Source: an uncultured bacterium (GTDB taxonomy: Bacteria > Verrucomicrobiota > Verrucomicrobiia > Verrucomicrobiales > DEV007). From it: DNA of 64,000 bases. Position 1 is the first letter of the stretch. Every line of letters begins with the position of its first letter. A program made the position numbers and the translations under genes. The notes under the pieces are model-generated. The model did no database searches, was not told the DNA's origin, and worked only from the letters and a program-made list of their open reading frames with translations. Below are positions 1-64,000 of this stretch, one piece after another. The stretch is taken from the NCBI GenBank assembly GCA_963977015.1, contig CAXBMO010000009.1:160001-224000 (forward strand). Reading direction: 5' to 3'.

Positions 1-324
1 GATCCCGTGTTTCTTTCCACCCGCCAGATTTCGACGAGTTACTTTCGACCATACGCCAGCGCCAAAAGCCGAGCCATGGTCCCCGGAAGCTACGCTCGCG
101 TGACAAAAGATGAGGCCATGGACTTCGCGAACTGGCTGACCCAGGTCCATCGCGCGAAAGGACTGATTGGAAGAAGCGAATACTATCGCCTGCCGGCCCA
201 GCATGAGAATCGGAGCAACGACTCCTGGCAAAGTGATGATCGAGGCGGTTCGAGTGCCGAGCGTCGCGTATTTCGCCTGGCGCTGGTTGCTACCCGGTCA
301 ACCGAGCGTCCCTTCTCTGGATAA
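1..324 (+). CDS. C-terminal fragment of a protein with a degenerate FGE-sulfatase/SUMF1-like domain (5' end outside the window)
   Basis: Frame is open from base 1. VTKDEAMDFANWL...YYRLP...FRLAL resembles the SUMF1 pattern V-S-W-x-D-A-x-x-F-C-x-W-L...YRLP...GFR. Confidence 0.45.
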   Translation, partial: DPVFLSTRQISTSYFRPYASAKSRAMVPGSYARVTKDEAMDFANWLTQVHRAKGLIGRSEYYRLPAQHENRSNDSWQSDDRGGSSAERRVFRLALVATRSTERPFSG

Positions 325-329
325 CCGTC

Positions 330-1733
330 GTGGCGAAGATCCGGCATCCCTTCGTCCACTGGCCTGCTCGTCTCCCATTTGGCGTGCGCATTGGCATGAC
401 GGCCGCCCTTCTGTCCGGCCTGGTGCTGCTGATCTTCATCATCGCCTCCGCGGCAATCGTCTTCGACAATATGATGGAAGAGGCCGATTTTGTTTTGGCG
501 GAACGAAGCGAAACCCTCATCACCCAATTCGATGCGAAAGCACCTTCGACCAAGGACCTGAAGAACGACAAGTTCAGCGCGCCACTGAACGCTGAACTCG
601 CCGAAGTCAGACTCGTTCGCTACACCAGCCCGGACATGGATTGGACGACCAAAGATTCGAAGTGGAAGATCGACTGGATTCAGGACGAAGACTGGCTCAA
701 AAAAAAGAAGCGCACGGTGTGGAATGGTCTCGACGTCTGGCGAACCTACGCCGCCAAAACGCACGGTGATCACGGCATTCTCCTCGCGATGGACCTTTAC
801 GAGATTCGTCGGGAGGTCTGGCGCATGTGCAAAACCTTCCTCTCTGCCCTTCCCCTGACCCTTCTCTTCGTGGGAATCGGCGGCTGGTGGACGGCGAGAC
901 GAATTGTCAAACCGCTCGACACGTTGGCAACGGCCATGGAGAGCGTGGCCGACGGAGATCTCACTGAGCGGCTCGAATTGACGCACGCGAGAGACCTGAT
1001 TGATCGTCTCTCCCGGATTTTTAATGAGATGACGCGCCGGCTTCAATCCAGTTTTCGTCAGGCCAACCGTTTTTCGTCCGATGCTTCTCACGAATTGCGC
1101 ACGCCACTCACAATCCTCCGCGGCCAACTCGAACAAGCGCTGCAAAAAGCGGAGGGAGACCACGCCGTCGAGTTGGCCGGCCTTCTCGACCAGACCGAGC
1201 GACTCCGCGGGATCATCAATGGGCTCCTGCTGCTTTCGCGTTCTGACGCTGGGAAATTGGCGATCGGATCGGACGAGCTGGATCTTTCGAAGCTGGCGAG
1301 CGACGTGGTTCAGGATTTCGAATCTGCGCTCTCCGAATCAGGAATCACCGTGGAATCCGATATCGCTCCCGAGCTGAAGCTTCGTGGCGACCCCGGCCTG
1401 CTTCGCCAAGCGCTTGGCAACCTCATCAGCAACGCCGAAAAGTTCAACCTTCCGGAAAACGGTCGAATCAGCATCAAACTCGAAGAGAATGGCGACGAAA
1501 TCTGGTTGAGCGTGGAAAACACCGGAACGCCAATCGCCCCGGATCAAACCCGAGACGTGTTTCGACGCTTCTTTCGAGCAAGCGGCGACCGGGAATCGCC
1601 AAAGGCCCCCGGAACCGGCCTTGGCCTCTCGATCGTGGAAGCCGTCGCGGAAGCCCACGGCGGACGATCGTGGTGCAAGCCGCTCTCGGCCACCAATCGC
1701 TTCTACCTCGCGTTTCCCAAGGGCGAAGTCTAA
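330..1733 (+). CDS. Two-component sensor histidine kinase (2 TM, HAMP, HisKA, HATPase_c)
   Basis: H-box SHELRTPLT, N-box NLISNAEKF, G-box GTGLGLSIV, two hydrophobic segments, HAMP segment IVKPLDTLATAMESVADGDL. Confidence 0.93.
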   Translation: MAKIRHPFVHWPARLPFGVRIGMTAALLSGLVLLIFIIASAAIVFDNMMEEADFVLAERSETLITQFDAKAPSTKDLKNDKFSAPLNAELAEVRLVRYTSPDMDWTTKDSKWKIDWIQDEDWLKKKKRTVWNGLDVWRTYAAKTHGDHGILLAMDLYEIRREVWRMCKTFLSALPLTLLFVGIGGWWTARRIVKPLDTLATAMESVADGDLTERLELTHARDLIDRLSRIFNEMTRRLQSSFRQANRFSSDASHELRTPLTILRGQLEQALQKAEGDHAVELAGLLDQTERLRGIINGLLLLSRSDAGKLAIGSDELDLSKLASDVVQDFESALSESGITVESDIAPELKLRGDPGLLRQALGNLISNAEKFNLPENGRISIKLEENGDEIWLSVENTGTPIAPDQTRDVFRRFFRASGDRESPKAPGTGLGLSIVEAVAEAHGGRSWCKPLSATNRFYLAFPKGEV

Positions 1734-1802
1734 CGGCGACGAATCACCTTCGGCGTAAAAAAATTCCTTTCGCCGGGGCCCGAACCAACCCATCCTACCC
1801 CC

Positions 1803-2732
1803 ATGACTCCCACTTTTCGCCGATCGCTCTTCCCAGCGTCATCTTTTCCAATTCGAATCCTTCTCTCCGCCTGCGTCCTGCAGTTCGCCGGGTCCATCGC
1901 CTTCTCGCAAATCGAAGAAGCCGAGAAGCTCCGCGAGGAAGCCCAGGTTCACCTGCAAAACCAGGATCTCCCCAAAGCCATCGAGACGTTCCTCAAAGCC
2001 TTCGAGCTTTCTCCCGGCACGTCACAGGAATTTCGACTCGTCTCCCAACTTTTGTTGATCGAAAATCGCGCTGACGAAGCTGTTGAGCTTCTCAAAGAAG
2101 GCGAGAAAGAACATCCGGACAGCTTGCCGATTAAAGCGGACCTCGGAATCGCCTACAACGCGACCGAGCAGTTTGAACTCGCGCTTGAGACGTTTGAGCG
2201 CCTCGAAATCCGCGTTGGCCAGACCAATCCCACCATCACCAACGACTCCTTCTACTTCTCCTACGGGGCCGCTGCCGAACGCCTCAAGAAGTATGATCTG
2301 GCGGAGAAAAATTTTCGCAAGGCAATCGAACGCGTTCCGGTCACCGATCCGCAACGCGCCGCCATGCCGATGAATTATCTCGGCTACATGTGGCTCGATT
2401 TGGACAAGAACCTCGACGAAGCCGGCACCTTCATCGTGCAGGCCAACAACCTCGTTCCCGATTCCGACGCCTACGCCGACAGTCTCGGGTGGTGGCACTT
2501 CAAAAAGAAGAATTACAAAGCCGCGCTACGCGAACTCCTGCGCGCCGACCGTCTCATGGGCGATGCGGAAGACCCGGTCATCTACGATCACATCGCGCAG
2601 ACCTATTTCGAAATGGGACAGAAGGAAAAGGCGATCGAATATCTGGAGAAAGCGACCAAGCTTGCCCCGGACAATGAAGACATCGCGAAGCGCTTGCAGC
2701 AATACCAGCAACCGGCGCCAGAAGGTCTCTAA
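1803..2732 (+). CDS. Exported tetratricopeptide repeat protein
   Basis: Signal-like N-terminus. TPR motifs NYLGYMW, DSLGWWHFK and DHIAQTY...AIEYLEKA. Confidence 0.85.
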   Translation: MTPTFRRSLFPASSFPIRILLSACVLQFAGSIAFSQIEEAEKLREEAQVHLQNQDLPKAIETFLKAFELSPGTSQEFRLVSQLLLIENRADEAVELLKEGEKEHPDSLPIKADLGIAYNATEQFELALETFERLEIRVGQTNPTITNDSFYFSYGAAAERLKKYDLAEKNFRKAIERVPVTDPQRAAMPMNYLGYMWLDLDKNLDEAGTFIVQANNLVPDSDAYADSLGWWHFKKKNYKAALRELLRADRLMGDAEDPVIYDHIAQTYFEMGQKEKAIEYLEKATKLAPDNEDIAKRLQQYQQPAPEGL

Positions 2733-2765
2733 CGCGGGTCTTCGCGCCTACTGACTCCCACCCAC

Positions 2766-3992
2766 TCAGGACTGATGCTTCGAACGTTCGATCGCATCGG
2801 CATAGGCATCCTCGAGCGCGGCGATTGATTGCGCTTCCCCATATTTTTTGACGACGGACTCCCGCGCTTGGCGCGACCAGGATTCCAGCAAATCCGGCGA
2901 ACCCAGCAAACGTGAAATCGCGTCGCCTAACTCGCGAGGTGACTTTTCGGGAACGAGCACGCCGTCCACTTCGTTCTCGACCGCTTCCGGAATTCCACCG
3001 TGCAAGGTGGCGACCACCGGTAAGCCTGCGGCCATGGCCTCGAGCATGGAATTGGGGACGCCTTCCTGGTCGCTTGAGGCCGTCAGCTCGCTGGGATGGA
3101 GAAAAACGTGTGCCCGTTCGAACTCAGCCCGAAGCTGGGTTTGATCCATCCAGCCCCGCAATTCGACGTTCGCCTCGAGTCCTGCTTCGCGGGCAGCCTG
3201 ACGAATTTCATCCTCCTGCGGCCCCGTGCCGCAAAGGATGTATTTCAAATTCGGCCAGCGTTCCACGACCGGCTTCAGCGCTTCAATCGCCGTCAGGATT
3301 CCTTTCTTCGGGATCAACCGGCACGCTTGGACCAACCTCCAGGCACCGTCCTCCGGTGCACGGCGAACCTTGGGGGCAATTCCCTCCAACGGGATCGGCG
3401 TTCGATTCGAACGGAGCTTTTCCCGCGGCACGCCCAGATTCGCCAGTTCATCGAGCAGAGACTCACTCCGCGCCAGGACGATTTGAGCACGGTCGAGCAC
3501 GCTCTCGAACTCTTCCGTCCGATCCCCTTTTGCGAAATGCGCCACATCAACACCGTGAAACGAAACGACGAAGGGGATTTTCGTCTTCAGCAGGATGTTC
3601 CGATACGTCACCGCCTTGTGGCCGTAGTAAACGTGGATCAGATCCGGCCGGTGCGCGTCAAGACGCGGCAGAAGATCGAACGGATAATACGGCTTCACAT
3701 CCTTTTCGATCCGAACCGGAGGCGGCCATTGTTTCACCACATATTTGTAGTAAAACCGCAGCGCAAAATTCCCCCGTGGTTTGGGCCGCAACAACTTCGT
3801 CATCACCTCCACCGGTTCGAAAGGAAATTGCTCCGGATTTTTGTGTTCCTCTGTGAACACAATCGTCCGAAATCGCTTCAATCCCACGATTTGGCGGTAG
3901 ATGCTCTGCATCTCCGGCTTGAGAAAGGTGCCGCAAACGCTGGCGACAAGGGGCTGGCGGCTTTCAGGATCAGTATCCATAATTCGCCCCAT
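2766..3992 (-). CDS. Glycosyltransferase family 4 (GT-B, WcaL-like); start may be 3980
   Basis: VSFHGVD, RLIPKKG and the GT4 E-x7-E motif EGVPNSMLEAMAAGLPVVATLHGGIPE. Confidence 0.9.
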   Translation of the reverse strand: MGRIMDTDPESRQPLVASVCGTFLKPEMQSIYRQIVGLKRFRTIVFTEEHKNPEQFPFEPVEVMTKLLRPKPRGNFALRFYYKYVVKQWPPPVRIEKDVKPYYPFDLLPRLDAHRPDLIHVYYGHKAVTYRNILLKTKIPFVVSFHGVDVAHFAKGDRTEEFESVLDRAQIVLARSESLLDELANLGVPREKLRSNRTPIPLEGIAPKVRRAPEDGAWRLVQACRLIPKKGILTAIEALKPVVERWPNLKYILCGTGPQEDEIRQAAREAGLEANVELRGWMDQTQLRAEFERAHVFLHPSELTASSDQEGVPNSMLEAMAAGLPVVATLHGGIPEAVENEVDGVLVPEKSPRELGDAISRLLGSPDLLESWSRQARESVVKKYGEAQSIAALEDAYADAIERSKHQS

Positions 3993-4093
3993 TCAAGCCT
4001 TGGGCAGGGACGAATGCACCGGAGAATTTCCCCAAATTTCCGGCAAGCCGGGAGAGATGACCGGCAACCGAATCGGAGCTTCACCTTCGATGA

Positions 4094-4456
4094 CTACCTC
4101 CGATAACCGACGGTACGATAGCTGTTCCGAGAAAGCTTTTTCGCAAACTTTTGCTGCTGCTTCACAAAACGCTTTTGATTCTTGGCATGGATTCTCTGCT
4201 GCTTGCTGTAGGATTGGGGCTTGTATCGATAGGAGCGGCTGTTGCGGCTGCCGAGGGCGGCTCCGGATACCGCACCAATCGTTCCACCAATGAGAGCACC
4301 TTTGCCGCGCCTTCCGTCTCCAGCAACAAGCGCGCCGATCGCGGCTCCGCTCAGTCCGCCTTTAATCGCCCCACGCTTGGGATTGGAGTAACCACTCGTC
4401 ACCATGAACATGGAGACGACACAGACAGCAACAATGGATTTGGGTAGTGATTTCAT
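4094..4456 (-). CDS. Small exported glycine-zipper protein with a basic tail
   Basis: Signal peptide, [14 protein letters not shown]...[20 protein letters not shown]-rich C-terminus. Confidence 0.75.
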
Positions 4457-4575
4457 AGGATCAATATTCTTCCTGACATTGCCGCGCAGGACGATGTCGA
4501 TTGGGTTGAGCGGTTAGAGACGACCGGCTTGCGACGGCTTGCAAAATTTCTGGGCCGTTCCTCACATTCGCCAAA

Positions 4576-7467
4576 TCAGTCGTAGCGAAACTGCACCGTG
4601 GCTGTGGTCGCGGAATCGCTGACGGCCCTCACCCAGTAAGCGCTGAATCCTTCCGGAAAGGTGTGTTGGATGGATTTCCCGGCTTCCAGCGCGAACGAGC
4701 GATACGGAATCCAGAGCCCGGTTCCGTCGATGTCCACTTCGAGCTGAATTTGAGCGTTGCTACGGGACGAAAGCTCGACCGATTTTTGATCGTAGGCCGT
4801 CATCAGATAGGGATCTGAGGGAACGTCGGCTTCAACTTCAGAATCGAACCACGGCCCGCCGGATCCCCGGGGCTTTCCAAGCTTCCAGAGGTCATCGACC
4901 ACGCCCGCCCAAATCGCGGCTTTGCCATCGGCGCTGCGGAAGACATGCTCGCTCTTGGTATCGTCATCAAGTCCGGTAAACAGCAGCAAGCCGTTGTGGG
5001 AACAGAAGTCGTGAATCGCGAGATTGTGGGTCGAGATTGGCCGGATCTTGGCAAGACCTTGCGCGTTCCGGGCCGGAAGTTCGTAAAAACTGCCGTGAAG
5101 ATTGAGGAGATCCCGCTCGGTCGCGACTTCCCGGCAAATGCGAGCGACGCCAAAACCGTCCGTCGGAGGCGCAATCTCCAATACCTGCTCAAACAGGGCG
5201 ATTTCGTAAACTCGCGAATACCCGGTTTTCTTCGCTGAAATCCGAAGGTGCTGAGCTGAAACCGGCTCGTCGAAAAGGAGTCGCCGTTTCACTGAAGAAT
5301 TCCCCCGAACCTCCCCGCCGGGAACAAGCTGCCATTCGCCACCATTCCGAATCTCAACATCAAAGTCAGACATCGCGTATTGCGGATCGTCGTTCCAACC
5401 GGAAACCACCCACAGGCTGCGGAAGGATTTCTGCTCGCCCAGATCCAGTTCGATCGAAGCAATCTCCGTGTTTTGGCTGATCCAACGATCGTCCTCTGCG
5501 ACGCTTCCATCAACGGCATTGGCCGCGTCGTAGGTCAGGTGGGTAGAACTCGCCGTGACGGCGGCTCCAATCGCCAGACTTTCGGAAAGGAAATCCGCCA
5601 ACGTTTTTCGGGGCTCTCCTTGAACCGATGCCTGGTAGCGTTCGTTCTTCGGAAGCCGGTAACGTTGCCCATCTTCCTCCACAATGACGGAAGCGGCATC
5701 AACCTGAACCGAACGAAGCGGTTGCCTTACCGCCGAGACGATCTCAGAAATTGCGGCGGGCTCGTCCACCGAAACCAGTTCCATTTTCTGGCTCAGCTCG
5801 TAGTAGGCGGCATCGCTGCCGTCCGGAGAAGAAGCCGCGACCAACCCGAGACGGTCGAAGGCGAGACTGCGCATCAAGCCAAAGGACTTGGCAGGTTCAT
5901 CCGGCGTGGCAATCCCGGCAAACTCAGCCGCGTTCTCATTATCGCGTTCATCGCGATCGCGAAACTGGAAATTGGCGGTAACCGCCTTTGCTGCTTGTTG
6001 ACTGGTCAGGCGAATCCACGCCCCGGCTTCGCTTTCGCTGAACACCACCGATTCCACTCCGTTCGCGGGAACGGTAATCTCGCGAAGCGTTTCCCAATCG
6101 TTGTTCCCCGCCCGGTCCACTTCCAACTGAAACGTCACTGCGGATTCCGATTGATGGGTCAGGTGAATCTGGCGGAAATCATAGCCGGAGAACAGAAACG
6201 GATCGCTCGTTTGCTGGGCTTCGAGGTCTTCGCGAAGCCAGACCGAGCCACGGCCAATCGCCGGACCAAAGGCATCGAGTTGAGCCGCGTCGATGAACCA
6301 GAGGTTGGAGTTCGATTGCTTGGGCGAGGCATGCGCAGCCTTGAAGTGCCGCGTATTGAGGAACTCCGATTTCGCGGAATCATCGCAACCCAGCACGAGC
6401 CGATCGCCCCATTTGCAGAAATCGCCGATCACCTTGAGGTAGTTCGAACGTGGCGCGATCCCAGCTGAATTTTCGCGCGAAAACTCTACTGGAAAGCGCC
6501 AAAACGTTCCGTGCATCGTCGCGAGCAGATCATCTTCGCCAATCTCGCGAATCCGCGGCCACTCCGTGTTCCAACCATGGGCGCCATCGTAACTGTGACT
6601 CGCCTTGGGCAGCCGGTAAAAATGCCATTCGCCGCCCTCCAACAACCCGAGCAACAACGACCGCGAATCCCAACCCATTGCCCAAACCGGGTCCTTCTCA
6701 GGATTGGCGTTTCCCTCAATTCCGCCCGGGCCGGTCAATTCCGTGAATTGATTCCGGCGGACCAATTGCCAATCTCCCTCGCCAAACCATTGCGCCAACG
6801 CGCCCGATGAACTCGTTGGATCCGTCTTGGCCGCAGTTCCAACTTCACCGTTGTTGGAATACATGAGCCGGCCTTGCCCGGAATAAAGTCCCTTCCCATG
6901 ATAGCCAGGCAACGTGCTCGCGATTCCCTCGCTTCCCTTCGCGGCATGCCCGTCCAGAATCAGGTTCTTCACACCTAACGAATGAACATCGACTTCGTAG
7001 AGCCCCTCCTCCATCGTGGCGTAATAGACCTTGTTTTCCGGATCCGTGAGATGCCTCGCATTGCCAGTCAACCGCCCCAACATCTGCGTGGATGGAATCA
7101 CCCGGATGTTTTTCTCGGCATCAATCAAATAGGGACCGATCAGCAGCTGATTCGATTCCTGGTGAATCAGTCGATTTGCCGGCGTTCCTCCCACGCTTCC
7201 CTCAAAGATCGTCTGGGTCAGGTCTTCGCCAATTTCATAAAGCTTGTCGCTCGAGCCCTTCGGTGCATGAGGCGCGTAGGTGATCGCCCAGAGACTCCCC
7301 TGCCAGGGAACAATCGCCCCCGTGCCGCATTCCCCTTCCAGATTTCGCATCGTCAAATGCGGGTAAACACCGGAAATGCTGATCGGCTCTTCCGCCTTGA
7401 GGATCGAAATCGAAATTCCTGCAACGAGCAGGGAACAGAAGGCAAGAAAGGGGTTTCGTGGATTCAT
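4576..7467 (-). CDS. Large secreted hypothetical protein containing an F5/8 type C (discoidin) domain; start re-assigned to ATG 7467
   Basis: Signal peptide MNPRNPFLAFCSLLVAG. Discoidin-like segment ASST...AANAVDG...RWIS...IELDLG...YEIALF. Confidence 0.75.
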   Translation of the reverse strand: MNPRNPFLAFCSLLVAGISISILKAEEPISISGVYPHLTMRNLEGECGTGAIVPWQGSLWAITYAPHAPKGSSDKLYEIGEDLTQTIFEGSVGGTPANRLIHQESNQLLIGPYLIDAEKNIRVIPSTQMLGRLTGNARHLTDPENKVYYATMEEGLYEVDVHSLGVKNLILDGHAAKGSEGIASTLPGYHGKGLYSGQGRLMYSNNGEVGTAAKTDPTSSSGALAQWFGEGDWQLVRRNQFTELTGPGGIEGNANPEKDPVWAMGWDSRSLLLGLLEGGEWHFYRLPKASHSYDGAHGWNTEWPRIREIGEDDLLATMHGTFWRFPVEFSRENSAGIAPRSNYLKVIGDFCKWGDRLVLGCDDSAKSEFLNTRHFKAAHASPKQSNSNLWFIDAAQLDAFGPAIGRGSVWLREDLEAQQTSDPFLFSGYDFRQIHLTHQSESAVTFQLEVDRAGNNDWETLREITVPANGVESVVFSESEAGAWIRLTSQQAAKAVTANFQFRDRDERDNENAAEFAGIATPDEPAKSFGLMRSLAFDRLGLVAASSPDGSDAAYYELSQKMELVSVDEPAAISEIVSAVRQPLRSVQVDAASVIVEEDGQRYRLPKNERYQASVQGEPRKTLADFLSESLAIGAAVTASSTHLTYDAANAVDGSVAEDDRWISQNTEIASIELDLGEQKSFRSLWVVSGWNDDPQYAMSDFDVEIRNGGEWQLVPGGEVRGNSSVKRRLLFDEPVSAQHLRISAKKTGYSRVYEIALFEQVLEIAPPTDGFGVARICREVATERDLLNLHGSFYELPARNAQGLAKIRPISTHNLAIHDFCSHNGLLLFTGLDDDTKSEHVFRSADGKAAIWAGVVDDLWKLGKPRGSGGPWFDSEVEADVPSDPYLMTAYDQKSVELSSRSNAQIQLEVDIDGTGLWIPYRSFALEAGKSIQHTFPEGFSAYWVRAVSDSATTATVQFRYD

Positions 7468-7605
7468 GATTTGAGGATGGATAAACAGGCGCGAATTCCG
7501 CATCTGCAAGGCAAGAAGGCCAATGCCACGCTTTTTGGACAAATTACCTCCGTGTATTTTGGCGTCTGGATGCCTTTTTGAACGTCGCCCAGGCTTTAGG
7601 CCGCC

Positions 7606-8799
7606 TCAATATTTCGGCATCGACGGATCCACTTCCTCGGCCCAGGCGGTGATCCCACCAGCAATGTTGATGCTGCGATCAATGCCGGCTTCGTGCATGA
7701 GTTTTACCGCCTTTGCGCTGCGTCCGCCCATTTTGCAGTGAATGTAGATCTCGCGATCGCGCGGGATTTCATCGAGGCGATCGGCGATTTCACCAAGCGG
7801 AATGAGAGTGCTGCCCGGAATCCGGCAAATCTGGTATTCGGAATGCTCGCGGACGTCGATCAAGGTGATTTCACCTTGGTCCATGCGCTCTTTCAGCTCA
7901 GATACGGTGATTTCAGGAAGTGGTGATGAGGAGTGCATGGAGTCAGGGGACGGATCGGGGCCACTGCAGAATTGGTCGTAATCGATCAATTCATGAATCG
8001 AGCGGTTGGGCCCACAAACAGGACATTGTTCGTCGCGGCGCAACCGGATTTCGCGAAACTTGAACTGGAGCGCGTCAAAATGAACGAGTCGCCCGACCAG
8101 TGGATCCCCGATTCCGGTGATGAGCTTGATCGCTTCCAGCGCCTGCATCGAGCCAATGATGCCGGGCAGCACGCCGAGAACGCCGCCTTCGGCACAGGAC
8201 GGAACGGAGCCCGGATCCGGTGGGTTCGGGAAAAGACAGCGGTAGCATGGCCCTCCCAAATTCGGGGCAAAAACGGAAACCTGGCCTTCGAATCGGAAAA
8301 TGGAGCCGTAGACGTTCGGTTTCCCGGTCAAAACCGCCAAATCATTGCTGAGATAGCGCGTCGCGAAATTGTCGGTTCCATCGAGAATGAGGTCGAAGGG
8401 TTCGGCGATCGATTTGGCGTTCTCGCCGGTAAGGCGTTCCTCAAAACCGACGAGTTCGAGATGCGGATTGATCTCCCGCAAGGTCTCCTTCGCCGATTCC
8501 AGCTTGGACCGGCCAATGTCGCTTTCGCCATGAACGATCTGACGTTGCAGATTGGAGCGATCCACGTGGTCAAACTCGACCAAGCCCAACTTTCCAACCC
8601 CCGCAGCGGCCAGGTAGAGGGACGCCGGGCTCCCCAGTCCGCCAAGGCCGATGCAGAGAACCGAAGCGGCCCGAAGCCGTTTTTGAGCCTCAACGCCAAA
8701 ATCCGGGATCGTGATGTGTCGCGCGTAGCGTTCCAACTCGCGGGATGACAGGTCAACCGCTTCGCTTTTTTCGGTCGGGATGAGGGGAGAAAAAGACAT
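7606..8799 (-). CDS. moeB: Molybdopterin-synthase adenylyltransferase with C-terminal rhodanese domain (MoeB/MoeZ)
   Basis: RYARH, GLGGLGS, DRSNLQRQ, CYRC, CAEGGVLG, CPVC, rhodanese loop CKMGGRS. Start taken at ATG 8799. Confidence 0.92.
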   Translation of the reverse strand: MSFSPLIPTEKSEAVDLSSRELERYARHITIPDFGVEAQKRLRAASVLCIGLGGLGSPASLYLAAAGVGKLGLVEFDHVDRSNLQRQIVHGESDIGRSKLESAKETLREINPHLELVGFEERLTGENAKSIAEPFDLILDGTDNFATRYLSNDLAVLTGKPNVYGSIFRFEGQVSVFAPNLGGPCYRCLFPNPPDPGSVPSCAEGGVLGVLPGIIGSMQALEAIKLITGIGDPLVGRLVHFDALQFKFREIRLRRDEQCPVCGPNRSIHELIDYDQFCSGPDPSPDSMHSSSPLPEITVSELKERMDQGEITLIDVREHSEYQICRIPGSTLIPLGEIADRLDEIPRDREIYIHCKMGGRSAKAVKLMHEAGIDRSINIAGGITAWAEEVDPSMPKY

Positions 8800-8848
8800 C
8801 GTTGGGCTTTTCAATCAGTCAGGTTGCGTCCAGCTTTTCGCAACCGTA

Positions 8849-10339
8849 ATGACGTATATGCTTACTACCACCACATTTTGGAAACCTCGATGGATGTTCG
8901 GTCTGGCCGTCATGGTCACCGGATTCCTTTCGGTCCACGCTCAAGAAGCGAAGGTCGAACTCAAGTATGAGGAATTGGAGCCGATGCTGACGTTTGACCC
9001 CTCCCCGATCAAGCCGATGGGGCCACAGAGCAGCTACGCGGACATGCTGGAGAAAATCACCCCTTCCGTGGTCACGATTTTTTCCAAGCGGGGCAAAGAC
9101 CCGCGAATGGACGAGATGATGGATGATCCGTTGTTCAAGCGGCTCTTCCCGGATCAGATGCCGAACATTCCGGTGACGGGCGCAGGCGTGGTCATCACCT
9201 CGGACGGCTATATTTTGACCAATAACCATGTCGTTGAGCTTTCCGAGGAACTCCGGGTTCATCTCGATGCAACGAATGAAGAATACGATGCCAAACTGAT
9301 CGCGGCGGATCCGAAATCGGATGTGGCGCTGATCAAGCTGGAAGGCGCGAAGGACCTGAAAGTCATGCCCATCGGCGATAGCAAGAAGCTCCGGGTGGGC
9401 GACGTGACCTTCGCGATCGGCAACCCGTTTGGGCTCGCTCAAACCGTGACCATGGGAATCGTGAGCGCGCTGGGTCGAAGCAGTAGTGACGTCAGCATCC
9501 TGGAATATGCGAATCTGATTCAGACCGATGCCGCCATCAACCGGGGAAACTCGGGTGGAGCGCTGGTCGATGCCCAGGGCCGATTGGTCGGCATCAACAC
9601 CGCGATTCAAGGCGGGATGAATGGGGGCAATGTCGGAATTGGTTTCGCGATTCCCTCCAACATGGCGCTCGATATCGTGAATCGACTGCTCGAGGGCGGC
9701 GGCAAGGTTCGACGCGGCTTCCTCGGAGTGAGCTTGCAGCCGCTGGATCGTGATCTGGCGACGGGACTCGACTGGAAAAAGCGTTATGGCGTCCTGATTT
9801 CCCAAGTCGGTCCGGAAACGCCGGCCGCGATCGCAGGATTGGAAGCCAGCGACATCATCACGAACTTCGAAGGTGAACAGGCTCGTTCGCTCGACTCTCT
9901 CCGGCTGCGAATCAGCAACACGCCCCCCAACAAAGAGGTGACGTTCGGCATTTTCCGCAAAGGCAAGGAAATGGAAGTCAAAGTCACTCTCGCAGAGCTT
10001 CCCGAAGATCCCGCCTCCGTCATGGGAATCGGACGCGGCCCGGGAATCGAAGAAATCATCGAAGGGGTTGAGATTGCGGATCTCAACGAGGAAAACCGCG
10101 CGGCGAACGACATCGCGGACGACATCGAAGGCGTTCTCGTCCAAAGCGTGGATCCCAACTCCGTCGCTGCCGAGTCGGGACTGCGTGAAGGTCAGGTGAT
10201 CCTTGAAGTGAACCAGATTGCCGTATCGTCTGTAAACGACGCCATGAAGGCGCGGCTTCAATTTGAAGGGTCCGTCTTACTCCTGCGAGTTAGTTCGCAA
10301 GGGGCAAGCACCATTCTCGCGGTCCGACTGAAGGACTAG
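8849..10339 (+). CDS. degP: HtrA/DegP-family serine protease with two PDZ domains
   Basis: TNNHVV, SDVALIK, QTDAAINRGNSGGAL, then RGFLGV PDZ1 and a second PDZ. Start re-assigned to 8849 (or 8858). Confidence 0.93.
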   Translation: MTYMLTTTTFWKPRWMFGLAVMVTGFLSVHAQEAKVELKYEELEPMLTFDPSPIKPMGPQSSYADMLEKITPSVVTIFSKRGKDPRMDEMMDDPLFKRLFPDQMPNIPVTGAGVVITSDGYILTNNHVVELSEELRVHLDATNEEYDAKLIAADPKSDVALIKLEGAKDLKVMPIGDSKKLRVGDVTFAIGNPFGLAQTVTMGIVSALGRSSSDVSILEYANLIQTDAAINRGNSGGALVDAQGRLVGINTAIQGGMNGGNVGIGFAIPSNMALDIVNRLLEGGGKVRRGFLGVSLQPLDRDLATGLDWKKRYGVLISQVGPETPAAIAGLEASDIITNFEGEQARSLDSLRLRISNTPPNKEVTFGIFRKGKEMEVKVTLAELPEDPASVMGIGRGPGIEEIIEGVEIADLNEENRAANDIADDIEGVLVQSVDPNSVAAESGLREGQVILEVNQIAVSSVNDAMKARLQFEGSVLLLRVSSQGASTILAVRLKD

Positions 10340-10418
10340 AAAACGCGCTTCCAACCTTTATCCACGAATCACAGGTCTCTACTCACGTTTGGGTAGAGGC
10401 CTGTGTTAGTTTGGCCCC

Positions 10419-11240
10419 ATGGAATTTCTCAAGCCGGTGTTTCGGATCATCCTGGTCCTGCTCGTCGTTGTTCCGCTTCTCATTTACCTGGTGCAGGCCA
10501 AATTGATTTATTTTCCCCGGACCTACGGCAACTACGGAACCTATCTGCGGCGCGTTGAGCATTTGAAGTTCGAGAATCGCGGCAAATCCCAGACCGCGTT
10601 TCTCATCAACAAGGGTCATGAGCCGATTGAGAGAGTTTGGTGGGTTTTCGGCGGGAATGGCTCGCTCGCGCTCGATTGGCTTGATCAAATTGAAGCGGTC
10701 AATGCTCCCGGAGTCATCTTTGTCATGGTCGATTATCCCGGTTACGGCATTTGTGAAGGCCGTCCCAATCCCTCTTCCATTCGGCGTTCGATTGATCGCC
10801 TTATTCCGGTGGTCGCAAAACGCTTGAACCTTTCCGAGGAACTGTTGCTGCAGAAATCCGCGACACTGGGCCATTCACTCGGGGCGGCGGTTGCCCTGGA
10901 AATGGCGGCGCGTTTTGACCTTCAGTTGGTGGTCGCGATTTCGCCATTCACCACAATGAAAGCGATGGCGTCGCGAACGGTCGGACCGGTTTTGTCGAAT
11001 TTGTTAACCCATCGCTATGACAACCTCAGTTCCCTTCGCTCCCTCCACGAGAAAGGAACGGCACAGGTCTTGATGTTTCACGGCGATCGCGACCAAATCG
11101 TTCCGTTTGAGATGGGCAAACAGCTCAGCCAGAATTTTTCGGCGGTGGTGAAGTTTCAGTCCGTCCCCGGGGCGGGACATAACGACATCATCAACTTCCT
11201 TGAGGAAGAACTTACCCGGGTCATCTCCCACGGAAGTTGA
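10419..11240 (+). CDS. Alpha/beta hydrolase with N-terminal membrane anchor
   Basis: DYPGYG, nucleophile elbow GHSLG, HGDRDQIVP, GAGHND. Confidence 0.88.
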   Translation: MEFLKPVFRIILVLLVVVPLLIYLVQAKLIYFPRTYGNYGTYLRRVEHLKFENRGKSQTAFLINKGHEPIERVWWVFGGNGSLALDWLDQIEAVNAPGVIFVMVDYPGYGICEGRPNPSSIRRSIDRLIPVVAKRLNLSEELLLQKSATLGHSLGAAVALEMAARFDLQLVVAISPFTTMKAMASRTVGPVLSNLLTHRYDNLSSLRSLHEKGTAQVLMFHGDRDQIVPFEMGKQLSQNFSAVVKFQSVPGAGHNDIINFLEEELTRVISHGS

Positions 11241-12535
11241 CTTTTGTTAGGATATGTTTACTTCTTAGTGGTATTAATTCTCGAATCCATCGCTTTTTTG
11301 GGCGTTGCCTCTTTTTCTCCGCTCCTTTCTGGATCTGCGCATCCCTTCAGGCTGAGGTCCGGTCTTTCACGGTCGATTCCGACGTTGAATTTGCCGTCTC
11401 CCACAATCTGGAGCTTCAAGCTGCTCGGCAACGAATCGCGATCGCGGAATCAAACCTTAAATGGTCGGGTAGATTGGCGGATCCGGAGATTGAGATTGGC
11501 GGGAGCATTGATCAGTTTGGATTGAACGACGACGAAAGCGTCTGGGAAGTCGCCATCGCGCAGGAGTTTCCCCTGACCCACCGGTTGGCACGGGAACGCG
11601 ATCTTTCCGCTGCGGATCTGGCCCTCGCCCAAGCCGAAGTGCGGATGAAGGAATGGGAATTTGCGGCGATCGTCCGGCGCGACGCGATCGACGCCCTGGC
11701 CATCAAAACCAAGGCCGATTTGCAGGAGCAGCTTCGAGCGGGAGCCGAGGAAGTGGCCAGCGCCATCAAACAAGCGTTTCAAGCGGCCGAAGCCTCCCAA
11801 CTCGACGTCACCGACTCGGAATTGGAACTGAGAAGCCAGATTGACGAGTCCCGGCGACTGCGGGCTCAGGAAATTGAAGCCAACGGCAAGCTCCGCAGTC
11901 ACATGAGTTTGCCTCCTGATGCGACCGTCAACATGGCGGGGCGTTTGGGCATTTCCTCCAGGTTTGTTCCGATTACGATCACCGATGAGGTGCTTTCGCG
12001 CCGACCGGATTTGCAGCTGCACATGCTGAAGGAGGGACGAGCCGAAGCGGCAATTGCCCTGGCCAAATCCCAGCGCTGGCAGGACGTTGCCGTAAAATTG
12101 TTCATGGAGCGTGAAGCCGGCGTCGACGAGCCCGACGGTTTGGAGCGCAACACCTTTTTGGGAATCGGCTTGTCGTTTCAACTTCCGCTTCGCACACCGG
12201 TTGATCGGTTGACGGCGGAACCGCGCGGCGAACTAGCAATGGCCAAAGCCACCACCGCGGCGTTGGCGGCTCAAATTCGCAATGAAATCGCGACCGCCAA
12301 CCAAATCGCGGCCGAGCGTCACCGGATCTGGCAACAAGCCAGCGGAGAAACGCTGCAATTGGCACGACGCCACGTCAGCGAAGTGAACGAAGCGTGGCAA
12401 ATCGGCAAGGTCGACTTTTTCCGCCTTCGTCAGGCTCAGGAACGGGCTCTCAATCTGGAAAAAATTGCGGTCGAAAGTTTGCGGGATTTTCACCAGGCCC
12501 GGGCCGAACTTCAGTTCGCCGCCGCGCTGCCTTAA
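11237..12535 (+). CDS. TolC-family outer membrane efflux protein (CzcC-like); start uncertain
   Basis: Two OEP-like repeats: AVSHNLELQAAR...DPEIEIG and RRPDLQ...A..ALAK..RWQDV...GLSFQLP. Confidence 0.82.
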   Translation: MTFVRICLLLSGINSRIHRFFGRCLFFSAPFWICASLQAEVRSFTVDSDVEFAVSHNLELQAARQRIAIAESNLKWSGRLADPEIEIGGSIDQFGLNDDESVWEVAIAQEFPLTHRLARERDLSAADLALAQAEVRMKEWEFAAIVRRDAIDALAIKTKADLQEQLRAGAEEVASAIKQAFQAAEASQLDVTDSELELRSQIDESRRLRAQEIEANGKLRSHMSLPPDATVNMAGRLGISSRFVPITITDEVLSRRPDLQLHMLKEGRAEAAIALAKSQRWQDVAVKLFMEREAGVDEPDGLERNTFLGIGLSFQLPLRTPVDRLTAEPRGELAMAKATTAALAAQIRNEIATANQIAAERHRIWQQASGETLQLARRHVSEVNEAWQIGKVDFFRLRQAQERALNLEKIAVESLRDFHQARAELQFAAALP

Positions 12536-12622
12536 TTTCTGCATTCCGTTTTTCGCCGGCCGCGTATATCATTGAAGAATATGCCAAGTTCGCCCCGTGT
12601 GATTGGCTGTACATTATCATCG

Positions 12623-13930
12623 ATGAAAGCCCTGCTATCCAACTCCGGAGAACTCACTCGTCGCCGTTTCGTCTCCAACGCAGCCAAAACCCTGCTCGGA
12701 GTTTCCACCCTCCCGGCAAGCATGATGTTCGGGAACTCGGTTCTGGCGGCAGGCAAAGGCGCTTCGGCACTCAAGCAGGTCCAAACCGCGAAACGCGTCA
12801 TTTACGTCTACCTGAGCGGTGGGATGAGCCATCTCGACACCTTTGACCCGAAACCGGGCCAGGAAGTGATGGGGCCGACCCGCGCGATCAAGACCAAAAC
12901 GGACGGCATCCAGATTAGCGAATATCTTCCGCGACTGGCGCGACTGTCCGAGAAACTGGCCATCATTCGTTCCCTCAGCTCCACACAGGGTGCCCACAAA
13001 CAGGGTAACTACATGATGCACACCAGTTACGAGCTGCGCAGCTCGATCCGGCACCCCGCCATGGGAGCCTGGATGCTGAAGTTCCAGAAGAACGACAATC
13101 CCGCGCTTCCCGGCAATATCATGATTGGAAACGACAGCCAGCACCCGGGCGCCGGGTTCTTTGAGTCGCGGCTCAATCCGTTGATGATCAGCGATCCGGA
13201 GGGAGGCTTGAAGAACAGCCAACGCATCAAACGGCTGGATGAGGAGACGTTCACCCGCCAGATCAGCATGGCGGAGAAACTCGATGCCGGATTCGTCCAA
13301 AAATACGATCAAAAGAATGTCCGCGCCTACAGCGACATGTATGACGATGCGTTGAAGTTGATGCAGAGTAAGGATTTGGCCGCCTTTGACATCAAGCAGG
13401 AGCCGGAAGGCCTTCGGGAACGCTACGGCAAGGATCGATTCGGCCAGGGAATGCTGCTCGCGCGCCGATTGGCGGAGAATGGCGTTCGGTTCGTCGAAGT
13501 TTCCTTGGGCGGATGGGACACCCACAATGCCAACTTCGTGAACCTGCCCGAAAAAGCGGAAGAACTCGATCAGGCGTTGTCCGCGTTGCTGGTCGATCTC
13601 GAGCGGCGTGGCATGCTCGATTCAACCCTCGTTGTCCTCGCGACCGAATTCGGCCGAACCCCGGAAATCAACTCCAATGAAGGCCGGGATCACCATCCTC
13701 AGGCGTTTTCCTGCCTGTTGGCAGGTGGCGGTATTCGGGGGGGGCAGGTTTGGGGCCAAACCGACCAAACAGGGAGCAAAATCGTCGATGGAAAGATTAC
13801 GATTCCGGATTTCAACGCGACGATCGCCTATGCGCTCGGGCTCCCGCTGGATCATGTGTTGTATTCCCCATCCATGCGCCCGTTTACGGTGGCAGACAAA
13901 GGAAAGCCGTTGGCTTCCCTGTTTGGATAG
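12623..13930 (+). CDS. DUF1501 family protein with Tat-like signal
   Basis: TRRRFV, GGMSHLDTFDPKP, LLARRLAE.GVRFVEV, GWDTH, EFGRTP, GRDH. Confidence 0.9.
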   Translation: MKALLSNSGELTRRRFVSNAAKTLLGVSTLPASMMFGNSVLAAGKGASALKQVQTAKRVIYVYLSGGMSHLDTFDPKPGQEVMGPTRAIKTKTDGIQISEYLPRLARLSEKLAIIRSLSSTQGAHKQGNYMMHTSYELRSSIRHPAMGAWMLKFQKNDNPALPGNIMIGNDSQHPGAGFFESRLNPLMISDPEGGLKNSQRIKRLDEETFTRQISMAEKLDAGFVQKYDQKNVRAYSDMYDDALKLMQSKDLAAFDIKQEPEGLRERYGKDRFGQGMLLARRLAENGVRFVEVSLGGWDTHNANFVNLPEKAEELDQALSALLVDLERRGMLDSTLVVLATEFGRTPEINSNEGRDHHPQAFSCLLAGGGIRGGQVWGQTDQTGSKIVDGKITIPDFNATIAYALGLPLDHVLYSPSMRPFTVADKGKPLASLFG

Positions 13931-14013
13931 ATTTCGCCGTCACCGCTCCATTTGACTCTCCCAGAAGTCGAATTTGACCTATACGAACGCGAGAAGTATG
14001 GCTAACGTACCTC

Positions 14014-16233
14014 GTGTCTGACCCTAACCAAAAGACGACCCGATTCTTTTGGATTCCCGTGGCAATGTCCGGGACGGGAGCAGTGTTGGCGTGGACCGTG
14101 GCGGGGTTTCAGGCGGCGGCAGGAAACTGGCCGATGTTTGTGTGTTTGCTGCTGGGTGGGCTCCTCAGCGCAGGGGCTGCCGCTTTTTTCCGGGTCAGCT
14201 TGTCGAAAGAACATCACGAAGCGATCGAGGCCATTCGACAGCGAGACGTTGAGCATGAACAGCTTAAGGGACTGAAGAGCGAGTTGGAGACGGAAGCCTT
14301 GGCCTTCGAGCGACGTCGGCAAAAATTCGAGGACCGGCTGATGACCTATCACGAATGGCTCGAGTTCCCCAACATGGAGGAGATCTCCAAGGCCGAGGAG
14401 GTGAACGATGAGATTGATGCCCGGGATAAAGAGGTCCTCGCGCTCGTCCAGGAAGCCGCAGACTCGATTTTCGAAGGCTTTCGCAAAGACCGCTACAGCA
14501 AGGATGGCCAGTTTGTTCCCCGGCTCCTGACCGATGAGGTGCTGCTTTTCGTGACCGACATTGCCCGGGTTTACCAGCCAGATGCCAAAGAACCGCTTTT
14601 GGAAACCAGTGTCGAAAAGCTGCTCAAGTCGCTGAACCACATTTCCCTCCAACTGCTCTTCCAGTTGGAGCAACTGCCCTTGAACGTGAAGGATTACAGT
14701 TTGGCGAAGGCTTACGAGCACATTCGGACCGGGGCTCGCGTTTACGACGCCTACAAGTCGGTGAGCCCCTATCTCCCCTATGCCAGTTACACGTGGAATC
14801 TCGGCCGCATGGTGCTCGGCTTTGCCAACCCGGTGCTGACGGGCACCTGGATGTTGGGCTCCGAGATTGTGCGGCGAACCGGCCAGAAAATTTCGCAGCA
14901 ATACATCGACCGCTACTCACTGAAGCTTACCGGCGAAGCGATCCGGATCATCGCCAACGAAACCGCGATGACGTTTGACGAAAATTTTCGTTATCGCGAT
15001 CCCAACTGGGTCTACGGCCTCGAGCTCACCGAGATGGTTTACCAGTTTCCACTCTCTCGCGAGACCTTGCAGCAGGCACTCTGTGAGATTGGGAATCTCC
15101 CGCTGCGAAATAGTTACGACCGGGTATTTCTCTACCGCTGCCTTGCATCCGGGCGCAGCCCCAAGCCCCAGACCTTTGTGAAGCAGGAAGCACTCACTGC
15201 TGAGCAACGGCGTCAGATTGTGGAACGGCTGGAACGGTTTTTCCGCCACCACGTCCATGGCCGCAGACACGATCGCGTCGCCGCGTGGTCCGCCGGCGCC
15301 AGCGAACGTCTCGGCATGCCGCTCAAAGTGCTGGATGGAGGTTCCCAGACCGTATCTGAACGTGATTTGGGCAGCGCGTTGGCGTCGTTGGGGGCCTTCC
15401 TGTCTGCGGTCAAGGAAATGCCGCCTCCCGAGATGAGGGAGAAGCTGCTCGAATGTCAGGTCTCAGCCGAGTTCGCCCCCGAACTCCGCGACGAAGTGAT
15501 CGATGATCTTGTCGAACGACCTCCGATGTTTTTCGATTTTCCCGATTTGGATCCTGAGAACCCTCTGGTTCCGGTCTATTTTGAGGATCTGATGCGGTTG
15601 GAGACGGAAGTTCGGCCGGAAGACTTGCAGGGGCTTTGGGCCATTCGCGAAGCGGCTGAGTATTTTCGCCGCGACCGCCCAGCTCTTGAAGGACAGCTGT
15701 TCAAGGCTTATGCGGAACGGTTGGGCCGACTCCTTGATCCCGAATCCCCCGAGCAGACGCTCCATCCTCAGTTGATTATGGCGCTGCCACGCATCCTGGA
15801 CCGGGAAGAGTTCCCCAGCTTTATCTACGCGAAGATCGGGGCAGAGGACGAGTCCGAACCTTCAGCGCTGGCATCCATCCGGTTGCCCGGCCTCGGGAAT
15901 TCGAAGATCCATCGCTGGCTGGTTGGATCAGAGAAGCGACTCATCGTAGTGGAAGTTCGAGAGGGGCTCGAACTGGATGACTACAACCGGTTTCAGATTC
16001 TTTGGACGCTTGCCGAAGACGATCCACTCCTCGAAGACGTGACGCTTGACCGTTCCAAGACATTGATGAAAACACAAGTCGTCATCCGCGGTGGAAGGTG
16101 GCTGACTTCGAATCGCCGCTCGTCAGAGAAGAGTCTGATTGGATTGCGGATTCAAGGCGACAAGCTGAAAGGCTACGAATCCCATTTCGGCCCCTTGCTC
16201 CGTTGGTTTGAGAAAAAGAACGTGGAGGTCTGA
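14014..16233 (+). CDS. Hypothetical membrane-anchored protein (two N-terminal TM segments, coiled coil, helical body)
   Basis: 739-aa ORF with a hydrophobic N-terminus, followed by a terminator hairpin. No motif recognised. Confidence 0.7.
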   Translation: MSDPNQKTTRFFWIPVAMSGTGAVLAWTVAGFQAAAGNWPMFVCLLLGGLLSAGAAAFFRVSLSKEHHEAIEAIRQRDVEHEQLKGLKSELETEALAFERRRQKFEDRLMTYHEWLEFPNMEEISKAEEVNDEIDARDKEVLALVQEAADSIFEGFRKDRYSKDGQFVPRLLTDEVLLFVTDIARVYQPDAKEPLLETSVEKLLKSLNHISLQLLFQLEQLPLNVKDYSLAKAYEHIRTGARVYDAYKSVSPYLPYASYTWNLGRMVLGFANPVLTGTWMLGSEIVRRTGQKISQQYIDRYSLKLTGEAIRIIANETAMTFDENFRYRDPNWVYGLELTEMVYQFPLSRETLQQALCEIGNLPLRNSYDRVFLYRCLASGRSPKPQTFVKQEALTAEQRRQIVERLERFFRHHVHGRRHDRVAAWSAGASERLGMPLKVLDGGSQTVSERDLGSALASLGAFLSAVKEMPPPEMREKLLECQVSAEFAPELRDEVIDDLVERPPMFFDFPDLDPENPLVPVYFEDLMRLETEVRPEDLQGLWAIREAAEYFRRDRPALEGQLFKAYAERLGRLLDPESPEQTLHPQLIMALPRILDREEFPSFIYAKIGAEDESEPSALASIRLPGLGNSKIHRWLVGSEKRLIVVEVREGLELDDYNRFQILWTLAEDDPLLEDVTLDRSKTLMKTQVVIRGGRWLTSNRRSSEKSLIGLRIQGDKLKGYESHFGPLLRWFEKKNVEV

Positions 16234-16248
16234 CCGGAAAAGAAGCAC

Positions 16249-16287
16249 AAAAAAAGCCGAGCGGAGAATTTCTCACGCTCGGCCTTT
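16249..16287. terminator. Intrinsic terminator between convergent genes
   Basis: GCCGAGCG-GAGA-ATT-TCTC-A-CGCTCGGC hairpin. An A7 run on the left gives a U-tract on the minus strand, and CTTT lies on the right. Confidence 0.8.
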
Positions 16288-16308
16288 GAAAAAAGTGTTA
16301 GCGGGTTG

Positions 16309-16482
16309 CTACTGAGTCTGCGGAAAAAAGCTTCCCATCGCAGCAGATCCTTCCCAGCCTTGAGGACTGTTTTGAGGAAGATTGCTCACATTGTCATCGT
16401 AGGGCTTGGGACCACTCGAACAACTAGCGAGAAATAAGGCAGCTCCAGCTGCAAGTGAAATGATGATGGAACGAACGTTCAT
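16309..16482 (-). CDS. Small lipoprotein
   Basis: MNVRSIIISLAAGAALFLASC lipobox. Start re-assigned to ATG 16482. Confidence 0.7.
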   Translation of the reverse strand: MNVRSIIISLAAGAALFLASCSSGPKPYDDNVSNLPQNSPQGWEGSAAMGSFFPQTQ

Positions 16483-16569
16483 GGGTTGGGGTAGGTTAGA
16501 ATTCAACGGATCCTATCACGACTCTTAAAGAGCGAAAGCAAAATTCGCCCTGCTCCAGCACTCGAACAA

Positions 16570-17349
16570 TCAGCGAGTGTTCTCGAAGATGACCTTGTCG
16601 CGCACCATGATTTGGGCTCCGGGACTAATCGTTCCCGGAATAATGTCAGCCACGGTCACCTTGGGCTCCACCGAAACGATTCGCAGGCGACCGATTCGGT
16701 CGACCCCACGCTGAACGAGAAGCGAAGCATCCGACGAGACACCAAGGTCTGACCCGACATTCACAATCACAAAGCCATACTCTCGATTGACGGCGATCAC
16801 GTCCGCTTCCATCCCGTTCAAAGCAACCTTCTCCCGGCGCTCTTTCTCTTCCTGAACGAGGTCTCCAATCCGGGACTCGTTCTTTTCAACCTTGTTGTTG
16901 GTGGAAACAATTTCCCCCCGCACTTGATCCAACTCCTGGCGTTGTTGATCCCGGCGCATCTTCTTACCTTCGAATTCCGCACGCACCGTTTCAGGGCGAC
17001 GGCCCATCAGCTTCTTCTCGAGCATCGCGAACTCTTCCAATTCCGCTTTCTTGCTATCAAATTGAGCAACCAAACGTTCAACCTCGGTGTTGGCGCGGCG
17101 AAGCGACTCCTGAGCCAGCGAAAGATTTGCACTGGCCTGGTCATTCGAAGTTTTCGCGACCATCAACTCTTGCTCGGCTGTTTCCAGATTCTGCTGCACT
17201 TCATCAAGGTCGGAAGTCAACTGGTTGAGCTTGACGGTGAGTTGGGCGTAAAGCTCTCGCTCTCCGGTGAGCTTTTTGTTGTTCAAGCCTGCAACAACTG
17301 CGGACGCGATGAGGGCCGCCATTGAAATGGCCATGAGAAACTTAATCAT
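16570..17349 (-). CDS. Membrane-anchored coiled-coil protein with a small C-terminal beta domain
   Basis: N-terminal TM, long heptad region, C-terminus YGFVIVNVG...EPKVTVADIIPG. Confidence 0.8.
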   Translation of the reverse strand: MIKFLMAISMAALIASAVVAGLNNKKLTGERELYAQLTVKLNQLTSDLDEVQQNLETAEQELMVAKTSNDQASANLSLAQESLRRANTEVERLVAQFDSKKAELEEFAMLEKKLMGRRPETVRAEFEGKKMRRDQQRQELDQVRGEIVSTNNKVEKNESRIGDLVQEEKERREKVALNGMEADVIAVNREYGFVIVNVGSDLGVSSDASLLVQRGVDRIGRLRIVSVEPKVTVADIIPGTISPGAQIMVRDKVIFENTR

Positions 17350-17397
17350 ATGGCTGGTAAGTTAGTTGAGTAATTTGGGGGAAAGTGAAGAACGGTT

Positions 17398-18186
17398 TTA
17401 CTGGAGTTTGACGGAAGCGAGCTTGGTTACGGAGTCACCAACCTGAACCATTTGTCCGGGAAGAAGCGATCCTGGAATAATGTCGGCAACGGCTTGGGTG
17501 GGCTCGATTTCGGTCACGAGAAGCTTGCAGATGGGTTTTCCCTGCCGGGAAACGTCGAGGGTCGCAGCCGGAACCAGCCCATCGGCATCTCCCGCTGAGA
17601 TCACGACAAAGCCCCAGTCGTTGTAGGCAGCTTTGATCGTGGAATTCAGATCCTTTGACATGATGCCAGCCTTGCGATTCTTGGCTTCGCTCTCGCGGCG
17701 GTCAATTTCCCGCTGCGTCTCTTCCTGCTTCGCATTGGCAACCGCCAAAAGATTACTCGCGTTGTTGATATCGTCCTGCAGCATTTGGCTTTCCTGCTCA
17801 ACCTCAGCGATTTGGCGATCAATGGTCTCGATCTGAGTTCCAATCTCCTTGAGTTGGTTGAAACCGGCGATCTTGTCGTTGGCAGCGGCAATGTCGTCGT
17901 TCAGTTGCTGCTTGCGGAGATTCATTTCGGAAACCTGGGTCTCGGTTGCGGCCAACTGCGTGGTTTTCGCTTCGGTATCCTGTTCCAGAGTCCGGATTTC
18001 CATCTGCGTGTTGGCGAGTTCGTCGCGCTTGCGGACCAAATTCTCCTCGGTTCGCTGAACTCGACCTTCCTGAGCTTCGCGCTCTGCGATCTGGGCTTTG
18101 AGGGCTTGGCCGTTATCGTATGACAGCCACACAGAGGCCAGCGCCGGGATGGCAGCGACGAGAAGGAGGACTTTCCAAGGTTCCAT
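17398..18186 (-). CDS. Membrane-anchored coiled-coil protein, paralogue of 16570-17349
   Basis: Same architecture. C-terminus WGFVVISAG...EPTQAVADIIPG. Confidence 0.8.
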   Translation of the reverse strand: MEPWKVLLLVAAIPALASVWLSYDNGQALKAQIAEREAQEGRVQRTEENLVRKRDELANTQMEIRTLEQDTEAKTTQLAATETQVSEMNLRKQQLNDDIAAANDKIAGFNQLKEIGTQIETIDRQIAEVEQESQMLQDDINNASNLLAVANAKQEETQREIDRRESEAKNRKAGIMSKDLNSTIKAAYNDWGFVVISAGDADGLVPAATLDVSRQGKPICKLLVTEIEPTQAVADIIPGSLLPGQMVQVGDSVTKLASVKLQ

Positions 18187-18493
18187 AACTATTTAGAGAG
18201 GTAAATGATGAGAGATTAAGGGCGCTTTAGAATACAGGAAGGGCCAGTTGAAACACAATCGTAAAATTTTTGCAACTGTACTCCCAATTTTTTATTGCTC
18301 TCAATTCGGGTTTCAAAGGGCGATTTCCGGTGAAGTCGCAGGTTCTACTAGGAAGTCGGGGGTTTTCCTAGCTTTTTCTTTTTAGATTTCGCAGAACCTC
18401 GCCACAGGGCCCGAAAAGGGACCTGCGTTGTTTTATTAAAAACAGAGGACAAATTCAGGTTGTTAGACAAAAATTTCGGTTTCATATTCAGGG

Positions 18494-18591
18494 GTCTGTC
18501 AGAGACCATGGATTGTCGGTTTGTGAACCCCGCCAGGCCCTGACGGGAGCAACGGTAGCATGTCCTGCATTGCTGTGGCTTTCTGGCAGGC
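18494..18591 (+). ncRNA. ffs: Small bacterial signal recognition particle RNA (4.5S)
   Basis: Conserved core GTGAACCCCGCCAGGCCC-TGAC-GGGAGCAACGGTAGC. The 5' GTCTGTCAGAGA pairs with the 3' TTTCTGGCAGGC, and a T-run follows. Confidence 0.88.
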
Positions 18592-18675
18592 ATTTTTCAT
18601 CCTCCCGGCCGGCAGCCGATCATGGGAAAGGCGGAAATTCTTCCCCAAAATTCTCCCCGAACCCACCGTGTTTTT

Positions 18676-19500
18676 TTACGGAGCCTCTTCTCCCTTCAAT
18701 TGAAACGCGCCGGCTTTTCGCCCCAACTCCACTCCCCGCTCCGGATCGGTAACGTCCGTGAGTTCAACGAGAGACAGATTGAGCAGTGACGCTCTTGCTC
18801 CGCGTTCTTTGCGAATCACCTGCTCCGCAGCAAGCCGACTCAACGCCAGCGGCGAGTAGCCGTCGCCAACGTCCAGATTCATGGATTGGCGCATTTCAAA
18901 GTGGAGATGGGCCAGATAGTTCCCATTTCCGGTTCCAACGGTGCCAATCTGCTGCCCACGATTCACGAGATCACCGACGGTGACCCGCATGGTGTCCAAA
19001 TGCGCGTAGACCGTTTGGAAAACGCGGTCGTCCGCTCCGCGATGCTGCAGAATGATGATTTTTCCCCACTTTTCAGACGCCTCTGCCGCATACATCACCC
19101 GCCCATTCCCTACGGCAAAAACGGGATCCCCCAGATCAGAGTCTTCCCCTCCAATCCCGTTCAAATCCTCGCCGAGATGCCCGACTTCGCGAAATGGCCT
19201 CGCGTTGTAGGTCATCGCCGCGTGCTCACTCCCCAGTGGTTGATCCAGCCGAGCCGCACGCGGAACTTGAGCCATCTCGAGCGGCGACGGCAACACCAGC
19301 CCGGTCCTGAGAAGCTCCAACGCCTCACCTTTCGTTTCCGTAAGAATCAATCCGACCCGATTTGGACTTGGATACTCCGGCTTGATCGCCAAATGCCGAA
19401 TCAGGTTCCCAAAAGCCATCAGGAAAAAAACGAGCATCACGATCTTTGGAACAATCTTGGATGGATGCGGGAGCGAAGGCTGGTTCAAATCAAAGGCCAC
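18676..19500 (-). CDS. M23 family metallopeptidase with N-terminal TM
   Basis: HLGEDLN (HxxxD), YAHLD, GQQIGTVG, HLHFE. Confidence 0.88.
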   Translation of the reverse strand: MAFDLNQPSLPHPSKIVPKIVMLVFFLMAFGNLIRHLAIKPEYPSPNRVGLILTETKGEALELLRTGLVLPSPLEMAQVPRAARLDQPLGSEHAAMTYNARPFREVGHLGEDLNGIGGEDSDLGDPVFAVGNGRVMYAAEASEKWGKIIILQHRGADDRVFQTVYAHLDTMRVTVGDLVNRGQQIGTVGTGNGNYLAHLHFEMRQSMNLDVGDGYSPLALSRLAAEQVIRKERGARASLLNLSLVELTDVTDPERGVELGRKAGAFQLKGEEAP

Positions 19501-19632
19501 AAATTGGAGTCTCTCCGTTCCCGATCAAATTTCAAGTTCCGTCGCTGGATGGGACCGCGCCTTCCGAAATTTTCTGAATCGGGAAAAGACCCGGCATTGA
19601 CGGTTGGCCGTGTAAAGCTAGGGTTTCAGAAC

Positions 19633-20094
19633 GTGGACAAGACCGTAAGTGAAAAAGTCGATGCCTTTCTTCAACTCAAAGGGCTGCGCCGTACCAACCA
19701 GAGGGACGTGATCATCCGAGCCGCTTTTGGCACGCATGACCATTTCACTGCGGAGGAGTTGTGGGAAATGGCGCGCAAGCTCGACTCAACAACCTCCCGA
19801 GCCACCCTGTATCGTACCCTCTCCCTTCTGGTCGAAAGCGGCTTGCTTCGAGAAATTGATCTGGGCAGGGATCAGAAATGCTATGACCCGAATTTCGTCG
19901 ATTCGCCGCACCATAACCACCTGATCTGCACCGATTGCCAAAATGTGTTCGAGTTTGAGGACACGCACCTTGAAGTGCTGGAGGACTGCATCGCCCGCCG
20001 GATGGGCTTTTCGCCCTCCAACAAAGGCGTTCGGGTCGAGGCCAGTTGCGACCAACTGCAACAGACCGGAAAATGCGACCGGAAAGGTCAGTAG
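19633..20094 (+). CDS. fur: Fur-family transcriptional regulator
   Basis: GLRRTNQR, HFTAEEL, SRATLYRTL, HHNHLICTDC and a C-terminal Cys. True start taken at GTG 19633, in frame with the ORF called at 18886. Confidence 0.9.
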   Translation: MDKTVSEKVDAFLQLKGLRRTNQRDVIIRAAFGTHDHFTAEELWEMARKLDSTTSRATLYRTLSLLVESGLLREIDLGRDQKCYDPNFVDSPHHNHLICTDCQNVFEFEDTHLEVLEDCIARRMGFSPSNKGVRVEASCDQLQQTGKCDRKGQ

Positions 20095-20095
20095 A

Positions 20096-21310
20096 CTACT
20101 CGAGGCCGGACGCGGCCTGATAACTTGAGTATGCCGCGTCTGATTCCGTGAATTGGCTGGAAATCGCGATTCCCTCGATCATTCCGTTCCAATTTCGCCC
20201 TTCCAGGTACTCGTCTCCAAACACGAGTTCCTGTTGCACGTCCCAATTGCTGAAATCGCCCTCCACATCCTGGGTGCGAAGCACTTCTTCTCCATCCAGA
20301 TAAGTGACCAACTCTCCCGGCCGGTAGGTGACCAAAACGTAGTGCGAGACATTGGCCTCAATGGGGCAGAGCTTGATTTCAGGGCGGCTGCCGTTCAATC
20401 CCGTCTCAACCGTCCGCAACCTCAAAATCAGCGAATTTCTGGACTGACCAAGAGTGAAGTTCCGCAAATCTCCATCCGTTGAGAAAGTTATGATGCGAGC
20501 GGGGCCGCTCTGGTCGAGATCGAAACTGGTAAAAACGGTTTCCAAGGTCATCTCCCCTGCCCTGCCAATCGCGGAGGTCAGGGGACGGCTCGCCCGGCGA
20601 GCGAGAAAGGACCCATCCACGAGTCGCATCCTCCCCTCATCGTCAAACACCGCCTCGTTTCGCGCCATGAGCCGCACTTTGTTTCGCGAAAGGCCTCCGA
20701 TTTCGGCTTCTTCATCCATTCCACATTTCCAGGCAAAAACGAGCGAGGACTCCCGATCAACCGGCCAATCACGCTGTTCCCAGGACTTGGGTTCCCGCGA
20801 TCCACCTGCCTTGGAACTGCCGGCACTGACGCGGCGGGCTTCTTCCAACACCGCGTTCACGGCTTCAGATTCTCCGGCTAAAAGCAGCGAACTGCGCAAT
20901 GTTTTGAGCCGTTCCAGATACTGAACACGAATCGTTTCCCGCTTGGCATCACGTGCGGCTTGGATTTTTGCAGCTTCCTGACTGAGTTTTTCCCGCACGG
21001 GGCCAATGCCAGGAAATTCGCCTTTCCCAATTTCCTGCCGCATTCGGGCCAACTTGGCTTCAGCTTTTGCCAACGTTGCATTCTCAACATCGCCATTCTC
21101 TTCAAATGCCTGCCCCAACCGTTCAACCGCGACGGCATATTGCTCAAAGAGCGTTCGCTCCCGATCCTCAAAAGGTTCGCAAACAATGTCGAGCATCGCC
21201 TCATACTGTCCGCGCATGACCTCCAACGGAGGTTGTGAATCCTGCGCCAGGATTGACGCGGCTATCCAGAGCTTCAGAATAACGAAGGCAGATGGTTGGA
21301 ATTTAATCAT
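20096..21310 (-). CDS. Exported protein with helical N-terminus and C-terminal LamG/concanavalin-A-like domain
   Basis: TLETVF...GPARIITFS...NFTLGQ...HYVLVTY...YLDG...WNGMIEGIAI. Confidence 0.75.
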   Translation of the reverse strand: MIKFQPSAFVILKLWIAASILAQDSQPPLEVMRGQYEAMLDIVCEPFEDRERTLFEQYAVAVERLGQAFEENGDVENATLAKAEAKLARMRQEIGKGEFPGIGPVREKLSQEAAKIQAARDAKRETIRVQYLERLKTLRSSLLLAGESEAVNAVLEEARRVSAGSSKAGGSREPKSWEQRDWPVDRESSLVFAWKCGMDEEAEIGGLSRNKVRLMARNEAVFDDEGRMRLVDGSFLARRASRPLTSAIGRAGEMTLETVFTSFDLDQSGPARIITFSTDGDLRNFTLGQSRNSLILRLRTVETGLNGSRPEIKLCPIEANVSHYVLVTYRPGELVTYLDGEEVLRTQDVEGDFSNWDVQQELVFGDEYLEGRNWNGMIEGIAISSQFTESDAAYSSYQAASGLE

Positions 21311-21381
21311 CAGCAGATTTGGTGAACCAATCGCTAAAAACAGGTTTTCACCGCAAGGTGTTCGCGCTTTGGTCCGGGATT

Positions 21382-22743
21382 ATGTGGAAAGGCCGTTTTG
21401 AAACTGAAACTTCTGATCTTGTTCAACAGCTGGGAGAATCGATCTCGTTCGATTGGCGACTCTATCGTCATGATGTCCGCGGATCGATCGCTCACTCCAA
21501 GGCATTGCTGAATGCTGGCATTCTAACCAGCGAGGAGCAAGCGGCCATTGAAAAGGGACTGCTGGAAATCTGCGACGAAATCGCGAAAGGCGATTTTGAG
21601 TTCAAGATCGAGCTTGAGGACGTTCACATGAATATTGAATCCGCATTGACCGCTCGAATCGGCGATGCCGGGGCCAAGCTTCACACCGCGCGAAGCCGAA
21701 ACGATCAAGTCGCGCTGGATTCACGCATGTATTGCCGGGATGAGGTCGCCGAAATCGGGAACCTGATCTCCGGTCTCCAAACCGCCTTGCTCGATTGCGC
21801 CGAACGCTTCCCCAAAGCCGTCGTTCCGGGATACACCCACCTGCAACGCGGCCAACCCGTCCTCTTCGCCCACCATTTGCTCGCCTACGTGGAGATGTTC
21901 AGCCGGGACGCCGATCGCCTTGCCGATGCACAAACCCGGATTGACGTCATGCCGCTCGGTTCCGGCGCGTTGGCGGGTTCCACCATCGTCCTTGATCGAG
22001 AACTGGTCGCCAAAGAGCTCGGCTTCTCCAAGATCAGTCAAAACAGCATGGACGCCGTCAGCGACCGCGATTTCATCGCCGAAATTCTCTTCGACCTCAG
22101 CCTGCTCGGCCTTCACCTGTCCCGATTGAGCGAGGACATCGTGCTTTGGGCCAGCGCTGAGTTCGGATTCGTCACCTTGAGCGACGCCCACACCACCGGT
22201 TCCAGTCTCATGCCGCAGAAGAAGAACCCGGACGTCGCGGAATTGACGCGCGGCAAGTCGGGACGGCTTGTCGGCAATCTCGTCAGCCTCATCACTACGC
22301 TGAAAGGTCTTCCCATGACCTACAATCGCGACCTTCAGGAGGACAAGGAACCGCTCTTCGACTCCATCGACACCGCCAAACTCGTCCTCAAGGTTTTCAC
22401 TGAAATGATCGCCGAAATGCGCATCAATGAGGAAACGACCCGCGAGGCGGCCAGCGACCCAATGCTCCTGGCAACGGACATTGCCGATTACCTGGTTCTC
22501 AAAGGCATTCCGTTTCGCCAGGCTCACGAAATCGTCGGGAAAGCCACCGCCCACTGCGTCAAGGAGAAGTGCGGTTTCCCGGATCTCACGCTCGACCAAT
22601 TCCGGCAATTCAGCGACGCGTTCGATGATTCCGTGTTCGATCTCTTCAACGTCGAAAAGGCCCTGGCAGCCCGAAAAGGAATCGGTGCGCCATCCCCCGA
22701 AAACGTCGCCTTCCAGATCGAACGTTGGCGAAAAATTCTCTAA
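21382..22743 (+). CDS. argH: Argininosuccinate lyase
   Basis: MWKGRF, EDVHMNIE, LHTARSRNDQ, GYTHLQ, GSSLMPQKKNPD, YNRDLQEDKE. Confidence 0.97.
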   Translation: MWKGRFETETSDLVQQLGESISFDWRLYRHDVRGSIAHSKALLNAGILTSEEQAAIEKGLLEICDEIAKGDFEFKIELEDVHMNIESALTARIGDAGAKLHTARSRNDQVALDSRMYCRDEVAEIGNLISGLQTALLDCAERFPKAVVPGYTHLQRGQPVLFAHHLLAYVEMFSRDADRLADAQTRIDVMPLGSGALAGSTIVLDRELVAKELGFSKISQNSMDAVSDRDFIAEILFDLSLLGLHLSRLSEDIVLWASAEFGFVTLSDAHTTGSSLMPQKKNPDVAELTRGKSGRLVGNLVSLITTLKGLPMTYNRDLQEDKEPLFDSIDTAKLVLKVFTEMIAEMRINEETTREAASDPMLLATDIADYLVLKGIPFRQAHEIVGKATAHCVKEKCGFPDLTLDQFRQFSDAFDDSVFDLFNVEKALAARKGIGAPSPENVAFQIERWRKIL

Positions 22744-22770
22744 CGGCGGCAGCTCTCTCGAAACCGCACC

Positions 22771-23442
22771 TCAACGGGTGATGACCGTCGCCCGAATCGG
22801 GGTTTTTGAGCGAGCTTTGCCATAGAGCCTTTCCATCGGAATATCCAACACCGGATACTGCTCCCACCCCACCGCATCAAAGTGCCACCATTCCGTCTTC
22901 ATGATTTTGAACCCATGGCGAACCATGACGGATTGAAGCGTCTTTCGATTCTCGAGAACGCGGCCTTTGAGTTTGAGATACTGGGCGTGGGCTTGCGGCG
23001 TAAAGACGTCGTAGCCAGTCGGCATTTCGAGCTCCCTGCCCATGGCATCGACGAGTGTCAGATCAACCGCCGCGCCTCGATTGTGTCGTGAGCCTCTGGC
23101 CGGGTTCGCCACGAATTTGGGGTTCGGCATGACCTTCCACAACTCCCGCTGGACGGCGAGAGGCCGATATCCGTCCCAGAGTTTCAACCCAAGTCCCTGG
23201 TCTTCCAGTTCAGCCTGAACATTGGCCAACCGTTCCGCGACCGGGCGAAGCAGGTAGGCCCGATGCTCCGGGTAAAATTGTCTGCCACAAAAGTTGTTGG
23301 CCGTCGCATACGGCAGTTCCACAATGATTCCGGGGATGAAGTCATTGATGCAAACCAAGTCTGCGGCCCGAGTTGCCGACGAAGACAGACTTACAATGCC
23401 AACGGTGAGCATCAGAATTCTCATGAGCGGAACCAACATCAT
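22771..23442 (-). CDS. ddpX: D-alanyl-D-alanine dipeptidase (VanX/DdpX, peptidase M15D), exported
   Basis: YATANNF, WDGYRP, SRHNRGAAVDLTL, MPTGYD, EWWHF. Confidence 0.9.
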   Translation of the reverse strand: MMLVPLMRILMLTVGIVSLSSSATRAADLVCINDFIPGIIVELPYATANNFCGRQFYPEHRAYLLRPVAERLANVQAELEDQGLGLKLWDGYRPLAVQRELWKVMPNPKFVANPARGSRHNRGAAVDLTLVDAMGRELEMPTGYDVFTPQAHAQYLKLKGRVLENRKTLQSVMVRHGFKIMKTEWWHFDAVGWEQYPVLDIPMERLYGKARSKTPIRATVITR

Positions 23443-25859
23443 TTGGGACGCATCAAGATTTTACCACTGCTTTGAAGCCGCGTCGCCATCCATCCGACCA
23501 ATTCGGCGTAAACCCAATGCTTCCCATCGACATACCGTTCACTCAGTTGCTTGACGTAGACGTAGTTGTTCACCTCAGCAATTTTGTCACTTCCCGTGTC
23601 CGTGCCTGCGCGCATGGAAAGCACCCCATCGCTTGACTGGACACTCCAGGTTCCGTTGCCGGTCGACTTCATGTAGGTGGTTTGGGTCCCCTCGGCCACC
23701 ATCCACCCTCTCACTCGAACTTCGACCCACCGATTGTTTGCGGTTCGCCCGGTTGCGACCAGAGGAACCGAAAACTGTCGAAACGCGGCGCCCAGACTGG
23801 CCGCATCGCTGTCAGCGGCCGCCCTGACCGTGACACCTTCTTTTCCCGCATAGACCACCTCATAATTGGACACGGCTGGACTTTGCTGAACCGGCGTTGG
23901 ATTCTCCGGGAAGGAAATTTCCGCGTCTTCAATGCGGGCGGAAAGGATAAACCCGGCATCATCAGTTCGGCTCGACTTGATCTCAAAGTAATTGGTTCCG
24001 GTAATGATTTTGCGAGTTGCCCCATCAGAAACGTAGTAGCGGGCCTTCAAGGAAACGGAATATCGCTCGCTCCGAATCTCGCTCACATGGGGCTCACTCA
24101 GAATTTCATGCGTCCTTTGAGTCCACCTCGAATTGTACGCGTTCAGCTTCTCGGCAATTTCATCTCGACCGAGATAACCGTAGTCAAAATAGCGCGCCCG
24201 GTTCGCAAAAAAGCGAAGCTGGTCCTGACCCGAATCACTGTCGCCGGCGCTCAAATAGGCGAGCGCATAGTTTTTGACCGCTTCGCTGTGATCTTCTTTG
24301 ACGGGTTCGGTTTTCGGCTCATCCGGAGGCGGAGTTACGGGTTTGGCGACCGACGCCAATTCGTTGGCTACGTCCATTCGAATTTTTCGAACCCGGTCGC
24401 TCAGTTTGGTCACGGACTTGGAGTGCTTCCTCATTTCGTCCGCCAATTGATTTGCTTCGGCATGAACTTCAGCCGAGGCGCCCTGGCGTTTGGAGATCGA
24501 CAACAATTCGTCCATTCGGTCCATGTTGGCTGACGCTTGATTCGTCATTCTTTCCACTTCATCAACATTGCTTCTGGCCTGGCTACGAAGTGCCGTCAGC
24601 CTGCCCCCCGAAGCGGTGCTGGTTTCCTTGTTAATGGCAATCCAATAGCCGTCTGCCCGATCCCTTTCGCTGCGAATCGTGGCAAAGGTGGTCGAAACCG
24701 ATTGTCGTAGATCCCTCATCGCCGTTGGCGAAGTGCTTCCCGGAACGAAGCCGGCGACGGGATCAACCTTTGGCGGGGGATCGGCAGCATAGGTGATGCG
24801 AGCGGTTGTGCTCTGCACGTCTCCGGGAGGATGGAAACGTTCCCAGGCCAACCATCCTCCTACTCCCAGAATGGCAATGGAGGCAAAAACGACCGCAAAC
24901 AGAAGACCACTTCTCCGATTCGGTTGACGTCCGGTGGCCAATCGTTCTGTTCGCTTTTTGAGTGCGGTTCGTCGTTTCCGGGCATTCTCGAAACATTCCC
25001 GCCATTCCCCCACAGTTTGAGGGCGATGGGTTTCTTCGAAAGATAGGGCGACATCGACGCCGTCAACGAAACCGCTCGAAAAATCCCCCAGGTCCAAGTT
25101 CTGAAAGTTCAACGGATCGACCGCTTTTGTCCGGCCGGCAGCTTCCGGAGGAGCCTTGCCAACCATCGCCCGATACATGACCGCACCCAGCGAATAAATG
25201 TCCGTCCAGGGTCCCTGATTCCCGCTCTCATGATACTGCTCGAACGGGGCATAAGCAGGTGTCAGGACAGCGGTCATCGCCCGGGTCTTTCCGCCCACCG
25301 CCAGTCTCGCACTCCCAAAATCGATCAACACCGGACTGCCATCGCGCGTGATGATGATGTTCTCCGGCTTGATGTCGCGATGCAGATAGCCATTCTCATG
25401 CACAACTTCCAATCCTTCCATGAGCTTGCTGAGAATGGTCCAGAGTTCATCCTCCGAAGGAGTCCGGTCCAATTTTTCCAACCAGTCTCCCAAACTCTCA
25501 CCGTCGAGGAAGTCCGTTACCATGTAGCCGGTGCCATTCGCCTGGAAAATTTCATGAACGCAGACAATGGACTCGTGGTCGCAGGCGGCAAGGATGCGCC
25601 CCTCCTCCATAAATCGCTGTAGCGCCCATTGAAAGGTATCAACATCAGCCTGGGTTTTCGGCGCCACCCTCACTCCATCGCGGGTGGCAAAATCAGACGG
25701 GAGCAACTCTTTGATTGCCACCTTTCTTTTGAGCTCCAGATCCTTAGCCTCGTAGGTGATGCCAAACCCTCCAAAGCCCAGAATTCGGCCCAACTTGTAA
25801 TGACTCAATTGCGTTCCCTCAGCGAGGGCCAACCGATGCGATCTAGCGGTTTGACTCAT
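23439..25859 (-). CDS. Ser/Thr kinase K1: kinase, TM, coiled coil, NTF2-like domain and two SH3b-like repeats
   Basis: GFGGFGITY, VAIKE, HRDIKPEN, DFG, YAPFEQ. TM GLLFAVVFASIAILGVGGWLAW. C-terminal repeats VTVRAAADSDA..WVEVRVRGWM and LSMRAGTDTGS..WVYAELVGWM. Confidence 0.9.
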   Translation of the reverse strand: MSQTARSHRLALAEGTQLSHYKLGRILGFGGFGITYEAKDLELKRKVAIKELLPSDFATRDGVRVAPKTQADVDTFQWALQRFMEEGRILAACDHESIVCVHEIFQANGTGYMVTDFLDGESLGDWLEKLDRTPSEDELWTILSKLMEGLEVVHENGYLHRDIKPENIIITRDGSPVLIDFGSARLAVGGKTRAMTAVLTPAYAPFEQYHESGNQGPWTDIYSLGAVMYRAMVGKAPPEAAGRTKAVDPLNFQNLDLGDFSSGFVDGVDVALSFEETHRPQTVGEWRECFENARKRRTALKKRTERLATGRQPNRRSGLLFAVVFASIAILGVGGWLAWERFHPPGDVQSTTARITYAADPPPKVDPVAGFVPGSTSPTAMRDLRQSVSTTFATIRSERDRADGYWIAINKETSTASGGRLTALRSQARSNVDEVERMTNQASANMDRMDELLSISKRQGASAEVHAEANQLADEMRKHSKSVTKLSDRVRKIRMDVANELASVAKPVTPPPDEPKTEPVKEDHSEAVKNYALAYLSAGDSDSGQDQLRFFANRARYFDYGYLGRDEIAEKLNAYNSRWTQRTHEILSEPHVSEIRSERYSVSLKARYYVSDGATRKIITGTNYFEIKSSRTDDAGFILSARIEDAEISFPENPTPVQQSPAVSNYEVVYAGKEGVTVRAAADSDAASLGAAFRQFSVPLVATGRTANNRWVEVRVRGWMVAEGTQTTYMKSTGNGTWSVQSSDGVLSMRAGTDTGSDKIAEVNNYVYVKQLSERYVDGKHWVYAELVGWMATRLQSSGKILMRPK

Positions 25860-26038
25860 GTTCTCCTGTACCTTTCTCCCCTTGACGCTCTCAATTTTTG
25901 GCCCTGAAAGTCAAGCACGAAGTCAGCCTCGCAACAGGGTCGCATTCTACGGGTCAAAAACCCAGAATTTGGTTTGACCAGGAGAACCCAACTAGGCTAG
26001 CAATAGGCCAATGATGATAAAAGGAGGGGCGAACATTC

Positions 26039-27499
26039 TTGGTTAATTCACCGCTAGCGACCAGACGCACGAACGTTGCGTTCAGAAGGTTGGGATTTCT
26101 TCTGCTTTTTATCGGGATGGTTGCTCTGGGGTGGGCACGGTTCGATTTCCGACAAATAAAGGATGGAGTGGTCCGAATTGTCGTGTTGAGTGAGGAAGCG
26201 GAAACGACGGGCAAGGGAATGATTTCGCTAGGTTCCGGATTCGTCATTTCCTCCCAAGGTCATATCGTTACAAATCAGCATATGATCGATAAACCGGGTA
26301 GGATTCTTGCGGTTCAACTTCGGGACAACAAAGTCAAAGTCTGGAGAGTCGGCGCCGTGGTGTATGAAAGCCGGGAAAAGGACTTGGCAGTCCTGCTGGT
26401 CCCCGAGCTCGGGGGCCTTCCAATCCGCCTTGCCAAGAACGATCCTTACCCTGGCGACGAAGTGATTACGATCGGATTCCCTGGCATGGCCGATGCCCAA
26501 CAGGAAAAGGATTTTTTCGTCAATGCGTTGCTGGAATCCGGGTTCCGCGACTTGCCACTGAAAGACGGTTACGTGAATTTCGTCCGGCCCTCCGTGATCC
26601 GCGGAAATGTGGAGGATGTCAGGATTCAATCAAATTGGGGACGCGACAACAATGCCCGGTGCACGATCATTCGGCATAACGCACCCACAGCCAGTGGAAA
26701 TAGCGGAGGCGCTCTGGTCAACGATTCCAACGAAATTGTCGGAGTGCATACCGCCAGCGATGCCGAGGCACGTGATGACAAAACCAAGGCCTCACAGGGC
26801 AAAAAAGTCGGCCTGGGCCTCGCCGTCAGCGAACTGATCGAAGTCCTGGAATCCGTAGGCATTCCCTACAACGAAATTCCTGCCAAGACGACCGGTGAAG
26901 TCGAACCAGGAAATTCCCGCTCGGAAACCTCCACAGCTGAAGAGGCGGCTCCCACTTGGGCCAAAGCATTGCCCTTTGTAATGATCGGTTTGGCCGTGGT
27001 ATTGGTTATTCCCGCGCTCAAGTTGCTGTTGGGAGATCGGACCTCAACAAAGACCGCACGCAGAAAGCCTCATCAACGAATCGCGGGCGAGTTCCCTTCT
27101 GCCCCGGCTTCAGAGAAGGGAGCCACGGTCGGAAACCAGAGGTCCAACCACCAATCCAACGGAAGATTACTCGGCTCGTTATCGGGCACGGACGAGCAAG
27201 GAAAACGCTACTTTTTTCAACTTTCTGCTTCCGATTTTCAGGGAAGGGGCGATAGCTTGAAAGTCGGCAGGACAGGCAATCACGTCGAGATAGCTATCCC
27301 ACATCCCAGCATTTCTCGAGTGCATGCATCCCTCCGTTATTCCCCTGACAATAATGAAATTGCACTACGTGATGAAAACTCTGCAAATGGTTGCAGAATC
27401 AACGGCAAAAAGTTGACGGCTAAGGACGGTTTTCAGCCAATCGGAGGCGGTGATTGTCTCCAGTTGGGAACTGTGAAACTGGTTTACCAGCCCGAATAA
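26039..27499 (+). CDS. Trypsin-like serine protease-TM-FHA protein T1
   Basis: Signal/anchor. Triad in GSGFVI..TNQH, KDLAVL and GNSGG. TM LPFVMIGLAVVLVIPALKLLL. FHA motifs VGR..ISRVH..SANG. Confidence 0.88.
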   Translation: MVNSPLATRRTNVAFRRLGFLLLFIGMVALGWARFDFRQIKDGVVRIVVLSEEAETTGKGMISLGSGFVISSQGHIVTNQHMIDKPGRILAVQLRDNKVKVWRVGAVVYESREKDLAVLLVPELGGLPIRLAKNDPYPGDEVITIGFPGMADAQQEKDFFVNALLESGFRDLPLKDGYVNFVRPSVIRGNVEDVRIQSNWGRDNNARCTIIRHNAPTASGNSGGALVNDSNEIVGVHTASDAEARDDKTKASQGKKVGLGLAVSELIEVLESVGIPYNEIPAKTTGEVEPGNSRSETSTAEEAAPTWAKALPFVMIGLAVVLVIPALKLLLGDRTSTKTARRKPHQRIAGEFPSAPASEKGATVGNQRSNHQSNGRLLGSLSGTDEQGKRYFFQLSASDFQGRGDSLKVGRTGNHVEIAIPHPSISRVHASLRYSPDNNEIALRDENSANGCRINGKKLTAKDGFQPIGGGDCLQLGTVKLVYQPE

Positions 27500-27518
27500 C
27501 GACTCAAGTTTTCAATAA

Positions 27519-29315
27519 ATGGCATTAGAAAACCGACAGGCACTTATTCCAGGCACCATCTTGGGCGAAAAATACGAAATTCTTTCGTTACTCGGAAGCG
27601 GGGGATTCGGAATCACCTATCTCGCCATCGACAATACGCTCAATCGCAAAGTCGCGATCAAGGAGTTGATGCCAGGCGAGTTTGCGATGCGGGATTGGGA
27701 CTCCGAGGAGATCGTCGCAAAAACGCTGTCAGAGGAAACCTCACTCCAGTGGGCCAAGGATCGCTTCATTGAGGAAGCACGGGTACTCGCCCAATTTGAT
27801 CATCCTAACATCATTCATATCCACGACTATTTCATCTCGAGAAACACCGCCTACATGGTGACTTCTTATGAAGAGGGAGCTGATCTCAATACGTTTTTAA
27901 AGGAGAAAGGGCTCTTTCATCAGGAAGACATCAACACTTACATTCTCCCGATCCTCAATGGACTGCAGCTGGTCCACGAAAGCGGATTTCTGCACCGCGA
28001 CATCAAGCCCGACAATATCTACATCAATCACAAGGGCATCCCCATTCTTCTCGACTTTGGAGCGGCCCGCCAAGCCATTGGCAACAAAACCCGGGACATG
28101 ACGGCGATCGTCACGCCCCGATTCGCGCCGTTGGAGCAATACTCCAGCGATGGGAATATGGGGCCGTGGTCAGATATCTATTCCCTCGCCGCCGTCATCC
28201 ACAAAGTCATCACTGGCGATGCCCCACCTGACGCGACGACCCGGATTCGGTCCGATACCTACGAACCGTTGGCGGAAAAGCGCATCAAGGGCTTTGATCA
28301 CGCGTTCTTGACCTGTGTTGACTGGGCCTTGGAACAGTCCGAGGAACGGCGACCGCAAACCATTGCTCAATGGGTCGACCACTTCACGGTTTCGGGAGGC
28401 GCTCCACCAATCCCCACCGATCACTTTTCAGAAACCGTGGTGGCCGGAGGCAGTCGCGCCCCGTCGAGGCCTGTGAGAAGATCCACAGAAGAAACGGTCT
28501 TGACTCAACCTCGCCCCTCTTCAGCGGTTTCCGAACCCAGGAAATCACGCACAGGTCTCATCGCCGCCTTGTTTCTGGGATCAGCACTGTTTCTCGGCTT
28601 GGGAGGATTTGTGGCGCTGCGCCAATATTCCCCCGATCTCATCGCGTTCTTCGATAGCAGCGAATCCGACAATGATTCATCCGGTCCCATTGACGACGGT
28701 ACAGGCGGAAATGACACTGGGGCTCCACCACCCAACCCAATTCCCGAGGACGACAGCAAGCCCGACGTTTCCGAGGAAGAACCGGACAAGCAAACCGAAT
28801 CCCCGATCATCCTCCCACCGACTCCTCCAAAACCGCCGGACGAGACCAAGCCTCCGGTAGAATCAGTTTCACTCGATGAGTTGGTCGACTACGTGACCGC
28901 TGTGGACCGCCGACTGTGGGATGCCTGGTATGCGGACCGAATCATTCGAGCGTCGATCCAACCGCAGATGAACCTTCGTGATCCGGATATGAGCGAAGCG
29001 GAATTTCGGGCCAACCAGACCAAACTCCAGGAAGCCTTCACCGCCCGAAACAATCAGGTCATCCAGTACTGCGAGGACGTTCGCCTCGACGTCGCGAAGC
29101 TGATGAAATACGAAGAGTCGCAAGTGGATCAGGCCTTTGCCGCCAGACTCAGCCAAATCCAGCAAACCGGAGTTGAGCGCAAGGTTAATACGGAAGTTCA
29201 ACAGAAACTTCTTGGAATCGCAAAGTCCATTTATAAGGATGAAAAGGCGGGTTTGATCGTGAACGCAAACGCCATCAGGGAACGAATCAAAGGCCTTTCT
29301 GCATTGCAGAAATAA
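27519..29315 (+). CDS. Ser/Thr kinase K2: kinase, TM, Pro/acidic linker and helical extracytoplasmic domain
   Basis: GSGGFGITY, VAIKE, HRDIKPDN, DFG, FAPLEQ. TM LIAALFLGSALFLGLGGFVAL. Confidence 0.92.
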   Translation: MALENRQALIPGTILGEKYEILSLLGSGGFGITYLAIDNTLNRKVAIKELMPGEFAMRDWDSEEIVAKTLSEETSLQWAKDRFIEEARVLAQFDHPNIIHIHDYFISRNTAYMVTSYEEGADLNTFLKEKGLFHQEDINTYILPILNGLQLVHESGFLHRDIKPDNIYINHKGIPILLDFGAARQAIGNKTRDMTAIVTPRFAPLEQYSSDGNMGPWSDIYSLAAVIHKVITGDAPPDATTRIRSDTYEPLAEKRIKGFDHAFLTCVDWALEQSEERRPQTIAQWVDHFTVSGGAPPIPTDHFSETVVAGGSRAPSRPVRRSTEETVLTQPRPSSAVSEPRKSRTGLIAALFLGSALFLGLGGFVALRQYSPDLIAFFDSSESDNDSSGPIDDGTGGNDTGAPPPNPIPEDDSKPDVSEEEPDKQTESPIILPPTPPKPPDETKPPVESVSLDELVDYVTAVDRRLWDAWYADRIIRASIQPQMNLRDPDMSEAEFRANQTKLQEAFTARNNQVIQYCEDVRLDVAKLMKYEESQVDQAFAARLSQIQQTGVERKVNTEVQQKLLGIAKSIYKDEKAGLIVNANAIRERIKGLSALQK

Positions 29316-29370
29316 TGGACGACTTTTCTCAACAACTCTCCAACCAACAAAACACACACACAAAAACACA

Positions 29371-30006
29371 ATGAAAATACGAATTGTAGCCCTGGCTCTG
29401 ATTCCCGCACTGTTCCTATCCAGTTGCCAAACGACGAACATCGCAGAGACCCCGGATGAACTGAAAACGATGCGCCAAGCCAAAATCACATGGGCTGGAG
29501 CCGGAGCGATTTCAGGAGCAGCCGTGGGTGCAGGCATCGCGGCATTGAGTGGCGGAAGCTCGACGGCGATTCGTAATGCCGCAATTGGGGGCGGTATTGC
29601 AGGACTGGTGGCAGGACATCAAGTTGGAACACAGAAAGGCACGCAAACGGTAGAGAAAAAGCGGAGCTACACGGCAACCGAAGATTACCTGGCTGGCCAA
29701 ATCAGCAATGCGCAGAAGTTCAACTCCGCCTTGGTTTCCTATAACAGCAAGTTGAGGGGCCAAATCGCCTCTGCTAAGTCAAGTCCCGACGGTGCTGCGA
29801 TTCGCGGTCAGATCAAAACCGCAAACGCCGTGCTGAAAGAGGTTGACTCGGAAATGACCACACGGACCAAGCTTTTGGAAAATGCGGAAAGTGGTCCATC
29901 CAAAAACACGCTTACCCAGAAGAAGAACAGCCTGGCTCAACAAAAGAAGCAGCTGGAAAACAGCATTGCTGAGCTCGAGGAATTGGAGAAAATCTCCAAG
30001 GTATAA
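29371..30006 (+). CDS. Glycine-zipper/coiled-coil lipoprotein
   Basis: Lipobox LFLSSC, GAGAISGAAVGAG..RNAAIGGGIAGLVAG, C-terminal heptads. Confidence 0.85.
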   Translation: MKIRIVALALIPALFLSSCQTTNIAETPDELKTMRQAKITWAGAGAISGAAVGAGIAALSGGSSTAIRNAAIGGGIAGLVAGHQVGTQKGTQTVEKKRSYTATEDYLAGQISNAQKFNSALVSYNSKLRGQIASAKSSPDGAAIRGQIKTANAVLKEVDSEMTTRTKLLENAESGPSKNTLTQKKNSLAQQKKQLENSIAELEELEKISKV

Positions 30007-30039
30007 CCTTCGAGGAGTAGGACGACAACGAACCACCCT

Positions 30040-30426
30040 ATGAATTGGATTTATCATACTCTAAGAGTTACAGGCATCGCTGGTGTGTTGATCTTCGGCA
30101 CCGCATGTGAGACAACCGGCGATCCAAGAGCAGGCGGCTACTGGAACTGGAGCGAGACCAAGGCAATTCAACGCCAGGACGATCTCCGCGGCACCCTTGG
30201 TTCGCTCAACAGGGAGAACAGCCGTTTGCAAAGTGAACAGGCCAGCCTCAAAGCCCAATTGCGGAGCAAACAGTCGCAATTGAGTTCCTTGCAGCAGCAG
30301 AAAAAACGCGCTCAGCAGGAGTCAAAACCGGATCTCGTGGCCGCAACCACCAAAGAAATCAACCAACTCCAAGGTGATATCTCCTCGTTGGAAGCGGATC
30401 TTCGCCGGATTGAAAGCCGCATGTAG
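30040..30426 (+). CDS. Small coiled-coil lipoprotein
   Basis: Lipobox FGTAC, TTGDPRAGGYWNWSE, then a Q/L-rich coiled coil. Confidence 0.8.
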   Translation: MNWIYHTLRVTGIAGVLIFGTACETTGDPRAGGYWNWSETKAIQRQDDLRGTLGSLNRENSRLQSEQASLKAQLRSKQSQLSSLQQQKKRAQQESKPDLVAATTKEINQLQGDISSLEADLRRIESRM

Positions 30427-30569
30427 TCATGGAGTAGCGATCACGAATATCTTCCCCGCCTTCTCTCGCCACGCCAGAGAAGGCGGGGTTCTTGGTGGCA
30501 GGCTTGGGAAATAACATGATAACTTTTCACAAAACACCGTGGAGGCGAACGCTACTACCGGGCTGATTG

Positions 30570-31850
30570 ATGAGTTGGTTAGGCACAGATTATAGTCACA
30601 TTGGCACAAGGGACGAACAACAGGACGCCCTCGTTGTTCTCAGCAATGAAACCAAGGACCAAGTCTTTGCCGTGCTGGCCGATGGCGCAGGCGGTCACAG
30701 TGGGGGGAGATTGGCATCGGAAGCGATCGTCGCCGTCGCGACCAAACGGTGGGAAACCGCCGCTGGAGAAATACCCGACCCCGAAACGTTTTTACTCGAC
30801 TTTTTTGCCCACGCCCAAGCCCGAATTACGGCGACCGGAAAAAAGGCAGGCATCGAACCGCGGGCAACCGTCGTGGCAGTCTATGCCAACGGGAAAAGAG
30901 CAGTTTGGGGGCACTCGGGAGATTCTCGACTCTACCTGTTTCGGAAAGGTCAATTGGTCAAGCGAACCAAAGATCATTCCGTGGTGCAGATCCTCGTCGA
31001 TCAGGGAAAGGTTCGTGAAGAGGAAATGGGAACTCACCCCGACCAAGGTCGACTGCTTCAGTCGCTGGGAGGTTCCGACTATCAAGTACCAGATATTGGG
31101 AGCGCAAATATTCAGGGTGATGAAGTGATTGTTCTCTGTTCTGACGGCTTCTGGGAACACCTGCCAAAAGAAGCCATTGCCCAACTCTCCGTTCCCGGAA
31201 AATTAAAGCCTCCCAAACTGATTAAGAAGCTCGCTCACGCGGCCGTCAGTCGAGCCGGCCAGAAAGCCGACAATACAAGTGCGCTGGCGATCTACAACAT
31301 TGCCGCCAATCGGCCGGCCTTTTTCATGGGAGGAATCCATTGGGCTGCAGTTGCCTTGTTCTGCCTGTTGGCGGGAATGGTGACCTATCTTGTAATGTAT
31401 CTGATCAAGCCTGACAGCTCTCCAGGCAACCAACCTCCCGATGCTCCAGTCCAAAACGTTGCATCCCAAGTGGTTTCCGGCGGCCCCAAAACTTCTCCAG
31501 CTGATCAAGCCCCCATTCCGAACGAAAGCGAAGATATCCGCGAGGCTGGTGAAAATCCCCTTCCAAAGGCACTGGATCCAACAACAGGAAAGCCAAAAGT
31601 AAGGATTATCCCCAATATTATCCAGCCGGCTCCAGATGCCCCCACAGCTATCGTGGAGCCTGCCTCCCCAGTTGAAGAGGTGCCTGTCGAACCCACGCCC
31701 CCGCCCACCTCTCCTACAGATCAGCCAACGACGCCAGAGAACACCGGCGAGGTTCCTCCCATGTCGCCGGACTCACCACCGGCAGACGAGGAAAAGGGCA
31801 TTATTCGCAAAGGATTCGAAAAGTTAAATCCGATTAAGAGAGACAAATGA
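30570..31850 (+). CDS. PP2C/PPM phosphatase with TM and Pro-rich extracytoplasmic tail
   Basis: [54 protein letters not shown]. Confidence 0.9.
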
Positions 31851-33271
31851 AGCGCCTTCACCTACTCATCGCCCTGCTACTGGCCGCTCTTCAATCCAGT
31901 TCACTGGGATGGGATGCGAAAACTGCCGAAGACGTCGTGGTGCGAGTCGCGATTTTCACGAGTAGCGGAAAATATTCCGGTCACGGATCAGGCTTCGTCG
32001 TCAGTCGGGACGGACATGTCGTCACCAACAATCATGTGGTTCGAGGTGCCGGAACTCTATTGGTCATTCGCAAGGAATCGCCCCAGGAAATGGGGGTCTA
32101 CAAAGCTGAGGTGCTGTTCAACGACTCAGGTCTCGACATGGCCATCATCAAGGCGAAGGGAATGAAAGGAGGACCCATTTCAACCCTGGCAACGGAAGTC
32201 CCGCCCAAGGGGGATCGAGTTTATGCCGCAGGGTTTCCCGGACAGAATGATGATATTAAGGATTTGATCGCGCTGCTCAACAAGATCATGAGCGCCGATG
32301 AGTTTCCCATACACCGTAAAATCGATAGCACGACGGAAGATGCGCTCGACGTGTCCATTAAGCCGGGATTCATCGAACAAGTATCAACCAGTTCCTGGCT
32401 CAGGGCATCGACCGGAAGTGGCGGCGGAGTCGAATTGGAAATCATCAAGCACAGTGCCTCGATCGTTCACGGGAATAGCGGTGGCCCCCTTTTTGATGAG
32501 AAAACCCGGGTCATTGGCATCAACACCGCGGGAAACGCCGACGAAAAAACCTACAACAATCTCCGGCTCTCTGGAAGAATCACGGAACTCATTGATGCCC
32601 GTGCATTCAAGGATCACGACATTCACCCAATCATCAGCGGCAACACCGTCACCGCATTGAGTTTGGCTGACCCCAAAATTCTACTCCTCATTGTGCTGGT
32701 TATGGCCCTGTGTGGCATGGGCACGCTGCTTGTCGTCCATAAACAGCGTGCGGCAGCCGGCGCCAGAGGGCCCGTCCTGGTTCGAGGTGATGGCCGAACT
32801 CCCCATGCGCCCAGCCAGAACGATCAAGCCCTCACCTTGGGAACTGGGGGAGAAGTGTTGGGCCGGAGGTCTCCTGACACCAAAATCGCCGGATCAGGCG
32901 GCAATCGCCGGGGCATGCCGCCCGCGCAAAGCAATGGGCGCAACCGCTGGGTCCTGGAAGGAAATGGCCCCGACGGGAGGCACCACCGCCTTGAATTGGA
33001 TAATCGGAGATTGTCCCAATCCACCAGCGGATTAAAAATTGGTCGCAAACGCGAATCCGCAGACATTGAGCTCGACGACAGTAGCGTCTCGAGACCTCAC
33101 GCTCGAGTTTTCCTGCGCAAAACCAGCCTTTATCTGGAAGATTTGGGATCGTCAAACGGTAGCTTTGTCAATGGTGAGCGCCTTGGTGGTAAAATCCAGG
33201 CAATCAAGCTGAAAGAGAATTCTGAAGTCAAACTTGGAGAAGTCAGGTTGAGGTTTCTGCCTTTACGATAA
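31847..33271 (+). CDS. Trypsin-like serine protease-TM-FHA protein T2
   Basis: Signal peptide. Triad in TNNH, LDMAII and [31 protein letters not shown] motifs IGR..VSRPH..SSNGS. ATGA overlap with the PP2C gene. Confidence 0.9.
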
Positions 33272-33279
33272 TTTGTCTG

Positions 33280-34542
33280 ATGGGAGCCGACCTTTCATTG
33301 CCCCTCAAATCCCAAATTGGAGCCTACAGTGTTCAACGTGTTTTGGGGCAGGGAGGTTACGCCATTACCTACGCCGCAAGGGCGAAAAATGGAGAACTTG
33401 TTGCGATCAAGGAATTGTTTCCTGAGCAGTTCTCACGACGTAGCCCGGACAACTGGGTTTCGCCTAAACCCGGCGATCAGGAAGATTTTGAATATATTAA
33501 AGAACGCTTTGTTCGAGAGGCGAGAATGGTTTGCGGGTTCAATCACCCCAATCTGCTCAAAGGGCTGGATTGGTTCGAACAGAATGGGACTGCCTACATC
33601 GTTATGCGATATGAATCAGGCCTCCCTCTCCATCAGCATCTTCGCAATAAATCGAGCAACTTTAAGGTTACTCCCGGAAGCATCGCCAGGCTCTTTCAGG
33701 GTCTGCTCGTCGCGTTAAAAGTCGCCCACGACCAGCATTGCGTCCACTGCGACATCAAACCAGGAAACATCTATCTTGGCGAAAATTTTCTCCCGGTGTT
33801 GTTGGATTTTGGTGCAGCCCGCCACGCCGTCAACGAACGGCTTTATCAAGCCCACGAATCACTGGTCCCATTCACGGAATACTACGCCCCAATTGAACAG
33901 TATCCGGAGCATTCCGGGGAGATTGGCCCCTGGACCGATATCTATCAGCTTGCGGCCGTGATCTATCGCTGTCTGACTGGCGGCAAAATCCCGTCAGCCA
34001 TCGATCGGGTCGTGAAAGGAGCACCGGATCCCTATTACCCGCTGAGCCAACTCGTCATCAAAGGAAAGGGCTATCCAGTAGAGTTTCTCGAAGCGGTTGA
34101 TTGGGCGCTCGCGATCCAACCTCGAGACCGCCCTCAATCGATTTCGGAATGGCGCCGACGTTTGGATCGCCCGATGAAGCGAATGGCGCGGGAAGCCAAG
34201 AAGACTGTGCGAATTGATGCGCGCGATCGCCCCATTGTCGAAACGGTTGAAAATACTGAACTGCCACCAGAAACGCTCGAAACCCTGACCGTTGTCTCCA
34301 AAGGCGCCAAGTCAGGGTATGAACGCCGGAAAACCCAAAACGTTCCCGACGACTATGATATAGACCAAAGTCTTGGCAAAAGATCCTCCGACGGGCGAAC
34401 GCCAGTCGCCTTTCGAGTCATTATATGGTGCTTGGTACTCGCCATCGTGGTCCTCATTTTCCTGATGGTGGCAGAAAATTTCGGCTGGAACCTGCGTTTT
34501 CTGGCTGACTATTGGGATGAAATCCGCGACTCGGCCAACTGA
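33280..34542 (+). CDS. Ser/Thr kinase K3 (non-RD, HCD) with C-terminal TM and essentially no ectodomain
   Basis: GQGGYAITY, VAIKE, HCDIKPGN, DFG, YAPIEQ. TM VIIWCLVLAIVVLIFLMVA. Confidence 0.9.
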   Translation: MGADLSLPLKSQIGAYSVQRVLGQGGYAITYAARAKNGELVAIKELFPEQFSRRSPDNWVSPKPGDQEDFEYIKERFVREARMVCGFNHPNLLKGLDWFEQNGTAYIVMRYESGLPLHQHLRNKSSNFKVTPGSIARLFQGLLVALKVAHDQHCVHCDIKPGNIYLGENFLPVLLDFGAARHAVNERLYQAHESLVPFTEYYAPIEQYPEHSGEIGPWTDIYQLAAVIYRCLTGGKIPSAIDRVVKGAPDPYYPLSQLVIKGKGYPVEFLEAVDWALAIQPRDRPQSISEWRRRLDRPMKRMAREAKKTVRIDARDRPIVETVENTELPPETLETLTVVSKGAKSGYERRKTQNVPDDYDIDQSLGKRSSDGRTPVAFRVIIWCLVLAIVVLIFLMVAENFGWNLRFLADYWDEIRDSAN

Positions 34543-34563
34543 TAAACCTCTCAATACCGTAGA

Positions 34564-36978
34564 CTAACTGGGTCGCAAATTTGGGATACGGATCCCATTG
34601 CGAAGAAAACCCAACTCCGTCAACTTCATCTTGCGTAGACGAAAGTAGGTCGCAAACAGCGCTCCGCCAAAATAGGGAAAAAAGAGAAAAAGGCTGAGAG
34701 CAATTCGGCTTTTTCGATAGTTATCAACACTTCCATCAACGTCGTCGATTTTCTCTTCAGAAAAATTGCCGAGCGGAGCCTTTGCATCCGGATCCCGGCT
34801 TGTTGGCGGGCCAATATATCCCTCGTAATTGAGCGCCTCCAAGTGAGAAATCGCTTCAAAAGCCCAACGTGACGGCATCACTTCCATAATCGATTTCGTC
34901 ATCACACCGGCTCGATCGTATTGCGCCAACAACCCTCCAAAAAAGATAAACGGAATCAGAATAATCGGAATAAGGACAATGGCCGTTACTTCCGTCTTCG
35001 ACCACGCACTTACCAACAGTCCCAACCCGACTCCGATCATTGAGGCAAGCCAACACACTGCAAGTCCTGCAACAGGATTGATCGTCAGATCCAGAAAATG
35101 AACGGTGAGAAACACCAAAATTGCACACTGCACCAACCCAATCACGCCCAGGACGGAAATTTTCGACATCAAATACGCCAACGGTGATTGCCCAAAGCGA
35201 GCCTCCCGATTGAAGATATTTACCTCGCCGACCAACTCTCGCGCTGAATTGTTGGTACCAAACCAGATTGCGACAAAGGTCAGAAGAAAAAGTGGAGGAT
35301 TGACTGCTTTGTCACGAAAGGCCAATGCCAGAAAAATCGCCACCAAGGGAGCCTGAATCAGAAGTATGAGGAGAGATGACCGGTCGCGCAGTTTGCATTG
35401 AACGTAGCGTTTGGTCAGTTGGAAATATTGCGTAACTGCGGAGGCTCGTTCCGACGGAGCCCGGTTCTTGGGCTTATCTTGCGGAGTTCGGCTGAGAAGA
35501 GCAAACCGTTGTCCCACGTTTTTCTCATAGTGAGATGAACCACGGTAACGGTGAGCCATGTCCTCCTCAGGAAGATCATCAATATTTTCCATGATCCCAT
35601 CAGGACCGGCTGCATCATGGTGTTGATTCGGCACAAAATATTGGATCGAATCTGGGTAGGCGGTTCCGAAATAGCAAAGGTGCCCAGCTTTGAGATAGAT
35701 CGTCTTATCCAGAAGCTTGTAAACTCGAGTCGAAGGCTGATGAATGGTGATAATGATGGCGATACCTTTGGAATCGGCAAGCTTCCGAAGAATTTCCATC
35801 ACCACCCTGGTGTCTTTCGAGGAAAGGCCGGAGGTTGGCTCATCAAGAAACAAAACCCGCGGGTCGGTCAGCAACTCGATCGCGAGATTTACCCGCTTCT
35901 TTTGGCCACCGGAGAGCGTTTTCTTTTCGGGCGAGCCGACCAATTCATCCCTTAGGTCCAGTTTACCATTCGGATCCCACAATCCCAGATCCTCGCACAA
36001 TTGATCTATCTTCTCGTGAATTGCCTCACTCGAAGTCGAAGCTGGCAACCGAAGCTTGGCATTGTAAAAAAGCACCTCCCGGACGGTCAGCTCCGCATGC
36101 ATAATATCGTCCTGAGGTACATACCCAATTTGGGACTCAAACCTTCGACGGTTGCTCAGCATGTCGATACCATTGTAGAGCACATCACCCGTGAATCCCG
36201 GCACGCTTCCACTCAGCGCATTCAAGAGTGTCGTCTTTCCACAACCCGATGGCCCAAGAAGGCCAACAAACTCACCAGGAAAAACACAAAGGTCGATACC
36301 TTGAAGAATCTTTTTCGGCTGACCAGTCCTTCGATCAGTAACTTCAAAAGTCAGCTGATCAACCTGGACGTAGATCCCCTCCCTCTCGGTCCCCACGACA
36401 ATATTTTCGGGGTTCGCCGGATCAAAATTCAACGAAATGGATACCCCACCCAACTCCAACAGGTCACTGGGGTTGATCTGGATCTTGCCGTCCGCGTAGG
36501 CCACCCCATTAATATATACAGGTGCACCTTTGGGACGAATATAGCGGACGCCTCCGCGAGTAATATTGAGCTCCGCATGATTTGGGTGGACGCTCAAATA
36601 CGGAAGTATCACCTCGTTGTTCCTCCCTGAACCAAACCGGATTTTTGCGGCATTGAACTTCTGGACGGATCCTCCCGCCCCGGATGTCAACGCCTGTCCT
36701 CCCGAATGCTCCCATTCCTCAAATCGCTTTAACAGCAAATTGCCAGGCAGACGGTAATTCTCGGAAAAATAGAAGATGTCGTCCGGGCGAACCTCCACCA
36801 ATCCATCTCGCACCTCAGAATTGAGCGAATTGAGGAACGTCCCATTGGAGCTGCCCGCATCTTCAAGATAAACCATGCCATCCCGACGGCGCATCCGTGC
36901 ATGAGTCGAGGAAACGTAGGCGTTGTTCAGCACCATATCGTTATTCGAACTTCGCCCCAGTTGAAACATCTCTGCCAT
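34564..36978 (-). CDS. FHA-FHA-ABC ATPase-ABC2 permease fusion (Rv1747-like exporter)
   Basis: FHA1 LGR..VSSTH..SSNGT and a degenerate FHA2. GPSGCGKT, LSGGQ, LFLDEPT, TIHQP, multiple C-terminal TMs. Confidence 0.92.
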   Translation of the reverse strand: MAEMFQLGRSSNNDMVLNNAYVSSTHARMRRRDGMVYLEDAGSSNGTFLNSLNSEVRDGLVEVRPDDIFYFSENYRLPGNLLLKRFEEWEHSGGQALTSGAGGSVQKFNAAKIRFGSGRNNEVILPYLSVHPNHAELNITRGGVRYIRPKGAPVYINGVAYADGKIQINPSDLLELGGVSISLNFDPANPENIVVGTEREGIYVQVDQLTFEVTDRRTGQPKKILQGIDLCVFPGEFVGLLGPSGCGKTTLLNALSGSVPGFTGDVLYNGIDMLSNRRRFESQIGYVPQDDIMHAELTVREVLFYNAKLRLPASTSSEAIHEKIDQLCEDLGLWDPNGKLDLRDELVGSPEKKTLSGGQKKRVNLAIELLTDPRVLFLDEPTSGLSSKDTRVVMEILRKLADSKGIAIIITIHQPSTRVYKLLDKTIYLKAGHLCYFGTAYPDSIQYFVPNQHHDAAGPDGIMENIDDLPEEDMAHRYRGSSHYEKNVGQRFALLSRTPQDKPKNRAPSERASAVTQYFQLTKRYVQCKLRDRSSLLILLIQAPLVAIFLALAFRDKAVNPPLFLLTFVAIWFGTNNSARELVGEVNIFNREARFGQSPLAYLMSKISVLGVIGLVQCAILVFLTVHFLDLTINPVAGLAVCWLASMIGVGLGLLVSAWSKTEVTAIVLIPIILIPFIFFGGLLAQYDRAGVMTKSIMEVMPSRWAFEAISHLEALNYEGYIGPPTSRDPDAKAPLGNFSEEKIDDVDGSVDNYRKSRIALSLFLFFPYFGGALFATYFRLRKMKLTELGFLRNGIRIPNLRPS

Positions 36979-37053
36979 TTTTCTAGTGTCTCAAAATTGA
37001 ACTCAGCTTAGGTTGCGGGGCACCTTTGGCCCTGCTTTTTGGGTTGCCGAAAA

Positions 37054-37833
37054 TCATACAACCCGAAAGACAACGACGGTTATATTGTCCTGCCGGTCTT
37101 TCCGGCGCGATTCCACTGTCTGGATCAGTTGCTTACAGACAACGGATGCATCCGATGCTTCATGAATCTCAATCGTTGCCCGCAGTTTCTCCAAAGGAAG
37201 CGTATCCAAGCCATCGGTAGCCACAATGATCATGTCACCTTTCTCCACTTCTACCGGAGGTTTGCCCTGATCAAGAGCGCCTTCCGTCAACGGCTCACCA
37301 ATGATCGCTGATCGGAGGACATTTCGATCCGGGTGATTCTCAGCATCCTCAGCCGTCATTTCACCCCGCTCAACCTGGGCTGCCAAAATTGGCGCCATCG
37401 AATGGTCATCGTTGAGCCTTTTGAATTGCTTGGAAGCTCTGCTGAAATGATAGAGGGTGGAATCTCCGATGCTCGTCCAACGCAGCATGTTGTCCCTCAA
37501 GAATGCCGCAACCAGCGTGGTGCCCATGCCCGAGTAGGTTTGGGGCTCTTCTTCGCACAACTTGCGAATCGCCTCGTTGGCACCTCGCAAGCCCTTTGAT
37601 AGTCTCACCGTATCGACGTCGAGCGACTCAGAAAATTCGCGAAGGAAATTTTCCGTTGCCACTCGACTTGCAATATCTCCGGCCGCATGTCCGCCCATCC
37701 CATCCGCGACGACGACGAGTAGGTCTCCGCCCCGAACTCCGAGCGCATCTTCAATTGCAACCTGATAGTAGTCTTCCTGATAGGGACGATCACCTTGAGA
37801 TTGCCTTCCAGCAATATCCCGTTCAGGCTCCAT
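37054..37833 (-). CDS. Soluble PP2C/PPM phosphatase
   Basis: GDRPYQED, ADGMGGH, GMGTT, IGDS, DHS, ATDGL, QDNIT. Confidence 0.93.
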   Translation of the reverse strand: MEPERDIAGRQSQGDRPYQEDYYQVAIEDALGVRGGDLLVVVADGMGGHAAGDIASRVATENFLREFSESLDVDTVRLSKGLRGANEAIRKLCEEEPQTYSGMGTTLVAAFLRDNMLRWTSIGDSTLYHFSRASKQFKRLNDDHSMAPILAAQVERGEMTAEDAENHPDRNVLRSAIIGEPLTEGALDQGKPPVEVEKGDMIIVATDGLDTLPLEKLRATIEIHEASDASVVCKQLIQTVESRRKDRQDNITVVVFRVV

Positions 37834-38519
37834 TAGACGAGGGTATTGTCACTCCAGTCAAATTGTTCGCCACACAGAGGAACAAACTTGAGGGTGGTCC
37901 CTCCAATTCGAATCAATTCTCCGCCAGCAAGCTCAACAGGAGTCAAAACCGGGCTTTGCTCGGCGCCCAGGTAGGTGAGGTTGCTGCCTTGGGTGTTCGG
38001 TTGAACGAAATATTTTCGACTGCGCGGATCATAGGTAATAATCGCGTGGGCACTTCGCGAAACTTCCTGATCACCAAACGGCAACGGAACGCGGTTGTCA
38101 GGATTACGACCGATTTGATTCATGCCATAACCCAAAGTCAAGGCGCTGCCACGGCCTGGTCCCGCAACAATGACAACCCAGCCAACAACCGGGTCTTCGA
38201 TTTCACCGGGAGCTTGGGGATTGCCCTGTGCAACGCCGCCTGCAGGAGCAATTCCTGGTGCGGGCTCGATACCACCTGCCGCCACAGGCCTAACCAAACG
38301 CGTCTTGTCGCTGTCAGCTCCAGAATTCGATCCCGGCCCACCCTGCGAAGCAGGCTGATTGATCACTGAGGTGTTGTCATCCTGGATGCCTGAGCGCTCA
38401 ACAATTCGGGTTGCTTCCGGATCATCGCTACTGGTTCTCCTGATCTCCTGGCTCTGTTCTTGATAGTCCGCATCGCTTGGGCGTCTACGAATAATTCGAG
38501 TCGTGTCATCGTTGCTCAT
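37833..38519 (-). CDS. FHA protein with disordered N-terminal tail bearing repeated Thr motifs (GarA/OdhI-like architecture)
   Basis: FHA motifs IGR..VSRSAH..GSN. Tail motifs DDTTRII, EATRIV, DNTSVI, DKTRLV. TAATG overlap with the PP2C gene. Confidence 0.88.
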   Translation of the reverse strand: MSNDDTTRIIRRRPSDADYQEQSQEIRRTSSDDPEATRIVERSGIQDDNTSVINQPASQGGPGSNSGADSDKTRLVRPVAAGGIEPAPGIAPAGGVAQGNPQAPGEIEDPVVGWVVIVAGPGRGSALTLGYGMNQIGRNPDNRVPLPFGDQEVSRSAHAIITYDPRSRKYFVQPNTQGSNLTYLGAEQSPVLTPVELAGGELIRIGGTTLKFVPLCGEQFDWSDNTLV

Positions 38520-38544
38520 TACTTAGTATAGGTTGAGTTCCGCC

Positions 38545-39375
38545 CTAGCGGGCTTTTTTTTCAAGAAGTCGGTTAATCAAATTATCAAACGTGTATTGGC
38601 CGGCACGGTTGAGCGAACGCTCCTCTCCGCCTTGCACGAAGTTCATCACCAACATCAGGACTCCGCTCATGACCAGGGCAACCAAGGTGGTATAAAAAGC
38701 AACGCCCAATCGCGCCGTGGTCGGTCCCAGAAGATTATCCGGATCGATCCCGTCTCTGCCCGCAAAAGCCAACGCATCTGCAATCCCAATCACAGTTCCA
38801 ATAAATCCCATGGTGGGGATTACCCAAACCACGTAACGAATGAGGTTATAGCGCAAATCCAGTTCGTGAAGGCAGAGTTCCAGGTTGGAATTCAGCAAGT
38901 TGTTGGCTTGATCAACGGAATCCGATTTCCGGAATTGGATGATGGTTCTCCGAATCAATTTGGGGAGAAAATAGCTTTGATTCGCTTTGTTGACCCGTTT
39001 GTAGATTGGAGTGAGGTCCTCGTGAGTGAGAATCGTTTGTTCGTCTTCCGGCAAAAATTCCAGACTCAGTTGATGCTTTTCTTTCGAAGCGGCCCGATGC
39101 CGCAACCACAATTCACCAAGCCCCAAACAAAGGGCAATCCACATGAAGGCCTGAACTGAAAAATATCCGTATTCCTCTTTTCCATCCTCAACGCGGCGGT
39201 TGATGAGGATCTGGGAAAAATCCACCTTCGTGTATTCACCGCTCGCATCCTCGCCTTTTATCTGAATCGGAGGAATCATATTCAAGGTTACGATGATCGC
39301 CACCCCGACCAAGAAGGCAATGAGCCCCACAACCAAGCGCTGCGCATCAAAAACGCTGTCTGACTGATCATTCAT
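38545..39375 (-). CDS. MotA/TolQ/ExbB proton channel family protein
   Basis: IPTMGFIGTVIGI and LGVAFYTTLVAL helices plus two N-terminal TMs. Confidence 0.88.
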   Translation of the reverse strand: MNDQSDSVFDAQRLVVGLIAFLVGVAIIVTLNMIPPIQIKGEDASGEYTKVDFSQILINRRVEDGKEEYGYFSVQAFMWIALCLGLGELWLRHRAASKEKHQLSLEFLPEDEQTILTHEDLTPIYKRVNKANQSYFLPKLIRRTIIQFRKSDSVDQANNLLNSNLELCLHELDLRYNLIRYVVWVIPTMGFIGTVIGIADALAFAGRDGIDPDNLLGPTTARLGVAFYTTLVALVMSGVLMLVMNFVQGGEERSLNRAGQYTFDNLINRLLEKKAR

Positions 39376-39791
39376 CGCCGAATAATTTCTCCCGTTTCTG
39401 GATCCAGGTATGCACCACCACCCTGCCGTGGAGCAGGTGAAGGCTGGGCCGGAGGTTCCGGTTCAGGCGGTGCGGCAGGCGGATCTTCCGGTGAGTGCAA
39501 CGGAGGAGCAATCAGGTCAAGCAGATCCCCCACAGACGTCTGGTACTGCTGCCCGAGGCGCAACGGAGTATCTCGCCTGACATTCCCCTGATTGATTGGC
39601 ACCCAATCCCCATTCTCCCAAATTTCCGTTCCGTTCTGGCCACTGATGTCCACGACCAGAAAATCTCTTCCCCCTGTATCCGTAATCTCCAAATGCTGTC
39701 GACTCACAGCATCCTGATCCTCCGGCACGCTAATGTCGCAGGGTTTCGTATGGTTCTTTCGACCAACAATGTAGACCTTACGGTTTGCCAT
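39372..39791 (-). CDS. Small FHA protein with Pro-rich tail
   Basis: VGR..VSRQH..QNGT. Tail ends YLDPETGEIIRR. ATGA overlap with the MotA-like gene. Confidence 0.82.
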   Translation of the reverse strand: MANRKVYIVGRKNHTKPCDISVPEDQDAVSRQHLEITDTGGRDFLVVDISGQNGTEIWENGDWVPINQGNVRRDTPLRLGQQYQTSVGDLLDLIAPPLHSPEDPPAAPPEPEPPAQPSPAPRQGGGAYLDPETGEIIRR

Positions 39792-39808
39792 ACTTCCTCA
39801 TTCTTTTA

Positions 39809-41269
39809 CTAATTCACGCGAAAGCGCATTTTCACTTCTCCCAGCTCCAACGTGTCACCGTCGCGCAATGCCGACTGCTCCACTCGCTTTCCGTTCACGT
39901 AAATTCCGTTTCCTGAGTCCAGATCCGTTACGGACCAACTGCCATCTCGACTCTGATTGATCACGCAGTGGCTATTGGAAACACTGTCGTTGCGCAACAC
40001 CAAATCATTGTCATTCCCCCTCCCGATTCGCATGTTGGTGATCGTGATCTGTTCCTGGCTCCCATCAGCATCCAACATCTCCAACCATCCATACACGTGA
40101 TTCGAGAACTGGGGAGCGACCGGAATATCATCATAAATTTCTGTGGCTTCCCCGGAAATGACCGGATCAACGTCATTGCCTCCCGAAAGTTTGCGCAGCA
40201 GCAATGCCAAAATCACAATGGCAACGGCGACTGCGGCAATGATGATGTAGAGAACGGTATTATCGGTGGCCTCGCCTCCATTAGGATCGTCCCCCCCGGT
40301 GGCACCAACGGCCCCGGATGAGGATTTCACCTCAATTTCCCGCTTAATCTTGTCTCCTTTTTCGGTTTCGATCTCAATCGTCACTTTCGAATTCCCGCTC
40401 AGTGCCGACGCATCGAGAACCAGTCTGCCTCCACTTTCAGCAAAGGGATAAAATACCTCTTTGTCGAAATCCTCCGGCAACTTGTAAGTGCCGTATTCAG
40501 CCCGCTTATAAAGCCCTTTTGTTGGCTCAACCATTCGCCGTAACGACTGCAAAAACTGGGACTTGTCCTTCTCGTTCTGAGCATACCCAAGAGCACTGAT
40601 CACGACGCCCGCCTTTTTTGCCTGTTTCTCAACCTCGGCGACAAGGTCAACCAACTCTCCCTGGTCCTCGTATTCGCCGTCGGAAAAGATGATGAGATGC
40701 TTTCGATCCGCGTCGCTCTTGGCCAGTTTCGCAATCAATTCACGGGTAAGCTGGAAAATCTGGGTGGTCTTTCCCTTTGCCTTGTGTTTCTCGAGCTCGC
40801 GAATCGCGAACCCGGAATTTTGGCCGAGCTCCGCCACGGTGGTGAGCGTGTCGGCTTCAATGGTAAAGACTCCAAATTTATGAACCGGCGATGCTGGCGT
40901 CATCATGCGCTTGGCGTGAGTGATCTCCCAATCATTGCGCTTCTTAAAAATCGCCGCCTCCGGTGCACTCAGGTCAATCAACAAGGCGATATCGCTCGAG
41001 ACTCCCTCCACCTCGACAAAGGGCAGATAGGACTTCACAGCCACTTCTGCGTCTCCACTCAAGGCCTTGATCGAATCCTTCTTGACGGTAACAGCCTTGG
41101 AATCCATGAGGGTCGGGTTAATGGCCTCCGGATCCCACAACCGAAAGTCGATCGAAATGGTATTGGCCTCATCATCATGAGTTGGTCCCGATAGGACCAT
41201 GATTTCTCCGCCCAAAGAAAGCGCGGCAAATGTTAACAGCGAAAATAATCCTGTCGCGATCGATTTCAT
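39809..41269 (-). CDS. Signal peptide-vWA-TM-FHA protein
   Basis: LLIDLS, LIIFSDG, VVISALG (vWA with imperfect MIDAS). TM YIIIAAVAVAIVILALLL. FHA motifs IGR..VSNSH..SGNG. Confidence 0.85.
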   Translation of the reverse strand: MKSIATGLFSLLTFAALSLGGEIMVLSGPTHDDEANTISIDFRLWDPEAINPTLMDSKAVTVKKDSIKALSGDAEVAVKSYLPFVEVEGVSSDIALLIDLSAPEAAIFKKRNDWEITHAKRMMTPASPVHKFGVFTIEADTLTTVAELGQNSGFAIRELEKHKAKGKTTQIFQLTRELIAKLAKSDADRKHLIIFSDGEYEDQGELVDLVAEVEKQAKKAGVVISALGYAQNEKDKSQFLQSLRRMVEPTKGLYKRAEYGTYKLPEDFDKEVFYPFAESGGRLVLDASALSGNSKVTIEIETEKGDKIKREIEVKSSSGAVGATGGDDPNGGEATDNTVLYIIIAAVAVAIVILALLLRKLSGGNDVDPVISGEATEIYDDIPVAPQFSNHVYGWLEMLDADGSQEQITITNMRIGRGNDNDLVLRNDSVSNSHCVINQSRDGSWSVTDLDSGNGIYVNGKRVEQSALRDGDTLELGEVKMRFRVN

Positions 41270-41476
41270 AGCATGATTAAACTGGGCAGCCCTTCTGGTT
41301 GGGATTTCGAACGATCATAACCTTTTGTCAGGAAGGACCCCAACGTTAACACAGCTAAAATCGGCTTGTTGAAATCCAAACTCCGGTGAGCCGAACCTTG
41401 GTAAATGTTGGTAACGAATGGCTGTATTCCGGTCAAGTCCAATTCGATTTGTTTTTCCCGCATCTGAACCCGGCAT

Positions 41477-42463
41477 TTAGTTTCCTAAAGAACTAAGCCC
41501 AACAAATTGTCCTCCATTGCGATCAGCAAGCTTGAAAAGGAAGGATACGAACTCCGCATCCTCGGTATAATCCCCAACCGCCACCGTGTGGATTTCCTTC
41601 CTCCCAGCATTTTGACTGGTGATTTGGCTCAAAATTTCGTCGTGGGTCGCATCATTGGGATTTCCATCAGTGAACAGAATGACCGCCTCCGCCGAGCTGT
41701 TAAGCGCCTTTTTGAGCGCGGTCAGGGTTGGGGTTTGCCCCCGGAACTCCGAGGTCCACTTGCGGACCGTCGCCTTGGCTTCCGAAATCCCGCTGCTGTT
41801 CATCGTCCGCAAGGTTGGAAACGGTTCCGGCCAAACGTGAAAAATGGGTGTGGTCGCCTCGGTACTGTCCGTATGAAACCCCAGCATCGACATCTGATAA
41901 CCGGAATCCATGGGATCGACCATTTGCGCCACGGCCTGTTCGGTAATCGTTTTGTATTCTTTCATACTTCCCGACATATCCACCACAAAAATGAGCTTTT
42001 TGGCTTGGGTCACAATTCCGAGAAAAGCCAACCGGTGGGCCTCTTCCAACTCTCGTTCCAAGGATCTGGCGCGTTCTTCGGCATTGCGACGAGCGACTTC
42101 CAGGTCTTTTACCTGCCGATTCGCCTTTTTCTTGGCTTCTTCCAAACTCGCGACGGCACTGCGGGCCTCCGCCTGGGCTTGATTGGCCTTCTGCCGCATC
42201 GCCTCTGCCTCATCGGCGTTCACCCGAGCCATTTTTTCGGCTTCGATTCGTGCTTCAACGGCCTTTCTGGAAGCGCTTTCCGCTTGCGCCCGCAGTTGCT
42301 CCAAAAGAAAGACGTTTCGTTGAGCCTCCTCAAAATCCCGCGAGGTCTTCTGGTAATACTGCGTCAGAATGATCATCAGCAGCATGAACGCCCCCATCGC
42401 ACACGCAAAAAGGTCAACCATGGACAGACTGAACGTCTCAATCGTGCGGCTGCGTTTTCTCAT
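41477..42463 (-). CDS. ExbD/TolR-like N-terminal TM, coiled coil and vWA domain protein
   Basis: MRKRSR..FSLSMVDLFACAMGAFMLLMII (Asp at the start of the TM), A/E/K/R-rich coil, MIDAS DMSGS..T..TDG. Confidence 0.85.
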   Translation of the reverse strand: MRKRSRTIETFSLSMVDLFACAMGAFMLLMIILTQYYQKTSRDFEEAQRNVFLLEQLRAQAESASRKAVEARIEAEKMARVNADEAEAMRQKANQAQAEARSAVASLEEAKKKANRQVKDLEVARRNAEERARSLERELEEAHRLAFLGIVTQAKKLIFVVDMSGSMKEYKTITEQAVAQMVDPMDSGYQMSMLGFHTDSTEATTPIFHVWPEPFPTLRTMNSSGISEAKATVRKWTSEFRGQTPTLTALKKALNSSAEAVILFTDGNPNDATHDEILSQITSQNAGRKEIHTVAVGDYTEDAEFVSFLFKLADRNGGQFVGLSSLGN

Positions 42464-42821
42464 GTCCTGCCATTTTGCATAAGTTCGATCTGGGAAAAAC
42501 TGTTCTAATCGATCAGATCGTCAACCTCAAGTATCAATCTGACAAGGCCCCGCCAAAAGCCTTCGCCCAATACCGGAATCACACTTTTTTCGCATTCGGA
42601 GCAAACAGTTCCGACCGGAATTCGAAATGCATCCAGTCGAAGTGATCCCAAGGAAGGTAAAAGCGTAACTTCGCATTTCCCGACATCGAAAGTTCAACGG
42701 AAGCGGGCGGTAGGAGGCTCCAATTCGATTGCCTCGTAAGATTAGGCTTGCCGACGAAAGCGCTCACGGTTTAAAAACGATCGTAGGCTATATTGATAAT
42801 CAAACGGCAGGATTCCAAGTG

Positions 42822-44561
42822 ATGGACGCGATACAGGAGCGACGACCATTGAAACCGCGGTCTCGATTGGGTGACTACCGAATCGACCAAGTCCTTCAAC
42901 AGGGAGGTCTCGTCGTGTCCTATCTCGCTCACGATCTGCAGTTGAAGAAACCGGTGGTGGTCGAGGAATTGGTTCCGCAGGGCCTGGCTGGTCGCTCCTC
43001 GGGCGAGGCGGTGTTGCCATCGAATGGTGAATGCCCGGTTACGTTCGCCCAGGCGAAAGAGGCGTTTATCGCGGAAACGAAATTGGTCGCCGGAATCACT
43101 CATCCCAATGTGATTCACGTCCTGCGCTTGTTTGAGGCAAACAACACGGCCTATCGCGTTGTCGAGCACGTGCGGGGGCCGAATTTGGAGACGTTTCTGA
43201 GCCTTGCCGAAAAGCCCATTCCGGCTCACACGCTACGCAGACTCCTGAGCCAGATTCTGGCCGGACTCGAACGCATCCATCAACGCGGGTTTGCTCACCT
43301 CGGCATCTCACCGGTCACGATCATGGTGGCGGAGGATACGAAGCGGCCCGTCTTGGCGGAATTCGGGATCGCCCGCGCCAAGTTGCGAAACTCCGGTTGG
43401 ACGAACTCCGAAATCGCGGGCGACTGCCTTGCTCCCGAGCTTTCACCTTCCGTGCCCGATGAAGCGGGCCCGCACTCCGACATCTATGCTTTCGCCAAAA
43501 CGATCCATCGGGCCTTGATCGAAAGTTCTCCGGAACGCGATCAAATATCCGGAGCGGAGGGACTGAGTGGTGACTCGATCCTGATCAACCGCTATGGCCT
43601 TGCGTTTTTGAGGGAACTCGAGCGGGGATCCAGTCAAAATCCCGCAACTCGGCCACAGAGTGCTTCCGAATGGTCAGAGTTGCCTGAACTGCTTTCTCCT
43701 CATGAAGCAGATCCCAAACCGGCGCAAATCCTGACACGGAGAAAAAAGGGGGGAAGTTGGCGAATTGGAAACGGGTTTTGGAAGCTTCTTCACCAGGACG
43801 GTGAGTCCGCCCCCGTTGAATCCAAGGCGATTCAAAGCACTCCAGCAATTATCGAACCGCCTCCCGCCATTGATCCTGACCCCGTTGTCGCCCCCCCTGA
43901 AGTTTTGCCAGCCGAGCCGCCACCAGTTTCCAAGCCCCTGGTGGCGGATGTCCCAATTATTGAGCCCCCTTCCGCAGTAGACGAAGTTCTGGAAATACCG
44001 GTCCCCCTACCGGTTTCGGTCCCGGACCACCAAGTACCGGCCATACCAGAGGATCCCGTGGAAGCCATTCACGAAAACGAAATCCCTTCCCCTGCCGCGA
44101 ATTCCTCCCCCACTCCAGAATCTCCTCCAGAATCTCCTCCAGAATCTCCTCCAGAATCTCCTCCAGATTCCGTGCCATTGCCGCTCGTTGCCCCGCTACC
44201 TCCTCCGGCTCCCGTTGAGGAGATCCCGCAAAAACCTGCCCAACCAACCGTCACCTCGCTGGAGATCATCGCCGGTCCCGGGCAGGGCAATTCTCTTCCT
44301 CTCGGCACAGGCCTCAATCGGATCGGTTCCAGCGGCGAAAACGAGATTCCGCTTCAGTTCGGCGATGCACAGGTTGCCCAGATTGCCCACGCCTTCATCC
44401 TGCGCGACCCGAAGCGACAAGCCTTCTTCCTGCAACCCAACGTGTCCGGCGCAGCACTCCTTTATCTGGGGGAAGACGAGTCGCTCGTTTTGGCTCCTGT
44501 CGAATTGCGCGGCGGCGAGCTGATTCGCATTGGGAACACCAAGCTGAGGTTCATGGCCTAG
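42822..44561 (+). CDS. Pseudokinase K4, Pro-rich linker and degenerate FHA
   Basis: Kinase fold with QQGGLVVSY, VVVEEL, HLGISPVT and EFG. C-terminal FHA closely similar to 37833-38519. Start taken at ATG 42822. Confidence 0.85.
   Translation: MDAIQERRPLKPRSRLGDYRIDQVLQQGGLVVSYLAHDLQLKKPVVVEELVPQGLAGRSSGEAVLPSNGECPVTFAQAKEAFIAETKLVAGITHPNVIHVLRLFEANNTAYRVVEHVRGPNLETFLSLAEKPIPAHTLRRLLSQILAGLERIHQRGFAHLGISPVTIMVAEDTKRPVLAEFGIARAKLRNSGWTNSEIAGDCLAPELSPSVPDEAGPHSDIYAFAKTIHRALIESSPERDQISGAEGLSGDSILINRYGLAFLRELERGSSQNPATRPQSASEWSELPELLSPHEADPKPAQILTRRKKGGSWRIGNGFWKLLHQDGESAPVESKAIQSTPAIIEPPPAIDPDPVVAPPEVLPAEPPPVSKPLVADVPIIEPPSAVDEVLEIPVPLPVSVPDHQVPAIPEDPVEAIHENEIPSPAANSSPTPESPPESPPESPPESPPDSVPLPLVAPLPPPAPVEEIPQKPAQPTVTSLEIIAGPGQGNSLPLGTGLNRIGSSGENEIPLQFGDAQVAQIAHAFILRDPKRQAFFLQPNVSGAALLYLGEDESLVLAPVELRGGELIRIGNTKLRFMA
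44113..44167 (+). repeat. 12-bp tandem repeat CTCCAGAATCTC, four perfect copies plus a partial copy, encoding (PESP)n
   Basis: Read directly from the sequence. Confidence 0.95.
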
Positions 44562-44591
44562 CCCTGCTCTCAACCCCTCATCCATGCTTCG

Positions 44592-47500
44592 ATGATCAAG
44601 TTAAAAGTTTTTGTCAGTTCTCCCGGCGATGTGGCCCGCGAACGGGAAATCGCCCGGCGCGTCATGGCGAGGGTCGAGAATCGATTCGCCGGACAAGTTG
44701 AGATTGAACCCTATCTTTGGGAACACGAACCGCTCCAGTCTTCGGCGGATTTTCAGGGCAACATTCCCCCAACCTCCTCATTCGATCTCGTCATTTGCAT
44801 CCTTTGGACGAGGCTGGGAACTCGTCTCGGACCGCAATATCAAACGACGGAAGGGAGGCGCTTCAACTCCGGAACCGAGTTTGAGGTGTTGACCACCATT
44901 GAAGCTCAAGATCAACCGCCACAGGGGCTTCCCATTCTCAGCATCTTTTTGAACAAGACGGATTGGAAGGTGCCGACCCAAGATCTTAGTGCCGCGCAAA
45001 GTCAATTGGCTCAACTCCAAAAGCTCCGCGACTTTTTGGCTCAATTGTTTTTTGAGCAGGATGAAGAAGATGAGTCGGTGACCCTGAACAAACGCGCGTT
45101 CAATCAATACCATTCCCTCGATCAATTTGAGGATCTCTTGAACAAACAGATCGTTCAGCTGATCGAGAAGAAGCTCCGTGACCGACCCGAAGGCGGACTG
45201 GCCCCGCCCGAAAAGCGGAAGGCCAGTTGGAAGGGAAATCCCTATCGCGGCCTGGAGGTCTTCGAATTCAAACACGCCGCCATTCTTTATGGGAGAACCC
45301 GGGCAACCGAGTCCGTTCTCAATGCCCTGAAGTCCAGATGGGACGCTGGTTGCGGCTTCACCCTGATTTTGGGAGCCAGCGGAACCGGAAAAAGCAGCCT
45401 CGTTCGCGCCGGGGTGTTGCCTCTCCTCATTCAACCCGGCGTCGTCGAAAAGGTCGGGCTTTGGCGGCGTGCCTCGATCATGCCCGGCCGGTCTTCCGGC
45501 GATGCGATGGATGCCTTGTCAGCCGCCCTCCTCTCCCCCGAAGCCCTGCCCAACCTCGCCCCCATCGAAGATTCCGAGCGCGTTCACCAATTGGCCGCCG
45601 AACTGCGAACCATGCCGGAGTTTGTCGCCGATAGAATCCGAGACGAACTTCGTCAGGCCGGGCACACCTGGTTGGTGGAAGAAAAAGTGAAGCTGAACGA
45701 GAAAGCCAGCCAACTGAGCCGGGAAGGGCGGAGTCAGGACGCGGCGACACTGGAAGCGCAAATCCAGGGGATGGCCGCCCCGGAAACCCGGTTGGTCATT
45801 TTGGTCGATCAGTTTGAGGAACTCTTTACCTCGACCATTTCCGAAGAAGCCAGAATCGAGTTTGTGCGGGTCATCGACTGTTTCGCGAGAATGGGAGAGA
45901 CGGCGGTGATTGCAACGATGCGTTCGGATTTCTATGCGTCCTACCAGCGCTATCCCTTGCTGATCAACCTTGCCGGTGAAACGGGGAGAGTCGATCTCAC
46001 CCCGCCTCAACCCATTGAAATCGGGGAAATGATCCGAGGTCCCGCGGAAGCCGCCGGTTTACAGTTTGAGATCGATGCGGAAACCAATCAATCGCTCGAC
46101 GAAGCCTTGCGTGACGCCGCCATGGAAAGCCCCGAAGGTCTTCCCTTGTTGGAGCACGTTCTCAAGTTGCTGTTCCAGCTTCAAGCAGAACGTCAGGACG
46201 GCTGGCTTCGGTGGGAAGACTATCGAAAGCTGGGTGAGTTTTCGGGCGCTCTATCCCAACATGCTGATCAGGTTCTGGGCCAGTTGAAGAGCAGTTCCCT
46301 GGAAGTCCTGGACGATGTGCTCGAAAGCCTGATCACGGTTGGAGTCAGCGAAGAGAGCAAGCCGGTGCGACGAATTGCCAGATACGACCTGGTCGCAACC
46401 CATCCGGCCGTTTCCAATTTGATCGAAGCGTTCGTGGATGCCCGACTTTTTACAACCGGCAAGGATGAACAGGGCCGGGCGACGGTTTCCGTGGCTCACG
46501 AAGCCCTGCTTCGCGTCTGGCCACGAATCACCGAGTGGATTGAGGAGAACCGCGATTTCCTGCAAATGCGAGCCCGGCTCGAAACCGCTCGAAAAGCGTG
46601 GGAAGCCGCCAAAGAACACCCGGACTTTCTCCTGGATCACGGCCGCCCTCTCGCTGAGGCGGAAGAGCTTCAAAGCCGATATGGAAGCGCCTTGGCCGAG
46701 CGAGACCGCACCTTTATCCGCCTCTCCAGCGCCGCGGTCCACCGCGTGGAAAACCGGAATCGCCGCATTCGCCGAACCGTCCTCTCCGGAATTTCCACGC
46801 TCGCCCTGATCGCAATCGGCTTTGCCATCTTTGCCAATCGCATGCAGGCGAAGGCGGTCGAAGAACGGCAGGCCACCGAAGCGGCAAACCTGGCAATCTT
46901 GAAAGGCAACGCGAGATCTGCAAAACAATCGCACAAATTGGCGGAGGCCGCGCTTTGGGACGTCGCCTTGATTGAGGCGAAACAACGCCTGGGGCAACCC
47001 AACCGGCTGGATCAGCTTCGCCTGCTCGCCTTGGAACCGGAATTAGATTTCTTTCGCTGGCGCTTGCCGAGCAATGGCAGAGTCCGGCAAATCGTTCCAC
47101 GTTCTTCGGGCGAATCCGTCTTTCTCAATCTCGGTTCCCGGGATCTGCTTCACGCGACACGAAACGAAGATGGAGATTGGAACCTTGAAGCATTGAACGC
47201 GATCCGCGAGCCGGTCTTCACCATCGCCCCATCGCCCGGAGACGAAGGCATTCTGTTCGTCATCACCAGACAAAAACTCATCGCCATGAACGTGAATTCC
47301 ATGACGCAGCTTTGGGAGTTTGCGGCGGACGAAGGTGAGTTTTCGCCTGCCCTGTCGGTGACCGAAAACGTTTGGGTTTGGCTGGGCAATCAGCTTCTCG
47401 GGATTGATCCCTCCAAAGGAACCGTCAAGGTCTCCATGCAGACCGGCCTTTCCTCCGCGTCGACCATTGACGCCGCCGTGATCGACGCCGCGCAAGGGAA

Positions 47501-49928
47501 AGTCTTCGCGATTGTGGACAAAAACCATCAAATGGCCTGGTCCCTCGCATCCGGAGATCTCCTGTTCGAAGACGACTACTCGGGTTGGTATGCAGGCAGC
47601 CTCGCCAGCCACGACAATGGCATCGCGCTCCTTTCCCACCAACGAGGTAACGATGAGTTGATCTTGCGCAATTTCACCGGCCTCAGCGATCCGATTCGAA
47701 TTGCCATGCACTGGGACGCCATGTCGGTCTTCCAAGCTCGTGAAAAAGGCGTCCAGATCGTTTGCCGGGACGGCGCCATCAGGGCTTGGGATTGGAACGG
47801 CAACTTCCTCAACACCCAACGAATTGCCGATGCGAATGGAACCAGCGCGACCGCAAAAGTCGGAGACACAACCTGGGTAGCCGGGGACAACCTGTCGATC
47901 TACCAATCGCTCGACACGCCACCGGTGTTCACGCAATCCTGGTGGAGGGACGTCCGGCACATCCAGGCACTCAACCAAGACCGGTTCCTGTTGCAGACCC
48001 GTCGCGGCCTCGAGATTCGGTCGATGGAAGACGGGAACTTGCTCTCCTCCCGTCTGATTTCGGCAGATGACGTCTTGGTCGAAGAGGAAGCCGGGCTGGT
48101 CTTTCTGCGTCGCCCGGGAGTTCTGGAGGTTTACGAATGGAGTGAGCTTTTTGATTCCGAAATTTCAAATCCGGCCCCATCAGCTCGCGTCTACGGAGTC
48201 GACCAAGGCCCCATGGCTTTTGATGGTTCGCGGCAACAAATCGCGGTTCCCTATAACGACGGGTTTCACATGTTTGATGCCCCAACTCTGAAGCGCAGCC
48301 AGCGGATTTTAAACTCGAGTCCTGCCGCCGCCGCATTCGAGCCGAACACTCAAGATCTTTGGCTGGCTAACCTCGATACAGCAAGAGGTCGTATGGAAAT
48401 CTTCGTCCATCGTGATTCCGGGAATCAGGGCATGCTCTATCATCCGGTTCATCCCGAATCAATCAACACGTCGAGCTTTCAGTTCTCCGACAGGAGGTGG
48501 CTTCTGCTGGGCCACAAAGATGGCTCGGCGGAAGGGCTCGATCTGACACTTCGATCCAGCCACGAACGATCCCTCGTCATTCCCGAACCGGCTGTGAAAC
48601 CCATTTCACCTTCCGGATACAAACCCGTCGCCTCCATTCACGTGCTTCCAAACCAGGAATTTCTCCTTTCCAGAAGCACCAACGCGTTGGCCATTTTCCG
48701 TCCCGACAAGGAAGGGAAATACGCCGAGAAACGAACATTCTCACCCTTTACAAAACCTCCCAACCAAGTGGTCCCCCTTCCCAACCAAACGGTACTGATC
48801 GAGTCGGGAGGGGAATTGGCACTCTTTCAACTCGGCAACTCCATGCGGCTGTCGCGTTTTGATGACGATGTGGGGAAACAATCGACAGGCTCCCACGCAT
48901 TCTGCACGCCTAACGGAGTTGTTCACCCCAAAGACCGCACCGTGGTGATCGTCGGGGAATCCGGGACATCACAGACTCTCGTTCCCGAGAAAACGTCTTC
49001 CGAAAGTTTCGAGGAAGTGTTTGTCGGCCCGGGAGAGGATCTGGTTCTCGCGCTCGATTGGGAGGCCGTCGTCGCTTGGACACTGGACAAGGAGAATGCT
49101 GGCAAAACGTTCTTTGACGCGGGCATTGAACCTTCAGCATCCCGAATCCTGGCGTTGCCCGCCGCCCAACCGGGCACCCTGACGTTTACGGGCCGGAGAA
49201 GTTTTGCCGTCGCGGTTCGATCCGAAATTTGGGAAATCGAAGTGCCTGAAGATGGAACTTCCAAACTCAAAACCTCGCGAACCTGGAGGCCGCAACTTGG
49301 CTCCGACACTCGAATTACTTCGATGGCGAAATCCGGCGAGACCTTCGCGGTCGTGGATCGAACCCAGGATCGCCCTTTTCTCTACGGAATCACCGGCCAT
49401 CCTCATCAACCGGACATTGCTCAGATCGCGTTGCCTGGAATCCCACGGTCTCTTCGATCTCTGAATCAACAGGGAGTGATCGCGGTTGGTTCGGAAGATG
49501 AGATTTTCGTCGTCGATGTGGCCGGGAACAGGCTGTTGCGCCGCATTGAGCTTCCGAAATCCGGGCAATCGGAAATCCGCCCGATCGAAGACATGTCTCC
49601 CGTTCCCGGATCGAACGTCGTCCTGATTGGGCGCGAACAACGGATCAGCGCAGTGGATTGGGAAAGCGGCGAATTTATCACCGACTTCCCGGTGCATGAG
49701 TTTGTCTCCTCCATCCACGTCGATCCGGATCGACAACAGGCCCGGTGGTTGGGAAGCAAATGTCACGGAATCATTTATTTGCCGAACTTCACGGCCAAGG
49801 CCCCCACCGCCGAAGAATTGGAACAAAAACTGGGGCTGCAGCTGAGGAACGGACAGATCCATCAAACCAAACCACCGCTGCGATTGCGCAGGGTGACGCC
49901 TCCACTCTTAAACGCTTCTCATCCATGA
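44592..49928 (+). CDS. STAND NTPase (nSTAND1-like) with DUF4062/TIR-like N-terminus, TM and C-terminal beta-propeller
   Basis: KVFVSSPGDV..SGTEFE, NPYRGL..F..GR, GASGTGKSS, VDQFEELF, MRSDF, LPLL, HEAL. TM TVLSGISTLALIAIGFAIFA. Beta-rich repeats such as DGAIRAWD. Confidence 0.88.
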   Translation: MIKLKVFVSSPGDVAREREIARRVMARVENRFAGQVEIEPYLWEHEPLQSSADFQGNIPPTSSFDLVICILWTRLGTRLGPQYQTTEGRRFNSGTEFEVLTTIEAQDQPPQGLPILSIFLNKTDWKVPTQDLSAAQSQLAQLQKLRDFLAQLFFEQDEEDESVTLNKRAFNQYHSLDQFEDLLNKQIVQLIEKKLRDRPEGGLAPPEKRKASWKGNPYRGLEVFEFKHAAILYGRTRATESVLNALKSRWDAGCGFTLILGASGTGKSSLVRAGVLPLLIQPGVVEKVGLWRRASIMPGRSSGDAMDALSAALLSPEALPNLAPIEDSERVHQLAAELRTMPEFVADRIRDELRQAGHTWLVEEKVKLNEKASQLSREGRSQDAATLEAQIQGMAAPETRLVILVDQFEELFTSTISEEARIEFVRVIDCFARMGETAVIATMRSDFYASYQRYPLLINLAGETGRVDLTPPQPIEIGEMIRGPAEAAGLQFEIDAETNQSLDEALRDAAMESPEGLPLLEHVLKLLFQLQAERQDGWLRWEDYRKLGEFSGALSQHADQVLGQLKSSSLEVLDDVLESLITVGVSEESKPVRRIARYDLVATHPAVSNLIEAFVDARLFTTGKDEQGRATVSVAHEALLRVWPRITEWIEENRDFLQMRARLETARKAWEAAKEHPDFLLDHGRPLAEAEELQSRYGSALAERDRTFIRLSSAAVHRVENRNRRIRRTVLSGISTLALIAIGFAIFANRMQAKAVEERQATEAANLAILKGNARSAKQSHKLAEAALWDVALIEAKQRLGQPNRLDQLRLLALEPELDFFRWRLPSNGRVRQIVPRSSGESVFLNLGSRDLLHATRNEDGDWNLEALNAIREPVFTIAPSPGDEGILFVITRQKLIAMNVNSMTQLWEFAADEGEFSPALSVTENVWVWLGNQLLGIDPSKGTVKVSMQTGLSSASTIDAAVIDAAQGKVFAIVDKNHQMAWSLASGDLLFEDDYSGWYAGSLASHDNGIALLSHQRGNDELILRNFTGLSDPIRIAMHWDAMSVFQAREKGVQIVCRDGAIRAWDWNGNFLNTQRIADANGTSATAKVGDTTWVAGDNLSIYQSLDTPPVFTQSWWRDVRHIQALNQDRFLLQTRRGLEIRSMEDGNLLSSRLISADDVLVEEEAGLVFLRRPGVLEVYEWSELFDSEISNPAPSARVYGVDQGPMAFDGSRQQIAVPYNDGFHMFDAPTLKRSQRILNSSPAAAAFEPNTQDLWLANLDTARGRMEIFVHRDSGNQGMLYHPVHPESINTSSFQFSDRRWLLLGHKDGSAEGLDLTLRSSHERSLVIPEPAVKPISPSGYKPVASIHVLPNQEFLLSRSTNALAIFRPDKEGKYAEKRTFSPFTKPPNQVVPLPNQTVLIESGGELALFQLGNSMRLSRFDDDVGKQSTGSHAFCTPNGVVHPKDRTVVIVGESGTSQTLVPEKTSSESFEEVFVGPGEDLVLALDWEAVVAWTLDKENAGKTFFDAGIEPSASRILALPAAQPGTLTFTGRRSFAVAVRSEIWEIEVPEDGTSKLKTSRTWRPQLGSDTRITSMAKSGETFAVVDRTQDRPFLYGITGHPHQPDIAQIALPGIPRSLRSLNQQGVIAVGSEDEIFVVDVAGNRLLRRIELPKSGQSEIRPIEDMSPVPGSNVVLIGREQRISAVDWESGEFITDFPVHEFVSSIHVDPDRQQARWLGSKCHGIIYLPNFTAKAPTAEELEQKLGLQLRNGQIHQTKPPLRLRRVTPPLLNASHP

Positions 49929-52900
49929 AGAAGATACTCCTGACCTGGTTCACATTGCTCTGGTTGGTTGCCCTGCCAACTGCGTTGGGGAAACCCAACG
50001 TCCTCGTCGATTTTCCATCCTACGAAGAACCGGTTTCTCGCCCGGAAATCCTCCTTGGCCATCAAATCCGTGAAGCGCTCGTTCTCGCCTTGAAACAAAG
50101 CGGTCATCCCGTTGCCGTTGATGCACTGCTGGCGCCACCAACCACTGATTTCGACTTCCGACTTCCCAACGCGCTTCCTTTTGAACTTCCGGCCGAGTTG
50201 CATCCCGAGGTTCGCTTTCGCATCGAGCATCTCAGTTCCAGCAACATCCGCATTGCGATCCGGTCCAAGGACTCGGAGCAATTCACTTCTTTTCTTGAAT
50301 TCGCCGCTGGGGAAAAAGCTGTCTGGCCCAAAATCCAGAAGCAGGTCTACACATGGGCAGGAACCGATCCCCCCGATCAATCACCCGCCCTGCCGCCCGA
50401 ACCCAACGCAGAAGCCCCTCGCTCTCCGTATCCCAATGATTCCGCCTGGCTCGATTCCGGGTTCACCGACAGGCTCGCGACCTACAATGCCCTGGCTTCT
50501 CAACTCCACAGCCCCACATCGAATGCCAGGGAATATCCGCTCGCAGGTCTGGCCCGTCTGTCAGCCCTGCATGCGGCTTACTATAGCAGGATTGACGAGG
50601 TATCTGCATTTCGTTACGCAGCCCGGTCGCTGGTCTTTCTCGAAATGCTTGAGCAACAGGCATCGGCCCCTCCGGAAGTTCGCCATTTGATAGAGAACAT
50701 CCGCTTTCTTGCCGAGCGCTTCACTCTGAGATCCTGGTTGCCGACACCAAAGACCGTCGTTCTGCCGGAATTACAGCTCCTGATCAATCACGAGCGCAAT
50801 CAAAATCTCACGATCCATCCCGGAGCAGAATCTCTCTTTGCATTGTTGGTTTCTTGCGAAGCTTATTCACCGATCCGTGGCTATGATTCGGCCATCAGCA
50901 AAGCCCTCGATTTTGAAGGCTTTTTCGCCGCGCTTGATCAACGCGTGGAATCGGAAAAAACCCCAGCCTATTCGGGGTTGATCGAAAACGGAGAACGATA
51001 CTTGGAGCACGCCCTCGTCTTGGCCCGGCACACCGACTACACCTTCGATTCGGTCATGATGGTGGATCGCTATGTTTACGCTCTCTTTCAATTGAACCAG
51101 GAAGCCACTCCCACCGGTCAAGAGTTGGGAGTGCTGGCAAAACTTGATGGTTTCGAAGCGGTTGAAGGCCTCACAACAGAAGTCATCTCGTGGATCAATA
51201 CGGCGGAGCAGCACTTTGACTGGCTTGATACGGAGGGCGCAGCCATTCCCAAAGACGACCTCACCGCCCACACTCTCCCATACCTCAAAATCCTGGGGAT
51301 ATTGTACTGGCTGGACAACGAGATCCCCGACAAACCAGAGTTGTGTTATTCAAGCTCATGGAAACTCAACTGGTATGACATCCGCCAAGAGTTCGTGAAC
51401 CGTCACGCTTCTCTTGCCGTGTCCGCCTACGAGCGTTTCCAAGACCTTGGCGTCTCCCAAGCGAGTGCCATGAAGCGGCAACTGAACCGCTTTGGAAACG
51501 AAAAGTTGAATCGCCCGAGCCGATTTCTCGCGCCGATTCAGATTACCCCGACCACGGTCGTATCCTGGCAATGGCTGTGCGAAGACTTGCAGACGCTTTG
51601 CGCTCAAGTGCGGTGTACTCCAGCGACCGGGATCCTGACAAAGTGTCCCACAATTCGCGACAGCATCGCCTCCGGCTCCCTATCAGAAGACCAACGTGTC
51701 ATGTTCATCGACGCATTGCAGGAGTCGATTCAAGACCCTGAATTGGTTCAGCAAAGCAACTTTCTCGGCTGGATTGATGAATCTCTGATTCGAGAGATCC
51801 GCGAATTGATTCGCGAAGGGGATCCCGAAGCCGTGCCTCACATCAACGCATTCGTGCTCGGCATCATTTTTGACGGAGTCTTCGCGTTTCCTGATTCGTA
51901 CGACAATTCTCCACTTCTATCCATCGCCGGTCGTCAAGCGAGTCGATGGGTCCGGCAGGCCAAGTACCTGGACAATCGCGGTCAGACCGACAAAGCGGCG
52001 ACGATGGCGGAGAAAGCCTTCACATTGACTGACCAAAACAGCCTTTTCGGGAGCGACTATGTCATGATTCTTGGCAGAACCGGCCGACTTCACGAAGCCC
52101 TGGCCCAAATGGCAATCCTGGCGGCAGACGACTTCGCCCACGATTATCACCGACGCCGAGTTCTCAAATGGCTCCCCCATTGCGGCGCCCTCAATTGCCC
52201 ACAAGGTCTGGAAGTCAACCTGGCGGAGTATCTCGGAGAAAACACCACCGCGTCTTCCATGGATTATCTTGCTCGCGCAGAATATGCGTTTCGACTGGGC
52301 GAATGGGAAGTGATGAAACAAGTGGTCGACGACTTTCACTACGCAGGCTCTGCGCGCAGGGAGGTTTTGGATGCCATCGCCACAACGATGTTGAGCCGCC
52401 GGGACAACCCGGATTGGTCCCACATCGAATCCGCTCTTCGATCGGAGCTGGCAGCTTACGGCGGCAGCATCCTGGAGTCCTATGATTTCTGGTTGGCCAT
52501 CCTCGACCGCGAATTCGGCGACGCACCTGAGTGGGACGGCATCAAGCAACGAACCCGGTTTGAGGACATTGCTCAACTGCATCACCACTCGAAACAGCTC
52601 TGGCTTCCGCTCAAAGAGGACGAAGCTGCCAAGATTCTGAACTGGTATCAGAAGACGACCGAAGCCTTTCTTGAGGAAGACGGCCCCTGGCAAACCGGTG
52701 TCGATGACTGGAAACTCAAAGCGGTGCTCGACGAACATCGTGCCCTTGGAAAATGGATCGCCCTGCAAACGGACCGATTTCGGACTTCGCCCGCCCCGTC
52801 AGTCATCGAAACGGCAGCCACCGTTGTCCGGAAAACCAATGAAACCCGGGAGTTGCGGGCAAAACTCCAACCTCGCGAACCGGTCGCCATGAATTTCATG

Positions 52901-53401
52901 GTGTGGTTGCTTCGCGAAGGTTGCCCACCGGAAAAGGTGGCGGAGTTTGCTGAGAACCTTGTCTCCAGTGGCGCGAATCCCTGTCACGGCGAGTCCATTC
53001 TTTGTGAGGCGGTTCGAGATTCCGAAGCGTTGTCCCTCATTTTGTCCTGGCCCAAGGAAGCCCTGCCGCGGAGGGCTGACGATCCCCAGAAATTCGCGAT
53101 CGACCTCGAAGGGCTCTTTCAATGGGCTTTCGTCAACGGACGCGACACGATCGCCGAAGACGCAGCTCGGAAGTTGGCCGTGGAATCGTCCGATTTCAGG
53201 GCCCTCCAGCTCTTCTTTTCAGATCAGGACCAGGCGGCAGTCTGGATTCACAGCAACGCTCCGAGCCGCAAGTTGCTTGCCGTCTGGAAGCAGCAATTGA
53301 ATTCCGAAAACCCGCACGAACGCCTCCGCAAGGAGCGAACGGCAGCCAGTCATCCAGCGCCCAAAATTCCGCGACCGCTCTGCGCTACCACGGTTGAATA
53401 G
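49925..53401 (+). CDS. Large secreted alpha-helical (partly TPR-like) hypothetical protein
   Basis: Signal peptide MKKILLTWFTLLWLVALPTALG at ATG 49925, overlapping the STAND stop (ATGA). TPR-like segments such as GQTDKAATMAEKAF. Confidence 0.75.
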   Translation: MKKILLTWFTLLWLVALPTALGKPNVLVDFPSYEEPVSRPEILLGHQIREALVLALKQSGHPVAVDALLAPPTTDFDFRLPNALPFELPAELHPEVRFRIEHLSSSNIRIAIRSKDSEQFTSFLEFAAGEKAVWPKIQKQVYTWAGTDPPDQSPALPPEPNAEAPRSPYPNDSAWLDSGFTDRLATYNALASQLHSPTSNAREYPLAGLARLSALHAAYYSRIDEVSAFRYAARSLVFLEMLEQQASAPPEVRHLIENIRFLAERFTLRSWLPTPKTVVLPELQLLINHERNQNLTIHPGAESLFALLVSCEAYSPIRGYDSAISKALDFEGFFAALDQRVESEKTPAYSGLIENGERYLEHALVLARHTDYTFDSVMMVDRYVYALFQLNQEATPTGQELGVLAKLDGFEAVEGLTTEVISWINTAEQHFDWLDTEGAAIPKDDLTAHTLPYLKILGILYWLDNEIPDKPELCYSSSWKLNWYDIRQEFVNRHASLAVSAYERFQDLGVSQASAMKRQLNRFGNEKLNRPSRFLAPIQITPTTVVSWQWLCEDLQTLCAQVRCTPATGILTKCPTIRDSIASGSLSEDQRVMFIDALQESIQDPELVQQSNFLGWIDESLIREIRELIREGDPEAVPHINAFVLGIIFDGVFAFPDSYDNSPLLSIAGRQASRWVRQAKYLDNRGQTDKAATMAEKAFTLTDQNSLFGSDYVMILGRTGRLHEALAQMAILAADDFAHDYHRRRVLKWLPHCGALNCPQGLEVNLAEYLGENTTASSMDYLARAEYAFRLGEWEVMKQVVDDFHYAGSARREVLDAIATTMLSRRDNPDWSHIESALRSELAAYGGSILESYDFWLAILDREFGDAPEWDGIKQRTRFEDIAQLHHHSKQLWLPLKEDEAAKILNWYQKTTEAFLEEDGPWQTGVDDWKLKAVLDEHRALGKWIALQTDRFRTSPAPSVIETAATVVRKTNETRELRAKLQPREPVAMNFMVWLLREGCPPEKVAEFAENLVSSGANPCHGESILCEAVRDSEALSLILSWPKEALPRRADDPQKFAIDLEGLFQWAFVNGRDTIAEDAARKLAVESSDFRALQLFFSDQDQAAVWIHSNAPSRKLLAVWKQQLNSENPHERLRKERTAASHPAPKIPRPLCATTVE

Positions 53402-53414
53402 CGACTCTCCCGTT

Positions 53415-56102
53415 CTATCCCAACCAACCTGAGCGAAATGCCAGGACCGCAAGAGTGGCGAGGAGGGTAATCACCAGGAGGGTGATGAGGATGGAGACGA
53501 TCTTGAGTCCCGAACGCGGTGGCGTTGCTTGCGGCGGGAGGCTGCAGGCCGCTGGAGGAAGCCTGAATTCCTGCGTCTGGTCCAGATCGGCGGAGGGACG
53601 CGAAGTGGCAGCCGGCGCGGGCATGGGAGGGGCAGGTGGTGGGGAAACACTCCGGCGAACTGGGGGCTCCTCTTCCATCGAATTATCGCCCGGTTCAAAT
53701 TGTAGGTTTCCGCCAAGGTCATGAATATCAAAGTCCTTTCCGGAAATGATCTCCTTTACCGTTCCATCCTCGGCCTCGGTAGTTTCCGAAGGTTCGAAGC
53801 TCGGTTCCGGCCCTTCTAACTTCTCCTCATTGGTCGATGCTTTGGGTTCCGGACGCCCAATGAGCCGCGTCGCCTCCTCTTCATCGCCTCCCCCACCGTA
53901 GACGGGAGCCGGTTCATCGTCTTCCTCGCTGCGCTCAATGATTCGCGTCTGCGATGGGATCTCACGGTTGACGGACGCGGAGTAGTCGGCCAGCGGATTG
54001 CTTGCGAGCTTGAGCGCTTGAAAGTGAATTGAAGACAACTCTCGCGGGGCCACCGGCATCGGCATTTCCCAGTAGGTTGGCCGGATGAAATTCTGCCGCC
54101 GTAGCGAAAGTGCGTGCCGATATTCCTGCATCACCACGTCTGATTGGCGGGAATTCGATGACCAAAAGAGCTGAAACACGTCTGCTTCCTCAATCAGGTT
54201 CATCAATTGCGGGTGCCAGGCCTCGCCCGCGCGCAGTTCCAGCAAATCCCGGAGGTAGCGATCGCCCAACGTTTTGCCGTAGTTCTCGATCTGCTCGACA
54301 ATGGCCAAATCCTGCCGGGAATAGGATGGAAAAATCCGCCGATAGAGCGCCGCCGAATCGGAAACCTGCTCGACTTCCGAAGGCAGGGAAACTCCGGCCG
54401 GGGTAATCTGAAAACGGAGGGGAACTTCCGCGACCATCAGACTGCCCAAATAAATGGAGAGACTGCCCGCCGCTTCCGTTGCGCCGCTGCCGATGGGGCG
54501 AAGCTGAAACTCTTCTTTGTGGACGTTGACGCCCCGGACCCAGAAAAAGGAGCGCGAGGGCGGATTGAAACGGACTCCCGGCACGTGGGGCACCAGCCGA
54601 ATCTCCGCTTCACGCGGAATCGCCAGGCTACTGTCCTTGGTGGTGTCGAGGTATTGGCTGATCTTTTCTCCCAAAACATCCCCCGCCTGCGCCCTCACCT
54701 CCTCAACCGGGTGCGCGGCGTTGGCCGGAGCGTCGATCGGCTTATCATCCAGGTGCGTGAACACCAGCATCTGGCTCCACACATCCGCCGGGAGACTCTT
54801 GGGCCGATAGGTGGTGAACTGCACGTTCTCCGGCGGATATAACCCTTCCTCGCCGGCCACCTCCTCCAGAATTTCGCCGTCTTCACCGTCGTCAAACAGG
54901 CCGTCCGTCACTTCAATAGCCGGCTTGGCTGCGACCGGCTCCTTCGCCCACTCCTCAGGTTCGACGGGTTGCGCAACCGGAGGCACCACGGCCTCCTTTT
55001 TCTTCTCCAACTCCGGTTCAGGCTCCGGGACAGGTGCAGGCACGGGAAACGATGGCAATGGCGCCGGGGGTGCGACCGGCATCGGCACTGGCGCACCAGC
55101 GTCCTGCGAAGCCACCTCATGTGGAGGCTGGGAAGTCCCATCAAGCTCGTCTGTATCCTCCGTTTCTACCGCCGGAGCCTCGACCACCGGTGGTGCGGGA
55201 CGCTTTCCCAACAGTTTCCTCAACTCGTCAACGGACGCGGGCCGATCTTCCGCATCGACGGCAAAAGCCCGATCGATGGCCCCGAGCATCTCCGCCCCAA
55301 AGCGATCCACCAGCTCCTCATTCCCGGCCAACGCGGGCGATTTCTCCGGACTGGTCAACCGGGTTGGCGCGGGAGTTGGACGCTGCCGCGACACGACGTG
55401 ATAAAACAACGCCCCCAGGGAATAAAGGTCGCTGGAAGGCCCCTCCACCACATCGGTCATGAACCGATCGATCGGCAAGTAAGGCGAAATGAGCCGTTCG
55501 CCATCATCATTCTTTTCGTAAGCGGCCTTGGCGGCGCCAAACTCAATGATCTTGGGCTCCTTCTTGGGTCCAGAAAGAACGACGTTATCCGGGGCAAGGT
55601 TCAGATGCAGCGCGCCTTTCTCGTGCAGGTATTCCACCCCATTCAGGACGCCGCTGATCAGGTCATACAACTCCGCCGCACTCAACCAGTCCTCCTCACT
55701 CTCGCGCCTGCGGATCTCTTCACTCAGGGACCGGCCCACCACATACTGCAACACACAATACGCCGTCCCATTCGCCTCAAAAACATCGAAGACTCGCACC
55801 AGTCGCGGATGGTCAAACTCCAGCCACTGCTTTGCCTCGCCCACAAAATCCTTCAACGTCGTTGCAAAAAGGTCGGCATACAGCGGGTTGCCCTCAAACG
55901 TCAGCACCTGCTGACTGGATGCCTCGCGATACGCCAAATCTTCAGGAAGCAGCTCCTTCACCACCACCTCACGCATCCGCACCGTATCCCAGGCCAGGTA
56001 GGTGTAGCCAAGGATTCCCGTCCCGAGGCGTTCACGAATCTTGTATTGTCCCAGACTCGTTGCCGGTGCCAACGGAGTCGCTTTTTGAGGCGGTGCTTCC
56101 AT
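53415..56102 (-). CDS. Pseudokinase K5, Pro-rich linker, unknown beta domain, TIR-like domain, disordered linker and C-terminal TM
   Basis: GTGILGYTY, VVVKE, HLNLAPDN, EFG. TIR-like RIFPSYSRQD..ADVFQLFWSSNS..SDVVMQEYRHAL. C-terminal hydrophobic helix. Confidence 0.85.
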   Translation of the reverse strand: MEAPPQKATPLAPATSLGQYKIRERLGTGILGYTYLAWDTVRMREVVVKELLPEDLAYREASSQQVLTFEGNPLYADLFATTLKDFVGEAKQWLEFDHPRLVRVFDVFEANGTAYCVLQYVVGRSLSEEIRRRESEEDWLSAAELYDLISGVLNGVEYLHEKGALHLNLAPDNVVLSGPKKEPKIIEFGAAKAAYEKNDDGERLISPYLPIDRFMTDVVEGPSSDLYSLGALFYHVVSRQRPTPAPTRLTSPEKSPALAGNEELVDRFGAEMLGAIDRAFAVDAEDRPASVDELRKLLGKRPAPPVVEAPAVETEDTDELDGTSQPPHEVASQDAGAPVPMPVAPPAPLPSFPVPAPVPEPEPELEKKKEAVVPPVAQPVEPEEWAKEPVAAKPAIEVTDGLFDDGEDGEILEEVAGEEGLYPPENVQFTTYRPKSLPADVWSQMLVFTHLDDKPIDAPANAAHPVEEVRAQAGDVLGEKISQYLDTTKDSSLAIPREAEIRLVPHVPGVRFNPPSRSFFWVRGVNVHKEEFQLRPIGSGATEAAGSLSIYLGSLMVAEVPLRFQITPAGVSLPSEVEQVSDSAALYRRIFPSYSRQDLAIVEQIENYGKTLGDRYLRDLLELRAGEAWHPQLMNLIEEADVFQLFWSSNSRQSDVVMQEYRHALSLRRQNFIRPTYWEMPMPVAPRELSSIHFQALKLASNPLADYSASVNREIPSQTRIIERSEEDDEPAPVYGGGGDEEEATRLIGRPEPKASTNEEKLEGPEPSFEPSETTEAEDGTVKEIISGKDFDIHDLGGNLQFEPGDNSMEEEPPVRRSVSPPPAPPMPAPAATSRPSADLDQTQEFRLPPAACSLPPQATPPRSGLKIVSILITLLVITLLATLAVLAFRSGWLG

Positions 56103-56308
56103 ATCTCTTGGGGAACAAATAAGGATTCAGGAAAACCCCGTCAAAATAATTGTCTAACATTTGCTCCACTCAACTTCCTGCGTTGGCCTGGATCACCCGG
56201 GAGACGCAGCGATGTTGGGATGATTGAACGTTGCCAGTGCCCGTCGAGCTAACAATGTCGCAAAAATGCAGCGATCAATTTCGCCTCATTGACGAGCGGA
56301 CCATCAGC

Positions 56309-56725
56309 TTAAAAGGCAAAGGTCAGCGCAATAGCTACGCCGGCGGAGAGGAACAGGAGGAGATTGAGGGACAGGTTGTAGATCCAGAACCGGCGCTGGT
56401 TGCGTTGCCCGGCCTCCAGATCCGGAAAGTGTCCGGTTTGGCTGAAGCGGGAGACCCACACGGCAAAGCGATGAAGGCTGATGGCGGGGTAGACGCCGAG
56501 CAGGGCCACGACGATGAGGACGATGCCGGTAGTCGTGGCGGCCGACGCCGGCACCAGATTGAGTTCCATAACAAAGGGAACCCCTGCGATAAGGGCGCCC
56601 CCGAGGATGGCGCCAAAAAAGGCGTAAACCCCAATGATGGTGGAGGTCAGGCGAACCCAATCGCGTGTTTGATGAGCGGTATTTTGAATCCGCTCCATTT
56701 GATCGACCTTTTTGCGACGTCTCAT
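56309..56725 (-). CDS. Small 3-TM membrane protein (DUF5362-like)
   Basis: TRDWVRL..YPAISLHRFA..QRRFW pattern with three hydrophobic segments. Confidence 0.65.
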   Translation of the reverse strand: MRRRKKVDQMERIQNTAHQTRDWVRLTSTIIGVYAFFGAILGGALIAGVPFVMELNLVPASAATTTGIVLIVVALLGVYPAISLHRFAVWVSRFSQTGHFPDLEAGQRNQRRFWIYNLSLNLLLFLSAGVAIALTFAF

Positions 56726-56737
56726 TCGGGTTGCGCG

Positions 56738-58705
56738 TTAATTCAGGGATTGAAAGACGATGACGATGACCCCGATGGTGAGGGAGATGGCGGTGAGAAG
56801 GGAAAGGGTGCCAATGCCGGCCCAAACGAGACGCTGCTTCTTGAGGACCTTGTTGAGGGAAGAGACTTTGGGCGCTTGTTTGGCGCGACCGATGGAGATG
56901 GCCATCTGAAACTGGGAGAGCACAATGGAGAAGAGGATGATGGCGAGGACGCCAAGAAAGCTGCCGAAGCCAATAATGGGGGCTTCTTCTTCCTGAACTC
57001 CGCCCAAAATCATCACGGTAGCCCCCAAGGCAAAGAAGCCCGAAACGAGGAGGCCGACGATACCGAGGATGACGACAAAGGGCTGAAATTTGCTAAACTC
57101 GCGAACGAGGCCCATGAACTCGGGTTCTTGCTCGAGCCGTAGCTCTTCTTCGCGAAGAATGGCGGCTTCTTCTTCCTGCTGTTTGGCGAGGGCCCCCTCC
57201 TCTGCTTTCTTTTTCGCAAGGCGAGCTTCCTCCTCTGCCTTCTTCTTGGCGAGTTTTTCTTCCTCGGCGGCTTTTTTCCGGGCCTGACGCTCTTCTTCTT
57301 CGGCTTTCTTTTTGGCGAGACGCTCTTCTTCCCTGGCTTTTCGCTCCTCTTCTTCCGCTTTTTTCCTGGCGAGGCGTTCTTCCTCCTCTTGTTGCTTCTT
57401 CGCTAAAGCTTCGGCCGCTGTTTCATCGTCGTCATCATCATCGGGCAGCGGTTGGCGGACGGGTTCACGCTCCTCGGGCAGGGACGGCGGCGTAATGGCT
57501 TTGGCCCCGCTTTGACGCTTGGGATCGATGAGGATGGTGCCGCCGGGTTCGGCATCCTGGGCAATCTTGGCAGACTCGCTTCCTTCCTTGCGGAGGATGA
57601 CACCGTCTTCATCCATTTCCGTGGCGACTTTGTCAGCTTTGGCCTCGGCTATTTTGGCGGAGGCGGCTTCCAGTTGGCGGGCGACGTTCTGTTTGGTGGC
57701 AGTCCAGGCGGAGGCGCCAAATTTGAGTCCCTTGCCAATGGCTTCACCAATTCCGGCGCCAACCGCCGCAGGGTCTTTGGACTCCGGGGAGTCAGCCACG
57801 ACGTGCTCAAAAAGTCCCCGCCACTCGGCAACGGTCCGCGGGCGTTTGTCTTCGTCGACTTCAAGCGCGCGGTCGATCGCACGAAGGAAGGCCAGCTCGG
57901 CGCGATCCGGGTTCTTGATGATTTTGGCGAGTTTCTCGACCGGGTCGGGTTTCTTCTTCAACCGCGCGTTGGCGCGTTGGCTGGAATCGGTTGGTTTTTC
58001 GCCGAGTAGGCAGCGATAGCAAACCGCGCCGAGGGCATAGAGGTCCGTCCAGGGCCCCTGAAGCTGAGGATCACCCGAGTATTGCTCAAACGGAGCGTAT
58101 CCAGGGGTGACGATGCTGGTCACGGAGCGGCTTTTTTCGGCAATGCCCTGCCGGGCAGCGCCAAAGTCGAGCAAAATGGGCACGCCCTTCTCCGTAATGA
58201 TGATGTTGTCGGGCTTGATGTCGCGGTGCAGGACGTCATTGCGATGCACTTCCTCAAGACCATTGGCCAACTGGAGGATGATCTCGCGCACGTCCTCCAA
58301 CGGAAGGCGATCTCGCTCAGACTTGCTGAGACGCTTGCCCAAATCGTCGCCTTCCACGTATTCCATGACGCAGTAGACGGTCTCATTGGCCTGAATGACG
58401 CGATGAACGCCGACAATGTTGGGGTGTTTGAACTTGGCCAAGGTCCGCGCCTCTTCGATAAAGGCGTCTCGCGCCCACTCGAACTCGTCTTTGTGACCGA
58501 TGGTGATGGGAATGACGGTGCAACCGGTCCCCCGCATCGCGATCCCGTCAGGCAGCAACTCCTTGATGGCAACCTTCAGCCCAAGGTCGATATCCTGAGC
58601 GAGATAGGTGATGCCAAAGCCGCCTTTGCCCAGAACTTTGAGAATTTGATACCCCTCAATCCGAAATTCGGCGGGCAAGGAGATCTGGTCCTGAGGGTTA
58701 TCCAT
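56738..58705 (-). CDS. Ser/Thr kinase K6: kinase, charged helical repeat and 3-TM DUF5362-like C-terminus
   Basis: GKGGFGITY, VAIKE, HRDIKPDN, DFG, YAPFEQ. EEERLAKKKAE repeats and three C-terminal TMs. Confidence 0.92.
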   Translation of the reverse strand: MDNPQDQISLPAEFRIEGYQILKVLGKGGFGITYLAQDIDLGLKVAIKELLPDGIAMRGTGCTVIPITIGHKDEFEWARDAFIEEARTLAKFKHPNIVGVHRVIQANETVYCVMEYVEGDDLGKRLSKSERDRLPLEDVREIILQLANGLEEVHRNDVLHRDIKPDNIIITEKGVPILLDFGAARQGIAEKSRSVTSIVTPGYAPFEQYSGDPQLQGPWTDLYALGAVCYRCLLGEKPTDSSQRANARLKKKPDPVEKLAKIIKNPDRAELAFLRAIDRALEVDEDKRPRTVAEWRGLFEHVVADSPESKDPAAVGAGIGEAIGKGLKFGASAWTATKQNVARQLEAASAKIAEAKADKVATEMDEDGVILRKEGSESAKIAQDAEPGGTILIDPKRQSGAKAITPPSLPEEREPVRQPLPDDDDDDETAAEALAKKQQEEEERLARKKAEEEERKAREEERLAKKKAEEEERQARKKAAEEEKLAKKKAEEEARLAKKKAEEGALAKQQEEEAAILREEELRLEQEPEFMGLVREFSKFQPFVVILGIVGLLVSGFFALGATVMILGGVQEEEAPIIGFGSFLGVLAIILFSIVLSQFQMAISIGRAKQAPKVSSLNKVLKKQRLVWAGIGTLSLLTAISLTIGVIVIVFQSLN

Positions 58706-58933
58706 CGCAAAATCTAAAAATCATCACGGGCTGAAGGAAATTTCGCAGGTTGGGCAAGAATTCTAGAGTCGAGTCCCATCCTTTCAAGGAAACCTCCGTC
58801 CCCTCCGTTCTAATAAAGCCCGGAAAGAATGCAAAGGTGATTTTTATAAATTTATTGGAACGAGAGGCGGGATTTCCCGATCCTGCAGGGATGATGCGAG
58901 AGATCTTGCTGGAAAAGGCCAAAATCTACTTCC

Positions 58934-59938
58934 ATGCTGCTCTTCATGAGAAAAGCCTCCTTTCCCGCTCTTGCCTTTTGCATCGCCGCCTTCGCGGTGT
59001 TTGCCGCTTTTGCCCTAAATTCCTGCTCGAATTCTCAAGCAGAATCGACCGCAAAGAAGACCAGGATTGTCCTGATTGCAGGGAAGCCCAGTCATCCTTC
59101 GGGACAGCATGAGTTCAATGCCGGTGCCGTGATTCTGGCGCGTGCGCTGAACGAGCAAAGTGGATTGCCCGTAGAGGTGGATGTGGTCCACAATGGGTGG
59201 CCCGAGGATGAGTCCGTTTTTGATGGAGCGAGCGCGGTGGTGATCTATTCGGATGGCAATTCCAGGCACCCCGTCAATGGACATGAGGAGAAGATGGACG
59301 CGATGATCGATGCCGGGATCGGCCTCATGTGCATGCACTACGGGGTGGAAGTTCCGGCCGGCAAACAAGGCGAATACTTTAAGAAATGGATCGGGGGTCA
59401 CTATGAAGCCGGCTTTTCCTGCAATCCGCACTGGACCGCACCGTTGGCAGCCGATTCCAAACATCCGATTTCTCAGGGGGTGCCAGCCTTTTCGGCCAAC
59501 GATGAGTTTTACTACAACATGCGATTTGCCGAGCCCAAAACGGCCAAGGATGTCATCACTTCCACCCCCACGCGAGAAAAGATCAATCGCTACATCCATT
59601 GGACCCCGGCTGGCGAGAAAGCCCTTGGAACGAAGCAAACCCTCATGTGGGCGATCGAGCGCTCCGACGGTGGGCGCGGTGTCGGCTTTACCGGCGGACA
59701 CTGGCACCGAAACTGGGCGATCGACGATTTTCGGCGCGCGGTGTTAAACGCGATCGTGTGGACCGCGAAGCTTGATGTGCCTGAGGGCGGTGTTCAATCC
59801 GAGGCGGTCACCGCGGCCCAGCTCAATGAGAATCTGGACCCGAAGAAGCCGATGGAAGTCATCGCACTTCCCAGTGCAGCCGATCTCAATCAGCCAGCGG
59901 CAAGCCCGATCGATTTCCGGTGGCCGGGCAAAAAATAG
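58934..59938 (+). CDS. ThuA-like (trehalose utilisation) domain exported protein or lipoprotein
   Basis: IVLIAGKPSH..HEF, HYGVE, DEFYY, GGRGVGFTGGHWH.NW. Confidence 0.85.
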   Translation: MLLFMRKASFPALAFCIAAFAVFAAFALNSCSNSQAESTAKKTRIVLIAGKPSHPSGQHEFNAGAVILARALNEQSGLPVEVDVVHNGWPEDESVFDGASAVVIYSDGNSRHPVNGHEEKMDAMIDAGIGLMCMHYGVEVPAGKQGEYFKKWIGGHYEAGFSCNPHWTAPLAADSKHPISQGVPAFSANDEFYYNMRFAEPKTAKDVITSTPTREKINRYIHWTPAGEKALGTKQTLMWAIERSDGGRGVGFTGGHWHRNWAIDDFRRAVLNAIVWTAKLDVPEGGVQSEAVTAAQLNENLDPKKPMEVIALPSAADLNQPAASPIDFRWPGKK

Positions 59939-59980
59939 CGTTCGTCCGCCTTTCGCCCTCTCGTATTGTCGCCCCCCCTG

Positions 59981-60337
59981 TTACGGCTTTCCAACGCCTG
60001 AGAGGAACTCGTAGTAGTCTGGATTCAAATCCTTGAGTGGCTCTTTCAGCTTCTCAAGTTCAGCCGTAGGTCCGTGCACTTCGACTCGCACCAAATCGGA
60101 AACCTGAAGCGCTTGACCAATGACTGCCTCGACGTTGCCAAGGTGTGTCAGTAACCCTTCAGCTCCGTCGTAGGCTTCCCGGCAATGAACCACGTCGCCA
60201 CAAACGGTGAAGTCATACCAATGGCATTTCTCCTCAGTGCTCGTTGCTGCGATGAACTTGGGAATGAGTTGCTTGAATGCTTCAAGCTTCCCTTCGTGGG
60301 TTTTGAAATAGGGGTGAATGCTGACAACGTTGCTCAT
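59981..60337 (-). CDS. Small ferredoxin-like/ABM-fold (putative monooxygenase-like) protein
   Basis: VSIHPYFK..CREAY..LLTHL..EVHGP. Start re-assigned to ATG 60337. Confidence 0.7.
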   Translation of the reverse strand: MSNVVSIHPYFKTHEGKLEAFKQLIPKFIAATSTEEKCHWYDFTVCGDVVHCREAYDGAEGLLTHLGNVEAVIGQALQVSDLVRVEVHGPTAELEKLKEPLKDLNPDYYEFLSGVGKP

Positions 60338-60414
60338 GCAACTTCCTTTGAACGTGAACCAAGCCGAGGTCAAGAATGGTTCCCAAGATCAGCGACCTTT
60401 TGCTGGTTCCCGCG

Positions 60415-61440
60415 TTACTCCTTTACCACCCGGAATCCGGTGTAAACCGATGCGTCCTTTGCCTCGGCAAAGGTCCGAATGGAGCTCCTGACGGCGGCAG
60501 GCGCGCAAGTCCACGCCCCACCCCGAACGGAACGCCAATCCCCGTATTCATGTTGCGCCGTCTTCTCTTCAAAGAGTGGATCCGTAACAACGACGTCTTT
60601 GCGCTCGGTGCGTTTGACGCCCTCGAAATAGGTATCGTAGAGATCGCCTTTCCAGCGGTCCTCGCACCATTCCCAAACATTGCCGTGCATATCGTGCAAC
60701 TTCCAGGGGTTCGGCAGATAGCTGGCGACTTTAGCCGTCAGGGCAACGCCGTCACCTTCATCCGCGCCAAGCCGGAGCGCCCGTTGGAACTGGGTGGTCT
60801 TCGGAAACCGGGATTCCAAGGCACCATCGGCAACATTGCCATGTTTGTAGGCATCATCGGGTTGCTCGCCCCAGGAATACCAGGTTTCGGTGCCTGCGCG
60901 ACAAGCGTATTCCCACTCAGCCTCGGTTGGAAGACGATAGTTTTTCCCCTCCTTTTTGCTCAACCAAGCGCAGAACGCCTTGGCGTCCTCCCAACTCACA
61001 CAAACCACGGGATGATCGCCCGTTTGCTCAAAACCCGGTGACTTCCAAGTGACACCCGGCTCCAAATGAAAGCGGTCCACATAGTCTTTTTCATCCGGAA
61101 ACCAGCCCAATGCCCCTTTCCCGGATTTTTCCGCAGTGGTGACATAACCAGAATCCTCGACAAAGGCCTTGAACTGGCTCACCGTCACCTCCGTCTTCGC
61201 AATCGAAAACGGATTGGAAATCTTCACCCGATGTTGAGGCGTTTCTCGCCCCGTGTTCTGGGACAGGCTGTAGAGATGAACGAGCGCAAAGTGATGGGCC
61301 TCATTGCCGTCAACAAATCCCCGCACATATTCCCCGGGTTCGATTGGCACAAATTCCATGCCGATGGAATTGGGCTCAGCAAGAACGGTAGCCTGGATTC
61401 CAAGCAGACTGGCGAAAACAAAATGGAGAACTGCGCGCAT
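60415..61440 (-). CDS. Formylglycine-generating enzyme (FGE-sulfatase/SUMF1) domain protein, exported
   Basis: TEVT, HPVVCVSWEDA, YRLPTEAEWEYACR, DMHGNVWEW, GFR. Confidence 0.92.
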   Translation of the reverse strand: MRAVLHFVFASLLGIQATVLAEPNSIGMEFVPIEPGEYVRGFVDGNEAHHFALVHLYSLSQNTGRETPQHRVKISNPFSIAKTEVTVSQFKAFVEDSGYVTTAEKSGKGALGWFPDEKDYVDRFHLEPGVTWKSPGFEQTGDHPVVCVSWEDAKAFCAWLSKKEGKNYRLPTEAEWEYACRAGTETWYSWGEQPDDAYKHGNVADGALESRFPKTTQFQRALRLGADEGDGVALTAKVASYLPNPWKLHDMHGNVWEWCEDRWKGDLYDTYFEGVKRTERKDVVVTDPLFEEKTAQHEYGDWRSVRGGAWTCAPAAVRSSIRTFAEAKDASVYTGFRVVKE

Positions 61441-61446
61441 CTGCTC

Positions 61447-62766
61447 TTATCCCACCAGTTCACGAATCACGCCGCGGCTATCCTGAAATGAATCGCCGGT
61501 CTCAACCCCCATCTTCTCCACCATCGTTTGCCAGAGGGAAGAGAGCGGGGTGTTTTCTCTGAGTTGGACGTGGGTTTGGTGCTTGATGCCCAAACCGCTT
61601 CCTCCGGAGAGCACGGTGGGCAGGTTGGTCTTGCTGTGACCAATTCCCATGCCGCTGGAGAACCCGAGCATGGTATGATCCAGCAGCGTTCCGTCGCCAT
61701 CCTTGACCGAAGCAAGGCGATTGAGGAAGTGATTCCAATGCTTCATATAGATGGTGTCGACTTTGGCCAACTCCTCCAGGTTCTTCGGATCGTTTCCGTG
61801 GTGGGTCAGCGAATGATAGCCTTTGGAAACCCCAAATTCCGGATACACACCGCCGGCTAATTCCGTGCGAACGACGTAGCTGATAACGCGGGTCGAATCC
61901 GACTGGAAGGCAAGCGCGATCAGATCATACATCAGCTTCGCGTAGTCATCGTAAATGAACTTCCCATTCCCTTCAGGAGAAATTGCGGAATCATAATCGC
62001 CGTAGCCGTTCAGGTTGGGTTCGGGCTTCGGCTTATCAGACCAAGCGATTTCACGTTCCAAGCCCTTCTCCACTTCGCGAACGGAATTGAAGTACTGATC
62101 CAGCTGTTCGCGGTCTGCTTTTCCCAATCTCCCTTCCAACTGCCTGGCGTCCCCCATCACCGCGTCCAACACGCTTCCACGCTGACGAAATTCATGTTTC
62201 TGCGCGGCCTGCTGTTCCTCGCTGTTTGGCCGAAAGAGTCGATTGAAGATCGTCTTGGGATCGTTTTCCGCCGCCAGCGGGACTCCCTGTCCGTTCCAGG
62301 AAATGGTCGCCAAGGCCTGGCTTCCAAATCCGGTTCCGCGTTTCACCGAAAACTGGAGGGACGGAAAACGCGTTTCTACCCCGTGAAGCTCAGCCGCCAA
62401 TTGATCGGGAGACATGATCTGCTTGGCACCGCGCTCGATTGACGTGGAGAAGGGATACGCGCCTTCGTGTCCCCCACCCTTTTCCAGGCAGGTTCCCGAA
62501 AGCACCGTGAAATTCCCACGCTGTTGTTCCAACGGCTTCAGGATTCGCGACATCTTCGCATCAATCCCAACACCCTCCGGATAAAACTGGCGCATGTTCA
62601 TGCCGGTTCCGAAGTAAAACATCCCCATCCGCGGCGTGACGTTGGGTGACGAAGCAGCCCGCAGGCCTGTCGGCATCATGGCTTCCAGAAACGGCAAGGC
62701 CAGAGTTGCCCCCGCGCCACGAAGGAAGGTTCGGCGGGGAAGCGGTGAACGAGTTTGGATGTTCAT
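61447..62766 (-). CDS. DUF1552 family protein with Tat-like signal
   Basis: RRTFLRGAG..LALPFLEAM, SPDQ, SVLDAV, LDQYFNSVREVE, LAFQSDSTR, DGTLLD. Confidence 0.9.
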   Translation of the reverse strand: MNIQTRSPLPRRTFLRGAGATLALPFLEAMMPTGLRAASSPNVTPRMGMFYFGTGMNMRQFYPEGVGIDAKMSRILKPLEQQRGNFTVLSGTCLEKGGGHEGAYPFSTSIERGAKQIMSPDQLAAELHGVETRFPSLQFSVKRGTGFGSQALATISWNGQGVPLAAENDPKTIFNRLFRPNSEEQQAAQKHEFRQRGSVLDAVMGDARQLEGRLGKADREQLDQYFNSVREVEKGLEREIAWSDKPKPEPNLNGYGDYDSAISPEGNGKFIYDDYAKLMYDLIALAFQSDSTRVISYVVRTELAGGVYPEFGVSKGYHSLTHHGNDPKNLEELAKVDTIYMKHWNHFLNRLASVKDGDGTLLDHTMLGFSSGMGIGHSKTNLPTVLSGGSGLGIKHQTHVQLRENTPLSSLWQTMVEKMGVETGDSFQDSRGVIRELVG

Positions 62767-62789
62767 GGGATTGAGATTGAACGATGTGG

Positions 62790-64000
62790 TTATTTCTCGA
62801 GAAATTGCGGACTCGCGACGAGGCTCTTGATCAAGGCTTGAAAGGTGTCGCCATCCTGTTTCATGGAATTGACGGCCGTGCTGAGCGTGGAATCGTCAGT
62901 TGGCTCCGTGGGGCGTCCCAACGCGAAAACAAGGACCTTTTCCGCCAAGCCCCGGCGAAACCGATCACTCTGGTCGTAGAGCAAGGCCTTGAACTCCTCA
63001 AAGGAAGTGAACGTTTCCCCGTTGGGAAGTTTGCCGCTTGGATCAATGGGCGGCGTATTTGAGCCGCGGAAATTTTCCCCGTCCTGCTGTTCGCGCCAGG
63101 AACCTATCACATTGAAGTTCTCCAACGCGAGGCCATAAGGGTCGAGCGAACGGTGACAGGCCGCGCAGGTTTCGATCTCCTGATGCTGGATCAATCGCTC
63201 CCGCACGGTAAGTTTTTTGCCCTGTATGTTGGGCTCCACCTCGCCCGCGTTTGGTGGCGGCGGATCTGGCGGATCATTGAAAAGGACTTCGCGCACGTAA
63301 ACGGCACGGGAAACCGGTTTGGTGCGAATTCCGTCCGCGCCAGCCAGATGCACGCCCATCATTCCCAGCAATCCGCCACGCGGAGAGTCCGCCGGGAGCG
63401 CAACCGGTCTGAAGTGGTCGCCGTCCACGCCCTCGATTTGGTAGTGCCTCGCCAAACGCTTGTTCACGACGGCAAATTCCGAATCGATAAAGTTCAGCAC
63501 GCTCTTCTTTTCCTTCAGCAAAACGCGGAAAAACTCGAGCGGTTCCTGAACCGCAGCCTTCCCAAGCGTGTAGTCGTAATCTCGGTAAACACGTTCGTTG
63601 GGCTCGAAGGCTGAAAACGTATCGGTCCGTAGCCATTGAGCGCCGAATCCTTCCACAAAGCGATCGAACTTCGGATCTTCAAGCATGCGATCGATCTGAT
63701 CCTGCAGCGCCCCGGGATTGCGAAGTTTGCCTGCCTCGGCCAAATCGAACAAGTCGTCATCAGGCATCGAATTCCAGAGGAAATACGACAACCGCGATGC
63801 CAGCTCAAAATCATTCAAAGGCCGCTTCTCCGTCTTTGCCGACGGCTCAACGATGTAGAGAAACTTCGGCGACGTGAGAGCAACGGTGAGACCAACACGA
63901 ATGGCGTCGTTGAAATCCTGACCGTTTTCCAATTCGGTTTTGACCACGGACACGATGGGATCGACCTCGGTGGAGGAGATGGGGCGACGCCAGGCTTTCG
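62790..64000 (-). CDS. DUF1592/DUF1588/DUF1585 domain protein (5' end outside the window)
   Basis: ELASRLSYFLWNSMPDD, RGGLLG, PPDPPP, CAACH, YGLALENF. Confidence 0.9.
   Translation of the reverse strand, partial: KAWRRPISSTEVDPIVSVVKTELENGQDFNDAIRVGLTVALTSPKFLYIVEPSAKTEKRPLNDFELASRLSYFLWNSMPDDDLFDLAEAGKLRNPGALQDQIDRMLEDPKFDRFVEGFGAQWLRTDTFSAFEPNERVYRDYDYTLGKAAVQEPLEFFRVLLKEKKSVLNFIDSEFAVVNKRLARHYQIEGVDGDHFRPVALPADSPRGGLLGMMGVHLAGADGIRTKPVSRAVYVREVLFNDPPDPPPPNAGEVEPNIQGKKLTVRERLIQHQEIETCAACHRSLDPYGLALENFNVIGSWREQQDGENFRGSNTPPIDPSGKLPNGETFTSFEEFKALLYDQSDRFRRGLAEKVLVFALGRPTEPTDDSTLSTAVNSMKQDGDTFQALIKSLVASPQFLEK

Follow-up and report, generated by a model that had tools for sequence, protein, structure and literature searches.

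The gene cluster at positions 23439-58705 of the window (the whole 64,000-nucleotide stretch of DNA that was analysed) is real but a patchwork. We read it, with a probability of about 60%, as a composite island in which a widespread motor core, predicted to run on the proton motive force (PMF) and to be wired to kinases, is combined with lineage-specific genes of immune type (STAND and TIR).

The ORF listing and Pfam scans bear out the initial annotation of 21 consecutive genes (g1 to g21) between argH/ddpX (21319-23442) and a ThuA gene (58934-59938), with the domain content it had given: six proteins of the Pkinase fold (g1, g3, g8, g16, g19, g21), two PP2C phosphatases (g6, g10), seven FHA-bearing proteins (g2, g7, g9 with two FHA domains, g11, g13, g14, g16), two proteins with Trypsin_2 (g2, g7), two vWA proteins (g14, g15), a single MotA_ExbB protein (g12), a single FHA-FHA-ABC protein with NBD and ABC2 parts (g9) and two lipobox proteins (g4, g5). 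The stop/start overlaps it had noticed are seen in the coordinates at g6/g7, g13/g12, g11/g10 and g17/g18 (with the g18 start taken at 49925). Its counts of six kinase-fold and seven FHA-bearing proteins also stand, but g16 and g19 look like pseudokinases because their catalytic residues are missing (VVVEEL/HLG/EFG in g16, that is K to E, HRD to HLG and DFG to EFG; HLN/EFG in g19), and two of the eight FHA domains of the island (the second of g9 and that of g16) are degenerate, without the Arg/Ser/Asn residues that bind phospho-threonine (pThr). The clustering of kinases is far beyond chance: these 35 kb make up 0.5% of the 6.89-Mb genome and hold 6 of its 28 Pkinase matches, against about 0.14 expected from an even spread. 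Six of the 15 FHA matches listed for the genome fall inside the island.

The predicted motor and its proposed phospho-threonine circuit

The centre of the island (26039-44561; g2-g8 and g10-g16) is an expanded member of a cluster spread over several phyla, and its core is a predicted proton-driven 5:2 motor, with g12 as the outer subunit and g15 supplying a trans-pore helix (TPH) with a proton-binding Asp. The g12 gene (38545..39375, minus strand) encodes a TolQ/ExbB/MotA-like channel subunit with three transmembrane segments (TM; MotA_ExbB E 1.5e-9), the predicted pentameric stator, and TM2/TM3 carry invariant GTVxGI-like and TT motifs. It has 1483 homologues at E<=1e-5, with at least 566 loci confirmed among GTDB representative genomes, and the relatives listed span Verrucomicrobiota, Alpha- and Gammaproteobacteria, Latescibacterota, Bryobacterales, Rhodothermales and Binatia. 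Its score ranks 15th among the 18 MotA_ExbB matches of its own genome. Among the PADLOC profiles, ZorA2 matches its TM2-TM3 region weakly (E 5.9e-5), and ZorB, ZorC, ZorD and ZorE have no match in the island.

The proton motor proposed in the initial annotation gains a plausible partner that had gone unseen there, namely g15 (41477..42463, minus strand; VWA_3 E 8.5e-13), in which an N-terminal helix with Asp17 is followed by a periplasmic coiled coil and a vWA domain with intact DxSxS. We predict that this helix is a TolR/ExbD/MotB-like TPH and g15 the inner (B) subunit. Its motif S-x-x-D-L-F-A-x-A-x-G-x-F (Ser14, Asp17, Phe19, Ala20, Ala22, Gly24, Phe26) is unchanged in all 21 aligned homologues, the heads of which diverge, and an ORF with the strict motif is found no more than 10 kb from the motor gene in at least 38 of 51 related loci. 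The island holds no separate tolR, exbD or motB gene, and Pfam scans of its proteins gave no TonB/TolA-type partner. We infer that g12 and g15 form a motor complex, in which the periplasmic part of g15 would be a coiled coil with a vWA (MIDAS) head instead of a peptidoglycan-binding or TonB-type domain.

The writers of pThr would be the membrane Hanks kinases g3, g8 and possibly g21. The g3 protein (27519..29315, plus strand; Pkinase E 1e-39; 52% identity to its counterpart in the congener G151) has VAIK/HRD/DFG motifs, a TM at 344-368 and a periplasmic domain of ~230 aa, and g8 (33280..34542, plus strand; Pkinase E 4e-25) is of the non-RD type (HCD/DFG), with a TM at 372-405 and an ectodomain that is almost absent; the kinase motifs of g1, g3 and g21 are canonical. 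As erasers we suggest the two PP2Cs, g6 (30567..31850, plus strand; PP2C_2 E 2.4e-11; motifs DGAGGH, SDG and DNTS), with a TM at 250-282 and a Pro-rich periplasmic tail, and the soluble g10 (37054..37833, minus strand; PP2C_2 E 1.9e-14, SpoIIE E 8e-9; 74% identity in G151). A g6-like PP2C adjoins the motor in several phyla, and in many phyla a g10-like gene directly follows a g11-like gene.

The readers would be the cytoplasmic FHA ends of proteins that work in the periplasm (the trypsins g2 and g7 and the vWA protein g14), together with the soluble g13 and g11. The g2 protein (26039..27499, plus strand; Trypsin_2 E 7e-20, FHA E 4e-11; 54% identity in G151) consists of a signal/anchor, a periplasmic trypsin-like protease with His/Asp/GNSGG kept, a TM and a cytoplasmic FHA domain (hydrophobic segments 12-37 and 304-334); g7 (31847..33271, plus strand; Trypsin_2 E 3e-24, FHA E 4e-18) has the same order behind a signal peptide, and both keep the His/Asp/Ser triad. 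In g14 (39809..41269, minus strand; FHA E 6e-20, VWA E 3e-6) a signal peptide, a periplasmic vWA, a TM and a cytoplasmic FHA follow each other (hydrophobic segments 7-27 and 334-365); at E<=1e-15 it is found in one of three congeners and in none of 21 other genera of the family. The small cytoplasmic FHA protein g13 (39372..39791, minus strand; FHA E 2.6e-8), with canonical GR/SRxH/NG, is encoded directly upstream of g12 with a 4-bp overlap. Two lipoproteins complete the periplasmic side, g4 (29371..30006, plus strand; lipobox LSSC, a Gly-rich zipper-like stretch and a coiled coil; no Pfam match over cut-off; 60% identity in G151) and the small coiled-coil g5 (30040..30426, plus strand; GTAC lipobox; weak coiled-coil Pfam matches only; 53% identity in G151).

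A candidate phospho-hub is g11 (37833..38519, minus strand; FHA E 1.2e-6; 72% identity in G151), in which a disordered N-terminus with three acidic-flanked TR[IL][IV] motifs (T7, T37, T73) precedes a canonical FHA domain. The motif occurs twice more in the tail of g19; its background frequency is 0.14 per 1000 aa, and only 9 ORFs genome-wide have two copies within 80 aa. Acidic-flanked copies are also present in the G151, G054 and L010 homologues of g11, and the looser T[RK][ILVM][ILVM] lies upstream of the FHA domain in 19 of 40 g11-like ORFs and is missing in 21. The acidic-flanked motif of g11 and g19 is new here and is conserved in g11-like proteins across phyla. It may be a phospho-acceptor on which FHA domains dock.

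Conservation of the core and the genes added to it

Neighbours within 10 kb of the motor gene were probed at 51 related loci that had 5 kb or more of sequence on each side; the counts, which are lower bounds, give a kinase in at least 43, an FHA protein in at least 35, a PP2C in at least 25 and a trypsin in at least 10 loci. Clustering of all 80 loci found g13-like FHA proteins in 72, g15-like proteins in 60, kinases in 58 and g14-like proteins in 13, and the order vWA-FHA / FHA / MotA-like / FHA / PP2C / (PP2C-TM, trypsin) recurs in L010, L015, L026, L052, L070, L078 and L083. In G054 a vWA-FHA/FHA/PP2C/PP2C/kinase cluster is found without the motor, and the phospho module can therefore work without it. 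The co-occurrence in other genomes on which the initial annotation had made its proposal depend is thus seen for the kinase, PP2C, FHA, vWA, trypsin and MotA/ExbB genes, but not for STAND, TIR, g18 and the lipoproteins g4 and g5, whose probes matched in 0 of the 51 loci.

Within the genus, G151 retains g2-g8 and g10-g18 at 43-74% identity in an island at a different genomic place, which does not contain g1, g9 or g19 and has as extras a TPR-S/trypsin/GDSL-lipase protein, an Asp protease and an additional kinase, the last closest to g21 (49% over the kinase domain only). A strong g12 orthologue is present in G151 and G178, and G152 (92% complete) has a generic 91-bit match only; the motor locus is patchily distributed within both genus and family. 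We read this patchiness, together with the accessory genes that differ between two congeners, as conflict-like behaviour.

The canonical Hanks kinase g1 (23439..25859, minus strand; Pkinase E 1.8e-36; VAIK, HRD and DFG all present), with a TM and a 466-aa ectodomain, is a flank gene outside the movable island, because it is coupled to ddpX (co-oriented, with a 4-bp overlap with the ddpX start) and lies near ddpX in the congener, where its homologue (~60% identity) is ~3.6 kb from a 75%-identical ddpX on G151:C27, apart from the island on G151:C21. The ABCG-like FHA-FHA-NBD-ABC2 half-transporter g9 (34564..36978, minus strand; ABC_tran, ABC2_membrane and two FHA stretches), which among solved structures comes closest to ABCG/PDR transporters, is an accessory gene peculiar to this genome: it is absent from the G151 island, its best match in 40 relatives has <=39% identity, and the ABC probe matched in 3 of the 51 motor loci, each time more than 3 kb from the motor gene.

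Divergent from g15 and upstream of g17 lies g16 (42729..44561, plus strand; Pkinase E 2.3e-17), a putative pseudokinase with a Pro-rich linker and the degenerate FHA domain; its C-terminal 89 aa share 49% identity with the G151 homologue of the g11 FHA, and by this likeness the two FHA domains are paralogous. The NLR-like g17 (44592..49928, plus strand; nSTAND1 E 4e-87; 57% identity in G151) joins an N-domain to an nSTAND1 NTPase, a TM (728-749) and an extracytoplasmic region of ~1000 aa with no Pfam match. The model of the N-domain (pLDDT 76) appears TIR-like, as VIA-align ranks TIR domains highest (top Z 12.3, rmsd 3.4 over 137 aligned residues), and DUF4062 is sub-threshold (E 0.099). The g17 family has more than 3000 members and occurs without the motor; among 120 relatives the TM lies just past the NTPase in 103, and a kinase domain is fused at the N-terminus in 35. 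Translationally coupled to g17 is g18 (49925..53401, plus strand), a secreted protein in which a small alpha/beta N-domain precedes a long TPR-like alpha-solenoid (AF2 model, pLDDT 82, pTM 0.82). A start at 49745 was set aside, 49925 being most likely given the ATGA overlap with the g17 stop and the signal-peptide-like N-terminus. The g18 family is rare: a word search gave one homologue, a search of 1.84 billion representatives gave 18, and 400 other genomes of the phylum gave none; g18 also lacks a match in Pfam and, at E<=0.001, in the PDB. The pair g17-g18 has a counterpart in one congener only.

On the right, g21 (56738..58705, minus strand; Pkinase E 4.9e-39) is a canonical Hanks kinase with a K/E-rich coiled region and three C-terminal TM. 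Between it and g19 we tentatively place g20 (56309..56725, minus strand), a small multi-TM protein of 138 aa counted as a gene from its position and hydrophobic segments only; it has no Pfam match and is missing from the G151 island. A 303-aa ORF at 56231-57142(+), which overlaps both g20 and g21 in antisense and matches nothing in Pfam, was not taken as gene 20. The last gene of the unit, g19 (53415..56102, minus strand; Pkinase E 1.3e-23, TIR_2 E 1.2e-9), combines the apparent pseudokinase with a middle domain, TIR_2, a tail in which T719 and T745 belong to TR[IL]I motifs, and a C-terminal TM. We count it as accessory: its middle and TIR parts are 45% identical to a G160 gene without island genes around it, and it has no close counterpart in 40 relatives.

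Relation to known systems

The threonine-phosphorylation pathway of the Pseudomonas H1-T6SS (PpkA/PppA/Fha1/TagQRST) governs how an envelope machine is assembled, by means of a membrane-bound Hanks kinase, a PP2C and an FHA scaffold; its sensing side includes lipoproteins and an ABC-type component. The island is without T6SS genes, as the initial annotation had it, with no match to TssC/VipB (PF05943) in its own genome (95% complete) and no T6SS domain in Pfam scans of its proteins; the controlled machine here would be the TolQ-like motor. Zorya joins ZorAB, a non-flagellar 5:2 motor of MotA/MotB type, to accessory effector genes, whereas the predicted inner subunit g15 bears a vWA head and not a peptidoglycan-binding domain. 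Rv1747 of Mycobacterium tuberculosis is an FHA-regulated ABC transporter with two N-terminal FHA domains, an NBD and an ABC-2 type membrane domain. By domain order g9 has the same architecture, with a kinase gene nearby, but it is missing from the congener island and from other motor loci.

A computational study, 'Origin and Evolution of Bacterial Periplasmic Force Transducers' (Mol Biol Evol 2025; PMC12204202), describes putative TolQ-like/TPH-vWA 5:2 motors, mainly from Proteobacteria and Verrucomicrobia, in which TMH-tethered vWA proteins have a TolR/ExbD-like trans-pore helix with a conserved Asp and co-occur tightly with tolQ homologues, without tolR/exbD. The pair g12 and g15 fits this description, with a TolQ/ExbB gene near a TPH-vWA gene and no tolR/exbD. 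As in the initial annotation, no characterised system is known to have this composition, but the motor core had been predicted computationally in 2025 (PMC12204202). In the island that core is accompanied by FHA proteins, PP2Cs and membrane kinases, and by one vWA-TM-FHA protein and two proteases of the trypsin-TM-FHA type. In the main text of that paper 'kinase' does not occur and 'FHA' occurs only as FhaC, and the kinase, PP2C, FHA, trypsin, STAND and TIR genes lie outside what its main text describes. The published family is found 'predominantly in heterologous pairs' (PMC12204202), whereas the island has one TPH-vWA, since g14 has no TPH, beside this differently anchored vWA-TM-FHA protein; this is a point against our preferred reading.

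The Sulfolobus archaellum network of ArnA (FHA), ArnB (vWA), the kinases ArnC and ArnD and PP2A, in which the FHA domain of ArnA binds the phosphorylated flexible tail of its vWA partner ArnB, a precedent for docking of this kind, is described with the same quartet of FHA, vWA, Hanks kinase and phosphatase (PMC5007285), but it is archaeal, cytoplasmic and transcription-regulating, with no membrane motor, no proteases and another phosphatase family. The Deinococcus operon DRA0331-0334 (vWA, STPK, FHA, PP2C; bioRxiv 10.64898/2026.01.23.701218) resembles the island, by description, in having the four domain types in one operon; its abstract gives no MotA/ExbB-like gene and no TPH, and ties it to a DNA-damage kinase. 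For conflict and threat sensing, the MoxR-vWA ternary conflict systems (PMC7159879) and the Esr threat-sensing pathway (PMC13622651) are described as likewise combining vWA, kinase/phosphatase pairs, FHA outputs, STAND, TIR and beta-propeller sensors with variable effectors. The island has no Pfam match to a MoxR AAA+ ATPase or VMAP, and those systems, as described, have no TolQ-like motor.

Proposed mechanism and alternatives

We suggest that the kinases would phosphorylate Thr of the acidic TR[IL][IV] repeats in the disordered N-terminus of g11, that FHA docking on the pThr sites would cluster or gate the proteases, the second vWA protein and the motor, and that the PP2Cs would reset the system, while the rotating motor would pull a periplasmic or outer-membrane ligand gripped by the vWA head. 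To this would be attached the module g16-g17-g18 (pseudokinase-FHA, TIR-like/nSTAND1/TM sensor and secreted alpha-solenoid), also present in one congener, as well as the FHA-ABC exporter g9 and the unit g21-g20-g19, whose last gene encodes the pseudokinase-TIR; this protein could be recruited by the same FHA readers since its tail has the same TR[IL]I motif. The whole would be a phospho-gated, PMF-powered device for envelope surveillance and response, coupled in this genus to immune-type STAND and TIR outputs, in which a PMF-driven envelope machine, assembled or gated by pThr, would be used for conflict; defence or cell contact is the presumed output. As STAND, TIR, g18, the lipoproteins and the ABC gene do not travel with the motor outside the genus, the immune reading rests on adjacency in two genomes and on the shared motif.

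Alternatively, the conserved core could itself be a Zorya-type defence against phages or competitors, in which the MotA-like motor senses envelope perturbation and triggers proteases, TIR and STAND. The patchy occurrence within genus and family, the congener-variable accessory genes with conflict-type domains (TPR-S, trypsin, lipase, TIR, nSTAND1, the last defined in conflict systems; PMC8195603) and the weak ZorA2 match to the g12 TM region would agree with this. PADLOC, however, gave generic kinase, ABC and protease domain matches alone, with ZorB/C/D and every other system-specific match absent from the island, and the STAND and TIR probes matched at none of the 51 loci of other taxa, so that we hold this possible but on the unlikely side. 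It is unlikely, too, that the core is an accessory system of envelope mechanics of the Tol-Pal, Ton or Agl-Glt type, which would tether the outer membrane, allow surface adhesion or gliding, or energise uptake or release; the kinase circuit would then be ordinary regulation, and the STAND and TIR genes would lie beside it by chance. The TolQ/ExbB-like g12 favours it, vWA heads and the coiled-coil lipoproteins g4 and g5 would suit adhesion or tethering, force transduction and perhaps gliding have been suggested for vWA transducers (PMC12204202), and the Agl-Glt system of Myxococcus is described as joining a TolQR-like motor to other envelope parts (PMC11761067); but Tol and Ton have nothing that corresponds to the protease-FHA and PP2C partners, Pfam scans of the island gave no TonB/TolA-type partner, and the motor locus was not found in most relatives and is therefore not a core envelope function.

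That g1 to g21 together form one self-contained trans-envelope sensing and response machine, as the initial annotation had proposed, we consider improbable. The genes are contiguous, with short gaps and overlaps and a common pThr theme, and TR[IL][IV] links g11 with g19 as the FHA domain links g16 with g11; yet g1 belongs to the ddpX flank, g9, g19 and g20 are not in the G151 island, g9 and g19 have no close counterpart in 40 relatives, the STAND, g18, TIR and lipoprotein probes match at none of 51 other motor loci, and the g17 family is found without the motor. Since the island is composite, the earlier interpretation finds support only in part. A chance pile-up of signalling genes, without a functional unit, is hardly credible even in a kinase-rich verrucomicrobial genome with 28 kinase and 18 MotA_ExbB matches: the kinases are concentrated in 0.5% of it, translational coupling is visible, and gene order is kept across phyla, a synteny that refutes chance for the core.

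Gene content and boundaries of the island

The island comprises 21 genes (g1–g21; 23439–58705) between argH/ddpX (21319–23442) and a ThuA gene (58934–59938), in a genome of 6.89 Mb and 51 contigs (95% complete) whose genes have their named relatives in Akkermansiaceae, Roseibacillus and other Verrucomicrobiota. The ORF listing and a Pfam run on all 21 proteins bear out the domain list of the initial annotation. Pfam assigns a kinase–TM–ectodomain layout to g1, signal–trypsin–TM–FHA to g2 and g7, membrane kinases to g3, g8 and g21, PP2C–TM to g6, a soluble PP2C to g10, FHA–FHA–NBD–ABC2 to g9, soluble FHA proteins to g11 and g13, the MotA/ExbB family to g12, signal–vWA–TM–FHA to g14, TM–coiled coil–vWA to g15, a kinase fold with an FHA-like domain to g16, nSTAND1 to g17, and a kinase fold with TIR_2 and a C-terminal TM to g19; g4 and g5 are lipobox coiled-coil proteins, g20 is a small membrane protein, and g18 has no family by Pfam. 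As 6 of the genome's 28 Pkinase matches, and 6 of the 15 FHA matches listed for it, sit in this 0.5% of the genome, the clustering of signalling genes is not chance.

The kinase motifs are canonical in g1, g3 and g21 and read HCD/DFG in g8, and catalytic residues are missing in g16 (VVVEEL, HLG, EFG) and g19 (HLN, EFG). Both trypsins retain His, Asp and GNSGG, and the pThr-binding Arg/Ser/Asn residues are kept in six FHA domains and absent from the second FHA of g9 and the FHA of g16. By a hydrophobicity scan and the N-terminal sequences, g2, g7 and g14 have a periplasmic trypsin or vWA domain and a cytoplasmic FHA domain. There are no tRNA genes in the window and no integrase or transposase domains among the proteins scanned, and the GC content of about 0.50–0.545 at 26–42 kb, against 0.55–0.58 over most of the window, is a weak hint only. 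The sequencing data sets found to contain 37000–44600 are DNA sets with the label of marine metagenomes, and no RNA set was listed for it. A 303-aa ORF at 56231–57142 (+), antisense to g20 and the 3′-end of g21, is acidic, of low complexity and without a Pfam match, and is probably not a gene. Upstream of argH, the ORF at 20096–21310 (−) encodes 404 aa that include a Laminin_G_3 domain, of the concanavalin-like lectin type.

The 21 genes had been regarded as a self-contained system, which the comparison with relatives does not uphold. In one congener (G151) the island on contig C21 keeps g2–g8, g10–g15 and g16–g18 at 43–74% identity and in the same relative arrangement, and lacks g1, g9 and g19. 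The closest ddpX of this congener (~75% identity) lies on another contig, C27, with a g1 homologue (~60%) about 3.6 kb off and a second kinase gene in between; as g1 in the window furthermore overlaps the start of ddpX by 4 bp, we regard g1 as a flank gene. The G151 island has accessory genes of its own (L005:13317–19486, L006:8196–10865 and 15804–16490), encoding an extra Hanks kinase of 740 aa that is closest to g21, a 553-aa protein of no family, a double Asp_protease_2 (retropepsin-like) protein, a small vWA protein, an extra FHA protein and an 889-aa TPR-S/Trypsin_2/GDSL-lipase protein. A second congener (G152, 92% complete) gave a generic 91-bit MotA-family match only, a genome from another family of the order (G178) has a strong g12 orthologue, and g14 was found in one of three congeners and in none of 21 other genera of the family; thus, the core is accessory and patchily distributed. 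The middle and TIR part of g19 recurs in a further relative (G160, 45% identity), with no island genes within the 17.7 kb examined. For g9, only paralogues of at most 39% identity were found in 40 relatives; its two N-terminal FHA domains (in two stretches), ABC_tran and ABC2_membrane give it the architecture of the Rv1747-type FHA-ABC transporters, a likeness by domain layout.

A predicted motor pair

The g12 protein matches PF01618 with an E-value of 1.5e-9 and 38.2 bits (cut-off 22.9), has three TM helices in the ExbB/TolQ layout, and conserves the TM2/TM3 motifs. It ranks 15th by score among the 18 MotA_ExbB matches of the genome and is therefore a divergent paralogue; 18 matches to this family in one 6.9-Mb genome is an unusually large TolQ/ExbB/MotA paralogue set. 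The N-terminus of g15 (…TFSLSMVDLFACAMGAFMLL…), a protein whose vWA match has an E-value of 8.5e-13, is a single TM helix carrying an Asp (Asp17). Ser14, Asp17, Phe19, Ala20, Ala22, Gly24 and Phe26 are invariant in 21 of 21 aligned homologues and the periplasmic heads diverge, being vWA in most and another domain in four of the 21. In these proteins the trans-pore helix (TPH) is constant and the periplasmic head exchangeable. The proteins at L025:5250–5966, L031:12333–13082, L033:8828–9565 and L076:8618–9418 carry the same invariant helix with a shorter non-vWA head, in which a VDPxGxE[YF] stretch is conserved.

We presume a likeness of the g15 helix to those of TolR and ExbD, from general knowledge and from the published description of TPH-vWA proteins, not from an alignment. 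None of the 21 island proteins has an ExbD, MotB_plug, OmpA or TonB_C Pfam match at E ≤ 0.01, and with the threshold relaxed to E ≤ 10 the g15 helix still escapes the MotB_plug and ExbD profiles. In g14 the TM lacks an Asp and the protein has a topology opposite to that of g15, so that within the island g15 alone carries the TPH. Beside g12-like genes, a g15-type helix recurs across phyla. We infer that g12 and g15 form a complex; a prediction with four copies of g12 residues 57–276 and two of g15 residues 1–55, which is not the true 5:2 stoichiometry and was run without controls, gave a score of 0.09 and a mark of 0.32.

In its main text, PMC12204202 describes TPH-vWA proteins that co-occur tightly with tolQ homologues, without tolR/exbD and with the conserved Asp present, and the authors' AF3 models put these proteins within the pentamer. 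The island likewise has a MotA/TolQ/ExbB-family channel protein (g12), a neighbouring membrane-tethered vWA protein with an Asp-bearing TM helix (g15), and no tolR, exbD or motB gene, and the motor core is therefore an already known computational prediction. Unlike the heterologous pairs in which TPH-vWA genes are predominantly found according to that text, the island has a single TPH-vWA gene; as the wording is "predominantly", the missing partner does not exclude membership, and two TPH ORFs are present in 16 of 51 related loci. Kinases and FHA domains do not occur in the main text of PMC12204202, and a literature search with a coverage short of subscription journals and supplements found no paper on a kinase-linked motor. 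Judging from the sequences, we take the island to be an expanded form of the predicted TPH-vWA motor that is wired to kinases.

Several known systems share parts with the island. The PpkA/PppA/Fha1 regulator set of the T6SS was rejected, in agreement with the initial annotation, which had noted that there is no T6SS: TssC (PF05943), the one component searched for, has no match in this 95% complete genome, and the profile was positive in the E. coli control. Zorya, which would be recognized by ZorA with a long tail, ZorB, and ZorC/D or ZorE, was rejected as well; among the 20 island proteins run through PADLOC (g20 left out), the sole match of this type was ZorA2 to g12 residues 172–261 (E 5.9e-5), with no ZorB, C, D or E, and the other matches were to generic kinase (PD-T4-6, mad6), ABC, protease and coiled-coil models. 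The MoxR-vWA ternary system (2020), which consists of a MoxR AAA+ ATPase, a vWA partner and a VMAP/iSTAND third component, was rejected for want of a MoxR/AAA_3-type match among the island proteins, and Ton/Tol was rejected as the island has no Pfam match to an ExbD/TolR periplasmic domain or a TonB/TolA transducer.

Phosphothreonine signalling genes around the predicted motor

The g12 family has 1483 matches at E ≤ 1e-5. When one genome per GTDB species was scanned, at least 566 g12 relatives were confirmed; 80 loci were taken for survey, and neighbours within 10 kb of the motor gene were counted with probes, as lower bounds, in the 51 loci that have at least 5 kb on both sides. A kinase was found in at least 43 of these, a strict-motif TPH ORF in at least 38, FHA in at least 35, PP2C in at least 25, trypsin in at least 10 and a g14-type vWA in at least 7. 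The ABC probe matched in three of the 51, each time at a distance of over 3 kb from the motor, and the probes for g17, g18, the TIR of g19, g4 and g5 matched in none within 10 kb. The expected co-occurrence of the components in other genomes thus holds for kinase, FHA, PP2C and trypsin near the motor, but not for the STAND, TIR, g18 and lipoprotein components, which again speaks against a self-contained 21-gene unit. De novo ORF clustering over the 80 loci returned g13-like small FHA proteins (72), g15-like proteins (60) and kinases (58), and no further large conserved family.

The order vWA-FHA, FHA, MotA-like, FHA, PP2C, and then PP2C-TM and trypsin, is found again in loci of Verrucomicrobiota and of Alpha- and Gammaproteobacteria, and a second variant consists of twin TPH-vWA genes with a channel and a kinase. 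Near the motor of the twin variant (Lysobacterales and other Gammaproteobacteria) we also observed two ORF families with no Pfam match, of 363 aa in 21 loci and of 662 aa in 10 loci (L034:14617–15708, L050:16299–18287 and relatives). In a genome of the same class (G054, contig C1; L009:1143–6454), a cluster of vWA-FHA, g11-like FHA, two PP2Cs and a kinase has no g12 match at E ≤ 1e-8 in 40 kb. The phospho module is also found without the motor.

A motif of the form [D/E]-x-x-T-R-[IL]-[IV] occurs three times in the disordered N-terminus of g11 (DDTTRIIRR, PEATRIVER and SDKTRLVRP) and twice in the tail of g19 between TIR and TM (PSQTRIIER and EEATRLIGR), against a background of 0.14 per 1000 residues. 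Two copies within 80 residues are found in 9 ORFs genome-wide, among which g11 and g19 stand out, by reading of the flanks, as the clearest acidic-flanked cases. Acidic-flanked copies are present in g11 homologues of G151 (three), G054 (two) and locus L010 (two), the G054 g11-like FHA protein (L009) has two T[RK][IL][IV] motifs, and among 40 g11-like ORFs, 19, which come from several phyla, have a looser T[RK][ILVM][ILVM] upstream of the FHA. A classical FHA ligand is a Thr that has a hydrophobic residue at +3. We infer that the motif Thr is phosphorylated, and the repeated TR[IL][IV] motif offers a concrete and testable phospho-site.

We suggest that g12 and g15 could make up a motor driven by the PMF, with a vWA head that engages a ligand in the periplasm or the outer membrane, and that the g11 motifs may be phosphorylated by the membrane kinases. 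The FHA domains of g2, g7, g14, g13 and g9 would then dock on the pThr sites and thereby assemble or gate the proteases, the second vWA protein, the exporter and the motor, and the PP2Cs g6 and g10 would reset the system; both this direction of signalling and the biological role are proposals. The 5:2 ion-driven motors (flagellar stators, Ton, Tol, gliding and Zorya) are few machines, and each of them opened a field. The TPH-vWA branch, so far known by computational prediction alone, is in the window and the 80 loci nearly always accompanied by a Hanks kinase and FHA readers of its own, and often by PP2Cs and membrane-tethered proteases, which suggests that assembly or activity of the motor is switched by threonine phosphorylation, a link that we have not found in print.

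Add-on genes and a possible immune output

Residues 217–677 of g17 match nSTAND1 (PF20703) with an E-value of 4e-87 and 293.8 bits (cut-off 27.1), and residues 1–720 have 3382 homologues at E ≤ 1e-10. The best 120 of these all have the N-domain and the NTPase, with a TM directly after the NTPase in 103, mostly followed by WD40 repeats; such relatives would be STAND proteins that span the membrane and have their sensor outside the cytoplasm. In 35 of the 120 a kinase domain is fused N-terminally, so the neighbouring genes g16 and g17 mirror a fusion that is common. The modelled N-domain of g17 (pLDDT 76) has its top VIA-align Z of 12.3 to a TIR, and TIR domains make up 10 of the 13 best rows; DNPH1/deoxyribosyltransferase and receiver folds, which are related flavodoxin-like folds, score at most 2–3 Z units lower, Foldseek E-values are marginal, and DUF4062 (E 0.099) is under the cut-off, so we call the domain TIR-like, not a proven TIR. 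The TIR_2 match of g19 has 39.2 bits (cut-off 28).

The g18 gene most likely starts at 49925, where the start overlaps the g17 stop and the N-terminus is signal-peptide-like. The protein is rare: a word search finds one homologue and exhaustive HMMER 18, and 400 other genomes of the phylum have none. The model, which is confident (pLDDT 82), has a small alpha/beta domain and a long alpha-solenoid. A Foldseek search of the PDB found no counterpart of it at E ≤ 0.001, only generic alpha-solenoids with TM of 0.2 or less; the Atlas features of g18 point to TPR proteins at 0.91, as a lead only.

Genus-specific, immune-type outputs could come from g16 (pseudokinase-FHA), g17 (TIR-like/nSTAND1), the solenoid g18 and the motif-bearing pseudokinase-TIR g19. 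A more far-reaching proposal, which we consider unlikely, sees in the conserved core an envelope immune sensor of a new class, a mechanosensory pathway feeding NLR/TIR immunity. The TolQ-like PMF motor would pull continuously on an outer-envelope ligand via the vWA head, and a load lost or distorted by phage, epibiont or competitor attack would be relayed to the membrane Hanks kinases. These would phosphorylate the TR[IL][IV] motifs, and FHA-mediated clustering would switch on the periplasmic proteases and, in this genus, also recruit a predicted TIR NADase-type protein and a membrane-spanning TIR-like/nSTAND1 receptor.

The motif in the tail of the TIR protein, together with the fusion-type evidence linking kinase and TIR-like/nSTAND1, gives a testable bridge from eukaryote-like kinase signalling to bacterial NLR/TIR immunity. 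Such tests would be practical if the isolates behind two of the loci can be grown and manipulated: the core is carried by isolate strains rather than MAGs here, namely Microbulbifer epialgicus DSM 18651 (L077) and Halioxenophilus sp. WMMB6 (L064).

Follow-up and report, generated by a model that had tools for sequence, protein, structure and literature searches.

The window, by which we mean the whole stretch of 64,000 nucleotides analysed here from an uncultured bacterium, contains two plus-strand genes, T1 (26039..27499) and T2 (31847..33271), that encode proteins of the same layout. Each has an N-terminal signal, an HtrA-like protease domain, a transmembrane (TM) segment, a disordered linker and an FHA domain. 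T1 starts with a TTG codon, located 9-10 nt 3' of AGGAGG, and its signal/anchor consists of an RR-rich n-region and then LGFLLLFIGMVALGW. This is followed by the protease (aa 65-248, nt 26231-26782), the TM segment (aa 313-331, nt 26975-27031) and the FHA domain (about aa 378-486, nt 27170-27496). T2 has a signal peptide (aa 1 to about 20), the protease (aa 24-264, nt 31916-32638), a TM helix (aa 276-305, nt 32672-32761), the linker (aa 306-363) and the FHA domain (aa 364-474, nt 32936-33268). A single hydrophobic segment separates protease from FHA domain in both proteins, at aa 313-331 in T1 and aa 278-296 in T2. Both linkers are Thr-bearing and about 60 residues long.

Using Pfam, Trypsin_2 was matched at aa 65-236 of T1 (E 7.3e-20) and aa 47-225 of T2 (E 3.2e-24), and FHA at aa 408-476 (3.8e-11) and aa 397-464 (4.4e-18), respectively, the FHA scores exceeding the cut-off; no PDZ family was matched in T1 or T2 at E <= 0.01. 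The protease triad is intact (H81/D115/S222 in T1, H63/D97/S211 in T2), as are the phosphothreonine-site residues of the FHA domains in their GR, SxxH and NG motifs (R411/S426/H429/N450 in T1, R400/S415/H418/N437 in T2). These ORFs, Pfam matches and residues bear out an earlier note on this DNA, which had credited both proteins with a signal/anchor, a His-Asp-Ser triad, one TM and, C-terminally, an FHA domain. The same note had also described a shared pre-FHA segment as an element of its own. That segment is in fact strands 1-2 of the FHA beta-sandwich (residues 367-373 and 379-385 of the T2 model described below), two strands that the 67-position Pfam FHA model omits. T1 and T2 are 25% identical over their full length (BLASTP, E 5e-32) and, judged by sequence, are old, long-diverged paralogues.

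An AlphaFold2 model of T2 (mean pLDDT 84.4) was confident for the protease (aa 24-264) and the FHA domain (aa 364-474); pLDDT exceeds 90 from about aa 364, and its block means run from 86 to 98 starting at aa 371. The model has a helix at aa 276-305, and the linker at aa 306-363 is disordered, with pLDDT <50. Foldseek placed it nearest to DegS, MucD, HtrA1 and DegP, at E about 1e-13 and with TM-scores by target of at most 0.81, and the nearest solved sequences are HtrA/Deg proteins. Proteases of this kind carry one or two regulatory PDZ domains C-terminally and are built on a trimer as functional unit. With this S1C group (E. coli DegS, P. aeruginosa MucD, human HtrA1) T1 and T2 share the chymotrypsin fold and the His-Asp-Ser triad, and like DegS they would be tied to the membrane, holding the protease outside the cytoplasm. 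DegS, however, has an N-terminal anchor and is not known to have a cytoplasmic part, whereas T1 and T2 are PDZ-less and carry the anchor C-terminal to the protease, from where the chain runs on through the linker into a predicted cytoplasmic FHA domain. Both proteins scored far below the cut-offs of the NCBIfam models degP_htrA_DO (T1 55.7 bits, T2 70.1 bits; cut-off 416) and DegS (T1 56.9 bits, T2 51.5 bits; cut-off 423).

A mid-protein hydrophobic segment was found in 65 of the 66 members checked of the family described below. In the 15 residues flanking it, these 65 members hold on average 1.4 K+R before the segment and 4.0 after, and K+R was higher after it than before in 58 of them. Since the signal peptide, the lone membrane helix and this positive-inside pattern in 65 relatives agree, the sequence supports the topology put forward earlier for T1 and T2, with the protease predicted outside and the FHA domain inside.

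Each of the two genes lies directly upstream of a kinase gene, as the earlier note had it: K2 follows T1 after 19 nt and K3 follows T2 after 8 nt. K2 (27519..29315, + strand) is a Hanks Ser/Thr kinase with the kinase domain at aa 19-279 (HRD and DFG), a TM segment at aa 347-365 and an outside region of about 233 aa, in which a Pro-rich stretch precedes a helical region. Two plus-strand lipoprotein genes come next, LP1 (29371..30006; lipobox LSSC, a glycine-zipper region with a weak YiaD glycine-zipper match under the cut-off, and a coiled-coil tail) and LP2 (30040..30426), which encodes a small coiled-coil lipoprotein with the lipobox GTAC. The PP2C phosphatase gene at 30567..31850 (+ strand; PP2C aa 1-245, TM aa 262-280, Pro-rich outside tail) has an Stp1_PP2C match of 1.2e-41, under the cut-off, and its 3' end shares 4 nt with the start of T2. 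K3 (33280..34542, + strand) is a Hanks kinase of the non-RD type, with HCD in place of HRD and a TM segment at aa 380-398; only 22 aa lie beyond the membrane, and it is therefore without an outside sensor domain. The 4-nt and 8-nt junctions point to probable co-expression of PP2C, T2 and K3. A same-genus genome, G001, keeps T1-K2-LP1-LP2 and PP2C-T2-K3 at 44-69% identity, with the K2 orthologue (52%) adjoining the T1 orthologue, the K3 orthologue (66%) adjoining the T2 orthologue, and LP2 at 53%. The earlier note took the repeated pairing as a sign of cognate pairs; the deep K2-K3 and T1-T2 relationships were not settled by kinase and protease trees. The nearest relative of the T2 protease domain is a G001 protein with an FGE-sulfatase fusion, located behind AAA and vWA genes.

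Divergent from T1, on the minus strand, is the gene for a further Hanks kinase, K1 (23439..25859; TM aa 319-337, about 470 aa outside). On the other side, and also on the minus strand, an ABCG-type half transporter with two N-terminal FHA domains (34564..36978) is convergent on K3. The minus-strand genes beyond it encode a soluble PP2C phosphatase (37054..37833), a small FHA protein of 228 aa (37833..38519), a MotA/ExbB/TolQ-like proton-channel protein identified by Pfam (38545..39375), a small FHA protein of 139 aa (39372..39791), a vWA-FHA protein (39809..41269) and a vWA protein (41477..42463) whose N-terminal, Asp-bearing TM helix is of the ExbD/TolR-like trans-pore helix type. Pfam, run on 25 ORFs that span the island with its flanks (window positions 14014-53401), reported no TolR/ExbD family. 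K4 (42729..44561, + strand) is a divergent kinase without a hydrophobic segment. A gene for an nSTAND1 NTPase lies 11 kb downstream. The island around T1 and T2 combines genes of the vWA-FHA, FHA, PP2C, kinase and TolQ-like types. The vWA-FHA protein (signal aa 8-26, vWA outside, TM aa 339-357, FHA inside) matches T1 and T2 in topology, and T1 and T2 are, as predicted, one kind among several proteins of the island in which an outside domain is joined through a TM to FHA.

A census with our own HMMs, partly confirmed by Pfam, gave 77 T ORFs at 53 loci, counts that overstate independence because many of the loci are close relatives. T1 and T2 belong to a conserved, uncharacterised and unnamed family that is widespread, with members in at least four phyla, but patchily distributed (3/401 sampled genomes of the phylum). 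The usual cassette of the family comprises vWA-FHA, small FHA, PP2C, protease-FHA, a further membrane FHA protein and kinase, and metagenome loci recur as vWA-FHA / FHA / PP2C / T / membrane-FHA / kinase. The gene order is PP2C-PP2C-T-kinase-glycine zipper in a genome of the same phylum (G090) and FHA-FHA-PP2C-T-FHA-kinase in another genome (G393). Glycine-zipper proteins come after T or T-kinase genes in G090 and L147, and a T-T pair in L141 adjoins an FHA-FHA-ABC gene, as near K3. A kinase gene was located within 5 kb at 25 of the 53 loci (directly adjacent at 11) and a PP2C gene at 26, about equal to kinase; one or both were present within 5 kb at 35/53, in distant lineages. Arrays of two to four tandem T copies are common. 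A large clade (L125, L127, L128) has PP2C and 2-4 tandem T with no kinase in a flank of up to 8 kb, and in L172 the FHA domain is intact and a partner gene is absent within 5 kb. The relative at L171 adjoins eCIS-core and AHH-nuclease genes. Two relatives (P0039 and P0049) hold trypsin, PDZ and FHA in one protein. The FHA domain is therefore not simply a PDZ substitute, and the earlier statement that it replaces PDZ was too strong.

The HDS triad is present in 71/77 T ORFs, and 68/77 retain both the Arg and the Ser of the FHA site. The nine ORFs without FHA Arg/Ser form one clade, which keeps the protease triad; genes for kinase, PP2C, FHA or vWA proteins are absent up to 5 kb from these ORFs. 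This joint loss of gene context and FHA residues, a single evolutionary event, argues for a functional coupling. Copies with a dead protease and a live FHA site were found in L141, L147 and L187, so FHA function can persist without catalysis. The predicted natural variants of the family include dead-protease/live-FHA copies, a live-protease/dead-FHA clade and arrays of up to four copies.

Several known systems resemble this arrangement. M. tuberculosis Rv1747 is an FHA-FHA-ABC transporter with a disordered Thr-bearing linker and an adjacent gene for the Hanks kinase PknF, and the effector is probably clustered or activated through FHA binding that depends on phosphorylation. T1 and T2 share with this type the predicted cytoplasmic FHA domain, the disordered Thr linker and the adjacent kinase gene; they differ in having a predicted outside protease rather than a transporter and one C-terminal FHA domain. 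The FHA-FHA-ABC gene convergent on K3 (34564..36978) is the island's own Rv1747-like gene. In the T6SS threonine-phosphorylation pathway, PpkA (a membrane Hanks kinase), PppA (a PP2C) and Fha1-TagH (an FHA protein) control the assembly of an envelope machine. No T6SS family was found by Pfam in 18 flanking ORFs, and the VI_FHA/TagH model gave 30.1 bits against a cut-off of 120.25. By their predicted domains, T1 and T2 fit the known class of FHA-tethered membrane effectors under kinase/PP2C control, with the protease as effector being a variant.

In the Esr pathway, as described in the available part of PMC13622651, an FHA output protein with a variable second domain is the target of a kinase/phosphatase pair; its components include MoxR and a beta-propeller sensor, and the pathway is reported from Actinomycetes only. 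Esr and Deinococcus DRA0331-0334 (bioRxiv 10.64898/2026.01.23.701218) have the same parts as the island, namely vWA, Hanks kinase, PP2C and FHA, and a protease-TM-FHA output is not reported in the available portions of these two sources. In contrast to Esr, a Pfam scan of flanking ORFs revealed no MoxR gene next to T1 or T2. The island at 38545-42463 follows the pattern of motors with a TolQ-like protein and a trans-pore-helix vWA, which are described mainly from Proteobacteria and Verrucomicrobia (Mol Biol Evol 2025, PMC12204202): it has a TolQ/ExbB-like gene and a heterologous vWA pair with one Asp-bearing TM helix. T1 and T2 themselves are outside the motor described there, and the available text of that paper contains no FHA domain, kinase, PP2C, trypsin or protease, its lone 'FHA' word-start being FhaC. 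Bacteroides thetaiotaomicron NP_811686.1, catalogued in 2008 as an FHA-FHA-Trypsin architecture (Tripathi & Sowdhamini, PMC2605481), resembles T1 and T2 in combining FHA and trypsin-like domains within a single protein. Its order is reversed, with two N-terminal FHA domains, and the available text of that catalogue lists it without function or context. No published functional description of the protease-TM-FHA architecture was found in our literature search.

We propose that T1 and T2 may be membrane proteases controlled inside-out, through K2/K3, the PP2Cs and the reading of phosphothreonine by FHA, and we regard the case for this as evenly balanced. A Sec signal would bring a DegS/HtrA-like serine protease without PDZ to the outside of the cytoplasmic membrane. 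Past one membrane-spanning helix, the Thr linker of about 60 residues would connect to an FHA domain in the cytoplasm, whose phosphothreonine pocket is intact. K2 and K3 would phosphorylate threonines, which may be their own, those of the T linkers or those of other island proteins, and the PP2Cs would undo this. By reading these phosphothreonines, the FHA domain may bind a phosphoprotein of the island, and the protease would be docked or clustered with the kinase complex. The cytoplasmic phosphorylation state would then set the site and timing of protease action outside, and we infer that the signal runs in this direction. Against the mechanism, kinase adjacency is not universal (L125, L127, L128; L172), and K3, as a predicted non-RD kinase (HCD), need not require autophosphorylation of its own activation loop. 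More tentatively, T1 and T2 may be inside-out switches that gate periplasmic proteolysis, as the output arm of an envelope machine with the TolQ-like/vWA motor and the FHA-ABC transporter.

The signal might also run from outside to inside, which we consider unlikely. The protease would then be a sensor or co-receptor that binds or cleaves a periplasmic ligand, and the FHA domain would dock on, or be phosphorylated by, the neighbouring kinase. This reading would matter most for K3, which, with 22 residues past its TM, needs a sensor partner and has the T2 gene 8 nt upstream; K2, however, owns a 233-residue outside region and is still paired with T1. The nearest folds include the stress sensor DegS, which senses unfolded porin tails, and the vWA-FHA protein, with the same layout, would fit a set of alternative sensors acting on one kinase/phosphatase pair, but FHA domains are phosphothreonine readers that are not known to activate kinases. 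The dead-protease copies with an FHA site fit binding rather than cutting for some copies, whereas the triad in 71/77 T ORFs suggests that catalysis is under selection, and the clade without the FHA pocket retains the protease, which suggests that the protease is useful apart from signalling.

It is very doubtful that the island serves conflict or defence, with the proteases as outputs of a vWA/STAND-type threat sensor, aimed at the cell's own envelope or at an invader. The nSTAND1 gene 11 kb downstream would suit such a role, but the other loci examined do not keep nSTAND1 beside T. Although vWA, kinase, PP2C and FHA recur both in conflict systems (Kaur et al. 2020, PMC7159879) and in the epibiont-sensing Esr pathway (PMC13622651), the available FHA, PP2C and trypsin-like passages of the former are without a trypsin-TM-FHA protein, the available part of the Esr supplementary table has no trypsin+FHA protein among its entries, and the Pfam scan of flanking ORFs gave no MoxR gene beside T1 or T2. 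The FGE-sulfatase fusion nearest to the T2 protease, the L171 neighbourhood and the patchy distribution would also fit this role; PADLOC-DB v2, however, gave generic domain-level matches and no system. These matches were to kinase domains (PD-T4-6, mad6), protease domains (RT-Protease_XI, LmuA), one PP2C and the ABC ATPase, while the vWA, FHA, MotA-like and nSTAND1 proteins were without a match and no system-specific model was matched. Least probable is an ordinary envelope quality-control protease with incidental kinases, whose FHA domain only anchors it to, say, the TolQ-like/vWA complex or the FHA-ABC transporter: the HtrA-type protease, the TolQ-like gene, two vWA genes and FHA-ABC transporter of the island, and the FHA-FHA-ABC gene beside the T-T pair of L141 would agree with it, but 35/53 loci, from distant lineages, have a kinase gene, a PP2C gene or both within 5 kb, the FHA phosphothreonine residues are conserved where the context is kept and lost only where it is lost, and the PP2C-T2-K3 junctions suggest co-expression.

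HtrA-type periplasmic proteases are controlled from the outside, through PDZ domains that sense unfolded proteins. If true, the more tentative reading of T1 and T2 as inside-out switches would give bacteria a general means of cytoplasmic control over extracytoplasmic proteolysis without PDZ or regulated intramembrane proteolysis. The family suggests that cytoplasmic phosphorylation may steer envelope proteolysis, or that the protease may act as the kinase's sensor; either way, it would be a concrete link between Ser/Thr signalling and envelope proteolysis.

T1 (26039-27499, +) and T2 (31847-33271, +) are the two paralogous ORFs described in the earlier note, which had their coordinates, domains and intact catalytic triads right. 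Pfam found Trypsin_2 and FHA domains in both and a PDZ domain in neither. The catalytic triad is intact (H81, D115 and S222 in T1; H63, D97 and S211 in T2), as are the residues of the FHA phosphothreonine site (R411, S426, H429 and N450 in T1; R400, S415, H418 and N437 in T2). The nearest NCBIfam models for the protease domains are DegS, DegP, HtrA and MarP; since the scores of 50-74 bits fall well below the cut-offs (250-423), T1 and T2 are not members of these curated families. The two proteins share 25% identity over a full-length alignment (E 5e-32), and a search of their own genome with T2 gave no additional match spanning both domains. Seven of the 15 FHA matches in this genome lie inside the window. 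A trypsin-like protease ORF of 519 aa at 8780-10339 (+), recovered with the protease HMM as well as in the protein search with T2, lacks an FHA domain and probably represents an ordinary gene of HtrA type.

An AlphaFold2 model of T2 was built from a 66-row family alignment (mean pLDDT 84.4). Its N-terminal helix (aa 2-17) would be the signal peptide, and a further helix at aa 276-305 corresponds to the TM segment. The protease domain (aa 24-264) and the FHA sandwich (aa 364-474) are both modelled with confidence; aa 306-363 are disordered (pLDDT below 50). The segment shared by T1 and T2, previously set apart as a pre-FHA motif, dissolves in this model, as strands 367-373 and 379-385 are placed inside the FHA sandwich. 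The top Foldseek folds were DegS, MucD, HtrA1 and DegP (E about 1e-13), and a PDB sequence search likewise put HtrA/Deg proteins closest. Complex prediction for a trimer of the T2 protease domain (aa 24-262), run without controls, scored 0.00 against a mark of 0.42, a value that does not bear on trimerisation in either direction.

The stretch from catalytic Ser to FHA Arg contains a hydrophobic segment in 65 of the 66 family members. In these 65, Lys and Arg together average 1.4 per 15 residues ahead of the segment versus 4.0 behind it, and are more numerous behind it in 58. Because of the signal peptides and this excess of basic residues, sequence prediction favors the proposed topology, with the protease outside the membrane and the FHA domain inside.

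T1, the Hanks kinase K2 (27519-29315, +), the lipoprotein genes LP1 (29371-30006) and LP2 (30040-30426), the phosphatase gene PP2C-TM (30567-31850), T2 and the Hanks kinase K3 (33280-34542, +) all run in the same direction, with intergenic gaps of 19, 55, 33, 140, -4 and 8 nt. Predicted promoters and terminators in 25700-34800 were no more numerous than in shuffled sequence. K2 has a TM helix and exposes about 233 residues on the outer side of the membrane. K3, whose catalytic loop reads HCD instead of HRD, is of the non-RD type; it has a TM helix, only 22 residues past it and no extracytoplasmic domain, and its orthologue in the same-genus genome G001 has 66% identity. The PP2C of this string is membrane-anchored, and LP1 and LP2 each have a lipobox. 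Another kinase gene, K1 (23439-25859, -), lies upstream of T1 and is divergent from it. In three lineages a glycine-zipper (lipo)protein gene is located just 3' of the protease or protease-kinase genes (29371-30006, +, in the window; L041 13558-14127; L147 5945-6742), and its product is a candidate partner or substrate.

Convergent on K3 is an ABCG-type half transporter gene (34564-36978, -) with two N-terminal FHA domains, a layout which we take to be like that of Mycobacterium tuberculosis Rv1747, the partner of PknF. Beyond it, on the same strand, lie genes for a PP2C and two small FHA proteins, for a TolQ/ExbB-like protein and for two vWA proteins, the first of them a vWA-FHA protein. Like T1 and T2, the vWA-FHA protein is laid out as signal, outside domain, TM helix and FHA; in the second vWA protein, Asp occurs within an N-terminal TM helix. 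The TolQ/ExbB-like gene and the two unlike vWA genes occupy 38545-42463 (-), and no TolR/ExbD gene was found among the ORFs scanned in the island and its flanks. This stretch fits the 'trans-pore-helix vWA' motor class (PMC12204202). FHA, PP2C and kinase genes are interleaved with the motor genes here; the paper on the class mentions no FHA domains, kinases, PP2C or proteases. Past the second vWA gene are a further kinase gene (K4, 42729-44561, +) and the gene for an nSTAND1 NTPase of 1778 aa, after which comes an overlapping 1218-aa ORF without Pfam match (44592-53401, +); this pair is possibly a conflict-system element adjoining the signalling island.

Trypsin_2 and FHA occur together in 36 of the 120 best T2 matches (query counted); two of these additionally have PDZ, and almost all are unnamed. 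At least eight ESM Atlas clusters of 54-165 members each carry Trypsin, Trypsin_2 and FHA in 98-100% of members. Two other clusters on the list depart from this, with FHA at 90% or Trypsin_2 at just 51% of members. By their sizes, the clusters point to more than a thousand family proteins. The commonest phyla in the clusters are Verrucomicrobiota (nearest cluster), Pseudomonadota, Bacillota and Acidobacteriota. Among species-representative genomes the family is sparse, being present in two of 41 close relatives (the present genome and G001) and in three of the 401 genomes sampled from the phylum.

G001 keeps both T1-K2-LP1-LP2 and PP2C-T2-K3 at 44-69% identity; the duplication giving T1 and T2 is therefore older than the split of the two genomes. 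In a kinase tree of 18 rows and a protease tree of 24 rows, the orthologue pairs of these genomes were recovered with full support. The deeper nodes of both trees leave open how K2 and K3, and T1 and T2, are placed among other lineages, so block duplication of the protease-kinase pair is neither supported nor rejected. Of the suggestion that the proteases and kinases form cognate pairs, what stands is that their pairing is stable within the genus; the trees resolve the orthologue pairs only. G001 also has a third T2-type protease copy (L009, contig C11, 6596-10677), in which an FGE-sulfatase domain replaces the TM helix and FHA, preceded by AAA ATPase and vWA (CoxE-like) genes. The T2 protease groups with this fusion protein in the protease tree.

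Loci were collected with a narrower subgroup alignment (A3), the broader alignments having no conserved stretch of 7-10 columns, a choice that biases the sample towards this subgroup. Among the 80 loci kept from the genome-contig scan, L043 alone spans both domains and L042 runs into the end of its contig; the remainder are ordinary genes of HtrA type. All ORFs were scanned with HMMs built from the family loci, with a partial Pfam check, giving 77 family ORFs at 53 loci. As these loci are often close relatives drawn with the subgroup alignment, the following fractions hold for the sample rather than the whole family: a kinase gene lies within 5 kb at 25 of 53 loci, a PP2C gene at 26 and either at 35, while 11 have a kinase within 150 nt and 14 have at least two family ORFs. 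Trypsin-kinase fusions suggested by the kinase HMM at L176, L182, L183 and L189 were rejected, since Pfam finds only the trypsin domain there (E <= 1e-5).

The kinase/PP2C/FHA/protease module recurs across phyla. With T denoting a family gene, the order is FHA, PP2C, PP2C, T, kinase-Sel1 and glycine-zipper protein in G090 (same class), FHA, FHA, PP2C, T, FHA and kinase in G393 (same order), and vWA-FHA, FHA, PP2C, vWA, PP2C and T in an alphaproteobacterial MAG. Metagenome contigs L157-L163 recurrently show vWA-FHA, FHA, PP2C, T, DUF805-FHA or RDD-FHA, and kinase. Kinase and FHA genes are divergent from T at L147 and L164, and a T-T pair adjoins an FHA-FHA-ABC gene (10835-13333) at L141. At L125-L133 two to four T genes stand in tandem after a single PP2C gene, with no kinase in the flanks. 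At L127 (6877-13977), and likewise at L128 and L131, the array has four copies, each with its triad and FHA pocket intact; the flank of about 8 kb holds no kinase. On one metagenome contig (L171, 3133-7859) T lies directly 3' of an eCIS-core-domain gene and a gene for a 1208-aa AHH-nuclease-domain protein.

The HDS triad is present in 71 of the 77 ORFs; the other six are three fragments and three degenerate copies. In the latter, Tyr stands for the catalytic Ser in the leading copy of each of two tandem pairs, at L141 (6840-8321) and L147 (3113-4558), and the triad reads KNL in the third L187 copy (2818-4464). All three keep the FHA pocket and stand beside live copies, which makes them possible regulatory subunits.

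The FHA pocket retains both Arg and Ser in 68 of 77 ORFs. The nine that lost one or both (Arg to Cys, Ser or His; Ser to Ala or Asp) all keep the triad and form one clade with support 100 in FastTree (L142, L143, L145, L146, L149, L151, L153, L154 and L168). No kinase, PP2C, FHA or vWA gene was found within 5 kb of them, three of the nine having short flanks. Their contexts are unrelated, with AMP-binding acyltransferase, P-type ATPase, BON and Usp genes. They account for nine of the 18 loci without kinase or PP2C. Among the same 18, seven have an upstream flank of 650 nt or less, L131 has a PP2C ORF that was dropped by the overlap filter, and at L172 the flanks are complete and the FHA domain is intact. 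Joint loss of the pocket and the phospho-signalling context is as functional coupling would predict; the support is modest, because the co-loss is a single evolutionary event.

Both the family and its cassette are conserved, and within the literature searched (subscription journals lay outside its coverage) they are unstudied. Within that coverage no paper gave a fused name for trypsin, protease or peptidase with FHA, and none treated the trypsin-TM-FHA architecture beyond a 2008 catalogue entry. That survey, in the part available, lists an FHA-FHA-Trypsin protein of Bacteroides thetaiotaomicron as an architecture only (PMC2605481). A preprint on a Deinococcus vWA/kinase/FHA/PP2C operon has no protease partner in its accessible part (bioRxiv 10.64898/2026.01.23.701218).

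The earlier note proposed an inside-out mechanism, in which the state of the cytoplasmic kinase controls the outside protease. The observed anatomy, gene linkage and conservation of the family, together with the predicted topology, make this mechanism plausible and support it in part. The main rival is outside-in signalling, in which the protease domain would act as the sensor and the FHA domain would pass the signal to the kinase; it is an attractive option for K3, which lacks its own sensor. A reading of the island as a defence system found no specific support.

In the reading we prefer, kinase and PP2C activity would set phosphothreonine marks and the FHA domain would read them. Rv1747 with PknF is a precedent for an FHA-bearing membrane effector beside a kinase. 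The scheme would also parallel the Esr pathway, in which the target of a kinase/phosphatase pair is an FHA output protein whose architecture varies (PMC13622651). We give roughly an even chance to this preferred reading, by which phosphothreonine recognition would bring the outside protease to a membrane signalling complex through docking or clustering.

Follow-up and report, generated by a model that had tools for sequence, protein, structure and literature searches.

We propose, with a probability of roughly 60%, that two genes in the 64,000-nucleotide stretch of DNA analyzed here (hereafter, the window) encode the channel ("A") and shaft ("B") subunits of a TolQ/ExbB-type, ion-driven "5:2" motor that sits within a Ser/Thr phospho-relay and belongs to a family predicted in 2025. 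The two genes, g4 and g1, lie within a run of seven minus-strand genes (g1 to g7) that were all assigned by Pfam domain searches, and a kinase gene is encoded divergently (Table 1). The open reading frames and domains that a first-pass annotation had listed for the seven genes were all recovered, as were its positions for the membrane Asp (in SMVDLF) and the intact DMSGS MIDAS of g1. The stop codon of g3 and the start codon of g4 share an ATGA overlap, and g3 would be translationally coupled to g4; the g6 start likewise overlaps the g5 stop (TAATG).

Table 1. Features of the gene run, in positions of the window.
Feature	Position	Strand	Length or residues	Basis or remark
g1, shaft ("B") subunit	41477..42463	-	328 aa	Pfam VWA_3, E 8.5e-13
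g1 transpore helix	42353-42433	-	residues 11-37	
g1 SMVDLF	Asp17 at 42413-42415	-	residues 14-19	
g1 helical stalk	42038-42352	-	residues 38-142	
g1 vWA head	41489-42031	-	residues 145-325	
g1 MIDAS DMSGS	41966-41980	-	residues 162-166	
g2, membrane adaptor	39809..41269	-	486 aa	Pfam VWA, E 3.4e-6; C-terminal FHA, E 6e-20
g2 vWA-like domain	40475-40993	-	~residues 93-265	
g2 TM	40190-40255	-	~residues 339-357	TM scan
g2 FHA	39812-40057	-		Pfam FHA
g3, small cytoplasmic FHA protein	39372..39791	-	139 aa	Pfam FHA
g3 C-terminal tail D-P-E-T-G-E-I	39384-39404	-		follows Pro-rich linker
g4, TolQ-like channel ("A") subunit	38545..39375	-	276 aa	Pfam MotA_ExbB
g4 pore motif G-F-I-G-T194-V	38791-38808	-		
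g4 pore motif A-F-Y-T229-T230	38686-38700	-		
g5, FHA protein	37833..38519	-	228 aa	Pfam FHA
g6, PP2C Ser/Thr phosphatase	37054..37833	-		Pfam PP2C_2, E 1.9e-14
g7, FHA-FHA-ABC	34564..36978	-	804 aa	Pfam 2 FHA, ABC_tran, ABC2_membrane
Soluble Ser/Thr kinase with C-terminal FHA	42729..44561	+ (divergent)		Pfam Pkinase

A conserved, membrane-buried Asp combined with invariant pore threonines is the signature of 5:2 motors. The channel protein g4 scores 38.2 bits against Pfam MotA_ExbB (cut-off 22.9), and its AF2 model (pLDDT 87.7) is ranked by Foldseek closest to TolQ (8vlw_B, TM 0.72), followed by ExbB and then PomA/MotA/ZorA. By sequence alone, g4 matches TolQ, MotA, and PomA chains of known structure only weakly (E 0.14-0.2). 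In a profile alignment with the TolQ chains 8vlw and 9avi, T194 and T230 fall on TolQ threonines, and T194, T229, and T230 all occupy invariant alignment columns. The run resembles the TolQR, ExbBD, and MotAB/PomAB motors (8vlw, 9ddo, 8brd) in ring-subunit fold, aligned pore threonines, and a partner with a single, N-in transmembrane helix carrying an Asp. It differs in that the TolQ-type core of g4 is preceded by an additional TM at the N-terminus and by a small beta insert in the periplasm (residues 38-69), and that g1 features a long helical stalk and vWA head rather than a TolR/ExbD or peptidoglycan-binding OmpA domain. The pairing of a MotA/ExbB-family protein with a single-TM Asp partner ending in vWA, as first annotated, is upheld.

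Following a short, basic N-terminus, the AF2 model of g1 (pLDDT 87) consists of a single helix (15-142) and an alpha/beta domain whose Foldseek matches are the vWA domains of ITIH1, CMG2, BatB, and integrins. The MIDAS is complete (DMSGS plus T244/T246 and D266). The earlier description of this protein as "ExbD-like" holds as a resemblance and nothing more: no ExbD or MotB Pfam match was found, the helix profile returned only chance matches in the PDB, and sequence homology of the shaft helix to ExbD, TolR, or MotB is not detectable. Conservation of the membrane Asp, proposed at the outset as a check on the motor, is seen in every full-length copy, including 32/32 full-length rows of alignment A1 and 22/22 rows of alignment A3. 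By gene order, it is present in all 72 second-gene ("b") copies and in 75 of the 79 first-gene ("a") copies, the remaining four being ORF calls without an N-terminus.

Co-occurrence of the two genes, the other check, is equally evident. We confirmed 258 genomic relatives of g1 and counted linkage in the best 80 loci, which span five phyla. A g4 homologue lies beside the vWA gene(s), within ~3 kb, at 68 of these 80 loci; nine are cut by contig ends and three lack the channel. This linkage is far beyond chance, and g1 and g4 are a real, conserved pair. Tandem Asp-TM/coil/vWA genes are present in 73/80, and a gene for a periplasmic FGE-sulfatase-domain protein follows the channel in 56/80. Most relatives encode a pair of shaft paralogues of which one has an intact MIDAS and the other a degenerate one. 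Among "a" copies, 78/79 are MIDAS-intact, and g1 has these same residues; stalk lengths covary within pairs (r 0.95, median difference of 3 residues across 67 non-independent pairs). The window has neither the second shaft paralogue nor the FGE-sulfatase-domain gene and is therefore an atypical member; its genome encodes a single, MIDAS-intact shaft gene.

The genes surrounding the pair may point to phosphorylation. The adaptor g2 comprises a signal-like N-terminus, a periplasmic vWA-like domain with a partial MIDAS (D99-x-S101-x-P, T169, and D197), a beta-rich segment, a TM, and a cytoplasmic FHA domain. The assignment draws on conserved columns of alignment A4 and on a family of 348 distant representatives. 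In five Pseudomonadota loci, hhalign matches g2 to the protein encoded immediately upstream of the channel (prob 99.4, 393 columns); identity is 14%, and FHA contributes much of the score. In g5 and g3, an FHA domain is accompanied by a disordered arm bearing T-x-x-[I/V] sites, much like GarA among the GarA/OdhI-type switches, with the difference that the putative phospho-site of g3 lies C-terminal to its FHA domain. Of the 32 FHA ORFs located immediately upstream of the channel gene, 31 carry a P-x-T-G-x-[I/V] tail, versus 37/5936 ORFs overall, and T133 and G134 are invariant in the g3 family (22/22 rows). Only 14 of the 22 small FHA proteins have a full canonical phospho-threonine pocket; a simple switch in which the FHA domain reads its own phosphorylated tail is therefore not general. 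The disordered N-terminal half of g5 contains four T-x-x-[I/V] sites (T6/7, T37, T50, T73), and its C-terminal FHA terminates in a conserved F-V-P-L-C-G-E-x-F-D-W segment; 13 relatives adjoining the channel in other loci have the same layout.

Phosphatase g6 matches the NCBIfam Stp1/IreP model at E 4e-43, yet under the model's cut-off. The g7 protein joins two N-terminal FHA domains to a half transporter of the ABCG type, made up of an NBD and an ABC2 membrane domain; its PDB sequence matches are Pdr5/Cdr1 and ABCG1/2/25, and a TM scan supports the membrane domain. Judged by architecture, g7 resembles Rv1747 of the mycobacterial Rv1747/PknF pair, which is described as a two-FHA ABC exporter regulated by a Ser/Thr kinase (PMC3138270). 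The divergent kinase carries a Pro-rich linker and a g5-type FHA (residues 528-608; own FHA profile, E 5.8e-10), no TM was found in it, and its L001 orthologue has an identical layout; by position alone, it is likely the cognate kinase of the run. Its listed start is TTG, and the real start codon may be further downstream. In several phyla the operon again contains FHA, PP2C, and kinase genes, making the phospho-control suggested by the first-pass annotation plausible. The cytoplasmic domain of the channel contained no residues specific to FHA-linked channels. The window is also rich in genes of the conflict type, encoding two trypsin-TM-FHA proteins, one kinase-TIR protein, and one nSTAND1 NTPase together with six kinases, and relatives of the locus are flanked by CHAT and trypsin-FHA genes.

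We propose that five g4 chains would form a ring with the Asp17-bearing N-terminal helices of two g1 chains inserted in its pore. In the window's genome, the shaft would be a homodimer because there is a single shaft gene. Protons would pass via Asp17 and the ring of T194 and T229/T230, turning ring and shaft against each other. By arithmetic, the stalk of ~105 residues would extend roughly 15 nm, if continuous, to the periplasmic, metal-dependent vWA head, which as the predicted output may either grip a partner or be moved by the motor. Gating by the Ser/Thr phospho-relay is probable; its parts would be the kinase-FHA protein, the PP2C g6, g5 with its T-x-x-[I/V] sites, g3 with its conserved tail, the vWA-TM-FHA adaptor g2, and the FHA-FHA-ABC exporter g7.

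An unlikely alternative is that the motor serves as a sensor and not as a working machine: it would detect when proton-motive force is lost, or when the vWA head undergoes a mechanical or contact change, and report to a Ser/Thr kinase network controlling the nearby membrane-tethered trypsin-like proteases, TIR-kinase, and STAND NTPase. Such Zorya-like logic, for envelope stress or anti-phage defense, would fit the crowding of conflict-type genes in the window and around relatives, the patchy distribution of g1 (2/301 sampled genomes of the phylum), and the match of g4 to ZorA2 (E 5.9e-5). Zorya ZorAB is similarly a MotAB-type motor beyond flagella that signals to cytoplasmic partners. However, the ZorA2 match is weak and reflects the generic channel domain, the window features no long ZorA tail, ZorB peptidoglycan-binding domain, or ZorC/D, and no PADLOC system model fits; gene neighborhood by itself is also weak evidence. 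Furthermore, 26 alphaproteobacterial loci encode only the shaft pair, channel, and FGE-sulfatase-domain protein, neither kinase nor FHA being matched in the stretch examined, and the core motor thus needs no signaling or effector set.

It is less probable still that there is no rotary motor, and that g1 and g2 are membrane-anchored scaffolds of a vWA/FHA/PP2C/kinase module with g4 as structural membrane partner and the Asp serving helix packing or oligomerization instead of proton transfer. Channel-free operons of this kind exist, as reported for Deinococcus (vWA, kinase, PP2C, and FHA; bioRxiv 10.64898/2026.01.23.701218) and for actinobacterial kinase-PP2C-vWA neighborhoods (PMC7159879); the three loci with no channel at that position retain the vWA pair and FHA genes, and no homology was detected between the shaft helix and ExbD or MotB. 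Against this, the buried Asp persists across five phyla, the pore threonines are invariant at TolQ positions, and the channel accompanies the vWA genes even at loci free of signaling genes. Finally, that g4 instead partners an ordinary ExbD/TolR encoded elsewhere, g1 being a co-regulated neighbor, is very improbable: the genome has 22 ExbD-family matches, but none (0/22) is on the window's contig, those ExbD genes with listed positions are on other contigs, beside ExbB genes of their own, g4 travels with vWA genes, and its far lower MotA_ExbB score than those ExbB copies (39.8 versus 77-109 bits) places it in a different subfamily. TonB and TolA, which the first-pass annotation did not see, are also missing from the contig (0/3 TonB_C matches; no TolA-like transducer gene), a further difference from TolQR/ExbBD.

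The 5:2 motor reading also finds a parallel in Myxococcus Agl-Glt gliding, as described in PMC11761067, where a TolQ-type ring (AglR5) encloses a two-protein shaft (AglQ/AglS), the FHA-TM protein GltG is predicted on the ring, and CglB, a vWA protein, forms the adhesive end. In that system, the adhesin CglB is a protein of its own, an outer-membrane lipoprotein, TolR-like proteins make up the shaft, and GltG has a membrane orientation opposite to that of g2; we noted no glt genes at the window.

The motor class itself is not new, contrary to the initial suggestion. Section 8 and Fig. 4c-d of a computational study (Mol Biol Evol 2025;42:msaf138; PMC12204202) predict tolQ-like genes paired with "transpore-helix vWA" (TPH-vWA) genes, and that section, together with the legend to Fig. 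4, already presents the pairing, the conserved Asp, and the threonine ring, as well as an AF3 5:2 model of homologues with the Asp pair inside that ring. As in that family, found in Proteobacteria and Verrucomicrobia, the window places a TolQ-like gene beside TM-tethered vWA genes with no tolR/exbD and shares the conserved membrane Asp and threonine ring. The vWA genes there occur "predominantly in heterologous pairs", whereas the window is a one-shaft-gene variant. The main text of PMC12204202 makes no mention of kinase, phosphatase, phosphorylation, or sulfatase, and FHA appears in it solely within the name FhaC. Absent from that main text, and added here, are the link with genes for FHA proteins, PP2C, and Ser/Thr kinases, the channel-adjacent FHA protein with its P-x-T-G-x-[I/V] tail, the split between intact and degenerate MIDAS in paired paralogues, and the FGE-sulfatase partner.

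The minus strand of the window carries seven tightly packed ORFs, g1 to g7, in which ORF calls and Pfam recover every domain named by the first-pass annotation. Two pairs overlap, g3/g4 by ATGA and g5/g6 by TAATG, and gaps of 207, 17 and 25 nt lie between g1 and g2, g2 and g3, and g4 and g5, respectively. A consensus scan for promoters and terminators was uninformative, with counts no higher than in shuffled sequence. NCBIfam provides no family-level name for any of g1 to g5. These genes, their surroundings, and the features discussed from related loci (designated L001, L002, and so on) are listed in the table.

Features of the motor gene run, its flanks and related loci. Positions are those of the window unless a locus is named.
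Feature	Position	Strand	Length	Content
Motor run, g1 to g7	34564-42463	-		seven ORFs
g1 (shaft)		-	328 aa	single N-terminal TM, long helix, vWA domain
g2 (adaptor)		-	486 aa	signal-like N-terminus, weak vWA match, TM, FHA at C-terminus
g3 (small FHA)		-	139 aa	FHA
g4 (channel)		-	276 aa	MotA_ExbB (PF01618), 38.2-39.8 bits against a cut-off of 22.9
g5		-	228 aa	FHA
g6		-	259 aa	PP2C
g7 (exporter)		-	804 aa	FHA, FHA, ABC_tran, ABC2_membrane
Trypsin-TM-FHA protein	26039-27499	+		periplasmic protease domain, one TM, cytoplasmic FHA
Membrane PP2C	30567-31850			
Trypsin-TM-FHA protein	31847-33271	+		periplasmic protease domain, one TM, cytoplasmic FHA
Kinase divergent from g1	42729-44561			soluble; C-terminal FHA of g5 type
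nSTAND1 NTPase	44592-49928	+	1778 aa	directly after the divergent kinase
ORF	49745-53401	+	1218 aa	no Pfam match
Kinase-TIR fusion	53415-56102	-		
Insert between g1 and g2 of the sister MAG	L001:10997-17166		~6 kb	kinase, 553-aa ORF, retropepsin-like aspartyl protease, short Asp-helix-vWA protein without stalk
Shaft-type protein	L010:11738-12514			same Asp helix and coiled stalk; beta-rich, non-vWA head
Distant version of the motor (G018)	L087:7738-10672			channel, shaft, shaft
Second motor-like set (own genome, contig C17)	L086:7053-10973			see text

Within g1, the motifs SMVDLF and DMSGS occupy residues 14-19 and 162-166. The best-conserved stretch of a 34-row alignment is S-A-x-D-L-F-A-x-A-x-G-A-F, and its transmembrane Asp (Asp17 in g1) occurs in each of the 32 rows with an N-terminus, the remaining two being truncated. 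This residue, whose conservation the first-pass annotation had proposed to check, is kept in all full-length relatives, whether they are the first ("a") or the second ("b") of two tandem shaft genes. The AF2 model of g1 (pLDDT 87) consists of a single helix (residues 15-142) followed by a confident alpha/beta domain, which matches the vWA domains of ITIH1, CMG2/ANTXR2 and BatB as well as integrin I domains. The residues of a putative vWA metal site, or MIDAS, are all present (D162, S164, S166, T244/T246 and D266). By simple arithmetic on the model, about 105 helical residues would lie past the membrane and give the stalk a reach of roughly 15 nm.

The helix region of g1 has no Pfam match to ExbD (PF02472) or MotB even at E 10, and a profile built on residues 1-50 returned only chance matches from the PDB (insect Orco chains, E 0.14). 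The earlier description of g1 as ExbD-like therefore holds for topology and the Asp and does not extend to demonstrable homology. The periplasmic part likewise departs from ExbD, TolR and MotB, as it is formed by a helix and a vWA domain rather than an ExbD/TolR or OmpA-like peptidoglycan-binding domain. Among related shafts, all five MIDAS residues are retained in 78 of 79 "a" copies, and at least one is lost in 71 of 72 "b" copies. Stalk length in one paralogue tracks that in the other (r 0.95, with a median difference of 3 residues, across 67 related and non-independent pairs), which fits a two-stranded stalk. The shaft-type protein of L010 has a head other than vWA on the same Asp helix and stalk; therefore, the helix-stalk module carries exchangeable heads.

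The proposed ring subunit, g4, is most similar to TolQ in structure. Its best PDB matches are weak, both for the single sequence (MotA and PomA, E ~0.2) and for the family profile (TolQ 8vlw/9avi, E 0.14). Foldseek of the AF2 model (pLDDT 87.7) places TolQ first (8vlw_B, TM 0.72, probability 1.00) and ExbB next, with PomA, MotA and ZorA lower. The profile alignment to TolQ 8vlw/9avi spans the core, such that T194 and T230 fall on the threonines of TolQ G-T-V and A-T, and the segments G-F-I-G-T194-V and A-F-x-T229-T230 are invariant in 20 diverse homologues. Compared with TolQ, g4 has one more TM helix at the N-terminus and, at residues 38-69, a small beta insert on the periplasmic side. FHA-linked and FHA-less channels show just two conservative differences (V/I and L/M) in a comparison confounded by phylogeny, and the cytoplasmic domain has no residues that mark the FHA-linked forms.

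The genome encodes an unusually large ordinary ExbB/ExbD complement, with 18 MotA_ExbB and 22 ExbD matches, yet only three TonB_C matches. The MotA_ExbB proteins scoring 77-109 bits adjoin ExbD genes on other contigs; g4, at 38.2-39.8 bits, has no ExbD gene beside it. None of the 22 ExbD matches lies on the window's contig and neither does any of the three TonB_C matches, in line with the absence of TonB noted at first reading. Zorya was considered and set aside: with PADLOC models, g4 alone matches ZorA2 (E 5.9e-5, channel core) and the 13 other proteins tested have no Zor match. The same genome also harbors, outside the window, a second and different motor-like set (L086). It comprises a MotA/ExbB-family protein of 503 aa, which has a zinc-ribbon-like segment at its N-terminus and a long coiled tail at its C-terminus, followed by two single-TM coiled-coil proteins of 277 and 508 aa; Asp residues occur in or near the TM of the second, and none in or near that of the first.

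A word-indexed search recovered 60 g1 relatives at E <= 1e-3, of which 34 were aligned, and a scan with one genome per species confirmed 258. ORFs were called in the best 80 of these 258 loci and searched with the seven window proteins, then with our own profiles. Two tandem g1-like genes occur in 73 of the 80. A g4 homologue lies within ~3 kb of the shaft gene(s) in 67, to which tblastn adds L005, where the channel gene is interrupted by a run of N. In nine of the 12 loci without a channel, the contig ends where the gene should lie. The other three (L023, L054 and L063) lack it at that spot and keep the vWA pair, that is, both shaft genes, along with three FHA genes and a gene for a kinase fused to an FGE-sulfatase domain; two of them share a contig with a complete second cluster (L064 and L052) 70-80 kb away. 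The co-occurrence of channel and vWA partner anticipated from the window is thus seen in 68 of the best 80 loci, across Verrucomicrobiota, Pseudomonadota, Binatota, Latescibacterota and Rhodothermota. This conservation gives good support to a vWA-headed protein as the predicted partner of a MotA/ExbB-type channel.

Such pairs were recently predicted in Mol Biol Evol (2025; PMC12204202). As described in the accessible text of that paper, TM-tethered vWA homologues show tight co-occurrence with homologues of tolQ, in the absence of tolR or exbD, in Proteobacteria and Verrucomicrobia; they form heterologous pairs, and their transpore helix (TPH) has a conserved Asp. AF3 models put the Asp pair inside a ring of threonines, and the function is stated to be unknown. 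The window agrees with this account of tolQ-like and TPH-vWA genes: g1 and g4 lie in one run with no tolR, exbD or motB gene beside them, Asp17 corresponds to the conserved transpore-helix residue, and T194, T229 and T230 of g4 would match the threonine ring. The suggestion of a possibly new class of machine does not stand, as the pairing, Asp, threonine ring and AF3 model are already in the published account.

Full-text literature searches retrieved only PMC12204202 on this motor family, and FHA or kinase wiring was described nowhere that we found. The words kinase, phosphatase, phosphoryl and sulfatase never occur in its main text; flanking genes may appear in Fig. 4c or in the supplement. 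The available portion of PMC7159879 makes no mention of ExbB or TolQ. We did not find in print the phospho-signalling wiring, the FHA tail motif, the split between intact and degenerate MIDAS, or the FGE-sulfatase partner. The nearest working analogy is Agl-Glt, which, from the available text of PMC11761067, features a TolQ-type ring, a shaft made of two proteins, a vWA adhesin, and an FHA-TM protein whose predicted place is on the ring.

The window motor is a single-shaft-gene variant of the family predicted in 2025. Its genome (95% complete) encodes only one protein with a transpore helix, which has an intact "a"-type MIDAS; the heterologous vWA pairing that the accessible text of PMC12204202 qualifies with "predominantly" is absent. 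In the sister MAG (L001), g1 is 69% identical and an extra short helix-vWA protein without a stalk is encoded; the L001 insert between g1 and g2 is absent from the window. A shaft tree of 43 rows, obtained by subsampling the 151 shaft sequences and adding two outgroup rows, groups the "b" copies in one clade (98/96) and seventeen "a" copies in another (94/80). The single-gene forms (window with L001, L002, and L009 with L010) fall outside both at an unresolved fork, in a midpoint-rooted tree with long branches.

Within the phylum, the g1 query finds 2 of 301 sampled genomes at E <= 1e-10, and the N-terminal part of g2 is likewise present in 2 of 301. The second genome found with g1 is G018, a 2-Mb genome of the same class, whose distant version of the motor (L087) has one shaft with an intact MIDAS and one with an altered MIDAS. 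Our own profiles found no FHA, kinase or PP2C match in the 18.9-kb stretch of L087.

Beyond shaft and channel, our profiles recover a recurrent gene order: shaft, shaft, (small FHA), channel, (signal-peptide-X-TM-FHA) and a periplasmic FGE-sulfatase-domain protein, in most cases as a fusion with a Ser/Thr kinase. Of the best 80 of 258 loci, 56 have the FGE-sulfatase gene, which is a kinase fusion in 29, kinase-less in 26 alphaproteobacterial loci and split in one. Those 26 have no FHA match within the stretch covered, and the window has no FGE-sulfatase domain. A sub-block of channel, g5-type FHA and PP2C is shared by the window, L001, L007, L009, L033 and L070.

An FHA ORF lies immediately upstream of the channel in 32 loci, and 31 of these ORFs contain the tail [N/D/T]-[P/T]-x-T-G-x-[I/V] within the last 40 residues, compared with 37 of 5936 ORFs overall. 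Among 22 aligned small FHA proteins, the tail Thr and Gly are invariant, and all four canonical residues of the phospho-threonine pocket (Arg, Ser, His and Asn; R11, S30, H33 and N53 in g3) are kept in 14, g3 included. The classic FHA ligand pattern is Thr with I/V at +3. Conservation is stronger in the tail than in the pocket, so the tail may dock somewhere else. The g5 protein and 13 listed relatives combine an FHA domain with a disordered arm bearing T-R-[ILV]-[ILV]-type sites, and conserve the C-terminal segment F-V-P-L-C-G-E-x-F-D-W.

The periplasmic part of g2 has one close homologue, but an exhaustive HMMER scan yields 348 distant representatives. A layout of signal peptide, vWA, beta segment, TM and FHA is common to fifty aligned members, which keep D99, S101, T169 and D197 of the metal site and have lost the third MIDAS Ser. 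In a profile comparison, the g2 family aligns over 393 columns (probability 99.4) with a protein encoded immediately before the channel in five Pseudomonadota loci. The periplasmic part is covered by this alignment, which has 14% identity and owes much of its score to FHA. The Pseudomonadota protein ends in the T-G tail in four of five cases, the fifth being cut by a contig end. Based on this profile match, at least two distant lineages appear to combine the motor with a g2-like adaptor. A further FHA protein of ~500 aa follows the channel in gammaproteobacterial loci; its alignment to g2, like that to the trypsin-FHA protein of the window, is confined to the FHA domain. Trypsin_2 matches three of the 16 members of this group, a lead that their periplasmic domain may be trypsin-like.

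Downstream in the run, PDB sequence matches identify g7 as an ABCG/PDR-type half transporter. It shares with Rv1747 two N-terminal FHA domains followed by an NBD and an ABC-2 membrane domain, a likeness in architecture. Rv1747 is controlled by the kinase PknF, according to the accessible text of PMC3138270.

Signalling and conflict-type genes crowd the flanks: there are six Ser/Thr kinases, of which one is a TIR fusion, along with two trypsin-TM-FHA proteins, one membrane PP2C and one nSTAND1 NTPase. Membrane kinases and the membrane PP2C adjoin the trypsin-TM-FHA genes; proteins of trypsin-TM-FHA architecture are also encoded next to the shaft gene in L009 and L010. The region of nSTAND1 and kinase-TIR genes around the motor run looks like a conflict or immune-type island; PADLOC on g4 and the 13 other proteins tested returned nothing specific to known defence systems.

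The motor mechanism proposed here is an inference. In one speculative model, to which we assign a probability of roughly 0.15, g3 would be a kinase-switchable clutch on a 5:2 motor, with its P-x-T-G-x-[I/V] tail as the switch. Powered by the PMF, the motor would exert a pull on a periplasmic partner through the MIDAS head, converting mechanical or PMF state into a Ser/Thr phospho-signal. The pulled partner would be g2 in this lineage and the FGE-sulfatase-domain receptor kinase in most others, and the signal would control tethered periplasmic proteases, the ABC exporter and immune-like effectors. If the clutch model is true, this would be the first phospho-regulated 5:2 motor and the first used for transmembrane signalling.

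In its own right the window is of modest value, providing a record of a rare form with one shaft gene, found in the genome of a marine verrucomicrobial bacterium and linked to an FHA-ABC exporter. The family now offers several experimental handles, namely the Asp, the pore threonines, active and degenerate metal sites, a matched stalk of ~100 residues, a Thr-Gly-tailed FHA partner and an FGE-sulfatase-domain partner. To our knowledge, few jobs of 5:2 ion-driven motors have been described: flagellar rotation, Ton uptake, Tol-Pal, gliding and Zorya. A motor family whose shafts end in adhesion-type heads, represented here in five phyla, would extend this list, and if the phospho-control is real, Ser/Thr kinases can gate motors of the 5:2 class.
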